This document shows positions 1 through 33,685 of a DNA stretch of 33,685 bases, piece by piece. The first letter of the stretch is position 1; every line of letters starts with the position of its first letter. The notes beneath the pieces were generated by a model that saw only the letters and a program-made list of their open reading frames with translations, ran no database searches and had not been told where the DNA came from. The position numbers and the translations under genes were made by a program. The stretch is from a virus (taxonomy: Duplodnaviria > Caudoviricetes), in the IMG/VR virus record IMGVR_UViG_3300032290_000684, positions 1-33,685 of that record. The stretch is one strand, 5' to 3'.

Positions 1-78
1 CACTATGGTATTAGCGAGGTTGCAGCTAAAAAGCGTTGCAGAATATTGAAATTTAATTGGTCTTATGAACGTATCTGA
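1..78 (+). CDS. 3' end of a truncated upstream gene (possible HTH-like tail of an HNH-type protein)
   Basis: Frame 1 is open from base 1 ([25 protein letters not shown]) to TGA at 76-78, overlapping the lysozyme start. The GI..R..WS.ER pattern resembles phage HNH-associated tails. Only 25 codons visible. Confidence 0.35.
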   Translation, partial: HYGISEVAAKKRCRILKFNWSYERI

Positions 79-541
79 CAAAGCCATCAAAATGATTAAG
101 CACCATGAGGGCGTTCGCCAGCGTCCATATCGCTGTCCCGCAAAATTGTGGACGATTGGTGTGGGTCATGTACTCTACCCACGGCAAGGTGCTTTAAAAA
201 TAGATGAGCGGGATGCCTACGCACTGGAGTATAAAGATGACCGTACCTTTTCTATGGAGGAAGTAGATGACATTCTTAGAGACGATCTTAATCGCTTTGA
301 GCGAGGTGTTGAACGCTTCTGTCCTGTCAAGCTCACTCAAGGTCAATTCGATGCTCTTGTATCTTTTAGCTTTAATGTTGGTCTGGGAACACTACAGCGC
401 AGCACCCTCCGTCAGAAGGTTATTCGGGGCGAAATGGAAGAAGCAGCAGAAGAGTTCTTGAAATATACGCTGGCTGGGGGTAAAGTACTAAAAGGTCTAG
501 TAACCCGCAGGAACGATGAACGTGCCTTATTCTTAAGTTAA
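65..541 (+). CDS. Endolysin, GH24 phage lysozyme
   Basis: HEG-x6-CP-x4-TIGVGH catalytic region, [13 protein letters not shown] and [13 protein letters not shown] motifs typical of GH24 lysozymes. Confidence 0.95.
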
Positions 542-542
542 T

Positions 543-2588
543 ATGCCACTACAGAAACTACAATTTAAGCCAGGGGTCAATCGGGATCAGACAAACTACA
601 CCAACGAGGGTGGGTTCTTTGAGTGCAATAAGGTGCGCTTTCGTTCTGGCTATCCTCAAAAGATTGGCGGTTGGTTACGCTACGGGACATTTACAGTAGT
701 AGGTATTTGCCGTCAGATGTTTAACTGGATTACCACGGCTTCGGATAACTATCTAGCCCTTGGAACGTCTAAAAAACTTTACATTGAAGCGGGTCAAATT
801 CTAAATGACATTACCCCTATACGGCAGACTTTTACTAGTCCAACTACCAATAACTGTTTTACCACGGTCAATCTTTCTAAAACCGTCACCGTTGCAATTA
901 CATCCCATGGAGCTTCAGACGGAGACTATGTAACCTTTTCAGGAGCTACAGCGGTAGGCGGGATTGCTGCGACCACTCTAAATACTGAGTTTATTATTAC
1001 TTTAATAGACGCAAACTCCTTTACGATTACCGCTGCGACTGCGGCTACGTCTTCGACTTCTGGCGGTGGCACGGGAATTACAGCAGCTTTTCAGATTAGC
1101 GTAGGAAATAATAATGCTGCATATGGAAACGGTTGGGGTGCAGGTACATGGAGTCGTGGAGCTTGGGGTTCTGGAAGCGCTACGCCAGTCGTTCTTTCTC
1201 AACGAGATTGGTTTTTACAAAACTTTGACAATGATTTAGTCGCTAATATTCGTAATGGCGTTATCTATTATTGGCAATATTCAGGCGGTCCATCAACTAG
1301 AGCTACCCCACTGGCTACTACAACCATAGACGGTGTTGCTCCTGCTGATGTTCCTACACAAGCAATGCAGGTTCTAGTCTCTCAGAACGACAAACACCTA
1401 CTTTGCTTTGGCGCTACCCCTTATGGAGGAGGTTCATTTGACCCTCTATTAATCCGCTGGGCAACCCAAGATCAGCCTAATGTATGGACACCTTTAGTAA
1501 CTAATTCGGCAGGTTTTGTACGGGTATCCCGTGGTTCTGCGATTGTTTGTGCAGTAGCAACTCGCCAAGAAATTTTGGTTTATACCGAGGGAACTTTAAA
1601 TTCTCTCCAGTTCGTAGGCACCACAGACGTCTTTAGTCTTAACGAGCTTTCGGACAATATCTCAATCCTTAGCCCCCGATCAGTCGTAGTAGTAAATAAC
1701 ACGGCTTATTGGTTTGGGCATGACAAATTCTATGCCTACACAGGACGGGTTGAGACTTTGCCTTGTACGATTAGAAATCACGTCTTTCAGAATTTAAACT
1801 ACAGTCAAGCCGACCAGATTGTTTCTGGATCAAATGAGGGCTGGAACGAGGTCTGGTGGTTCTACCCAACGGCAGACAGTCAAATCAATAACGCCTACGT
1901 CATCTACAACCACTTAGAAAAGATTTGGTACTACGGCACGATAGACCGTACTGCGTGGTCAGATTCGTCTCTAAGAGAATACCCTCAAGCTGTTACAGGA
2001 ACCTATGTTACAGGCTCTATTGCTTCTACGACTTTGACAGTTACTGCGGTCTCGGTAGGCGCTTTACAAGTTGGCTCTGTTATTACTGGAACGGGCGTAG
2101 CTACAGGAACCACAATAACGGCTCTAGGCACTGGGACTGGCGGGATTGGGACTTACACAGTCAATATTTCTCAAAGTGTCGTATCAACTGCTATTACGGC
2201 TGACAGTATTATTTATAACCACGAGCAGGGACTAAATGACGGCACGAATGCGATGACATCGTTTATTTCATCTTCAGACTTTGACCTGGTAGATGGGGAT
2301 CAGTTTATCCTGACTAAACGGATTATCCCTGACCTTAGTTTTGCGGGATCGACTGCCACTTTGCCTGCGGTCACAATGTATATAAAACCACGGAACTTCC
2401 CTGGGAATGCCTATTCAAACGTAGATTCTGAACAAGTCATTGAGACTTCCGTAGACGTATATACCGAACAGATCTTCATGCGGGCTAGGGCTAGGCAGAT
2501 GGCTATTCAGATTGAATCAACCGACTTAAACGTCCAATGGCAGTTAGGTAGTCCAAGATTGGATGGCAGACCAGATGGGCGCAGATAA
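543..2588 (+). CDS. Podovirus tail/head stabilisation protein (P22 gp10-like, tail tubular B-like) with inserted beta-rich domains
   Basis: 681 aa; N-terminal [30 protein letters not shown]...[20 protein letters not shown] and C-terminal [18 protein letters not shown] are typical of this family; lies ahead of ejection-type proteins. Confidence 0.75.
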
Positions 2589-2887
2589 TGGCAATGCAAA
2601 AGTTCCGAGCGCCAGCCTTGCCGCTTGCGACACCAGAATACGACCAACAGCAACTGTCTCAGTTAATCGGGGTTTTAAGACTATATTTCACCCAGTTAGA
2701 CTCAAACGTGCCTTTACAGGCAGACGGGATCAGACTGTTAAATTTGCCAACATCGGGGTACAATTTGCCAGACGGCACTGTATTTCAAGTTGGCGAAGAC
2801 TTGCGGATTGTTGTACCTTATATTTCTTATCTATTTGGAGTATCAGCCACAGCTAGTGTGGGGACGGTAACGGTGACTATTGTATGA
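2588..2887 (+). CDS. Small virion-associated protein
   Basis: 99 aa, start overlaps the previous stop; APALPLATPEYD..LRLYFTQLD pattern often follows the stabilisation protein. Confidence 0.65.
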   Translation: MAMQKFRAPALPLATPEYDQQQLSQLIGVLRLYFTQLDSNVPLQADGIRLLNLPTSGYNLPDGTVFQVGEDLRIVVPYISYLFGVSATASVGTVTVTIV

Positions 2888-2909
2888 ACTTTAAACCTAA
2901 GAGGCTTGT

Positions 2910-4316
2910 ATGGCAGGCTTAAAAACACTCGCTAAAGAACTTCAGAGCAAAGGTCGCTATGGCGATACTATCCTTGCCCATATTAATCCTCAAGAAGCAG
3001 GCATTCTAAAAGCCTTGGGTGGCTCAGGAACAAGAAACCCAGTTACGGGTTTACCCGAATACTTCTTTAAAGGTGTTTCTAGGGCGATTGCCGCACCTTT
3101 TAAAGCAGTTAATCAAGTAGTTAAAGCAATCCCAGTTATTGGTCCAGCTATTGATAAAGGATTAGTAAGTTTAGATAAAGCCGTAGGAAGTGCAATTCCT
3201 GGTGGTTGGAATACCCTTGCTCAAACAGCTTTAGCCTTTACCCCACTTGGACTGCCAGCAAAAGTAGGTCTTGCAGCTTTGGGTGGTAGCGGTGCTTTTG
3301 GCAAAGAAGGTAAATTTAATTTCCAAAAAGCATTACTAAGCGGTGCTATGGCTTATGGTATGAATCAACTAACCGCTGGTCTTCAAAATGCTGGCAGTAC
3401 AGCATACGATCCTTCTGCTGGTTTAACAAGTGCTACTGCTCAAACTCCTGTTACTGGTTCTGGTGATGTATTTAGTGGTTTAGCTGGTTCTGGTGGTCCT
3501 CCTGTTGAAGTTGCCCCAGAACTATTTAAAGCAGCTCAAAGCAATATAGACCCTTCATTTCTAGAAGGCATGAGCGCCTCTGATGTGGCTGGCGCCAATG
3601 TATTGCCATCTGTACCAAATGCCCCAGCACCTTCATTCTTACAGCAAACAGGGGCTAATTTGTCTTCTGCTGGTCAGGGTATAAAAAATCTATCAGGATT
3701 TGGTACTGGCACAGTATCAGAAGCTGCTACCAAATTTGCTGCCCCTGTAACAGCTGCTGGTATGACAGCTCTTGGGGTAGGAACTATGGGTCTTGCATCT
3801 TTAGACGAACAAGAAAAAGCATTAAGCCAACAATATCAACAGGGACAGGTAAACGATACAGAATACAATCGCCAGATGGCATTGATTGCTGATGGACGCC
3901 GCCGTGCTGAAGAAGCTATTAAGGCTAACCCATATCAATTTGCTAGAGGCGGTCAAGTAGACGATGAACTTGGCGGTGATTACTCCGCTATGGGCATGGA
4001 TCAAGGCAACCTACAAAAAGGTTTATTTGGATTAAATTACGCCATGGGTGGAAACGTTTCCACTCCTAGGTTTTTATCAGGCGGTGGAGATGGAATGAGT
4101 GATTCTATTCCTGCTCGTATTGAAGGCAAACAAGAAGCCCGTCTTGCTGATGGCGAGTTTGTAGTTCCTGCTGATGTCGTTAGTCATTTAGGAAACGGCT
4201 CTTCCAAAGCAGGGGCAAAACGCTTATATTCCATGATGGATAGGGTGCGTCATGAACGCACAGGCACTAAGAAACAGGGTAAGCAAATTAACCCAATGAA
4301 GTATATGCCAGCTTAA
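2910..4316 (+). CDS. Internal virion / DNA-ejection-type protein
   Basis: 468 aa, Gly/Ala-rich; N-terminal GRYGDTILAHINPQEA..GGSGT.NP.TGLPEY and C-terminal GDGMSDSIPA..LADGEFV motif (also seen in tape-measure-like proteins); GAGG RBS. Confidence 0.7.
   Translation: MAGLKTLAKELQSKGRYGDTILAHINPQEAGILKALGGSGTRNPVTGLPEYFFKGVSRAIAAPFKAVNQVVKAIPVIGPAIDKGLVSLDKAVGSAIPGGWNTLAQTALAFTPLGLPAKVGLAALGGSGAFGKEGKFNFQKALLSGAMAYGMNQLTAGLQNAGSTAYDPSAGLTSATAQTPVTGSGDVFSGLAGSGGPPVEVAPELFKAAQSNIDPSFLEGMSASDVAGANVLPSVPNAPAPSFLQQTGANLSSAGQGIKNLSGFGTGTVSEAATKFAAPVTAAGMTALGVGTMGLASLDEQEKALSQQYQQGQVNDTEYNRQMALIADGRRRAEEAIKANPYQFARGGQVDDELGGDYSAMGMDQGNLQKGLFGLNYAMGGNVSTPRFLSGGGDGMSDSIPARIEGKQEARLADGEFVVPADVVSHLGNGSSKAGAKRLYSMMDRVRHERTGTKKQGKQINPMKYMPA
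4048..4063. repeat. 16-bp palindrome GTGGAAACGTTTCCAC, copy 1
   Basis: Perfect palindrome inside CDS 2910-4316. Confidence 0.95.
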
Positions 4317-4325
4317 GGATAAATC

Positions 4326-5267
4326 ATGCCAGTACAAACAACTACAGTCACAGGCCAACAAGCCATCCCAGAACAGTTAATGCCCTATTTTACGGGGGCA
4401 TCTGGTATTCCTGGTCTGTTACCAAAAGCACAAGAAATATTTTCTAAGGGTTATGCCGAGCAATACGGAGATCCTTTACAACAAGCAGGATTGGCTGGTA
4501 CTGGTCGTATTGCCCCTATGTCTGCTATGCAACAACAGGTAGGTCAACAATTAGGACAGATGACTACCCCAACACAGTTTGGTATGGGCGCAGGAACAAC
4601 AGGCGCTGGTGCTGGCGCTATCGGTATGGGTTTAGGAACTTTAGGTGGTATGACAAACGCTGGTCAAGTTGGTCAGTTTATGTCTCCCTATATGCAAAAC
4701 GTATTAGACGTTAATAAAGCCGAAGCTCTAAGGGACGCACAAAAAGGTTTGATGACGCAAAACTTAGGCGCTGCCCGTCAAGGAACTTATGGTGGCGCAC
4801 GTCAACTATTGGCTCAATCTGAAGCAGATAGAAACTTACAAAACAGACTTGCTCAAATTCAAGCCCAAGGTATGCAGTCTGCATTTGATGCAGCGCAAAA
4901 AGCACAGTTGGCTCAAGCCCAACAGTATGGACAGTTTGGTCAACAGTTGGGTGCGTTGGGTGATGTATACACCCGTGCTGGAACAGCTCAACAAGCATCT
5001 GATATTGACCGTCTCAAAACTATGGGTGCTTATGGTGACTTACAACGTGCCTTTGAGCAACAAGGTATTGACGCACGATATCAAGACTTCCTTAAGCGGA
5101 TTGAGTACCCACAGCAACAGCTTGGTGGTATGGCTGACATCCTTCGTGGTGTGCCAATATCTAAAGTTGGTGAGACTCAAACAACGACAACACCTCCTCC
5201 CAGTTTTGCTAGTCAATTAGCTGGACTCGGTTTATCTGGTTTGTCTCTCTTTAATATGTTGAAGTAA
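4326..5267 (+). CDS. Internal virion / DNA-transfer (pilot-like) protein
   Basis: 313 aa, Gln/Gly/Ala-rich; FMSPYMQNV, GTYGGARQ, YQDFL...YP.QQL motifs and a hydrophobic Gly-rich C-terminus; AAGGA RBS. Confidence 0.7.
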   Translation: MPVQTTTVTGQQAIPEQLMPYFTGASGIPGLLPKAQEIFSKGYAEQYGDPLQQAGLAGTGRIAPMSAMQQQVGQQLGQMTTPTQFGMGAGTTGAGAGAIGMGLGTLGGMTNAGQVGQFMSPYMQNVLDVNKAEALRDAQKGLMTQNLGAARQGTYGGARQLLAQSEADRNLQNRLAQIQAQGMQSAFDAAQKAQLAQAQQYGQFGQQLGALGDVYTRAGTAQQASDIDRLKTMGAYGDLQRAFEQQGIDARYQDFLKRIEYPQQQLGGMADILRGVPISKVGETQTTTTPPPSFASQLAGLGLSGLSLFNMLK

Positions 5268-5276
5268 GGATTACAA

Positions 5277-6827
5277 ATGAGCATCCTTAGCGCCCTAAGA
5301 ACACAGTCTAATTCCATAGATGATTTGGCTAAATTGCCACAGGCAATGATTATGCAGATGGCTCAGAAGGGTCAAATTCGCGAGGATATGCTTGCCCCCA
5401 TTCTTTCTCGTAAAGCCGAGCTTGCTCAAGCTGCCGCTAATATGCGGGCAATGCAACAAGGTGATGCAAAGCAAACTGTAATGGAACAAATCCTTAGTCA
5501 GAACGCTATGGCAGAAGCACCTGAGTCAGCACGAGATATGGGTGTGGCACAGTTACCAGTACGGGAAGATATGTATAGCCCACAAATGATGGCTGGCGGT
5601 GGCATTGTAGCCTTCCGAGACAATCCAGATCAGCCAGTATCACTAGATATGCCAACTAGAGATCTTACAGAAGAAGAACGTGCATCTTTACAAAATAACC
5701 CATATTTACAACGTAGCCGTGGTCTTGCTAATTTTGGTCGTCAATTAGGACAGGCCTTTACTGATCCTAGAAACTACAACCCAGTTAGTCTTTATCAACG
5801 ATATATTGGCGATCCGTTTGCACAAGCAGCAAATAAATTTGTAAATGAAACTCCAGAAGAACAGGCAAAAAGATTCCGCACTGCACAAATGGCTCGTACA
5901 GGCGAGATCCCTATGTTTGCTGGTACTGATTTAACAACCAAAGGTAAGATGGTTGCAGAGGGCAGAATGAAGCCTAATGAAAGCGTTACTGATGTAATTC
6001 AAAAAGAACGTAAGCAACAAGTAGCAAGCAGAGATTTTGATACTACTGAGCAAGATAAGTCTGCTAAAAAAAGTGGAAACGTTTCCACTGCTAAGGTTGA
6101 GCCACAAGTTAAAAAAGAACCACCAACACAAGACAATAAACCACCAGAAGAGCCACTGTATTCTAAGTATGAAAAGATGCTTATGGATGAGCGTGAAGCT
6201 GCAAAAACAGCTAGAGAAGATGCCAAAAATGCCAGAATGTTAGAGGCTGGTCTGGGTATTTTAGGCGGAACTTCCCAGTATGCTCTTGAGAATATTGGTA
6301 AGGGCGCTGCCCCAGCACTTAGAGGCTATGCAGAAGATGTTAAAGGCTTACGTGCAGAAGAGCGTGGTCGTGTTAAAGAACTTCTTGGCATCGAAGGTAT
6401 GCGTCAAGACGCTAAGAGAGCAGCAGATGAACTTGCAATTCGCAAAGAATTGGCTGGATATACTGGACGTCAGGCAGCTGCCGCAGAAAAACAAGCAGGA
6501 AGACAAACCAGCACTGAGCAAATTATTGCCCTTGGTAAGAGCGCAGGTCTTAATGATCGTGAGATTATGACAATGCTATCTGGCGCATCTAAAGATCCAG
6601 ATCTGTCTGCCCGTAATATTGCTATGAAGGCATTCTACGAAAGCCCAGTATTACAAGCTCAATATAAGAATGACATTAACGCATTCTTAAAAGCACAAGG
6701 AATTGGCAGTCAAGCACAAGGATTATCATTACCAACAGGTTTACCGCCAGGATCAACGCAAGTAGGCACATCACAAGGAAAGCCAGTTTATAAAACACCA
6801 GATGGTAAACTAGTTACTGCTTCTTAA
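5277..6827 (+). CDS. Internal virion / ejection-type helical protein
   Basis: 516 aa; MAGGGIVAF motif, coiled-coil character, between the pilot-like protein and the giant protein; AAGGA RBS. Confidence 0.6.
   Translation: MSILSALRTQSNSIDDLAKLPQAMIMQMAQKGQIREDMLAPILSRKAELAQAAANMRAMQQGDAKQTVMEQILSQNAMAEAPESARDMGVAQLPVREDMYSPQMMAGGGIVAFRDNPDQPVSLDMPTRDLTEEERASLQNNPYLQRSRGLANFGRQLGQAFTDPRNYNPVSLYQRYIGDPFAQAANKFVNETPEEQAKRFRTAQMARTGEIPMFAGTDLTTKGKMVAEGRMKPNESVTDVIQKERKQQVASRDFDTTEQDKSAKKSGNVSTAKVEPQVKKEPPTQDNKPPEEPLYSKYEKMLMDEREAAKTAREDAKNARMLEAGLGILGGTSQYALENIGKGAAPALRGYAEDVKGLRAEERGRVKELLGIEGMRQDAKRAADELAIRKELAGYTGRQAAAAEKQAGRQTSTEQIIALGKSAGLNDREIMTMLSGASKDPDLSARNIAMKAFYESPVLQAQYKNDINAFLKAQGIGSQAQGLSLPTGLPPGSTQVGTSQGKPVYKTPDGKLVTAS
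6073..6088. repeat. 16-bp palindrome GTGGAAACGTTTCCAC, copy 2
   Basis: Perfect (18 bp with flanking A/T), inside CDS 5277-6827. Confidence 0.95.
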
Positions 6828-6836
6828 AGGACAGTT

Positions 6837-9800
6837 ATGCCTATTAAAGAGTTTACTGGTGAGCTAGACAAACCATTAGAACTAAAGCCGTTTACTGGTA
6901 CGTTAGACAATCCAGAAGATCAAGCAAAAATTGCCCGTGGATTTGTAGGCGGCGCTAAAGATATTGGTGCTAGTTTTGTATCTGGCGTTGGCAATCTCAT
7001 GCAATTGCCAGGTCAGATCTCTGAATTGGTAGGATTTACCAGAACAGGTGATCTTCCAGAGCAACAGAAGACTGGTCTTCAGGCTTTGGGTGCAGACATC
7101 CAGAAGTTTGGTGAAGAAGCTAAATCTCCCACATTAGTTGCTAAAGAACAGTTGCGGGCCAGAGAGATTGCGAAAGCCGAAGGGTTCTTTCAAGAAGCTG
7201 GCGCAGCTCTTAGAACAACCGTTACTGACCCAGCCTTACTGACATCATTTTTTGCCGAGCAGATTCCTAACCTAGTTGGTACATATGGATTCGGTGCTTT
7301 AGGTAAAGGCGGTGCTAAGTTGCTTATGAAAGAAGCAACAGAACAAGCCATGGCAAAGGTTGGCGTAGGTTCAGCCGTTGCTGGCGGTGCAGTCATGCAG
7401 GGTACAGATGTAGGTTATGACACCTATCAAACCATCTACAAACAGTTAAGAGAACAAGGCGTTCCTGATGAAGAAGCTCAAGGAATTGCTTTATCTAAAG
7501 GGCGTGTAGCCGCTATTGAAGCAGCAGGACTAAGCCTAGCATCGGCTAGATTGCCTGGCGGTACAGCAATTGAAAGAGCATTAGTTGGAAAAGGAATGCC
7601 TGGTACAGCAGGATTCCTAAAGAGTACTCTTGGAGAGGCTGCATCCGAAGCTCTAGAAGAAGGTGGCGGAGCGTTTGCTAAACAAGTTGGAATCCAAGAA
7701 GTATTCCCAGAGACTGATCTACTAAAAGGTGTAGGTGCAGCAACCGCATTAGGTGGCTTAGGTGGTGTATTACTAGGCGCTCCAGCAGGAGTGGTAAACG
7801 CACTACGAGCAAGAGGAGAAGTTCCTCCGCCAACTCCATTAATCCCGCCAACAGAAACGCCTACTGGAGTTATTCCTCCAGAAGTCTCAACGCTTCCACC
7901 TGAGACCCCTATTACAGATGTTACCCAAGCCACCCCACCTCAAGTAACTCCGCCAGAAGTTACTCAAGCTCCTCCAGCTCAGGTAACTCCTCCTACATTT
8001 GCAGAGCCAGCAGAAGATCCGTTTAAGAATTACTTTACTGGTATGCCAAAGGGTTCTGAGATCCTATTCCAGAATCGTGATCGTTCTACCCCAGCATCTA
8101 TTGCTCAGATGCAAAGCATTGCTTCTGCGCCAGACTACAAGCGGGTTAGCTACTCCAGAGACTTTGGTAATGGTGCGCCTGTAGTTATCAGCGACATTGA
8201 TATAGAAAGCTCATTGGCTAAATATCCAGATAGTCCTATTGGCGTTACTGGTGCAAAAGACTTTGCTGTATTGCCTAACGGACAAAGCGTTCCCATGATG
8301 TATGCCGTAGTTGAAAACGGAGTTTTGCTTACATCCAACAACGCAGACGGATCTAAGAGAGCGCTATACGAAGATCCAGATAAACCAGGATTGCGGGCTA
8401 TTGCTGGTAATGGACGGATTGCTGGCATTACTAAAGCATACACAACCCCAGAAAATTATGAGGCAGCAGAGAAATACAAGAGTGACCTGATTGCCGATGC
8501 TAAAAATTTAGGCATTGATCCAGAAGTAGTCAATAAAATGACAGCACCTGTTTTAGTTCGGGTGATGCCTAAGTCTTACCTAACACCTGATATCGCAGAT
8601 CTTTCGAATAGACCTACAGTTGCCAGACTGTCTCCCGTAGAAACTGCCAAGAATGATATCCGTAGGTTTGACTTAGGAGGACTTGAGTTCAACGAAGATG
8701 GCACTCCATCAGGGAAAACCCTAATGCAGTTCATCAATGCGATGCCTGTTGAGGAACGAACCGAACTAACGGATAAGTCTGGAAGACCAACCGCACAGGC
8801 TATAGACCGCCTTGCAAACGCTATTTTCCAAAAGGCATATGGTAGTGACTCCCTAATTGATTTATACGCTCAGGCAGCCGATCCTGAAGCCAAAACCATA
8901 TTGAATGCACTAGCTAGAGTAGCGCCTAAGATGGCACAACTAGAAGGTGCTGGTGAGTATGACGTCCGTAATGCCCTAATCCAAGCTGCTGAATTGGCAG
9001 TAAACGCTAGACGGGCTGGCACGAAGTTAGCCGATGCCGCTAAACAGATCAGTATGGATGTAGATCCTAATGCTGGGTTAGTCCTAGATATGTTTGCCAA
9101 GAATATCCGTTCTGGTAAGCGGATTGGTGAGCGCCTAAACGCATTAGCAGATGAGGCTTTGGCACAAGTTCAGGCTGGTGGCACAGATATGTTTGGTGCT
9201 GTTCCTAAGAAGCCATTATCTGAAATCTATAAGGCACTAGAAACCCCACCAGAAGAGCCAGGGTTATTTGCAGAGCCTGTTCCAGAAAAACCAAAAACTG
9301 TTACTGATGATGGAGGAGAAAAACTTTCTTTCCCATTATTTGTTGATATGGCAGATAAGGGATACAAAGTTCTTAGCTTTGATAACCCACGTACTTATCA
9401 AACAAAAAACGGTAACAAGTATAGAACCATTGAAAAAGATGGTGTTCGTCTAGCTTTAAATCCAGGCGAAATTATATTTGCAGATCCAAACTATCCTAAT
9501 CGTTCCCCTAGCTTGGGATATGGCGAATCAAATGAAATAACATGGCACTTTATTGGCGTAGATAAAGACAAACGTAAACAAGGTAAAGCCACTCAAGCTA
9601 TTCAAGACTTAATTGATGTTGCTGACAAAAATAATTACACGCTTTATGGAGAGCCAGCCGAGCTTGAAAAAGGCGGTATGACAGCAGAGCAACTGTCTAA
9701 TTTTTATAGTAGGTTTGGATTCCAGCCAAGTGAAGTAAGCAAAAAAGTTATTATTCGTGAGCCAAATCAAGCCTCTAAAAAAGAAATTAAACCAGAATCA

Positions 9801-12800
9801 GAGCCTATTGACTTTGACATTGATAAATCAAAAGAACAAATTGCTAAAGAAATAGATGGTTTAACTATTCCTGAGCTAGGTCAATGGGCTATTGATAACG
9901 CAAACAATAGTGCGGCAAGAGCAGTTGCCACCAAGGTTAAAAAAGTCTTAGATGGTCTTGCTGCTAAGAAGATGCTTCCAAAAAATGTTCGTGTTCGTAA
10001 TGGCGGTAGCAGATGGAGTACTGGCACACGAGGCAGAACCCGCACTACTTTTAGCAAACTTGGCACTACATTTGAATTAGAGTTCAACGGAATCCCTTCC
10101 GATGGTCAAGCTGACAGATTGACTGGCACAAGATATGTCACCATTTTGCATGAGTTATTGCACGTTGCTACCAATGGTGAGTTGATTTTCCTTAAAGACA
10201 CCAGCCCAATTTACAAAGACTTAAATAACATTCTTACTAAAGTTCGTAAGCAAGTTAAGTTAGATTCTGCTGCTGGCAAAAAAAGTCCAATTCTTTCTAG
10301 TATTGCTCGTGGCGCCAATACCATTAAGAACCCTAAAGAATTGGTCGCTTGGGGTTTAACTGATACAGACTTCCAGCTTTACCTAAGCAACATCAAGGTA
10401 GGAAAGAAGAAAACTTTATTTAATGAGTTGGTAGAAGTATTCCGTAAGTTACTTGGCATTAATGAAGAATATGAGACTGCACTTGAGGCGGTAATTCGTG
10501 CTACCGATCAGATCTTAGAAAAACCAATCTCTGAAATTACTGCGGAAATTGGTAAGACAGGGGTACGTTTTGAAGGCGAAAAGGTTGGCAGACAATTGCA
10601 AACAGATACGCCAGCATTCAAGCGTTGGTTTGGCAATAGCAAAGTTGTTAATGAAGACGGAAGTCCAAAGGTTGTGTACCACGGTACAGATAGGCCAGAC
10701 TATAGTGTATTTAACCCAGCTTCTTATTTTTCAGAATCGCCAAAAGAATCTAGTAGATATACAAATGTAAATGAATTAAAAAAACGGGAGCGTGGATTTA
10801 AAAAATTTACATTAATAGAAGATACTTCTCCTGCTGGCAAAACCGTTCCTTATGCTGGGATTTTAGAAGATCATGGTGATTTTAAGAAAAACGGTATTTA
10901 CGCAACAGACGATGGTGTATATAAATACATAGGCAATGGTAATTTTGAAGCATATAAAAATATTACTTTTGATTACGACACGGCAAAAGATTTGCCTAAT
11001 GGAGATACATCTGTTCAATTAAAAGAAGGGATATCTCAAGATGCTATAGATCGTGTAGAAGGATATAAACAATACCTCAAAGAATACTTCCCTGGCGGTG
11101 AAGGCGGAAGGGTGTATCCAGTTTATTTGTCAATTAAAAATCCTGTTTATTTAGATGCGTTTGAAGCAAATAGACTTGGTTTCCGTCTTGGTGCAACGCC
11201 AGAATTGATTAAGGAAACTATTGATAAATACAAGGCAATGGGCTATGACGGGATTATTACTGAAAGTGATGAGGCACGTCAATATGCTGATGTAAGAAAT
11301 GCTTTAGGTGGCATACCAAAACAATATATTCCATTTGATTCAAACCAAGTTAAGTCTGCTGTTGGAAACAAAGGAACATTTTCTCCTGTTAGAGAAGAAA
11401 TTGATGAAGAAAGTATTGCCCCTATAGCTATGGCTAAAGCTAAGGAGATGTTACAAAAACGCAAGCCTATTCCCATGGGTGCGTTTGCGGACGTAGATCC
11501 AAAGCTAGTCCAATTGGCACAGCCAGTCTTTTATCCACAGCAGAAGACGATTATTGACCGCATAGAGGGATTACGGGATAACTTCTGGAAGAAGACTGCT
11601 CAAGGTATTGCTGACCAATTCCGTGCTATCAAGGACTATACCGAAGAAGGGTATATGCAAGCCCGCCTGTCTAAGACAGTAGACGGTGCGTTAGAGGGAT
11701 TGACATTCTTTGGACAGGTGTTTGACGACAAGGGTGCGTTAAACATTAAACAAGGAACTAAAGGCTTGATGGATATCATGAAGCCGATTGGTAAGGAAGT
11801 AGATCGTTACCAGATGTGGGTTGCACTCAATCGTGAATCCCAATTACCCATGGAAAAGCGCACCAAAATGCCAAACATGGGAGAACTAATCAAGCGTAGG
11901 AATGAGTTTGCAGCAGGGACAATAGATGGCAAACCACGCTTAGAGATCTACGAAAAAGTCCGTAGTGAAATGAACGCTTTGAACAAGTCTGTTCTTAAGG
12001 TTGCCTTAGACAAAGGGCTAATTGATTCTTCCAGACAAAAGATTGATGAGCTAAATACTAGGGACTTCCTAACGACTAAGGATAAGGAAATCCTAACTCG
12101 TCCTTACAGAGAAGAGATTGAGCGTATCGAGAACAAGAAGGCTATGAATGTTACTGAGGAAGATAAAGATATCCTCAAAGATTATCGTGCCTTAATTCGT
12201 GATATCAACTCCCTAAACAATATGACGCCTGACTTGCGTCAAGAGTTGATTGATTATTACACCAATAATCCTGGTGCTTACGAGCGTTTCTCTGCCGACA
12301 TTAACTACATTCCTTTCTACCGTGCCATGGAAGACGGGGATTTACAGGGTGCATCCACAGCATCTGGTCTAACAAACCAACAGTTCTCAAAAGAACTTAC
12401 AGGCGGGGAAAGACCTTATGGCGATTTGATGGAGAATACTCTGCGTAACTGGAGTCATATCCTATCTGCCTCCATGAAGAATCAGGCGTCTAATACCACC
12501 CTAAAGGCAGCCACAGAGTTTGGTGCAGCAATGCCTAACCTAAAAATCCAATACGACTTTATAGATGGCAATGTTGTTAACCGTTCTACGGGCGAAATTA
12601 TTGGGGATGGAGAAGTTAAACCTTATATGACTACTGCCGATAAAGGCACAGTCAAAACTATGAGTGAAGGTCAGCCAATCTACTATCGTGTGCTAGACCC
12701 AATGCTTTTAGACTCCATTAGTTCTATTGGATATATGGGTCCGAAGTCTAAGTTCTTAGACGTAGCCCGTGACTTTAAAAATATGCTTCAGTTTGGTGTA

Positions 12801-14366
12801 ACCGTATCCCCAGCGTTCAAAGTCCGCAACTTGTTCCGTGACTCTATCTCGGCTATTGCAGTAACAGACCTTAAGAAGAACCCATTTACCAACGTTATCG
12901 AGGGATGGGCAGCCAGCGACCGCAACAATCCTGCTCATATCTCTGCCTTGGCTGGCGGTGCAATCTTTAACTTTGGTACTGCTTATGAAGGCGATCAGAG
13001 TAAGTTAATCAAGCGCCTGTTAGATCAGGGTGTAGATGCTAATACCATCCTAGATTCCCCAGAGAAGGTTAAGAAAGGCTTAACAATCCTGTGGGAGAAG
13101 TATAAGGATTGGGGTAATAAGTCTGAAGCCGCTAACCGTATGGCTTTATACAACCAGTTAAAGGCTAAAGGTTATAACCACCTAGAAGCGTCTTTCTACG
13201 CTAGAGACTTACTAGACTTCTCGATGCAAGGTTCATGGCCCGCCTTCCGTTTGGCAGCGCAGACCATCCCATTCTTAAACGCTCGTGTCCAAGGTCTATA
13301 CAAGCTCGGCAGAGACGGTATTACACCGACTACCCGTGTTCTTTACAACACCATCACAGGTAAAGAGATTGAGGCTAATGATGCCCAGAAAGCTCGTGCG
13401 TTTGGCTACACAACCCTAGCCGTAGCCATGGCGTCCATGCTTCTATACCTAACATTCAAAGACGATGAAGAGTTCCAGAAACGGGAAGCATGGGATCGAG
13501 ATAACTTCTGGTGGATTCGTTTGCCAGGTATGGATGCAGCATTCCGTGTGCCTAAGCCATTTGAGATTGGTGCATTCGGTACTATGGCAGAGCGTGTCCT
13601 TGAGCAGATCGTAGATCAAGGCGCTGAAGGTAAAGCCTTTGGAGACAGTATGTTCCGTATGCTCACCGATACGTTTGCTATTAATCCTATCCCACAAGTC
13701 ATCCGTCCACTAGTCGATATCTACGCCAACAAGGACGCCTTTACTGGTGCGCCTATCGAGTCTGCTGGTATGGAAAGGCTATCCAAACAAGAACGTGCAA
13801 CAGACAATACAAGCCCGATTGCACAGGCTTTAGGCGGTCTATCTTCCATCTTTGGAGAGAAGCTATCCCTATCCCCAGTTCAGGTTGATTACGCTATTAA
13901 GGCTTATTTTGGATGGCTAGGGGGTACTGCTACTCAGGCGTCCGTATACGCTACCGTACCATTCAGGGATGGTGCATACCCAGATATCAAGTTAATGGAC
14001 AAGGTAAGCCAAGGCTTTATCAAGAGTCTGCCGTCCGATCAATCACGTTATGTCACATCGTTCTACGAGAACAATAAGGAAATCAATCAAGCCTATGCTG
14101 ATATGCGTCACTACGCAGAGCTTGGAGAGACCGATAAAGTCCAGAAGATCTTAGAAGAGAAGGGCGATAAGATTGCTCTTAACAAGATGTACGATAAGAC
14201 TGCTAAGGAAATGGCTAATGTTCGTGCGCAGATCCGTGTCATTACTAACGATAAGACTATGGATGGCACAACTAAACGAGAGATGATTGATAGGATGAAA
14301 CAGATCTTGTCAATGCTGGCAGAACAAGCAGAAACAACTAGGAAGTCTCTGAAAGCAAACTCATAA
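6837..14366 (+). CDS. Large polyvalent virion protein: ddrB-like ParB, GNAT, zincin HExxH, ART-PolyVal-like and LPD38-like domains
   Basis: 2509 aa. QNRDRS..GAPVV..AGNGR..PVLVR (~8070-8565); RKQGKA..FYSRFGF (~9530-9730); HELLH (10149-10163); TPAFKRWFGNSKVV..VVYHGT..VYLSIKNP..GYDGII..QVKSAVGNKGTF (~10605-11390); WDRDNFW..RVPKPFEIG (~13460 onward). Confidence 0.85.
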   Translation: MPIKEFTGELDKPLELKPFTGTLDNPEDQAKIARGFVGGAKDIGASFVSGVGNLMQLPGQISELVGFTRTGDLPEQQKTGLQALGADIQKFGEEAKSPTLVAKEQLRAREIAKAEGFFQEAGAALRTTVTDPALLTSFFAEQIPNLVGTYGFGALGKGGAKLLMKEATEQAMAKVGVGSAVAGGAVMQGTDVGYDTYQTIYKQLREQGVPDEEAQGIALSKGRVAAIEAAGLSLASARLPGGTAIERALVGKGMPGTAGFLKSTLGEAASEALEEGGGAFAKQVGIQEVFPETDLLKGVGAATALGGLGGVLLGAPAGVVNALRARGEVPPPTPLIPPTETPTGVIPPEVSTLPPETPITDVTQATPPQVTPPEVTQAPPAQVTPPTFAEPAEDPFKNYFTGMPKGSEILFQNRDRSTPASIAQMQSIASAPDYKRVSYSRDFGNGAPVVISDIDIESSLAKYPDSPIGVTGAKDFAVLPNGQSVPMMYAVVENGVLLTSNNADGSKRALYEDPDKPGLRAIAGNGRIAGITKAYTTPENYEAAEKYKSDLIADAKNLGIDPEVVNKMTAPVLVRVMPKSYLTPDIADLSNRPTVARLSPVETAKNDIRRFDLGGLEFNEDGTPSGKTLMQFINAMPVEERTELTDKSGRPTAQAIDRLANAIFQKAYGSDSLIDLYAQAADPEAKTILNALARVAPKMAQLEGAGEYDVRNALIQAAELAVNARRAGTKLADAAKQISMDVDPNAGLVLDMFAKNIRSGKRIGERLNALADEALAQVQAGGTDMFGAVPKKPLSEIYKALETPPEEPGLFAEPVPEKPKTVTDDGGEKLSFPLFVDMADKGYKVLSFDNPRTYQTKNGNKYRTIEKDGVRLALNPGEIIFADPNYPNRSPSLGYGESNEITWHFIGVDKDKRKQGKATQAIQDLIDVADKNNYTLYGEPAELEKGGMTAEQLSNFYSRFGFQPSEVSKKVIIREPNQASKKEIKPESEPIDFDIDKSKEQIAKEIDGLTIPELGQWAIDNANNSAARAVATKVKKVLDGLAAKKMLPKNVRVRNGGSRWSTGTRGRTRTTFSKLGTTFELEFNGIPSDGQADRLTGTRYVTILHELLHVATNGELIFLKDTSPIYKDLNNILTKVRKQVKLDSAAGKKSPILSSIARGANTIKNPKELVAWGLTDTDFQLYLSNIKVGKKKTLFNELVEVFRKLLGINEEYETALEAVIRATDQILEKPISEITAEIGKTGVRFEGEKVGRQLQTDTPAFKRWFGNSKVVNEDGSPKVVYHGTDRPDYSVFNPASYFSESPKESSRYTNVNELKKRERGFKKFTLIEDTSPAGKTVPYAGILEDHGDFKKNGIYATDDGVYKYIGNGNFEAYKNITFDYDTAKDLPNGDTSVQLKEGISQDAIDRVEGYKQYLKEYFPGGEGGRVYPVYLSIKNPVYLDAFEANRLGFRLGATPELIKETIDKYKAMGYDGIITESDEARQYADVRNALGGIPKQYIPFDSNQVKSAVGNKGTFSPVREEIDEESIAPIAMAKAKEMLQKRKPIPMGAFADVDPKLVQLAQPVFYPQQKTIIDRIEGLRDNFWKKTAQGIADQFRAIKDYTEEGYMQARLSKTVDGALEGLTFFGQVFDDKGALNIKQGTKGLMDIMKPIGKEVDRYQMWVALNRESQLPMEKRTKMPNMGELIKRRNEFAAGTIDGKPRLEIYEKVRSEMNALNKSVLKVALDKGLIDSSRQKIDELNTRDFLTTKDKEILTRPYREEIERIENKKAMNVTEEDKDILKDYRALIRDINSLNNMTPDLRQELIDYYTNNPGAYERFSADINYIPFYRAMEDGDLQGASTASGLTNQQFSKELTGGERPYGDLMENTLRNWSHILSASMKNQASNTTLKAATEFGAAMPNLKIQYDFIDGNVVNRSTGEIIGDGEVKPYMTTADKGTVKTMSEGQPIYYRVLDPMLLDSISSIGYMGPKSKFLDVARDFKNMLQFGVTVSPAFKVRNLFRDSISAIAVTDLKKNPFTNVIEGWAASDRNNPAHISALAGGAIFNFGTAYEGDQSKLIKRLLDQGVDANTILDSPEKVKKGLTILWEKYKDWGNKSEAANRMALYNQLKAKGYNHLEASFYARDLLDFSMQGSWPAFRLAAQTIPFLNARVQGLYKLGRDGITPTTRVLYNTITGKEIEANDAQKARAFGYTTLAVAMASMLLYLTFKDDEEFQKREAWDRDNFWWIRLPGMDAAFRVPKPFEIGAFGTMAERVLEQIVDQGAEGKAFGDSMFRMLTDTFAINPIPQVIRPLVDIYANKDAFTGAPIESAGMERLSKQERATDNTSPIAQALGGLSSIFGEKLSLSPVQVDYAIKAYFGWLGGTATQASVYATVPFRDGAYPDIKLMDKVSQGFIKSLPSDQSRYVTSFYENNKEINQAYADMRHYAELGETDKVQKILEEKGDKIALNKMYDKTAKEMANVRAQIRVITNDKTMDGTTKREMIDRMKQILSMLAEQAETTRKSLKANS

Positions 14367-14625
14367 CGTCATTGAGGAGATCCTCCTCGGTGAACCCGTA
14401 GTGCTTTGGGAAGGCTTTAGTTCCTAAACCATGGACGCCTGTGTTCCCACGATGATGCTCTGTGCATAGCGGAATCAGGGTTGTATAGTCTCCCTTACCC
14501 CAGCCCATGCCTTTACGCAGATGATGTAGTTCTACTTCTCCATGGTCTATTCCGTATACCCTACGGCATACCATGCACCCTAGTCTAGCTAGAGTCTGCT
14601 TGTGTTTCTTCTCGTCTTTTATCAC
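14338..14625 (-). CDS. Ref-like (RecA-dependent nuclease family) Zn-binding HNH-type nuclease
   Basis: LGCMVC..ELHH..IPLC.EHH.G..GVH motif set. Overlaps the giant gene convergently by 29 bp. Confidence 0.8.
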   Translation of the reverse strand: MIKDEKKHKQTLARLGCMVCRRVYGIDHGEVELHHLRKGMGWGKGDYTTLIPLCTEHHRGNTGVHGLGTKAFPKHYGFTEEDLLNDVMSLLSETS

Positions 14626-14752
14626 GGGCTACCATCATTTTATCGGCAATATCGTAGGCTTCATCAGCAAAGCTATCTAAAATCAAACCAGTTTCAGTTA
14701 TTAAAGAAGCCATTGCTTTAGCGGCAAAGTAATCCCTCAGTTCGATATCCAT
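14585..14752 (-). CDS. Small conserved phage protein (LRDYFAAKAM type), 55 aa
   Basis: Hand-translated: MDIELRDYFAAKAMASLITETGLILDSFADEAYDIADKMMVARDKRREETQADSS. Start overlaps the upstream TAA. Below the ORF-track cutoff. Confidence 0.8.
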   Translation of the reverse strand: MDIELRDYFAAKAMASLITETGLILDSFADEAYDIADKMMVARDKRREETQADSS

Positions 14753-14973
14753 TAGCATCTCCCATCCATAAGGTCTTCTACTTCCCGTTTTAACTTGGCG
14801 TTTTCTTTTTTAAGGTTATTTATTTCTTCAACCAATAGTTGCATCTGTTGACGCAACATCTCTTCACGGGTCTCCTGTTCTATGTAATCTCCTAGTGTTT
14901 TAACACTAGCACCGCTATCCACGATGTGTGGGGGTGATGCGTTCTCTCTGTCTTCGGTCGTAAACGTAGTCAT
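14752..14973 (-). CDS. Hypothetical coiled-coil protein
   Basis: 73 aa, ATGA coupling, GGAG RBS. Confidence 0.7.
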   Translation of the reverse strand: MTTFTTEDRENASPPHIVDSGASVKTLGDYIEQETREEMLRQQMQLLVEEINNLKKENAKLKREVEDLMDGRC

Positions 14974-15179
14974 CTATCTCTCTCCTTTAATAATTTTTCA
15001 GCGTAGTCAAACTCCTCTTTATGCTTTTTTTCCAGCTCCGCAAATCGTTCTGCCTGTGCCTTATTCATCGCTACGCTAGACTCCAAACCATTTTCTAATT
15101 GAGCAATGTAATCTGCTTGATGACGTAATATATTGGCAACCTCTCGCAACATTTCATCTGCTAATTCGTATGCGTTCAT
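14970..15179 (-). CDS. Hypothetical helical protein
   Basis: 69 aa, ATGA overlap with both neighbours. Confidence 0.7.
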   Translation of the reverse strand: MNAYELADEMLREVANILRHQADYIAQLENGLESSVAMNKAQAERFAELEKKHKEEFDYAEKLLKERDR

Positions 15180-15352
15180 TTTTTATACACCTCTTGTAAT
15201 TTAATTTCAATCTCACCGTTTGCTATTTTTGTTAAATACATTCTTAGGACAGAAGATACAGTCAATCCATTTTCTTCTAATATTTTTTGAGCATCATCAA
15301 ATACTTTCTTATTAACCCTAACCCTGACCATTGCATCTAACTGTTTATTCAT
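15176..15352 (-). CDS. RelB/DinJ-like ribbon-helix-helix protein, 58 aa
   Basis: Hand-translated: MNKQLDAMVRVRVNKKVFDDAQKILEENGLTVSSVLRMYLTKIANGEIEIKLQEVYKK. Matches the DinJ/RelB pattern VR.R(I/V)....A..(I/V)L...GLT.S...R..LTK(I/V)A. ATGA-coupled on both sides. Confidence 0.8.
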   Translation of the reverse strand: MNKQLDAMVRVRVNKKVFDDAQKILEENGLTVSSVLRMYLTKIANGEIEIKLQEVYKK

Positions 15353-15507
15353 TTCTTTTGTGTCTTTCTTGCTTCTTTAATTTCTTGGAGCATTTTTTCC
15401 ATCAGGTCTGCGCAATAACCAACAAAAGGAAATTTGGTTGTTCCATTAGCAACACTTCGTGCCAGCCCAATAGTATTTTCAACTGTTCGTATGCTCACCT
15501 TTCTCAT
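15349..15507 (-). CDS. Mini-gene of the KAQEK array, 52 aa
   Basis: Hand-translated: MRKVSIRTVENTIGLARSVANGTTKFPFVGYCADLMEKMLQEIKEARKTQKK. ATGA-coupled. Confidence 0.7.
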   Translation of the reverse strand: MRKVSIRTVENTIGLARSVANGTTKFPFVGYCADLMEKMLQEIKEARKTQKK

Positions 15508-15662
15508 TTCTCTTGTGCCTTTCCTGTTTCACAAAACATCTGCTTGCTAAACGCATCCAATACCGCTTGCCTTGTTCTGTCATCAGGCATCTCTGCCAAT
15601 TCTTTATTTATCAACTCAGTCATTTCTTCTATAAACTGCTTTGCTGTTATAGCTATAGCCAT
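15504..15662 (-). CDS. Mini-gene of the KAQEK array, 52 aa
   Basis: Hand-translated: MAIAITAKQFIEEMTELINKELAEMPDDRTRQAVLDAFSKQMFCETGKAQEK. TAATG-coupled. Confidence 0.7.
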   Translation of the reverse strand: MAIAITAKQFIEEMTELINKELAEMPDDRTRQAVLDAFSKQMFCETGKAQEK

Positions 15663-15874
15663 TATTTTTCCTGTGCCTTTCTTAATGCTTGCTTAATCAT
15701 GTCAGCATCAGTTGTCTTGTTGATGATTAAATCGTGTATTTCCTCATCTGTTAGTGTCTTTACCTTGACCCAATGTATGTTTTCTACAATTAAATCCGCC
15801 CATTTTTGTATCCCATCAAGATGTAGTCCACAAGCAACTGTTCTTAAATGTGAAATGTATTGTTCTCTATTCAT
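15662..15874 (-). CDS. Mini-gene of the KAQEK array
   Basis: 70 aa with VKTLTDEEI and LRKAQEK modules. Confidence 0.75.
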   Translation of the reverse strand: MNREQYISHLRTVACGLHLDGIQKWADLIVENIHWVKVKTLTDEEIHDLIINKTTDADMIKQALRKAQEK

Positions 15875-16188
15875 TATTCTTGTGCCTTTCTTAGTATTGC
15901 TCTAGCATATTCAATCCAGCCCTCATTAGAATCAATATGGTTTACAACTGCATTACCTACTGCAATTATTTCCTCATCTGTTAGTTCTTTTACTGGATGA
16001 TGGAATTTATGGGCTTTCCACCCTTCTTCTTTGCCAGCTTCAAAACCTTTTTTAAACTGTTCGTCTAGTTCTTTTACTGGATGGGTATATAGTGGAATCA
16101 AATCTTTAAATCCCATTTCTTCAAAGTAATCTACACTTCTTGACACATCACCACCTTGGCTCATCCACGCTACTGGTTCATTGTTCAT
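15874..16188 (-). CDS. Mini-gene of the KAQEK array (EPVAW/IPLYTHP type)
   Basis: 104 aa: NEPVAW..IPLYTHPVKEL..HPVKELTDEEI..ARAILRKAQE. Confidence 0.8.
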   Translation of the reverse strand: MNNEPVAWMSQGGDVSRSVDYFEEMGFKDLIPLYTHPVKELDEQFKKGFEAGKEEGWKAHKFHHPVKELTDEEIIAVGNAVVNHIDSNEGWIEYARAILRKAQE

Positions 16189-16418
16189 TTCTCTTGTGCC
16201 TTTCTTAGTATTGCTCTAGCAAATTCAATTAAATCAGAACCAAGTGTGTAAGGAACTTTGTCTTGAAATTGCAGTATTTCCTCATCTGTTAGTTCTTTTA
16301 CTGGATGGGTATAGAGTGGAATAGTATGTTGCTCATCCTGTTCTCTACGCACTACGGCTTTAATAATATGGTCTGCATCCAAAACATCTCGTGAAATCCA
16401 CGCTACTGGTTCATTCAT
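16185..16418 (-). CDS. Mini-gene of the KAQEK array (EPVAW/IPLYTHP type)
   Basis: 77 aa: NEPVAW..IPLYTHPVKELTDEEI..ARAILRKAQEK. Confidence 0.8.
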   Translation of the reverse strand: MNEPVAWISRDVLDADHIIKAVVRREQDEQHTIPLYTHPVKELTDEEILQFQDKVPYTLGSDLIEFARAILRKAQEK

Positions 16419-16588
16419 TTCTGAATCCTATTCCATAACTCGGACAATGAAATTCCTTTGACCTCTTTCCAGCCAATGTGTACACAGGCATACATAATGA
16501 ACAAGAAGAAGCCAAACACCACCGCAAATATAAGCACCGCACAGGTAGCCACAAACAGGGCAAACATATTAAGTATTGTGACGATCAT
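16415..16588 (-). CDS. Small membrane protein, 57 aa
   Basis: Hand-translated: MIVTILNMFALFVATCAVLIFAVVFGFFLFIMYACVHIGWKEVKGISLSELWNRIQK. Long hydrophobic segment; fills the gap in the coupled operon. Confidence 0.7.
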   Translation of the reverse strand: MIVTILNMFALFVATCAVLIFAVVFGFFLFIMYACVHIGWKEVKGISLSELWNRIQK

Positions 16589-16589
16589 G

Positions 16590-16811
16590 TTAGTGTGCCA
16601 TCAAGATTATGGTTAAAACAAACAAGAGGAACGCAATATAGATACGCTTAAACCAGTACTCTTTATTTAATATACGGGGGTCTTGGATTAGGTAGCTCTG
16701 CAACTCCAACATATCTTCATCCTGTTCCACGTATGGCGGATTGGCTAACTTGTTGAGATAAACTGCGTTGCCAATCTTTATCTTGCCGTTGTTATATGGG
16801 GTAGTTCTCAT
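16590..16811 (-). CDS. Hypothetical protein with C-terminal TM helix
   Basis: 73 aa; TPY.NGKIKIG start, hydrophobic C-terminus, GGAGG RBS. Confidence 0.75.
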   Translation of the reverse strand: MRTTPYNNGKIKIGNAVYLNKLANPPYVEQDEDMLELQSYLIQDPRILNKEYWFKRIYIAFLLFVLTIILMAH

Positions 16812-17161
16812 TCGTCACCTCCTGCAAATTGTTCACTCTTAACCTTCATCAAGCGTTTGTCAAGACCTTCTATAGTTTCATACTTATTTAAAACCAATCT
16901 GTCAGATGTCATACATTTACCATCTCTTGGTCGGTACAAAGTCCCCGTTACTGCATCCATAAGGTATGCGGTCTTTTTCATATCGGTTGCTATATAGACT
17001 GGAGTTACTATCCTTTCTATGCCACTGATATGCCCAAGATAAAGATCCTTATCCCTAATCCAATCTCTTTTTGTAGAACTTTTTGGTCCGATTGGAAAAC
17101 AACTAGAAGTCATAGCACTCATCCCATCCATAGACTTACGAATTGGCGTTGTCTTTAACAT
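16808..17161 (-). CDS. Hypothetical protein
   Basis: 117 aa, coupled to neighbours, YLMDAVTGTLY motif. Confidence 0.7.
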   Translation of the reverse strand: MLKTTPIRKSMDGMSAMTSSCFPIGPKSSTKRDWIRDKDLYLGHISGIERIVTPVYIATDMKKTAYLMDAVTGTLYRPRDGKCMTSDRLVLNKYETIEGLDKRLMKVKSEQFAGGDE

Positions 17162-17331
17162 TACTTTCTCCCCTTACGCACAGTTTTAATACCCATTTCA
17201 GGCTTTTCATCACGTGCTTCAACAAGCATATCTGCTATCTCCCATATTGCTTTTGGATTTACTTCACCCTTTATAGCAAACCCAACTGTCAACATAAATG
17301 CAAAACAATCTCTACGATCTTCATCGTTCAT
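17161..17331 (-). CDS. Small phage protein (RDCFA..IAD..EAR type), 56 aa
   Basis: Hand-translated: MNDEDRRDCFAFMLTVGFAIKGEVNPKAIWEIADMLVEARDEKPEMGIKTVRKGRK. GGAG RBS, ATGA overlap. Confidence 0.75.
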   Translation of the reverse strand: MNDEDRRDCFAFMLTVGFAIKGEVNPKAIWEIADMLVEARDEKPEMGIKTVRKGRK

Positions 17332-17624
17332 TTAGTCTTCTCCATAGCATTGATGCTGTCAGCCAAAATGTCAGCCAAGTATTTACCTCGCACCGCAATA
17401 TGTTCAATCTCCTTGCATAAATCTATAACTGAGATTGCATCTTTGAGCGCACGGTTATACCCAGCAGAGTATTCGTCCTTCCCATCTAGCATCATAGATA
17501 CGGCATCACGGACAAGACTAGACGCCTTCCGTTGCCCAGCCATCTTCTTTAACTTGTCTACGTGTTCTGTATACAGGTAAAGGTTATATGGCACTAATTT
17601 CTTATCTGTCATGATCTCTTCCAA
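17328..17624 (-). CDS. Ribbon-helix-helix-type DNA-binding protein
   Basis: VPYNLYL..EHVDKLKK...ASSLVRDAV strand-helix-helix pattern. The start may be the second Met. Confidence 0.6.
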   Translation of the reverse strand: MEEIMTDKKLVPYNLYLYTEHVDKLKKMAGQRKASSLVRDAVSMMLDGKDEYSAGYNRALKDAISVIDLCKEIEHIAVRGKYLADILADSINAMEKTK

Positions 17625-18034
17625 ATCTCAAATGATTTCCGTAATTTATTAAATTCTTCTCTTACTGTTTCTTTTTCCTTTAATTCCTTGCGAGACTGTA
17701 TATTTAAATAATCAGACAGCCAAGATGCACATTCTTTTTCAGAGCCAATATCTTGTGGCAATACTGCCTTCTGATTAATCCATTTCCAAAACTCAGGATC
17801 TCTGCACATCATGCCAGCCATCTTTACTGCATGGTCTCCTGGAAACTCTAGTTCACGATTGACAGGTTGTTCGTTGTCTCCGATACGAACCATGACAACC
17901 ATGTACCTAGCGCCTACAAAGTCACGCATTAGGTCTTCTGGCAGATCATCGGGATGAACCGCCAGAGAAAGACCATATCCGTCTTTGGTTTGTTTTAGGG
18001 CGGTCTTAATCGCTTCGAACTGTATCGTGTTCAA
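17609..18034 (-). CDS. Conserved hypothetical phage protein
   Basis: Likely TTG start at 18034 after a GGAG RBS (ORF track starts at 18064). IQFEAIK.ALKQ.KDGY.L.L.VHPDD..AG..CRDPEFW..SRKEL pattern. Confidence 0.7.
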   Translation of the reverse strand: MNTIQFEAIKTALKQTKDGYGLSLAVHPDDLPEDLMRDFVGARYMVVMVRIGDNEQPVNRELEFPGDHAVKMAGMMCRDPEFWKWINQKAVLPQDIGSEKECASWLSDYLNIQSRKELKEKETVREEFNKLRKSFEIWKRS

Positions 18035-18275
18035 TCTTGTTCTCCAGATAAGACACCACAGCACGATAACCTATGGCTTGGTGTTTAAGGTTAGCAATTT
18101 CAAATTGAAGATCGCCAATCTTTGTATTAAGTTTTTCATTCTCAGCAAACTCATCACGCAAAGCAACCTGTAAATGTTTGGCAAGTTTCTCCCAATCTAC
18201 CTTCTTAGGGGTAGTTTTGGTCTTAGGTTTGTTCCTAGATCCTACTGGACGTCCACGCTTTTTTACAGTTCCCAT
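18006..18275 (-). CDS. AT-hook plus coiled-coil protein
   Basis: KKRGRPVGSRNKPK AT-hook-like N-terminus; GAGGAG RBS. Confidence 0.7.
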   Translation of the reverse strand: MGTVKKRGRPVGSRNKPKTKTTPKKVDWEKLAKHLQVALRDEFAENEKLNTKIGDLQFEIANLKHQAIGYRAVVSYLENKIEHDTVRSD

Positions 18276-18538
18276 GGTTGTTTCTCCTCAGTTTTTGATT
18301 GATCGTCTTTCTTGTATGGCTCAGATGCTTGCAAGGAAATGTAAGGATCTCCAGCAGTAGTCTTTTTATTCCAGCCAGCCAGTGCAACTTCTACTAGACT
18401 GCCCTTAGATTTATGGATTAGATCTTCTAAAAGAACCTTATCTACAAATACAGATCCACGCAAAGCTGGGTGACTCTCAGACTTCTTATACTTGTTCAAC
18501 CACAGATTACCTGCGTTGGCTTTTTGTTCGTATGCCAT
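18263..18538 (-). CDS. Putative ssDNA-binding protein (DUF736-like)
   Basis: N.G.LW.N..K..E.HP...G..LAGW.K......YISL with an acidic/aromatic tail; adjacent to the ERF gene. Confidence 0.6.
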   Translation of the reverse strand: MAYEQKANAGNLWLNKYKKSESHPALRGSVFVDKVLLEDLIHKSKGSLVEVALAGWNKKTTAGDPYISLQASEPYKKDDQSKTEEKQPWEL

Positions 18539-18540
18539 GC

Positions 18541-19224
18541 TTACTCCTTTATTAAGTTTTCTTTGGCTTGTTTAAATTTTGCTAAGACATCCTCGTAATC
18601 TTTTGGATGCTCGGTCTTCATGGCGTCAAAGATGTTGCGGTTCTTTTGGAAGATTGACTTAATGTCTTCTTCCTTGTTTACCAAGGTCAACATCAACTCG
18701 ACCGCACCAACAACTGCTGGCAGGTTCTCAACGCCATCTACCTTTAATTGCCAATCACCTGGTTCACCATCCAGTTTGGTATGCACCTTTGCTTTAGGCA
18801 CGATTGGCTTAAAGGGCGGTGCAAGACTTGGTTCATGATTAGTAGACTTAGGTTCACTAGCATCTACAATATCATTCTCAGTTATCTCCATGCACATTAG
18901 CCATAGGTAACGGCGCAAGTATGTATGAGTGCTACCTAGGTTCTGAATGGGCTGGGTCTTATCCATACTGGCAAAGACCATCGGGGATGTAAAGGTAACG
19001 AAGTCATCCTTTTCCTCTACGTTATGGACTGTGAGGTAAGCAGTATCTTGGGTAAAAGATACAACCCCACACAGACCTAAGTCGTTGAAGATTGAAGTGA
19101 CTTGCGGGACAAAATCTCCCAACTCAAAGTAATTAAACTTTGCGTAGGAGTTCTTGCCCGACTTGTTCAGCTTTGTATTGTGAAGCCTTACACGGGCTTC
19201 TTGTAGTTTTTTAAATACGCTCAT
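18541..19224 (-). CDS. erf: ERF-family single-strand annealing protein
   Basis: KSGKN.Y..FNYFEL.D and Q.LGSTHTYLRRYLW, the ERF GS..TY.RRY signature. Confidence 0.85.
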   Translation of the reverse strand: MSVFKKLQEARVRLHNTKLNKSGKNSYAKFNYFELGDFVPQVTSIFNDLGLCGVVSFTQDTAYLTVHNVEEKDDFVTFTSPMVFASMDKTQPIQNLGSTHTYLRRYLWLMCMEITENDIVDASEPKSTNHEPSLAPPFKPIVPKAKVHTKLDGEPGDWQLKVDGVENLPAVVGAVELMLTLVNKEEDIKSIFQKNRNIFDAMKTEHPKDYEDVLAKFKQAKENLIKE

Positions 19225-19376
19225 GCCACTTTTCCTAAATAAAGGTGAGTCAATGTTTGCGCCATGGTGTAAATATTCAAAGCCTCATCAGAAATATCTT
19301 TTTGAGGATTGGCATATTCTGGGTTTGACGCCAACGCCACCATAAACTTCAAGGTTAATTCTTGTGATGTTTCCAT
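19221..19376 (-). CDS. Hypothetical protein, 51 aa
   Basis: Hand-translated: METSQELTLKFMVALASNPEYANPQKDISDEALNIYTMAQTLTHLYLGKVA. AAGGAG RBS, ATGA overlap with erf. Confidence 0.75.
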   Translation of the reverse strand: METSQELTLKFMVALASNPEYANPQKDISDEALNIYTMAQTLTHLYLGKVA

Positions 19377-19385
19377 TGTTTCTCC

Positions 19386-19529
19386 TTAACAGCCGATTGG
19401 TTTCCATGGTCCATTGACTTTGGTATCCCAACAGCACATACCGCCACGACCATCCGACTCACATTTAACTTGAGCCATAACGCCTGTCGTTAATAAACTA
19501 ATAAACACTGCAACGATTGCTTTTTTCAT
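19386..19529 (-). CDS. Putative secreted cysteine-rich peptide, 47 aa
   Basis: Hand-translated: MKKAIVAVFISLLTTGVMA/QVKCESDGRGGMCCWDTKVNGPWKPIGC. Sec-type signal peptide; AAGGAG RBS. Confidence 0.75.
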   Translation of the reverse strand: MKKAIVAVFISLLTTGVMAQVKCESDGRGGMCCWDTKVNGPWKPIGC

Positions 19530-19530
19530 A

Positions 19531-20403
19531 TCATTCTCCTTGATTAAAATTCTTCCACTGATCGCAGAAGTCCCTTACTAAACAGAAGTTTGCACAGCGA
19601 GTCCTCTCTCCTAAGCGCACCTCTACTTCGTAATCTTTGCCAAGTTCCGACAGTTTCTTGTCGGCATCTTCCTTGGTGTCGCAGACGGCGGTCGCACGTT
19701 TCCCACCAGTCTTGCGTATAGCGTAATAAGTCGCCTTCTCCCACATCTGCTCAGGTGTGCAGAGAGGCAGATCTTCCCCTGTCTCGGAAGCGAAAAGCGC
19801 ATCGGAATGTAAACGGATTCTTTCCTTAATAAAATTCTCACGTTCTTCATAAGACCAAAGCGGTACATCAATGACCTTGATAGGCGCTTCTGGATATCCC
19901 TCTTTAGTTTGCGCATCCCGTCTACTCCAATCCCTGATGATGGCTATGATCTCCACCTTTTTTACGGGGGTCTTCTTAACCCTTTCTACTAGCCATGCGT
20001 AGATGTTTAACTGCTGTTCCCATTCAATCTTTTCATTCATCACACCCCATGCACCCGTGGTCTTGTAGTCTGAAACCACGATTCCATCAGGCTCTATGCG
20101 CTGTAAGTCTACCGCACCCGATATGTTCCACCCGTCTAGTTCTGCATGGAGTCGTTGCTCAATCACATGGTTCTCGTCCTTGCCAAGTTCCAATACCGCA
20201 TGGATGGCAGTTCCAAAGATTGCCCATACCTTGTCGGCAACATCCTCTTCCAGTTCGTCATAGTGGGTGTTCTTAAGTTGCACAATCCGTGGGCTATTGA
20301 TTAGTTCCGTAACGGATAGGTGTGCCTTCCCCTTGGTATATGTCGGTCTGCTCAGAACATTTACAAATGTCTGAGGCAGGTTAAATTTGTTAGTTATTTT
20401 CAC
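19531..20403 (-). CDS. PD-(D/E)XK exonuclease, Cas4-like
   Basis: GTAIH..E..ISGAVD..DYKTT..QLNIY and a C-terminal RC-x3-C-x5-C cluster; GTG start; next to erf. Confidence 0.85.
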   Translation of the reverse strand: MKITNKFNLPQTFVNVLSRPTYTKGKAHLSVTELINSPRIVQLKNTHYDELEEDVADKVWAIFGTAIHAVLELGKDENHVIEQRLHAELDGWNISGAVDLQRIEPDGIVVSDYKTTGAWGVMNEKIEWEQQLNIYAWLVERVKKTPVKKVEIIAIIRDWSRRDAQTKEGYPEAPIKVIDVPLWSYEERENFIKERIRLHSDALFASETGEDLPLCTPEQMWEKATYYAIRKTGGKRATAVCDTKEDADKKLSELGKDYEVEVRLGERTRCANFCLVRDFCDQWKNFNQGE

Positions 20404-20537
20404 AGTAATCTCCAGCCCACCATAAACACGTTGTAGAAAAACTTAAGGCAGAATCCTGCAAGAATGATGGCAAACATAGCCATGCTTACTAGCAAAAGCC
20501 AGCGACCAAAGTCTTTAATTAGTTCAGTTAAGTTCAT
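20400..20537 (-). CDS. Small membrane protein, 45 aa
   Basis: Hand-translated: MNLTELIKDFGRWLLLVSMAMFAIILAGFCLKFFYNVFMVGWRLL. GTGA overlap with the nuclease. Confidence 0.65.
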   Translation of the reverse strand: MNLTELIKDFGRWLLLVSMAMFAIILAGFCLKFFYNVFMVGWRLL

Positions 20538-20688
20538 TGTTTTCCCTCATCTCCTTTAGTCTCATTTGAATATCATGATCCATCTTCTGTTGCATGAATC
20601 TGTGCATAACTGCTAGTTCTTCTTGTTGTTCTCTTTTTTCTTCAAAGTATCTGCGTTCATCTATACGGGTCTTCCAGCCTTTTCTCAT
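20524..20688 (-). CDS. Hypothetical charged helical protein, 54 aa
   Basis: Likely start MRKGWK at 20688 (TAATG coupling) rather than the ORF-track start at 20805. Confidence 0.65.
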   Translation of the reverse strand: MRKGWKTRIDERRYFEEKREQQEELAVMHRFMQQKMDHDIQMRLKEMRENNELN

Positions 20689-20864
20689 TAGCAGTTCCTT
20701 AGATCCTTGGTTTTTTCTAGGCAGTAGTCCAGCAAGTCCTCTGTCTCCCGAAAGGCTTGCATAGCGTGGTGGTATGCGCCCATATGGTTGTTTGCCAGGA
20801 GGCACTCCTCGGTTCTGCGTAGGAATTCTCTGGCATTAATCAATGATTCAGCGTAATCTTTCAT
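20688..20864 (-). CDS. Hypothetical protein, 58 aa (first gene of the leftward operon)
   Basis: Hand-translated: MKDYAESLINAREFLRRTEECLLANNHMGAYHHAMQAFRETEDLLDYCLEKTKDLRNC. GGGAG RBS, directly after a promoter. Confidence 0.7.
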   Translation of the reverse strand: MKDYAESLINAREFLRRTEECLLANNHMGAYHHAMQAFRETEDLLDYCLEKTKDLRNC

Positions 20865-20886
20865 GTATGTTTCTCCCTTTTTAAGT

Positions 20887-20915
20887 AATGTATTATATCT
20901 TTATACGTATGTCAA
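20887..20915 (-). promoter_or_regulatory. Sigma70-type promoter for the leftward operon
   Basis: TTGACA (20915-20910), 17 bp, TACATT (20892-20887) in the AT-rich divergent gap. Confidence 0.65.
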
Positions 20916-20959
20916 CAGAATATTTGTTCTTATTGCAACACACAATGAAAGAAAAGTAA

Positions 20960-21277
20960 ATGGCTAGTAGTCCTACTCAAAGAAGTCTTAAATTAATGCG
21001 GGATCAAGGGTATCTTTGCGAGATCACCGAAAGGTGGAATCCATTTGCCAAGATCAGGCAAGACCTATTTAATTTCGTGGATATCATTTGCATCAAGGAA
21101 GGCAAAACAGTTGCAGTCCAGACGACCAGCTACGGAAATATGTCTACAAGAATGAATAAAATTAAAGCCTTAGACACCTACCCCATAGTCAAGTCTGCTG
21201 GGTGGGAAATAGTAGTTCATGGTTGGAAAAAAGATAAATCTGGGCGCTGGATGGTGCGTGAAGTCTTTATGGAATAA
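20960..21277 (+). CDS. PD-(D/E)XK nuclease, Holliday-junction resolvase/VRR-NUC-like
   Basis: SPTQRSL..GY..E.WN..RQDLF..DII......VAVQ.TS..VHGW pattern. Confidence 0.75.
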   Translation: MASSPTQRSLKLMRDQGYLCEITERWNPFAKIRQDLFNFVDIICIKEGKTVAVQTTSYGNMSTRMNKIKALDTYPIVKSAGWEIVVHGWKKDKSGRWMVREVFME

Positions 21278-21285
21278 ACTATCCT

Positions 21286-21377
21286 TGCCAGCAGTTTTTG
21301 TTCAGCTTTTTCTGCTGGCGTCTCCCTTGGGGGTGTGGTGTTTATTCTCCTCACACGTGCATCACACCCCGCTTTTT
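21286..21377 (+). terminator. Tandem hairpins; the second is followed by a T-run (intrinsic terminator or small RNA)
   Basis: TGCCAGCAG/CTGCTGGCG (21286-21320) and GGGGTGTGGTGT/GCATCACACCCC (21330-21370) followed by GCTTTTT. Confidence 0.65.
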
Positions 21378-21378
21378 A

Positions 21379-21394
21379 GTGGAAGCGTTTCCAC
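21379..21394. repeat. 16-bp palindrome, copy 3 (GTGGAAGCGTTTCCAC)
   Basis: One mismatch; intergenic, between the terminator-like hairpin and the 21468 promoter. Confidence 0.9.
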
Positions 21395-21467
21395 TTAGTT
21401 TTTTTCTTTATTTAAATCAATAACTTACAATGGTTGTTTTTATTTATTAGGACTTTCCCTAATCCTG

Positions 21468-21496
21468 TTGCATTTTTGTCAGTAGTTTCCTATACT
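21468..21496 (+). promoter_or_regulatory. Sigma70-type promoter for the RNA leader and replication operon
   Basis: TTGCAT (21468-21473), 17 bp, TATACT (21491-21496), preceded by AT-rich DNA. Confidence 0.75.
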
Positions 21497-21508
21497 ACTT
21501 ACGCTGAG

Positions 21509-21535
21509 TTGGCGCTTGGCTTATAATTCCTAGCA
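21509..21535 (+). promoter_or_regulatory. Upstream antisense target module (b1/a1-like)
   Basis: TTGGCG (21509-21514) and TTCCTAGCA (21527-21535) are reverse complements of the bulge CGCCAA and loop TGCTAGGAA of the adjacent RNA. Confidence 0.75.
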
Positions 21536-21540
21536 TGACG

Positions 21541-21633
21541 AGACCGTTAAGGTCTGTTGTTTCGCACTATGTAAGTTTTGCTAGGAAGATTTACACAGTG
21601 TCACGCCAATGAAACGACAGATTTTAGCGGTCT
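21541..21633 (+). ncRNA. C4/CI-type antisense RNA
   Basis: 23-bp outer stem (21541-21563 with 21611-21633, four G-U pairs), 15-bp inner stem with one mismatch, loop-spanning TGCTAGGAA (21579-21587) and 3' bulge CGCCAA (21604-21609). Same architecture as P1/P7 C4 and P4 CI RNA. Confidence 0.8.
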
Positions 21634-21648
21634 TTTGTCGTTTGCAGC

Positions 21649-21830
21649 CTCGATATGTTGGACGGGTAAACACACCAGCGACATAGCGAGTAAGCAGACT
21701 GGGGGTAAGTGGATGTGATACTGCACAAGTAGGTGGCGAAGATAGTGCCTACTCCACGAAAGACTGTCGAGTGCTGTGGCTCCGAAAGAGAAACGGTTAA
21801 AGGCGCACTAGGTAGGCTGAGTGCGCTCAC
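21649..21830 (+). ncRNA. Candidate multi-stem structured RNA or ssDNA element
   Basis: GC-richer segment with no credible + strand gene, folding into consecutive stems and a three-way junction (see findings). Confidence 0.55.
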
Positions 21831-21853
21831 CAAAAGAGAACCTTGATATAACT

Positions 21854-22027
21854 ATGAGAGAAGATAAGAAGAACAAGGATTGGAACATGACTCAGGAAGA
21901 AGTTGCTGAGGCGTTTGGGATTAGTAGGAACTACGTCCAACAGATAGAAAAACGGGCGCTAGAAAAGTTGCGGGCGGAGTTTAAAAAACGTGGAGTGATG
22001 AAAGAAGATTACTTAGGAGAAGACTAG
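21854..22027 (+). CDS. Stand-alone sigma70 region 4-like HTH protein
   Basis: MTQEEVAEAFGISRNYVQQIEKRALEKLR matches the sigma70 r4 HTH. ATG at 21854 preferred over GTG at 21821. Confidence 0.85.
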   Translation: MREDKKNKDWNMTQEEVAEAFGISRNYVQQIEKRALEKLRAEFKKRGVMKEDYLGED

Positions 22028-22264
22028 ATGGAAATACCAATTCCTTTTGTGGGATGGATAGAGGATGATTCACCAGAAGAACTGATTGAATTTCTAAAAT
22101 CAGAATTAAAAAGCAACTCAACGACATACACATTCGGGCATAAGAGAATGCAAGAAATAGTGGATGCGTTAGATAAGTTAAAAGAAGAAAGAGATTTATA
22201 TAAAAATGGATTTAAAGGCGGAGATCAAGAGGCAACTAAAGGTTGTCCCCAAGTCAGTAATTAG
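22028..22264 (+). CDS. Hypothetical protein
   Basis: 78 aa, AGGAG RBS, abuts the previous stop. Confidence 0.65.
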   Translation: MEIPIPFVGWIEDDSPEELIEFLKSELKSNSTTYTFGHKRMQEIVDALDKLKEERDLYKNGFKGGDQEATKGCPQVSN

Positions 22265-22391
22265 TGGTGGTCTAATGACATCGGTTAGTTGGAAAGAAAA
22301 AGCAGTAAAAGCGCAGAAGATCTTAAGTCAGCCCAATGCAAAGCGGTCTGATCTTGAGAACATTCTGGATGAGTTAAGACGATTTCAATAG
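22206..22391 (+). CDS. Hypothetical basic protein
   Basis: 61 aa, fills the gap before the ParB-like gene. Confidence 0.6.
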   Translation: MDLKAEIKRQLKVVPKSVISGGLMTSVSWKEKAVKAQKILSQPNAKRSDLENILDELRRFQ

Positions 22392-22400
22392 GAGAATGAA

Positions 22401-23201
22401 ATGAAACTAAAGCTGGAACAAATTATTATCGACAAGGGAACACAAACCCGTGATGAGATAGATCAGAAGACAGTAACGGAATATTCAGAAGCCCTTTTAA
22501 ATAAAGAAGTATTCCCACCAGTAACTGTGTTTTATGACGGGGTTAAGTATTACTTGGCAGACGGGTTTCATAGGTATTTTGCCCACAAGCAAGTTAAATA
22601 TACTGAGATTGATGTAAACGTCACTAACGGCACGTTGCGTAATGCACTAGAGTTTGCCATTGGAACTAACGACAAACATGGATTAAAGCGTTCTATTAAA
22701 GACAAGCGTAAAGCCGTGCTGATTGCTTTTGATGATGTGGAGTGGGGTTCTTTAACCAATCGTGAGATTGCAAAGCTCTGCCGTGTATCCCATACCTTTG
22801 TGAATGATGTAAAAGAAAGCCTTGAGAAACCAAAAGATAAAAAGAAAAAAGATCCGTTAAAAGCACGGAACAAGAATCAGAACAATCCAACTAATATCGA
22901 CACCGATTTTACCCAAGACGACAAGGTTACAGAACTGCTTGTTACCCAGAAAGAATTAGAAGAAGAGAACACTAAACTGCTAGATCAGTTGGCTCTTAAG
23001 GTGATGGATGTTACGCCAGAACAAAAGAAGATGGCAGAACAAACCATCGAGGAACTACGGGCTGATAACAAACGATTGGAACAAGAACTAGAGTCCATGA
23101 CTACTAGCCGTGATGGTTATATGAGGGAAAATGCTGAGATGAAAAAGCAATTAACTTGGTATAAAAAACAGTTAAGTAAATTTCAAAAGGAAGTAGCATA
23201 A
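22401..23201 (+). CDS. ParB-like protein (ParB/Srx N-domain, HTH, coiled coil)
   Basis: Q.R..ID...V.EY..FPPV.V......LADGFHR N-domain; LTNREIAKLCRVSHTFV HTH; C-terminal coiled coil; AGGAG RBS. Confidence 0.85.
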   Translation: MKLKLEQIIIDKGTQTRDEIDQKTVTEYSEALLNKEVFPPVTVFYDGVKYYLADGFHRYFAHKQVKYTEIDVNVTNGTLRNALEFAIGTNDKHGLKRSIKDKRKAVLIAFDDVEWGSLTNREIAKLCRVSHTFVNDVKESLEKPKDKKKKDPLKARNKNQNNPTNIDTDFTQDDKVTELLVTQKELEEENTKLLDQLALKVMDVTPEQKKMAEQTIEELRADNKRLEQELESMTTSRDGYMRENAEMKKQLTWYKKQLSKFQKEVA

Positions 23202-23207
23202 CGAATA

Positions 23208-23235
23208 CTGACGCTAGGCAGTTTCCTAGCAGGAG
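23208..23235 (+). promoter_or_regulatory. Downstream antisense target module (b2/a2-like) at the helicase RBS
   Basis: CTGACGCTAGGCAGTTTCCTAGCAGGAG is a degenerate copy of 21509-21535. TTCCTAGCA (23223-23231) runs into AGGAG; local hairpin GCTAGG/CCTAGC. Confidence 0.65.
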
Positions 23236-23241
23236 AAAAAT

Positions 23242-24750
23242 ATGCTGAAGTTAAGACCCCACCAAACAGAGGTGGTGGAAAAGATTAGACAGGGATTTTC
23301 TGACGGCCATCGTTGCCAATTACTATATGCCCCAACGGGCTTTGGTAAGACTGAGGTAGCCATGGCAATCATGAAAGCGGTTGCAGAGAGTTATAAAAAG
23401 ACCGCCATGGTAATGGATAGGATTGTCCTGATTGACCAAACAAGCGCCCGTCTAGACAAGTATGGGATAGACCATGGGGTCATGCAGTCTACCCATTGGA
23501 GATACCGACCACAAGAGAGGATTCAGGTCTGCTCTGCACAGACATTGGAAAGAAGAAAGACCTTTCCCGATATCAATCTACTCATCATAGACGAATGCCA
23601 CATAGCAAGGCGTGGCGTTAATAAGTTTATTAAAGACAATCCCCATATAAAAGTCATAGGACTGACGGCATCCCCGTTTACGAAAGGTCTTGGAAGTATC
23701 TATACCCATATCGTAGGTGCTAAATCTACGGGAGATCTAGTAACGGACGGGTGGCTATGTCCTTTGCGAGTCTTTATAGCAAAAGAAATAGACATGGAAG
23801 GTGCTAAAAAGATAGCGGGTGAATGGTCTGCGGATGATGTTACAGAACGAGGCATCAAGATTACGGGAGATATCGTTACGGAATGGGAAAAGAAAACCCT
23901 AGAAGTATTTGGTAAGCCTGTAAAGACGATTGTCTTTTGTTCAGGTGTAGCCCATGGCAGACATCTACAGGCAAAGTTTTTAGAACACGGCTATCGGTTT
24001 GAGTCCATATCCTACAAGGAAGATGATGAATTTAAACGGGATACCATTGAGGACTTTTCCAGACCAGACACGGAGATCCATGGGTTGATTGCTACCGACA
24101 TTCTGACCCGTGGTTTTGACGTAACGGATGTCATGATCGGGGTATCTGCTAGACCTTTTTCAAAGTCCTTCTCATCCCATGTCCAACAGTTAGGACGCAT
24201 CATGCGAACCCATCCTGGCAAGGAGTATGGTTTATGGCTAGATCATTCAGGAAACTACCTACGATTTAAAGACGATTGGGATTCCCTGTATGAGGAGGGA
24301 GTAAAAGAACTTAAGGATGGTGGCGAGAAAGCCAAGAGAGAGCCGACCGAAAGAGAAAAGAAAGAACTGAAATGCCCTGCTTGTGAAGCCTTATGGACTA
24401 GCAAGACAGACAAGTGCGACAACTGTGGGCATATTCGTAAGCGTATGTCATCCGTCATCAACATAGATGGAGAACTAGAAGAACTAGCAGTAAGTAATGC
24501 TAAGTTAAAGATTAGCCCACAAGACTTTTATTCCCAACTACTCTACTACGCTAGGACTAGAGGCATCAAGGACGGGTGGGCTTACCATAAAGTTCGCGAG
24601 AAGTTTGGTGCATTCCCAAGGGGACTTGTGCCGACAGCAAAAGAGCCATCACCAGAAACCATGGGTTGGATTAAATCAAGATCTATTGCGTATCGTAAGG
24701 GTCAAGAAAAACTAGCAAGAAAGATTGAAAACATAAGGGCATCTTCATGA
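23242..24750 (+). CDS. Superfamily 2 DNA helicase (RadD/YejH-like) with Zn ribbon
   Basis: LRPHQ, APTGFGKT, IIDECH, GLTASP, LTRGFD, QQLGRIMR motifs; CPAC..CDNC. Confidence 0.93.
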   Translation: MLKLRPHQTEVVEKIRQGFSDGHRCQLLYAPTGFGKTEVAMAIMKAVAESYKKTAMVMDRIVLIDQTSARLDKYGIDHGVMQSTHWRYRPQERIQVCSAQTLERRKTFPDINLLIIDECHIARRGVNKFIKDNPHIKVIGLTASPFTKGLGSIYTHIVGAKSTGDLVTDGWLCPLRVFIAKEIDMEGAKKIAGEWSADDVTERGIKITGDIVTEWEKKTLEVFGKPVKTIVFCSGVAHGRHLQAKFLEHGYRFESISYKEDDEFKRDTIEDFSRPDTEIHGLIATDILTRGFDVTDVMIGVSARPFSKSFSSHVQQLGRIMRTHPGKEYGLWLDHSGNYLRFKDDWDSLYEEGVKELKDGGEKAKREPTEREKKELKCPACEALWTSKTDKCDNCGHIRKRMSSVINIDGELEELAVSNAKLKISPQDFYSQLLYYARTRGIKDGWAYHKVREKFGAFPRGLVPTAKEPSPETMGWIKSRSIAYRKGQEKLARKIENIRASS

Positions 24751-25532
24751 ATTTTGAAAGATTTGCTGAAATGCACGGGTTAATTATTCAAAGTCTGACC
24801 TTCGACAAATGGACGAGAGTTCCTACAACGTCCCATCCACACAAGAAGAATGGTGCGTATATCTATGACGGGAAGACGGGTGCGGTGCAGAATTGGGCAG
24901 TCCATGAAAAGCCCGTGTCCTGGCGAGGAGATAGCAAGCCTGACCCAATGTGGCAACAGAAAAAGAAGATCGCTGATGCGTCTAAGCAGGAACGACAAGT
25001 CAAGGCTAGTAAGAAAGCGGGATGGATACTGAACAACGCAGAGAAGAAAGACCATCCATACCTTGCTAAGAAAGGTTTCCCCACGGAGAAAGGGTATGTA
25101 TGGAACGATCTCTTGGTTATCCCAATGCGTATCGAGGGCAGTCTGGTAGGGTGTCAATTGATAGACAAGGATGGGAACAAGAAGTTTCTCTCAGGACAGA
25201 TTACCAAGGGTGCGTCTGCCGTCTTTGACAATAAAGGATTGGACATTATCTGTGAGGGGTATGCGACCGCACTATCTATCCGTAGGACTATGAAGTTTCT
25301 CAGAAAGAGATACACGATTCATGTAGCCTTCTCTGCTGGAAATGTTTCTACTTTAGCCACGGGAATAGAGAATTGCGTGATCGTTGCTGACCATGACCCT
25401 GTCGGGATAAAGACTGCCAAATCTACGGGTAAGAAGTATTGGATCTCAGATGTAGATGGAGAAGACTTTAACGACTATGAAACAAGGGTAGGGACAGAAC
25501 AGGCAAGCCTAACCCTCTCCTCTATTTTATGA
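24747..25532 (+). CDS. TOPRIM-domain primase
   Basis: HPYL.KKG, LVIPM, Q.I..DG.K.FL.G, ICEGYATA, AFSAGN, VADHD and DFND motifs; ATGA-coupled to the helicase. Confidence 0.9.
   Translation: MNFERFAEMHGLIIQSLTFDKWTRVPTTSHPHKKNGAYIYDGKTGAVQNWAVHEKPVSWRGDSKPDPMWQQKKKIADASKQERQVKASKKAGWILNNAEKKDHPYLAKKGFPTEKGYVWNDLLVIPMRIEGSLVGCQLIDKDGNKKFLSGQITKGASAVFDNKGLDIICEGYATALSIRRTMKFLRKRYTIHVAFSAGNVSTLATGIENCVIVADHDPVGIKTAKSTGKKYWISDVDGEDFNDYETRVGTEQASLTLSSIL
25336..25351. repeat. Degenerate palindrome copy (CTGGAAATGTTTCTAC)
   Basis: Three mismatches, inside the primase gene, encoding GNVST. Confidence 0.45.
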
Positions 25533-25683
25533 CCTTGATCTTGTAGAAAATCTCAGGGAAAGTCCGCATCAATTTCCTGAGATTATCCTCATCAGCCAAG
25601 AGGCAAGCCTGACCGATTGCCTTAGCAAAGCCACCCTCTCGGTCTAGCCTGTCTACCATATGGATTAGTTCGTTTCTACTCAT
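25522..25683 (-). CDS. Small conserved phage protein, 53 aa
   Basis: Hand-translated: MSRNELIHMVDRLDREGGFAKAIGQACLLADEDNLRKLMRTFPEIFYKIKVIK. GAGG RBS. Confidence 0.7.
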   Translation of the reverse strand: MSRNELIHMVDRLDREGGFAKAIGQACLLADEDNLRKLMRTFPEIFYKIKVIK

Positions 25684-25906
25684 TGGGATCGACCTCTTCT
25701 ATTCCATATACTTCTACGATCTCCCAATCTTCTACATCCATGGGACTAGCAACATCCATCCCGTATTCTTCGGGATCTTCCCCATTCGGACAGTCCACTT
25801 CTACATATACTGTGCCACTATATTTGACAGTCATTCCATATCTTTTCATTTCTTTTCTCCCAAGTTTCTGTATAAATTCTTTATCAAACTGCACGACCCA
25901 ATTCAT
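25676..25906 (-). CDS. Hypothetical acidic protein
   Basis: ORF track; alternative start MKRYG at 25849 with a GGGAG RBS. Confidence 0.65.
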   Translation of the reverse strand: MNWVVQFDKEFIQKLGRKEMKRYGMTVKYSGTVYVEVDCPNGEDPEEYGMDVASPMDVEDWEIVEVYGIEEVDPNE

Positions 25907-26124
25907 GCGACCTCCGCAATCCTAAATTCTTCTGGTCTGTATTTGGTTTCCAACCAACCCTGTTGATATGCCTCATGCACATCATCAAAAAACTCGTCTA
26001 GGGCATCTATTGCATCTTCATAACTATCAAAGTATTCGGGTTCAGAATTCCCGTTATCCTGTTCAACAGTCCATGTATTGACCCACCCATCACATACAGT
26101 ATAGGTTTGTATCTCGTATCTCAT
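25903..26124 (-). CDS. Hypothetical acidic early protein
   Basis: MRYEIQTYTVCDGWVNTW..FDSYEDA..FRI; ATGA-coupled start at 26124. Confidence 0.75.
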   Translation of the reverse strand: MRYEIQTYTVCDGWVNTWTVEQDNGNSEPEYFDSYEDAIDALDEFFDDVHEAYQQGWLETKYRPEEFRIAEVA

Positions 26125-26513
26125 AATTTGTCCCATCTTTGATAATTGTCTAAAAGATCTTTGAGCAACATAAGATCTGTATGTTTATCTAATAAACTTT
26201 TAATTTCTAAGGCGTCATCCCTGTCCATGCACACTTCAAAAGTAAACCAACCTGAACCATCTTCTTTATTTATTTTGTTGTGCATATGATAGATATTGGT
26301 CGCACTTTGTAGCATATTGTCTAATGTATCTAAACGCATCATGTCTGGATCGCAGTCGTTCTCTTCTGAAATATCTGTTGCCTTTTCCCATGCCTGATCC
26401 CAACCCTTGTTCCAATCGGTCATATCAAACTCACCAAGATATTTCACATCACCATCTTCTAATTCAACTGCCATACAAACAGATCTTTTCATATCTTCTA
26501 GGGTATATGTCAT
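26121..26513 (-). CDS. Hypothetical acidic protein
   Basis: Likely start MTYTL at 26513 (AGGAGGAG upstream, ATGA overlap). Confidence 0.7.
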   Translation of the reverse strand: MTYTLEDMKRSVCMAVELEDGDVKYLGEFDMTDWNKGWDQAWEKATDISEENDCDPDMMRLDTLDNMLQSATNIYHMHNKINKEDGSGWFTFEVCMDRDDALEIKSLLDKHTDLMLLKDLLDNYQRWDKL

Positions 26514-26749
26514 AATGATTTCAACTCCTCCTTGGTTAATGACGGCAGATCTATCCAATGCGAGTAATCGTCCATGCCATTCTTGCCAACCTCGTAAACA
26601 TTTATATGGAAGATATCGTTTTCGTTGTAGTCATGAACATTGATCGTGTATTCGGGAATGCCATACCACCAATCCCGATCCTTTAAGATCTCGTGCTTGT
26701 GTTTCTTGATTAGATACAAGACCACATACTCAAGTTCTTTACTAGGCAT
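26510..26749 (-). CDS. Hypothetical protein
   Basis: 79 aa, GGAGG RBS. Confidence 0.7.
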   Translation of the reverse strand: MPSKELEYVVLYLIKKHKHEILKDRDWWYGIPEYTINVHDYNENDIFHINVYEVGKNGMDDYSHWIDLPSLTKEELKSL

Positions 26750-27179
26750 GGCTTTCCTCCTTGGGGAAGATCCATTCTGGTGATGCGTCTATGGATCTCT
26801 GACGATCTTCCGCAGTCTTATACCACTCGACATCAAAGATCTCGTTGCCGTCTATGTCATCCGATAGTTCTATCCCGTAAGGATATTCCTCATGGCTAAG
26901 GTCATCCACTAAAAATGCGTAGGTAGGTTTGTTAAAGTTATCCCCTACGATTGCACTAATCATGTCCCAATTGATGCCGATACATGGGTCATGGTATTTG
27001 CCAATCAATCCTAAACATTCCCGTGCCTGTCCTTCTGTAAGCCACTCATGCTCACCACGGATATCATCCGTATGCCACCAATCTGCGACCCAATCAGGGC
27101 TAGTCAATCTCTTGACATCATCTATATCAGGGATCTCCTGATCGTCAGGCAGATCAAACTCAAGCACGACTCTTTTCAT
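26742..27179 (-). CDS. Hypothetical acidic protein
   Basis: Likely start MKRVV at 27179 (AGGAG RBS); W..DDI......LT..QA.E.L......HD...GINWD pattern. Confidence 0.75.
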   Translation of the reverse strand: MKRVVLEFDLPDDQEIPDIDDVKRLTSPDWVADWWHTDDIRGEHEWLTEGQARECLGLIGKYHDPCIGINWDMISAIVGDNFNKPTYAFLVDDLSHEEYPYGIELSDDIDGNEIFDVEWYKTAEDRQRSIDASPEWIFPKEESHA

Positions 27180-27327
27180 TTCGTTCTCCTTCTTTAGCAA
27201 GATATTGAATGACCTGAGAATAAGACGGGGTAAAACCCATCTGCTCGGTCAGCGTTTCCCTTAACTTGGTCAATAGATCCATGGTTTCAGGGTTAATAGA
27301 CACATTAACTTTCTTCGGTTTCTGCAT
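27160..27327 (-). CDS. Ribbon-helix-helix-type protein, 55 aa
   Basis: MQKPKKVNVSINPETMDLL..L......GFTPSYSQVIQYL; GGAGG RBS. Confidence 0.65.
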   Translation of the reverse strand: MQKPKKVNVSINPETMDLLTKLRETLTEQMGFTPSYSQVIQYLAKEGERNEKSRA

Positions 27328-27901
27328 TTTCTTCCTCCCACTCTGCCATGTTCCATGAGATACAAAACTCCTCATCTATCTCGGATGGAATATTCTTTTT
27401 TACCCACTTTGAATTGCCTTTGATTTCGTAGTATTCTTCATTCCCGTTATCCCAGATACCGCAAAAGCAACAACCGCCCTCGTAATACAAGGCTCTGATC
27501 TCAAACCCCATGTCGCACAATTTTTCGTATGCCTCGGTAGGTGGACTCCATGCAGAATCAAAACCAATCTTGACAGTATTATTTTTGATGTCTTTCATGG
27601 TTAGTTTTTCGTAAGAATCGTTGCGACCAATGTCCCACTTAGTCCCCCATTCTCCCACGCAAAAACTATACCAATCGGTATAACCAAAAAACTCTCGGTT
27701 CAGTTGTTGCATAGACTCCAAGAGTCTTTGCTCATAACTTTCTTTAGAGCCGACAGTTCCCGATACTGTGTCATATAACTGCTTGGGGACGGGAATAAAC
27801 TCACCCAACAATCCGTTTTCGTTGTATCCCTTTATGACCCGTTTCATCATGGTCTTGTCTTTATGGGAAATAGTTAGGGTATTACTGCACCAATTAGGCA
27901 T
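27305..27901 (-). CDS. DUF1281/YubB-like ferredoxin-fold protein
   Basis: MPNWCSN..DWY.F....WGTKWD..FDSAWSPP..YYE.G..FCG signature; AGGAG RBS. Confidence 0.85.
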   Translation of the reverse strand: MPNWCSNTLTISHKDKTMMKRVIKGYNENGLLGEFIPVPKQLYDTVSGTVGSKESYEQRLLESMQQLNREFFGYTDWYSFCVGEWGTKWDIGRNDSYEKLTMKDIKNNTVKIGFDSAWSPPTEAYEKLCDMGFEIRALYYEGGCCFCGIWDNGNEEYYEIKGNSKWVKKNIPSEIDEEFCISWNMAEWEEENAETEES

Positions 27902-27911
27902 TTGCGTTCTC

Positions 27912-28088
27912 CTATGCAATTAAGTTTTCAAAAGTTTTTTTAATCTGCTCATCATTCCATTTGGTGAATCCACCTTCAGCAAAAAATCTTACTGAGTTAT
28001 TCACCTCATCATGAGTAGCATTACCACCGACCAACCAATCTAATTCGTTGCGTGTTATTACCATAAGCATTTCTAAACGATCAGGCAT
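27912..28088 (-). CDS. Hypothetical protein, 58 aa
   Basis: Hand-translated: MPDRLEMLMVITRNELDWLVGGNATHDEVNNSVRFFAEGGFTKWNDEQIKKTFENLIA. Fills the operon gap. Confidence 0.6.
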   Translation of the reverse strand: MPDRLEMLMVITRNELDWLVGGNATHDEVNNSVRFFAEGGFTKWNDEQIKKTFENLIA

Positions 28089-28236
28089 CTTCTTTCTCCT
28101 CTACTCTTATGTGTTCAGGTATATCAAAATGATCCCATGTAGATTCTTCATGGGCTTTAACGATTGCATCATCTTGGTTATCTGCCTCAACATCCACATA
28201 CCCATACGACACAAACACGACTGTGTAATTAGGCAT
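28081..28236 (-). CDS. Small protein (V.VEA...DA motif), 51 aa
   Basis: MPNYTVVFVSYGYVDVEADNQDDAIVKA; GAGGAG RBS before 28236. Confidence 0.7.
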   Translation of the reverse strand: MPNYTVVFVSYGYVDVEADNQDDAIVKAHEESTWDHFDIPEHIRVEEKEDA

Positions 28237-28516
28237 ACTCACTCTCCTCTCCGTATTCAACATCAAAAATACAAGGATTCTCTTTATCAATCTCAACAAT
28301 CGTAAAGTCCTCCCCATCATTCAATACATCCCCGACCTTTAACGACTGCATTTCTTCTTCGGTCAGGTAAAAATAAATTTTTTCGTCTGCCCAACTGTCG
28401 TAATAGGCATCTTCTGGGTGGTCTTCTTGGACAACTCCCAATAAAACACTTGCGTTATCTCCCAACCAATCACAAGTAATGACTGCGTTATATGCTTTTA
28501 TATTCATCTTAGGCAC
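28229..28516 (-). CDS. Hypothetical acidic protein
   Basis: 95 aa, GAGGAG RBS, GTG start. Confidence 0.7.
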   Translation of the reverse strand: MPKMNIKAYNAVITCDWLGDNASVLLGVVQEDHPEDAYYDSWADEKIYFYLTEEEMQSLKVGDVLNDGEDFTIVEIDKENPCIFDVEYGEESEYA

Positions 28517-28688
28517 TTGCTTTCTCCTCTTTAGAAATTACAAAGTAATAGGTGCTATAACATTTTGGGCATACCACCTCTGCCTCATCCTGTCCATCTA
28601 TCTCATGCTCTGCATGGGTAAATCCAACATGATGACAATCTAGGCATATGTTTTCTATGTCATCTTCTACCTCGTAGTATTTAGACAC
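28509..28688 (-). CDS. Small zinc-ribbon protein, 59 aa
   Basis: Hand-translated from GTG: MSKYYEVEDDIENICLDCHHVGFTHAEHEIDGQDEAEVVCPKCYSTYYFVISKEEKASA (CxxC..CxxC); GGGAG RBS. Confidence 0.7.
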   Translation of the reverse strand: MSKYYEVEDDIENICLDCHHVGFTHAEHEIDGQDEAEVVCPKCYSTYYFVISKEEKASA

Positions 28689-28842
28689 TCTGTTTCTCCC
28701 TTGTGCTTTTCATTGATAACAATTTCCCATACCGCATCTTGTCTGCCAAATACCAATCCTGATATTCGGTCTTCGTCTGCCTGTAATACCAATCTATTTG
28801 GTTCATTTCTTTTTGGATTTCTTCAATCGTCTTCTTCGCCAT
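28681..28842 (-). CDS. Hypothetical protein, 53 aa
   Basis: Likely start MAKKT at 28842 with an AAGGAG RBS. Confidence 0.65.
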   Translation of the reverse strand: MAKKTIEEIQKEMNQIDWYYRQTKTEYQDWYLADKMRYGKLLSMKSTREKQSV

Positions 28843-29020
28843 TGTTTCTCTCCTTAAATCCACACACACATAAATAGACCCCATCACACTCAGGATCAAA
28901 CCCAAAACTCTTGGCTAAATCTTCCCAATCCCTCGGCACAATCTCAGGATCTACATACATCCATCCGCCTCTAGGTAAGACTGTGTATCCTGATTCTTCA
29001 ACCTCTTTTTTAGTAAGCAT
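28823..29020 (-). CDS. Hypothetical protein
   Basis: 65 aa, GAGG RBS. Confidence 0.7.
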   Translation of the reverse strand: MLTKKEVEESGYTVLPRGGWMYVDPEIVPRDWEDLAKSFGFDPECDGVYLCVCGFKERNNGEEDD

Positions 29021-29251
29021 TTATAACCTCGGATCTTGGTGAGCAACATCATCATCAGGTTCAAGTTCAGGGTATCTAACCCATGTCGAACCCAATACAT
29101 CCCCATACACACTAAAAATATCCACGACCACTCCCTCCTCATCAAACTTGATCGAGATATAACCACCTGCTTTGCCGTTCTTATCGAAATTGATCGCCAA
29201 TAAATCGTTGTCCAATTCGTCAATGCTGATATCAAATCCGTGTTTATTCAT
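29021..29251 (-). CDS. Hypothetical acidic protein
   Basis: Likely start MNKHG at 29251 (AAGGAG RBS); I.IK.DEEGVVVDI motif. Confidence 0.7.
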   Translation of the reverse strand: MNKHGFDISIDELDNDLLAINFDKNGKAGGYISIKFDEEGVVVDIFSVYGDVLGSTWVRYPELEPDDDVAHQDPRL

Positions 29252-29262
29252 AACCATCTCCT

Positions 29263-29511
29263 TTACATTACGGGCAAGCAACTCTCTTTATCATCAGAGG
29301 TAAACAATGCACCCCCACCATTTCCCTCGTCATCTCTACTTGGGAAGAACCATAATCCGTCTTCGGTTTGGAATGCCACAACCCTTTCATACCATCCCAT
29401 GTTTTCCGACTCCTCTTTAGTTAGGTATCTGACATCCACAATCTTTTTATTTAATAAAAGACCTTTAGCAACCTTGTCCCAATGCTTTTCTATATCCTTA
29501 ATTACATTCAT
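29263..29511 (-). CDS. Conserved hypothetical early protein
   Basis: Likely start MNVIK at 29511; KIVDVRY.T.EE...MGW..PSRDDEGNGGGALF motif. Confidence 0.75.
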   Translation of the reverse strand: MNVIKDIEKHWDKVAKGLLLNKKIVDVRYLTKEESENMGWYERVVAFQTEDGLWFFPSRDDEGNGGGALFTSDDKESCLPVM

Positions 29512-29521
29512 TACTTTCTCC

Positions 29522-30004
29522 TTAGTATTTAAAGCGTTTACCATCTACATCAAACTCGTATTCATTCACAATGAGCATTTCATCTACTGCCTCATCTGAA
29601 TCCTGATACTCCATGTCCTTCACAATGTCCCGAACCGCCACATTTATTGCCTCGTTAAATGCTCTTAGGGGATCTCCCGTTTCCTTCCATGTATCGTGGA
29701 ATGTTTCCCATAAGGTGCAGTCTAGGCAATACCCCGTAGGCGTCTGATGCCGATCAAAATCTTTTAACTTGCGACCACGGAAATGGTGATTCTCAACATC
29801 TGTATCCATAAAACTGTAATTGCATGGGCTTACTGAATAATCCTTAATCTCCACCCCGAACTCATTACAAAATGACCGAATGGATTTAAGGGAATCTCCC
29901 CACCATGGGTAATCATTACCCTCTCTAAACCATGATCGAGCATTGTCTTTAGCACTATCGGATAACTCCTCGAACTTATAAACACAAACTTCTACTATCT
30001 CCAT
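29522..30004 (-). CDS. Conserved phage/plasmid early protein of unknown function
   Basis: VYKFEELSD.AK.NAR.W..TGYC.D..EYQDSDEAVDE....NEYEF..DG; GAGGAG RBS. Confidence 0.75.
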   Translation of the reverse strand: MEIVEVCVYKFEELSDSAKDNARSWFREGNDYPWWGDSLKSIRSFCNEFGVEIKDYSVSPCNYSFMDTDVENHHFRGRKLKDFDRHQTPTGYCLDCTLWETFHDTWKETGDPLRAFNEAINVAVRDIVKDMEYQDSDEAVDEMLIVNEYEFDVDGKRFKY

Positions 30005-30052
30005 GACCTTCTCCTCTTGTGTTGCAATATGTTAATCGGATATATATCTTGT

Positions 30053-30082
30053 ATTGTAGGACACAATTTACCACCATGTCCA
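30053..30082 (-). promoter_or_regulatory. Probable internal sigma70-type promoter
   Basis: TGGACA (30082-30077), 18 bp, TACAAT (30058-30053) in the only sizeable gap of the early array. Confidence 0.45.
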
Positions 30083-30091
30083 TATAGGGAT

Positions 30092-30226
30092 TTACCCTAA
30101 GCCTGACCCTCTTAAAAACTTTATGAAATCCGCCCTATCCCGTCTGCGTTTCTCCGCCTCTCGTAAGGGTTTGGCATATAGAATGCTCTTGATCTTGAGC
30201 ATATAGCAGTCTTTTATTGCGTTCAT
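30092..30226 (-). CDS. Small basic protein, 44 aa
   Basis: MNAIKDCYMLK..RGSGLG; start follows TAGGAGAGGGTCAGGG. Confidence 0.55.
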   Translation of the reverse strand: MNAIKDCYMLKIKSILYAKPLREAEKRRRDRADFIKFLRGSGLG

Positions 30227-30242
30227 CCCTGACCCTCTCCTA

Positions 30243-30404
30243 TTATTTGTGAATGTTTTCGGAATTAAAAAGCGACCTTCCAAGATCAATCAATGCCTGA
30301 CCCTGTGCCTCTGTCATGCCTCTATGCTCGGCAAATAGGGCAGGGGTAAGGTAATTGTTTTTAAAATCTAGGTATTCCGATATTAAAAATTCTCTCGTGT
30401 CCAT
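30243..30404 (-). CDS. Small protein, 53 aa
   Basis: MDTREFLISEYLDFKNNYLT..FAEH.G......ALI; start follows TAGGAGAGGGTCAGGC. Confidence 0.75.
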   Translation of the reverse strand: MDTREFLISEYLDFKNNYLTPALFAEHRGMTEAQGQALIDLGRSLFNSENIHK

Positions 30405-30417
30405 GCCTGACCCTCTC

Positions 30418-30789
30418 CTAAATTTTGCCCAAATCGCCACGGATTTTGCATTGTCTAGCGATCTCCTCGGCGTTGCAGTTCAGGGCAAAATAATGCTCTA
30501 AACCTTGGTAAATTTTGGGTAAATCTTCTGGGCGTGGGTCTGTCATGATGTCTTCAATCAATGCTTTAACCTGTGCCTCTCGGATTTCTCTAGGCGTTTC
30601 CGTGAAAAAATCCGCCTCTTTCCCGTTCATGGTTTGCTTATCGCTATGGGTTAGCCCTATGGTATATCCATTAAATGAGCATACGATTAGATATTGTCCG
30701 ATCTTATCCTGTATAACCTCATAATTTTTATTGCCGTGGTAAACCTTGCGACCCTCTGCAATTGCGTCTTTAATTTCCTGTAATGTCAT
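30418..30789 (-). CDS. Hypothetical protein
   Basis: 123 aa; MTLQEIKDAI.EG.KV......YEVI.D..GQYLI....NGY.IGLT. Confidence 0.75.
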   Translation of the reverse strand: MTLQEIKDAIAEGRKVYHGNKNYEVIQDKIGQYLIVCSFNGYTIGLTHSDKQTMNGKEADFFTETPREIREAQVKALIEDIMTDPRPEDLPKIYQGLEHYFALNCNAEEIARQCKIRGDLGKI

Positions 30790-30970
30790 TTTCTACCCTC
30801 TCCCGTTTTTTAATTAGTCTGTGAGCATATTCGGGCATATTGTCCCGATATTCTGTAAGCCGTTGCCGTGCCTCTGCTCGTGTGGTTTCTGCCGTTTCGT
30901 CTTCCCATTGTCCGCAGTAAAGACCTTGCACAATAAATAAATCGGTGGTTTTCCTTTGATACATAATCAA
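30770..30970 (-). CDS. Hypothetical protein
   Basis: 66 aa; VQG.Y...WED......EA...L.EY..N.P...R...KR; GGAGG RBS. Confidence 0.7.
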   Translation of the reverse strand: MIMYQRKTTDLFIVQGLYCGQWEDETAETTRAEARQRLTEYRDNMPEYAHRLIKKRERVENDITGN

Positions 30971-31173
30971 ACCTCCTTTGCTTGTTTAATTTGGTCTTCT
31001 GTGGGATCAATCAAACCCCACCATTCAAGATGCCCATACTTTTTATTAGTCTTGGCTATGTCATAACAAACTACATCAGCATACGGGGACAAAAATTTAG
31101 CGATTTGTCCCTCATACTGTGGGCGTGTGGGTGCATTCGTCCCCCCGTTTAAATACTCTTTGCCTTTTCTCAT
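30967..31173 (-). CDS. Hypothetical protein
   Basis: 68 aa, ATGA-coupled. Confidence 0.65.
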   Translation of the reverse strand: MRKGKEYLNGGTNAPTRPQYEGQIAKFLSPYADVVCYDIAKTNKKYGHLEWWGLIDPTEDQIKQAKEV

Positions 31174-31361
31174 GCCGTCCCCCCGTTAATTGTGGCGTTT
31201 TCAATTTTTGCCCAAGTCTTATTCTTTAATTCCATCAGGATTAGACGCCTAGCCAATTGGCTAGTATTTAGGTCTAGTTCTTTGCAATATGCGTCTAAAT
31301 CTCTTTTTTGATCTACTGACATCAAAAGGCTAACATGGGCAAATTTTTCTTTTTTATTCAT
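31170..31361 (-). CDS. Ribbon-helix-helix (CopG-like) protein
   Basis: HVSLLMSVDQKRDLDAYCKELDLNTSQLARRLI pattern. Confidence 0.7.
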   Translation of the reverse strand: MNKKEKFAHVSLLMSVDQKRDLDAYCKELDLNTSQLARRLILMELKNKTWAKIENATINGGTA

Positions 31362-31370
31362 GATCCCCCC

Positions 31371-31769
31371 TTAGATCCATTCATGCCGTAAAGCATACCC
31401 ATCATTAAATAGACGATAACCAAGCCCATGCACAAGGTGGTAGCCCATATCCATACCGCACCCCCCAACCTTATAGCCGTCTTTTGGGGGTTCTTCCCCT
31501 CTGAGATAAGCAAAATACCCCGATAAGTAGATTTTTTTGTTATCTTTAAAGGTGTATAGATCAATCCGCCTTTGCATTCCTGAACGGGAAACATGGCGTA
31601 GAACTGTATAAACAATATCTTCAGGTTTTAAGATCTTTAATAATGATTCTTTGGCACTCTCCGCCATTAGTCGCTTACCCTCTGCATTGGTTAGGATCTC
31701 GCACCCTTCCCAATTTTGGGGGTTATCGGTCTGCATTACAAAGCCGTCTTTTAGTCGAATGTATTTCAT
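31371..31769 (-). CDS. Conserved hypothetical early protein
   Basis: LKP.D.VYTVLRHVSRSGMQRRI..VGGCGMDMG.HLV motif; AGGAG RBS. Confidence 0.8.
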   Translation of the reverse strand: MKYIRLKDGFVMQTDNPQNWEGCEILTNAEGKRLMAESAKESLLKILKPEDIVYTVLRHVSRSGMQRRIDLYTFKDNKKIYLSGYFAYLRGEEPPKDGYKVGGCGMDMGYHLVHGLGYRLFNDGYALRHEWI

Positions 31770-31782
31770 TTTTTAGACTCCT

Positions 31783-32091
31783 TTAAAGGTCAATAGTTAA
31801 TTGTTTAAAACTGATACCGCCTACAAACTTCTCTAAACTTGTGGAATAGTCGCTAATGATGTCTAACCCGTCATTAAAGTAATTGATGGCTATAAACCCG
31901 ATTTGCTCGTTTTTACTTTGCAAAACCAAATCCACGCAATCGTAAGCAAAGGCACTCTCCAAGATGTCCGCTAGTTTGTCAGTCGGTTCAATGTCTGCCG
32001 AATCGTCAGCATATGCACCCACCAATAAACCCGCATTTAATGCAGTCTTTACGATTCTTTCCGTTATTGCTTTCTCTACTGTCGTAAGCAT
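31783..32091 (-). CDS. Hypothetical protein
   Basis: 102 aa; E..I...IV..AL.AG..NDG.D.ISDYS; AGGAG RBS. Confidence 0.75.
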   Translation of the reverse strand: MLTTVEKAITERIVKTALNAGLLVGAYADDSADIEPTDKLADILESAFAYDCVDLVLQSKNEQIGFIAINYFNDGLDIISDYSTSLEKFVGGISFKQLTIDL

Positions 32092-32104
32092 ATAAATTCT
32101 CCTT

Positions 32105-32290
32105 TTAAGCGTTTGCTAAGAAATATTCTGAATGCTCTTTAACCCAATTCAATGCCTCGGCAATAGATCCAAAATAACAACCTTGCCCATTGAATATCAC
32201 ATTGAATAAAGGCTCTCCGTTAGATTGAGTTTTTAGATCAATGTAGTAGACGCCTAGGTCAGTTTTAATTGTTGCGTTAAATGATTTCAT
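32105..32290 (-). CDS. Hypothetical protein (first gene of the early array)
   Basis: 61 aa, AAGGA RBS. Confidence 0.65.
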   Translation of the reverse strand: MKSFNATIKTDLGVYYIDLKTQSNGEPLFNVIFNGQGCYFGSIAEALNWVKEHSEYFLANA

Positions 32291-32357
32291 GTCATTCCTT
32301 TATCTATAAGGGTTTAAGGGGTTAAATACCATATAAGCAAAAGCATTATATATGGTG

Positions 32358-32385
32358 ATCTTATCATACTTAACGGGCTTGTAAA
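32358..32385 (-). promoter_or_regulatory. Probable early promoter
   Basis: TTTACA (32385-32380), 16 bp, then TAAGAT (32363-32358) with a TGn extension; a TATAAT lies a few bases downstream. Confidence 0.45.
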
Positions 32386-32564
32386 TACTTTTGTTTACTA
32401 TTTCCCACTATTTAACACCTATGACATACCCTAATGTTTATTCATACAGTAATGGGTTTGCATACAGTAAAGAATCGGTATATGATTTGTTCTCATGTTA
32501 GACCTATGATTTACCACCGATTTACATAACCAAGATAAACCTAAAAAGACCGCAATTTATACAT

Positions 32565-33470
32565 ATGGCTAAGTTAAGCAAGAGGGAAATAAAGGAAGGA
32601 TTACAGGAGATCCCAATAGAGCAGATACTGCTAGGATCAGCCAATTCTAGAGAACTCACCCATAAACAAAAGACATTCGCCAAACAGGTCGCACTCGGTA
32701 AACCTAAGACTGAGGCTTATAGAATCGCCTACGATACAAAGGGAAAGAAATCCACTCAAGCCGTGAATGCTCATAAGGTGGCAAACAACGAGAATGTAAA
32801 ACTAATGATAGAGGCTTACTCAAGGGCTTTTGAGGCGAGGGAATACCAAAAACCCGAAAGATTAAGGGAACTTGTAATCCATCAATTGACGGAGATGGCA
32901 CTCAATCCCGAAGTAAAAGACGCCCAACGGATCAAATCCCTAGAACTCTTGGGAAAGGTGTCAGAGGTCGGTGCATTTACTGAACGGAAAGAAACACGGG
33001 TTATACACGAATCAAGCAAGATCAAGGAAAGACTAATAGAGCAGTTAAAGACAATCATCAATGTAGACGCCTCAGAGATAGACGAAGGCGAGAGTTTGCT
33101 CAGGGAATTATCAGGTTCAGATCTAAACGATTCAGAACCGCAAACCGAAGACCCCACCACCACCCGACCCCCCGATATTGACCACGCCGAACAGGGAACT
33201 GTAATACATAGTATTCCACACATCCAATCCGCTGCTTCTGACGTCTCTCCTGACGCTACTGATGAAAAAACGCCTCTGCAACCTACTGATTCTGAAGAAG
33301 AAAAAAGTGAAGTGGAAACGTTTCCACCTACCAAGTCGCAAGACGAGGGAGCGAATCCACCCCCAAGCAATGTAGAAAAAGAAGGGGTGGGGGTTACAAA
33401 TAATTGGGAAGAAGGAAAGAGTGAGAATATAGAAACACCCCCCCATGCAAATTGGAAAGAAAAGGGGTAG
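32565..33470 (+). CDS. Terminase small subunit-like protein with a long disordered acidic tail
   Basis: LTHKQKTFA..VA.G....EAYRIAY HTH and RIKSLELLGK...VGAFTERKE, typical of TerS; the last ~110 aa are low-complexity. Confidence 0.75.
   Translation: MAKLSKREIKEGLQEIPIEQILLGSANSRELTHKQKTFAKQVALGKPKTEAYRIAYDTKGKKSTQAVNAHKVANNENVKLMIEAYSRAFEAREYQKPERLRELVIHQLTEMALNPEVKDAQRIKSLELLGKVSEVGAFTERKETRVIHESSKIKERLIEQLKTIINVDASEIDEGESLLRELSGSDLNDSEPQTEDPTTTRPPDIDHAEQGTVIHSIPHIQSAASDVSPDATDEKTPLQPTDSEEEKSEVETFPPTKSQDEGANPPPSNVEKEGVGVTNNWEEGKSENIETPPHANWKEKG
33312..33327. repeat. 16-bp palindrome GTGGAAACGTTTCCAC, copy 4
   Basis: Perfect, inside the terminase small subunit tail, in a different reading frame (VETFP). 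Confidence 0.95.
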
Positions 33471-33481
33471 GGGGTATATAT

Positions 33482-33658
33482 ATGGGAAAAGAGGAGTTGG
33501 CTATACAGACTCTTAAGTATCTTCTTAGGAATGATAAGGATGCCCTGCTCCGTGTTATGACGTCAATCAAGCGGGCGATATGGGAGGAGGAGTCTAAGGC
33601 TTTGGCAGATAGGACAATCGGGCGGGTCAAGGACAAAGGTTGGGAGCCAGGACTATGA
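33482..33658 (+). CDS. Hypothetical protein
   Basis: MGKEELAIQ.. start at 33482 after a G-rich RBS. Confidence 0.55.
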   Translation: MGKEELAIQTLKYLLRNDKDALLRVMTSIKRAIWEEESKALADRTIGRVKDKGWEPGL

Positions 33659-33685
33659 CGCCCAGACAACAGGACATCTATCTGG
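33655..33685 (+). CDS. 5' fragment of a possible LexA-like winged-helix protein
   Basis: ATGA-coupled MTPRQQDIYL resembles the LT.RQ.EI start of LexA DNA-binding domains; only 10 codons visible. Confidence 0.4.
   Translation, partial: MTPRQQDIYL

Follow-up and report, generated by a model that had tools for sequence, protein, structure and literature searches.

The window, the whole stretch of 33,685 nucleotides analyzed here (positions 1 to 33,685 of IMG/VR virus record IMGVR_UViG_3300032290_000684, Caudoviricetes), covers only about 54% of the phage genome and carries copies of a palindrome, GTGGAAACGTTTCCAC, together with a ParB-like gene that is followed by replication genes and, further downstream, the gene for the small terminase subunit (terS). 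The features are as follows.

4048..4063, no strand: exact palindrome within ORF 2910-4316, reading GNVST.
6073..6088, no strand: exact palindrome within ORF 5277-6827, reading GNVST.
21379..21394, no strand: one-mismatch palindrome between genes, some 75 bp ahead of the parB-helicase-primase unit's promoter-like element.
21415..21427, + strand: IHF-consensus-like site between that palindrome and the promoter-like element.
21468..21496, + strand: promoter-like element TTGCAT-17-TATACT, with 3/6 and 5/6 consensus letters, below the tool threshold.
22401..23201, + strand: ParB-like gene, 266 aa, with a ParB/Srx nucleotide-binding fold at aa 1-97 and a helix-turn-helix (HTH) at aa 120-142.
22791..22799, + strand: codons for H131-T132-F133, recognition-helix residues covarying with half-site bases 3, 4 and 7.
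23242..24750, + strand: SF2 helicase, directly after parB.
24747..25532, + strand: Toprim primase, downstream of the SF2 helicase.
25336..25351, no strand: three-mismatch copy, probably a chance match outside the system.
32565..33470, + strand: terS (PHROG 51, E 1.4e-8), whose 3' end is the family-wide palindrome anchor.
33312..33327, no strand: exact palindrome in the indel-rich terS tail, reading VETFP, 158 nt before the stop.
33438..33480, + strand: C-run/G-run/AT-rich element at the terS stop, adjoining the palindrome and common across the family.

A preliminary description of this DNA had listed five copies of the palindrome, exact at 4048, 6073 and 33312, with one mismatch at 21379 and with three at 25336. 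The three exact copies and the one-mismatch copy are confirmed, and they are not expected by chance, as shuffled sequences average 0.08 matches with up to three mismatches and none of 100 shuffles reached five. The 25336 copy should probably be struck from the list, because none of the three distinct relative contigs aligning at this position retains it and some 0.9 cores with two mismatches, as in this copy, are expected per window. The 16-bp unit described earlier is indeed palindromic, but its conserved part is a 14-bp core, TGGWAACGTTWCCA, and the outer G/C pair is variable. The 33312 copy is letter-for-letter identical in 20/20 relatives found with terS residues 1-212, and the 21379 copy is perfect in all four aligned relatives from the ParB search, although the DNA upstream is rearranged. 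The 6073 copy is retained in 4/4 aligned relatives, which were themselves found through the motif, and is missing in the related genome G007; the 4048 copy is retained in one relative (L095) and is missing in G007 and in the divergent allele of another (L040).

The earlier claim that the constraint is on DNA rather than peptide, made from the two readings GNVST (two ORFs) and VETFP (terS), was borne out. The 112 sites collected across the family fall in all three frames (48, 31 and 10) as well as between genes (23), and one relative (L036) retains the site behind a stop codon, which rules out a peptide-level constraint. Most sites are intragenic, with an excess in intergenic DNA (22 of 112 versus 10 expected) and a weak one near gene starts (37 versus 27 expected). 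The 21379 copy also scores as a terminator-like hairpin; an RNA hairpin or terminator was rejected as the general role of the palindrome, as a T tract accompanies this copy only. Downstream of it, both promoter-like hexamers are conserved in 5/5 aligned sequences, and the IHF-like site is missing in the four aligned relatives. IHF has been described at the parS of P1 (accessible text of PMC5016525).

The ParB-like protein was compared with known families by sequence and by predicted structure. Its Pfam ParB_N match (E 0.0048) lies below the cut-off, its top PDB sequence match is a sulfiredoxin, and it matches PHROG 1033 at E 9e-18; among NCBIfam models, the canonical parB model TIGR00180 gave no match at E up to 0.01 and Noc a weak match far below the cut-off. 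In the predicted model (pLDDT 82) the HTH helices span residues 120-127 and 131-142 and are followed by a disordered linker and then by long helices at aa 172-265, in agreement with the ParB-N, HTH and coiled-coil architecture first proposed. Foldseek matched the model to ParB, Noc and KorB (M. xanthus ParB at E 7e-8), and VIA recovered the N-terminal fold over residues 1-99 at Z 13. KorB (8qa9) is the best structural match covering both the N-terminal domain and the HTH (VIA Z 12.8, rmsd 2.6, 133 residues aligned, 18% identity). Residues Q15, R17, G55, H57, R58 and N90 are invariant across 52 homologs, and, of the canonical CTPase motifs, Gln-x-Arg, GxxRxxA and the Asn are retained and invariant, while the canonical catalytic Glu position is occupied by Phe and the Glu preceding the Asn is also lost (alignment to 7o0n). 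In cellular homologs, a methyltransferase or RuvC domain accompanies the ParB-fold module.

As seen by comparing sequences across the family, the letters of the palindrome change with helix residues 131-133, so that the covariation check proposed in the preliminary description came out positive: half-site bases 3, 4 and 7 are best tracked, among ParB columns, by H131, T132 and F133, with z of 6.8, 5.6 and 12.0, versus 4.7, 4.1 and 8.8 for TerS as a control in the same test. These scores are inflated by kinship, since the ParB column that best explains base 6 lies outside the helix and further columns reach z 8-9. Among tree-corrected independent pairs, 4.7/6 and 5.3/7 changed in the same direction (median p 0.0625, above 0.05), and the pairing of Thr133 with C at base 6 is represented by one independent pair only and is uninformative. 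Among phages found through ParB, TGGNAACGTTNCCA is present in 21/27 helix types of the H-x-F/Y class, in 3/12 other His types and in 1/73 non-His types. The H-x-F/Y types without the motif number 6/33 and include the provirus G013, whose sole version of the motif is a 15-bp spaced form within parB. H131 aligns with R173 of Caulobacter ParB by the end-offset of the VIA ranges, a match that requires the last helix to be ungapped and rests on range ends because HTH-only PDB searches yielded no ParB alignment. R173 reads G in parS and its Noc counterpart, Gln, reads A (accessible text of PMC7383237). Because the letters shift with three residues of the DNA-reading helix across relatives, the palindrome is very likely where the ParB-like protein of this phage docks; of the earlier proposal of a ParB loading site this part is supported, whereas the partition role is not, as discussed below.

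Comparison across unrelated phages and bacterial elements further shows that the site co-occurs with the ParB-like protein. The genome G007 shares 27 ORFs with the window, has a different helix and has no cores; G001, with nothing in common with the window but ParB (35%) and the helicase, has 23 exact cores. One contig was picked up from its DNA pattern alone; the homolog that it encodes is 28% identical and has the helix SHPFV, and the gene for it contains the site. In two bacterial genomes (6.0 and 4.2 Mb) the sole exact TGGWAACGTTWCCA lies in or at a parB-like gene with a His helix. The preliminary description had named relatives keeping the palindrome without the gene as evidence against a link; the gene is encoded in seven of the nine contigs with at least two exact copies, one of the other two being an 11.7-kb fragment with no match. 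Among cellular loci of the H-x-F/Y class the motif occurs in 3/10, weaker than in phages, and in a narrower class, drawn after seeing the data, in 4/7 versus 0/72 (Fisher p 2e-5). A 16-mer scan for the SPQLV-type site was weak, with parB within the flank in 2/61 loci, both SPQLV and already known. De novo palindrome searches gave nothing clear in G007, G010, G012, G013, G017, G018 and MW202426; anchoring on terS or parB gave candidate palindromes for G012, G013 and G018. Dispersal differs by lineage, and the genome-wide dispersal proposed earlier applies to some genomes, with up to 23 copies, but not to 30 of 48 loci, where sites are confined to the terS region.

Of all its positions, the palindrome is best conserved at the terS end: a perfect cognate copy lies within -200 to +250 of the terS stop in 25/62 types versus 3.3% of random windows, its sequence switches together with the ParB helix, and 13/62 types have no palindrome there at all. 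What is new is this cognate palindrome at the terS end beside a C-run/G-run element, the C-run being present in 61/62 types and the G-run in 57/62, versus about 20% of random windows. An IHF-like consensus occurs there in 19/62 types versus 2.7 expected, and 14 contigs end 500-750 nt into terS versus 1.7 expected, an eight-fold enrichment.

Other proteins might bind the palindrome, which has a LacI-like shape; candidates are the LexA-like HTH protein encoded after terS, the sigma70-r4 HTH protein at 21821 and a host LacI-type repressor, and all seem very improbable. The LexA-like gene occurs in 47 of the 48 types whose terS end carries a site, its columns come near ParB for base 3 (z up to 6.1 versus 6.6), and the hairpin at 21379 would also fit such a reading, but near-identical LexA-like proteins pair with different sites (L184/L453; L202/G014), ParB scores higher for bases 4 and 7 (4.3 and 12.9 versus 2.5 and 6.6), and the LexA-like gene was not found in G001, G003, G004 and G022, genomes with 11-23 sites. 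BLAST gave no match to the sigma70-r4 ORF in 19 compared genomes, and the regulon motif of a host regulator would be expected more than once in 4-6 Mb. Partition, proposed in the preliminary description for an extrachromosomal state, is likewise unlikely, and a parS-like centromere of a plasmid-like or carrier state, served by a host ParA or by no motor, is an improbable explanation of the sites. It would account for the ParB fold with palindromic sites, for the lack of any integrase match in 13 near-complete relatives, for five sites clustered within about 430 bp in G008 and for spacing more even than random in G001 (P 0.006) and G004 (P 0.003). Such spacing was rejected as a family rule, however, as the four other genomes of the six tested are unevenly spaced. 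The earlier statement that ParA is missing holds for the window and beyond, as ParA (PF13614) was found neither in the window, some 54% of its genome, nor in any of 20 records, 13 of them near-complete, while a control search matched in 14/14 genomes; the ParA-binding motif, as defined in the accessible text of PMC12704722, is absent from the 22401 protein, whose fold begins at residue 1. Also against a carrier state, the S24 repressor (PF00717) was matched in 0/20 records, the 13 near-complete ones included. PF07508 was likewise matched in 0/20, and PF00589 in 2/20 and in none of the 13 near-complete ones.

The main rival is replication, in which the protein would be an initiator or helicase loader like lambda O and the palindromes origins or restart points, and we give it a real but clearly lesser chance. 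The near-fixed position of parB before the helicase, which lies at most 1.5 kb downstream in 152/155 phage loci (at most 3 kb in 33/72 cellular loci), fits it at least as well; ParB and the helicase are the sole ORFs common to the window and G001; one or two single sites lie within parB in 9/48 types (likewise in G013 and G022), and the four site-bearing cellular loci all have theirs in or beside the gene; and among the 83 ORFs of G001 and the 71 of G007 neither a DNA polymerase nor another initiator was recognized, the exceptions being a beta clamp and a weak RepB_C match, respectively. Against it, no site lies within the parB of the window, most genomes have isolated palindromes in place of iteron arrays, as many as 23 copies are spread over virion and other genes, conservation of position is strongest at the terS end some 7 kb from parB, and methyltransferase or RuvC domains share the module in cellular homologs. 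A packaging role, in which the clamp marks its own DNA and the terS-end site forms part of a pac-like element where the protein licenses or positions terminase, is unlikely, even with the terS-end palindrome switching with the helix, the adjoining C-run/G-run element, the IHF-like consensus and the enriched contig ends in its favor. Those ends are scattered over about 200 nt of C/G-rich, indel-rich DNA and are therefore also explained by assembly breaks, the terS end is also a likely start of the terL/virion transcript, and the single cellular sites at parB are left unexplained.

We suggest as the best reading, held tentatively at slightly under even chance, that the ParB-like protein loads at the palindrome as a nucleotide-gated clamp and serves as a KorB-like regulator and marker of its own genome with no ParA motor, and that it probably regulates and marks this genome rather than segregating it. 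A dimer would very likely read the two half-sites through the HTH. It is fairly likely that an NTP, which need not be CTP, is bound in the conserved pocket and that the protein closes into a sliding clamp whose dimer interface is formed by the long C-terminal helices. Somewhat less likely than not is control of the lytic program from near and distant sites, which would combine autoregulation of the parB-helicase-primase unit, the site lying before the promoter here and inside parB in other lineages, with action at the terS/terL boundary, the start of packaging and virion genes. Among close phages, helix and site have switched repeatedly, which would hold each clamp on its own DNA. A further extension, speculative and rather doubtful, is a self-marking system of lytic phages in which the motor-less clamp, made with the replication proteins and loading on a private palindrome coded by three helix residues, would link replication, via the terS-end site, to which DNA is packaged; if so, co-infecting relatives could tell their own genomes apart.

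The proposed mechanism resembles those of KorB and Noc, and the function is one that we infer. KorB, which represses over long distances as a sliding clamp locked by its co-repressor KorA, has a ParA-type partner, IncC, whereas these phages have none. The phage protein is only 18% identical to KorB and has a long helical C-terminal part, and the phages are tailed and apparently non-integrating, with site sequences that switch among close relatives. The one site before the promoter-like element here and the intergenic excess may point to operator-like placement. Common to KorB/OB of RK2 (accessible text of PMC11790492) are a ParB-family N-terminal domain with an HTH and short sites, which in these phages, too, may lie both near and far from promoters, together with the use, here a proposed one, of a ParB for gene control. 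With ParB-parS and Noc-NBS (PMC7383237, PMC8429893, accessible text) the system shares the fold, a palindromic site of similar length and a residue after the helix Ser that sets G versus A, as R173/Q173 do, and Noc, like the phage protein, acts outside a parAB operon; unlike chromosomal ParB and Noc, the phage protein has no canonical parB model match, ParA motif or catalytic Glu, and its site specificity is labile rather than conserved family-wide. In the LacI-family code, AA-15 and AA-16 covary with the fifth and fourth bases from the center, like H131 and T132, and LacI members have T-V-S-R where many homologs here have T-V-G-R (accessible text of PMC2978694); the phage HTH, however, sits on a ParB nucleotide-binding domain with no sugar-binding core, and F133 follows the central bases as well.

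Lambda O is the DNA-binding initiator at its origin, an iteron array inside its own gene. The phage system resembles it in a DNA-binding gene directly before helicase functions and, in some relatives, a site within the binder's own gene, but differs in the ParB fold, the single dispersed palindromes and the lack of an internal site or iteron array in the window's gene. A literature search, with most subscription journals outside its scope, did not find the system described; one paper retrieved, PMC12373910, concerns GmrSD and is irrelevant here.

Phages commonly encode orphan ParB-fold proteins, for most of which the DNA targets and functions are obscure (accessible text of PMC12704722). The orphan ParB-CTPase-fold proteins of that study are likewise divergent, lack the ParA motif, reside on phages and mobile elements and include methyltransferase fusions, as among the homologs here; its accessible main text gives no cognate sites or recognition code and has no occurrence of "palindrom", and its datasets may include a member of the present family. 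The fixed site at the terminase gene points to a late control or packaging role, undescribed for a ParB in the literature found. The present family combines readable cognate sites with natural specificity switches that map to three residues, making its function directly testable, and offers candidate orthogonal ParB/site pairs for DNA labeling. It is large, with an estimated 1,300 or so stretches in IMG/VR and about 610 in bacterial genomes.

The palindrome and the ParB-like protein of the window together are a real feature. The 16-mer occurs as the preliminary description reported, in three exact and two imperfect copies, whereas shuffled windows gave a mean of 0.08 matches and never reached five.

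Features of the window (the whole record, a 33.7-kb fragment estimated to be 54% complete, with genes for lysozyme, virion proteins, a recombination block, helicase, primase and terS)
4048, 6073 and 33312: exact copies of the palindrome
21379: copy with one mismatch
25336: copy with three mismatches
6837-14366 (+): 2509-aa polyvalent protein with a second ParB-like domain (ddrB-ParB), GNAT, ART-PolyVal and LPD38
15504-16588 (-): run of short ORFs with common repeated segments (D1-D3, D5) and similar LRKAQE tails
21500-21850 (+): segment with a folding z of -5.7
about 21537-21647 (+): long conserved hairpin immediately 5' of the RNA that follows
21651-21772 (+): Rfam Betaproteobacteria-1 RNA (RF02932, 87.6 bits), in the leader of the parB-helicase-primase unit
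22401-23201 (+): parB, encoding P0001 (266 aa)
32565-33470 (+): terS

The invariant unit of 112 sites from eight genomes is TGGWAACGTTWCCA, with a variable outer base pair. The 21379 position, which has a conserved promoter-like element downstream, holds a perfect copy in all four relatives found through ParB, despite differing upstream DNA. The 25336 copy is probably a chance match, being unconserved in three relative contigs and with 0.87 equivalent cores expected per window. In two relatives, L117 (about 6410-6630) and L118 (about 3110-3330), the 21379-equivalent site has a short inserted ORF immediately 5' of it, which ends beside the palindrome. The RF02932 match hints at a betaproteobacterial host.

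Twenty relatives of terS were retrieved with residues 1-212 as the query, which excluded the site, and every base of site 33312 is kept in all 19 whose frame reaches it, amid an indel-rich tail; in the rest of terS, 27 of 105 conserved four-fold codons are invariant. Because some codons flanking the site are likewise invariant, this test lends support but does not decide the matter by itself. The twentieth relative (L036) retains the site behind a stop codon, and these alignments together bear out the earlier proposal that the constraint is on DNA rather than peptide. In L036 (2311-3150) an in-frame TAA precedes the palindrome and the frame continues into the conserved tail.

P0001 matches Pfam ParB_N below the cut-off and PHROG 1033 with an E of 9e-18, and its top sequence match in the PDB is sulfiredoxin. 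The structural matches of its predicted model (pLDDT 82) are ParB, Noc and KorB, with KorB the best across both domains (Z 12.8, rmsd 2.6, 133 residues). Pocket residues Q15, R17, G55, H57, R58 and N90 are invariant among 52 homologs, and a Phe occupies the position of the catalytic Glu of M. xanthus ParB. The canonical parB model does not match P0001, which also lacks the ParA-binding motif as defined in a paper on orphan ParB-CTPase folds (PMC12704722), which already describes such folds on phages. We found no literature account of cognate palindromes for P0001's family. A close relative, L116, has two divergent parB-like genes, 149-991 (-) and 10001-10801 (+), with helices SHTFV and SAMTV.

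The exact 16-mer is present in 116 IMG/VR stretches. Relatives that keep several palindromes would have spoken against the pairing had they lacked the gene, and seven of the nine contigs with at least two exact copies encode a homolog, the others being an 11.7-kb fragment without a match and one represented by short pieces only. Fifteen single-copy records have no homolog, 14 of them less than 90% complete and one a complete 155-kb genome. In four genomes with Ser/Thr-His ParB helices, exact cores are numerous.

Exact cores per genome
G001: 23
G003: 23
G004: 20 plus 3
G022: 7 plus 4

G001 shares only ParB and helicase with the window, and G007, with 27 ORFs in common and a 40%-identical ParB of helix SATFV, has no site. 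Among 112 ParB types collected through the protein, the motif accompanies 21 of 27 H-x-F/Y helices, 3 of 12 other His helices and 1 of 73 non-His helices. It occurs in 4 of 79 cellular loci, each time within or beside a gene with a His helix, and several His-helix loci among the 79 lack it. L557, a contig retrieved with the DNA pattern as the only query, encodes a homolog of 28% identity (helix SHPFV) with the site inside the gene. In the G013 provirus, whose ParB also has a His helix, these half-sites appear at two places (29548, 29581), both inside parB and nowhere else, with 1 bp between the halves; spacer length may be a second specificity switch. G001 (L208-L210) also carries lipid desaturase, beta clamp, Mom, CsrA and Erv1/Alr-family genes, and a planctomycete chromosome (CP087563.1) has at least nine homologs with several recognition helices (L275, L277, L285, L288, L289, L293, L307, L322, L345).

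The suggested covariation of palindrome and recognition helix stands at the level of columns. In the 48 rows with a terS-end palindrome that were left once homopolymer palindromes had been removed, base 3 is led by ParB column H131 (z 6.8; runner-up 4.4), base 4 by T132 (z 5.6; runner-up 3.0) and base 7 by F133 (z 12.0), against 4.7, 4.1 and 8.8 for the best TerS columns; no helix column leads for base 6. By half-site, His goes with G (34/40), Asn or Gln with A (6/6), Asp with C (4/6) and Pro with T (6/6). By the range ends of the structural match, H131 aligns with ParB R173, which reads G where the equivalent Gln of Noc reads A (PMC7383237), and in the LacI family the equivalent helix positions determine specificity (PMC2978694). 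The class of the helix matches the site in 73 of 76 rows of a helicase tree (10 and 11 changes), from which G001, G003, G004, G013 and G022 were omitted. Of 7 independent pairs on this tree, 5.3 share one direction and none has the opposite one, and a ParB tree without the HTH gives 4.7 of 6; the median p is 0.0625 for each, so the tree-corrected tests are consistent in direction and by themselves not significant.

Taken together, the phage ParB-like protein very probably binds the palindrome, and binding by another protein is highly improbable. A LexA-like HTH gene comes next after terS in 47 of 48 rows. Its score is close to that of ParB at base 3, but lower at bases 4 and 7; near-identical LexA-like copies accompany different sites, and the gene is absent from the genomes richest in sites. 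A host regulator is unlikely because the locus copy is the sole exact match in two motif-bearing cellular genomes (6.0 and 4.2 Mb). This small gene separates terS from terL across the family (L408 11031-11267; G007 8872-9093), and in the present phage it would fall just past the end of the window.

Every step beyond site binding is something we infer. Likened in its manner of working to Noc and to KorB of plasmid RK2 (PMC11790492), the protein would be a regulator that loads itself at its own palindrome and acts on the parB operon and where the packaging block begins, a reading to which we give nearly an even chance. A replication initiator is possible but unlikely; parB lies ahead of an SF2 helicase, within 1.5 kb, in 152 of 155 loci, nine more being too short to judge. 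A packaging mark is improbable. The 101 loci with one parB, terS and sufficient flank reduce to 62 types on dereplication at 90%, and a perfect 14-bp palindrome lies at -200 to +250 of the terS stop in 25 of these, against 3.3% of random windows (at least 6 of 7 pairs: 49/62 against 35%). A C-run/G-run element adjoins the site, and an IHF-like consensus is present in 19 of 62 types where 2.7 would be expected; contig ends there number 14 against 1.7 expected, but are not sharp. At the terS end of G008, the location that corresponds to site 33312, a different palindrome is clustered in five copies. How widely the sites are dispersed depends on the lineage. Away from the terS end, the palindrome that a genome carries there has a density of 5.1 per 100 kb, compared with 0.17 for foreign palindromes, but such further copies are confined to 18 of 48 loci and lie inside parB in nine of these. 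Many of the 48 are short, yet the complete G007, G014 and G018 also show no recurrence. Spacing is even in two of six genomes. The claim of a ParB-like protein without ParA agrees with the records, the 54%-complete window included, and the system is not a member of ParABS. Partition of an extrachromosomal state, also proposed earlier, is more doubtful still than a packaging mark because ParA, serine recombinase and S24 repressor occur in none of 20 records and tyrosine integrase in two, none of the 13 near-complete ones; scanning 83 G001 and 71 G007 ORFs with Pfam gave the same picture.

Of 30 cellular homologs scanned, 7 have the ParB-HTH module joined to MT-A70, Dam, N6/N4 methyltransferase or RuvC, and loci with fusions to RuvC or DNA methyltransferases include L341 (598-1764), L558 (1190-2359), L282, L287, L310, L321, L332 and L337.

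Follow-up and report, generated by a model that had tools for sequence, protein, structure and literature searches.

A leader RNA with C4/CI-like complementarity to its own 5′ end, and a separate predicted helicase-leader pseudoknot, in a phage replication operon

Introduction

Which sequences does a structured RNA at the head of a phage replication operon recognize, and does its reach extend to a helicase gene far downstream? The question arises from a virus record of 33,685 nt (33.7 kb; the whole stretch analysed, hereafter the window). An earlier note on this DNA had described a promoter, a short target module containing TTGGCG, and a double-stem RNA that exposes exact complements of the module in a loop and a bulge. 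The CI RNA of P4 has a bulge-plus-loop double-stem shape, and the note likened the new RNA to the C4 and CI types. It also proposed that a degenerate copy of the module at the helicase ribosome-binding site is a second target, through which the RNA could gate helicase and primase selectively. Here we compare the locus with its relatives. The loop and bulge track the RNA's own 5′ end, and the helicase site belongs to a different element.

Results

The operon and its relatives

The window encodes an endolysin, virion proteins, an ERF-type annealing protein and an exonuclease, followed from 21821 by a rightward operon in the order HTH, two small ORFs, ParB-N-like protein, SF2 helicase and Toprim primase (Table 1). 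Relatives were chosen by their helicase (63–98% identical; best 80 loci), and the near-complete ones measure 58–65 kb. No tyrosine integrase (PF00589) turned up in 16 relatives, of which 6 are near-complete, no S24 repressor (PF00717) in 16, and no resolvase (PF00239) in 5. Less similar helicases (54–58%) occur in bacterial contigs (L139, L140, L142, L143 and L145; four contigs of at least 250 kb) from Comamonas, Burkholderiales and Methylobacter/Methylomicrobium; the leader RNA and the pseudoknot described below are both absent from these five.

The helicase and primase genes overlap in the window and are about 720–790 nt apart in L001, L002, L003, L116, L121 and L125, where the extra spacing is probably an inserted gene. 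Elsewhere in the window, a polyvalent protein of 2509 aa (6837–14366) carries ddrB-ParB, ART-PolyVal and LPD38 domains, and a series of small leftward ORFs (15345–16307) has repeated 21–54-nt segments common to their ends and starts (families D1, D2, D4 and D6).

Table 1. Features of the leader and operon, numbered from the first base of the window.
Feature	Position	Strand	Basis
Predicted sigma-70 promoter P1	21468..21496	+	TTGCAT 21468-73, 17 nt, TATACT 21491-96
5′ hairpin	21503..21520	+	6 pairs, 100% of cells paired (20 sequences)
Target b1, loop of 5′ hairpin, TTGGCG	21509-21514	+	covaries with bulge
Possible second −10 box TATAAT, uncertain	21522..21527	+	conserved in alignment
Target a1, TTCCTAGCA	21527..21535	+	covaries with apical loop
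Long bulged rod	21541..21633	+	fold z = −9.0
Alternative local hairpin of rod	21541-55	+	predicted
Rod outer stem	21542-63/21611-32	+	predicted fold, alignment
Rod inner stems	21564-75/21590-601	+	predicted fold, alignment
Apical loop a′, TGCTAGGAA	21579..21587	+	complement of a1; covaries with a1
3′ bulge b′, with CGCCAA (21604-09)	21602..21610	+	match to own 5′ module
U tract after outer stem, predicted intrinsic terminator	21633..21638	+	kept in homologs
Betaproteobacteria-1 RNA (RF02932)	21651..21772	+	Rfam, 87.6 bits
Small HTH protein (Sigma70_r4-like)	21821..22027	+	PF04545, E = 2.5e-11
Two small ORFs, family unassigned	22028-22264, 22206-22391	+	no Pfam/PHROG match
ParB-N-like protein	22401..23201	+	phrog_1033, E = 9e-18; PF02195 weak, under its cut-off
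Predicted compact H-type pseudoknot	23207..23230	+	S1 23207-10/23219-22, S2 23213-18/23225-30; abuts SD 23231-35
Superfamily-2 helicase	23242..24750	+	ResIII, Helicase_C, phrog_16
Toprim primase, overlaps helicase stop	24747..25532	+	Toprim_3, phrog_2249

A bulged rod follows a promoter-like site and a small hairpin

The promoter, the TTGGCG module and the rod with its exact complements all lie where the earlier note had placed them. The rod folds with −48.6 kcal/mol, and none of 200 shuffled sequences did as well (z = −9.0); just 6 nt of its apical loop are open in the predicted fold. The 9-mer TTCCTAGCA occurs exactly at 21527 (+), 21579 (−) and 23223 (+), with no fourth copy in the 33,685 bases, and allowing one mismatch gives 10 matches in the window against 9.6 expected.

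About 40 phage homologs share the order of sigma-70-type promoter, small 5′ hairpin, long bulged rod and U tract, always on the helicase strand and at the head of the same operon. A stem-anchored pattern matched 16 viral and 31 metagenome stretches. Over all loci its matches came to 24 distinct sequences, from which we dropped L113 and L127, chance pattern matches with neither the stems nor the upstream module; 22 remained, the window included. On 20 close sequences the three rod helices are paired in 98.3% of cases, both partners have changed in 10 of 38 pairs, and covariation is 0.216 versus 0.121 for shuffled and at most 0.038 for slid alignments; part of the stems was, however, dictated by the pattern used for the search. 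A model derived from the close members gave 25 further matches in 73 other loci. The distant set analysed below holds 20 of these and L148, with three near-copies, one truncated match and one unrelated hairpin omitted; L148 was also the one genome locus out of 14 that matched the rod model at E < 0.01. For 57 loci with at least 4 kb of sequence we also searched without a model: 33 of them have a bulged rod with a T tract ahead of the helicase, and no such rod was found in the 4–5 kb covered at the other 24. An exact search of viral contigs for the window loop returned one match (L089), which the RNA model did not match. Four contig sets from RNA runs (best share 0.10, contigs only) show a relative in an RNA library.

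The strict pattern had no match in GTDB genome contigs, blastn found none among GenBank phages and plasmids, and Rfam returned only chance miRNA matches for the rod. The hairpin RNA is real and lies outside every Rfam family.

A promoter-like match precedes b1 in 33 of 41 distinct homologs, versus 4.4% of random places, and 18 of 20 close members have exactly 12 nt between the end of the −10 box and the b1 loop. Promoter spacing in the homologs would put the transcript start at the first base of the hairpin, which in the window is the predicted start, G21503; a generic promoter scan of the window missed P1. The TATAAT at 21522 has no −35 box and no counterpart in the short-linker homologs that we call type B. 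Its conservation may stem from RNA pairing, and a second promoter there is neither supported nor excluded. At the 3′ end, the U tract of the window is short (4 T). At least 5 T occur in the 8 nt after the rod in 41 of 41 homologs, of which only the 20 close members were picked independently of this feature.

Several other elements lie nearby. A near-perfect palindrome (21378–21395), a possible operator or terminator, sits about 70 nt upstream of P1, and L001–L004 and L084 have a similar one. In L015, two tRNA genes (87–248) stand immediately upstream of the homologous leader RNA. The Betaproteobacteria-1 RNA, which in the window sits in a phage replication-operon leader, follows the U tract by about 15 nt in many relatives, lies 500 nt further in L025, and is missing in others; RF02932 was detected in 7 of 15 and 4 of 14 scanned relatives and is a frequent, not an obligatory, neighbour. 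A tag, GGAGAAACA, heads four leftward genes (20876, 19385, 18287 and 28699, − strand) and never occurs on the + strand; the 5′ arm of the rod holds a complementary TGTTTC, but within the stem.

The loop and bulge track the RNA's own 5′ end

Within the close set, pairing of the apical loop with its own a1 scores −13.0 kcal/mol versus −6.5 for permuted partners (n = 18, p = 1e-5), and pairing of the bulge with its own b1 scores −7.8 versus −5.1 (n = 10, p = 7e-5); both p values ignore relatedness. The commonest close variant has a b1–b′ helix of only 5 bp, G-U pairs included. Every bulge of the distant set (21/21) has a 7–9-nt Watson-Crick match in its own upstream 45 nt, and for the 15 distinct distant bulges the run is 7.4 nt versus 4.5 nt permuted (p = 3e-5, relatedness ignored). 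The match between loop and a1 holds in type C, is less clean in L012 and L062, and fails in type B, whose members have no clear a1. The rods found without a model behave alike: 27 of 33 match their own leader over at least 6 nt, versus 2 of 14 control rods, and the remaining six are close members with pairings that contain G-U.

Shared descent alone is an unlikely cause of this matching because many distinct sets of letters are involved. As judged from the alignments, covariation shows that b′ matches b1 and that, in most types, a′ matches a1. The relatives thereby support the first half of the earlier proposal, in which a C4/CI-like RNA pairs through its loop and bulge with the upstream module.

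The pairing segments also evolve differently from the stems that carry them. Pairwise identity is 0.40–0.71 in the segments and 0.87–0.93 in the rod stems, and the 22 close members hold 15 loop/bulge combinations. Diverging segments in many combinations are as expected of a specificity code.

The helicase site is one arm of a separate predicted pseudoknot

The copy of the target module reported at the helicase is present, with TGACGCTAGGC starting at 23209 instead of 23208, and TTCCTAGCA (23223–31) does continue into the helicase AGGAG (23231–35). What had been taken for a degenerate b2 half, GCTAGG (23213–18), is however the 5′ arm of a hairpin of which the supposed target is the 3′ arm. The hairpin (GCTAGG/CCTAGC) has the loop CAGT, which pairs with ACTG just upstream to give a predicted pseudoknot. 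It was found in 50 of 61 distinct leaders versus 12 of 366 shuffles. In an alignment of 54 leaders, from which 7 lacking the pseudoknot were left out, 10 of 10 pairs change on both sides (S1 4/4, S2 6/6) and covariation is 0.470 versus 0.212. In 30 of the 54 rows the outermost S1 pair is open, which leaves an S1 core of 3 bp. Rfam holds no match for it. Its place is also constant: it starts 0–5 nt after the upstream stop in 33 of 39 loci and ends 10–17 nt before the start codon in 39 of 39, and in four leaders that lack it the gap is just −7 to 9 nt. One other of the 51 window leaders scores equally high (a score of 27, for the leader of the ORF at 25903–26136, − strand), and for that reason we base the case on covariation, not on the score.

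Many loci have the pseudoknot and no detected rod, and the sequence comparisons indicate that it is independent of the rod RNA. Stop read-through or a frameshift from ParB into the helicase is ruled out, because the gap modulo 3 varies (24/12/3 of 39). The pseudoknot is likely a translational operator or coupling device that would be opened by ribosomes ending ParB.

We then asked of the relatives whether loop and helicase site change together. For the window loop, the helicase site is the best within 5 kb (13 bp with G-U pairs, −17.1 kcal/mol). Across the close set, loops score −8.4 against their own helicase leader and −8.1 when permuted (n = 12, p = 0.36), and without the window and L125 p rises to 0.97; in the distant set, p is 0.17 for the loop (n = 20) and 0.86 for the bulge. 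A run of at least 7 nt occurs in 2 of the 33 loci that have both RNA and helicase leader, the window and L125, which share one loop. The site stays while the loop varies: L001, L002, L003 and L053 keep TTCCTAGCA at the helicase despite other loops, and L001–L003 combine helicases that are 98% identical and the same helicase site with different loops. Conversely, both arms of the helicase-leader stem have changed in L116 and L121, and their loops do not match. There is no partner for b′ at the helicase site, where the longest run is 4 nt. Loop and target thus covary at the upstream module and not at the helicase, an outcome that the earlier note had itself named as refuting its proposal. For lack of loop/leader covariation (p = 0.36 and 0.17) we reject the distant helicase target, the selective gating of helicase and primase built on it is not supported, and the match itself is explained by a conserved, independent pseudoknot of which the site is the 3′ strand.

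In a narrower form of the proposal, the helicase site was captured recently, in the lineage of the window and L125 alone. There, the loop would invade the pseudoknot, cover part of the SD and repress helicase-primase translation, and its pairing is stronger than the S2 hairpin (−8.8 kcal/mol). Moreover, the 9-nt run is reached by the window loop alone among 1891 loop-by-leader pairs. We still regard such a target as very unlikely: the 9-mer is a common S2 variant (6 of 61 leaders; also L137), the neighbouring loop variants are 1–2 bases apart, and the site is paired inside the pseudoknot, besides the single loop, the four loci that keep the site with other loops and the missing b′ partner noted above.

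Other second targets were sought more widely. No covarying two-part target was found within 5 kb on either strand (n = 30, p = 0.81). In G001, G002, G004 and the window, foreign RNAs equal the RNA's own best non-self site in 9/32, 10/25, 16/32 and 10/31 cases, respectively. TGGCG in the Betaproteobacteria-1 RNA is ruled out as a target, being conserved whatever the bulge.

Discussion

A candidate attenuator of the replication operon

We lean towards the view that the conserved leader RNA attenuates the HTH-ParB-helicase-primase operon as a C4/CI-like antisense RNA with a single target. The sequence presents a promoter-like site, the b1 hairpin, a1, the bulged rod, a U tract and then the operon genes. 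On a new transcript, the a1–a′ and b1–b′ helices may form first, while the 5′ arm of the rod folds on itself. This pairing in cis would delay the outer terminator stem, and polymerase would read through early on. Rod RNA, terminated or processed, would then accumulate and pair in trans with b1 and a1 of new transcripts, which would free the terminator to form and shut the whole operon. An incoming phage with matching loops would be shut likewise. The helicase pseudoknot would act separately, as a likely translational operator or coupling device. Folding of truncated transcripts predicts that a1–a′ appears at 88 nt and b1–b′ at 110 nt, with the full rod following at 131 nt; if loop penalties are left out, the cis helices together (−39.4) come close to the rod (−39.0). 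Both pairings could coexist with the outer stem if the RNA made a U-turn at the bulge.

The covariation fits pairing in cis and in trans alike and cannot tell them apart. Attenuation entirely in cis would have the pairings act within one nascent transcript, as a kinetic or protein-controlled antiterminator with no trans RNA and no phage specificity. Every covarying partner indeed lies within 110 nt of one transcript, the cis intermediates are predicted by folding, and the searches of the flanking 5 kb, the three larger genomes and the window gave no other target. We nonetheless think it unlikely that cis pairing is the whole story: the stems change more slowly than the pairing segments, which also recombine, and a cis helix gives no obvious reason for this. 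Our argument for a role in trans is exactly this, that the segments diverge, the rod stems do not, and the segments recombine in 15 combinations.

The folding results bear as well on a different proposal, in which the element is a stand-alone structured small RNA of about 135 nt. The b1–b′ and a1–a′ helices would then be tertiary contacts of a constitutively terminated transcript with some other job (stability, protein binding), and the operon promoter would lie further down. No other final fold comes near the full rod in stability, the lengths of linker and outer stem would permit a b1–b′ kiss in cis, and a second small-RNA family stands directly behind. This proposal seems to us quite improbable, given that the element always heads the same operon on the helicase strand and that the stretch from the rod to ParB gave no + strand promoter in the generic scan, although the same scan missed P1.

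Returning to the antisense attenuator, immunity in a lysogen is unsupported because neither integrase nor repressor was found in the relatives. A broader picture, which we offer tentatively, is that the RNA alone serves as replication lock and exclusion system in these phages of about 60 kb, in which no integrase or CI-type repressor was found. Rod RNA would act in trans, and the freely recombining bulge and loop would serve as an address in two parts, by which co-infecting relatives fall into exclusion groups, while the separate pseudoknot would make helicase synthesis depend on ribosomes that finish ParB. The close members supply a natural series of matched loops and targets (15 combinations), with which swaps could test directly whether a1/b1 pairing acts in cis or in trans. 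To our knowledge, the role of the upstream a1/b1 pairing in P1 is itself unsettled.

Two further points concern the helicase leader. A minimal pseudoknot at a phage helicase start is gained as a second uncatalogued element. The locus also teaches that a 9-nt match to a distant ribosome-binding site may reflect local structure, so that a covariation test is needed. The literature searched describes neither the rod RNA nor the pseudoknot, although either could be listed in a supplement to Weinberg 2010, Weinberg 2017 or Fremin 2023; six motifs were absent from the Fremin 2023 supplement files searched.

Comparison with known systems

The nearest precedent for the helicase pseudoknot is that of gene 32 in T4 and T2, likewise a compact H-type knot upstream of the start of a phage replication gene. 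According to PMC3014915, the gene 32 knot is located some 67 nt upstream, where it serves to nucleate gp32 along an A+U tract. In contrast, the predicted helicase knot stands 0–5 nt past the upstream stop and 10–17 nt before the start. The STAXI motif (Weinberg 2010) is also a pseudoknot near DNA-handling genes, at times near c4 RNAs (PMC2864571), but STAXI is tandemly repeated and the helicase knot has no Rfam match.

For the rod RNA, we drew the likeness to P4 CI/seqA and P1 c4/a1b1 from PMC4825925, PMC5320573, PMC12197685, PMC5499578 and PMC2864571. With C4 (RF01695) the rod shares two exposed segments, a′ and b′, complementary to upstream a1 and b1. Loop differences could confer specificity on the rod, as they do between C4 of P1 and of P7 (PMC5320573, PMC12197685), and c4-a1b1 rows also show target-module hairpins (PMC2864571). 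C4 is, however, made of a trio of stem-loops (P1, P2, P3) with a tetraloop and the a′ and b′ loops (PMC5320573), whereas the rod is unbranched with one apical loop and one 3′ bulge. C4 has a2/b2 at the ribosome-binding site of the controlled gene, and for the rod RNA no covarying second site was found within 5 kb or in G001, G002, G004 and the window; C4 controls the icd-ant antirepressor operon of a temperate phage, and the rod precedes HTH, ParB-like, helicase and primase genes. The form of C4 of about 77 nt is cut by RNase P at a GGW 5′ end, while the stem in the window begins AGACC. The C4, c4-2 and c4-a1b1 covariance models matched nothing in the window at E ≤ 1, nothing on 201 nt at E ≤ 10, and none of the distant types. 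The rod RNA is not a member of the C4 family: it has no model match and lacks the three-stem shape, the downstream target and the antirepressor operon.

P4 CI is a small RNA in a replication-operon leader that pairs with a site upstream of itself and causes premature termination, halting transcription of the replication genes through pairing with leader sites (PMC4825925). The rod likewise has an upstream, seqA-like target in the same leader, and by analogy its position and U tract fit premature termination. P4 CI also has a downstream seqC, whereas no seqC-like site was found for the rod; the rod's outer stem is 20–24 bp and ends in a U tract, no integrase was found in its relatives, and it has no Rfam or sequence match. 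We regard it as a new, uncatalogued form of the C4/CI type that has a single target. Its occurrence in phages that yielded neither integrase nor repressor suggests that RNAs of the C4/CI type may time replication or exclude kin outside classical lysogeny.
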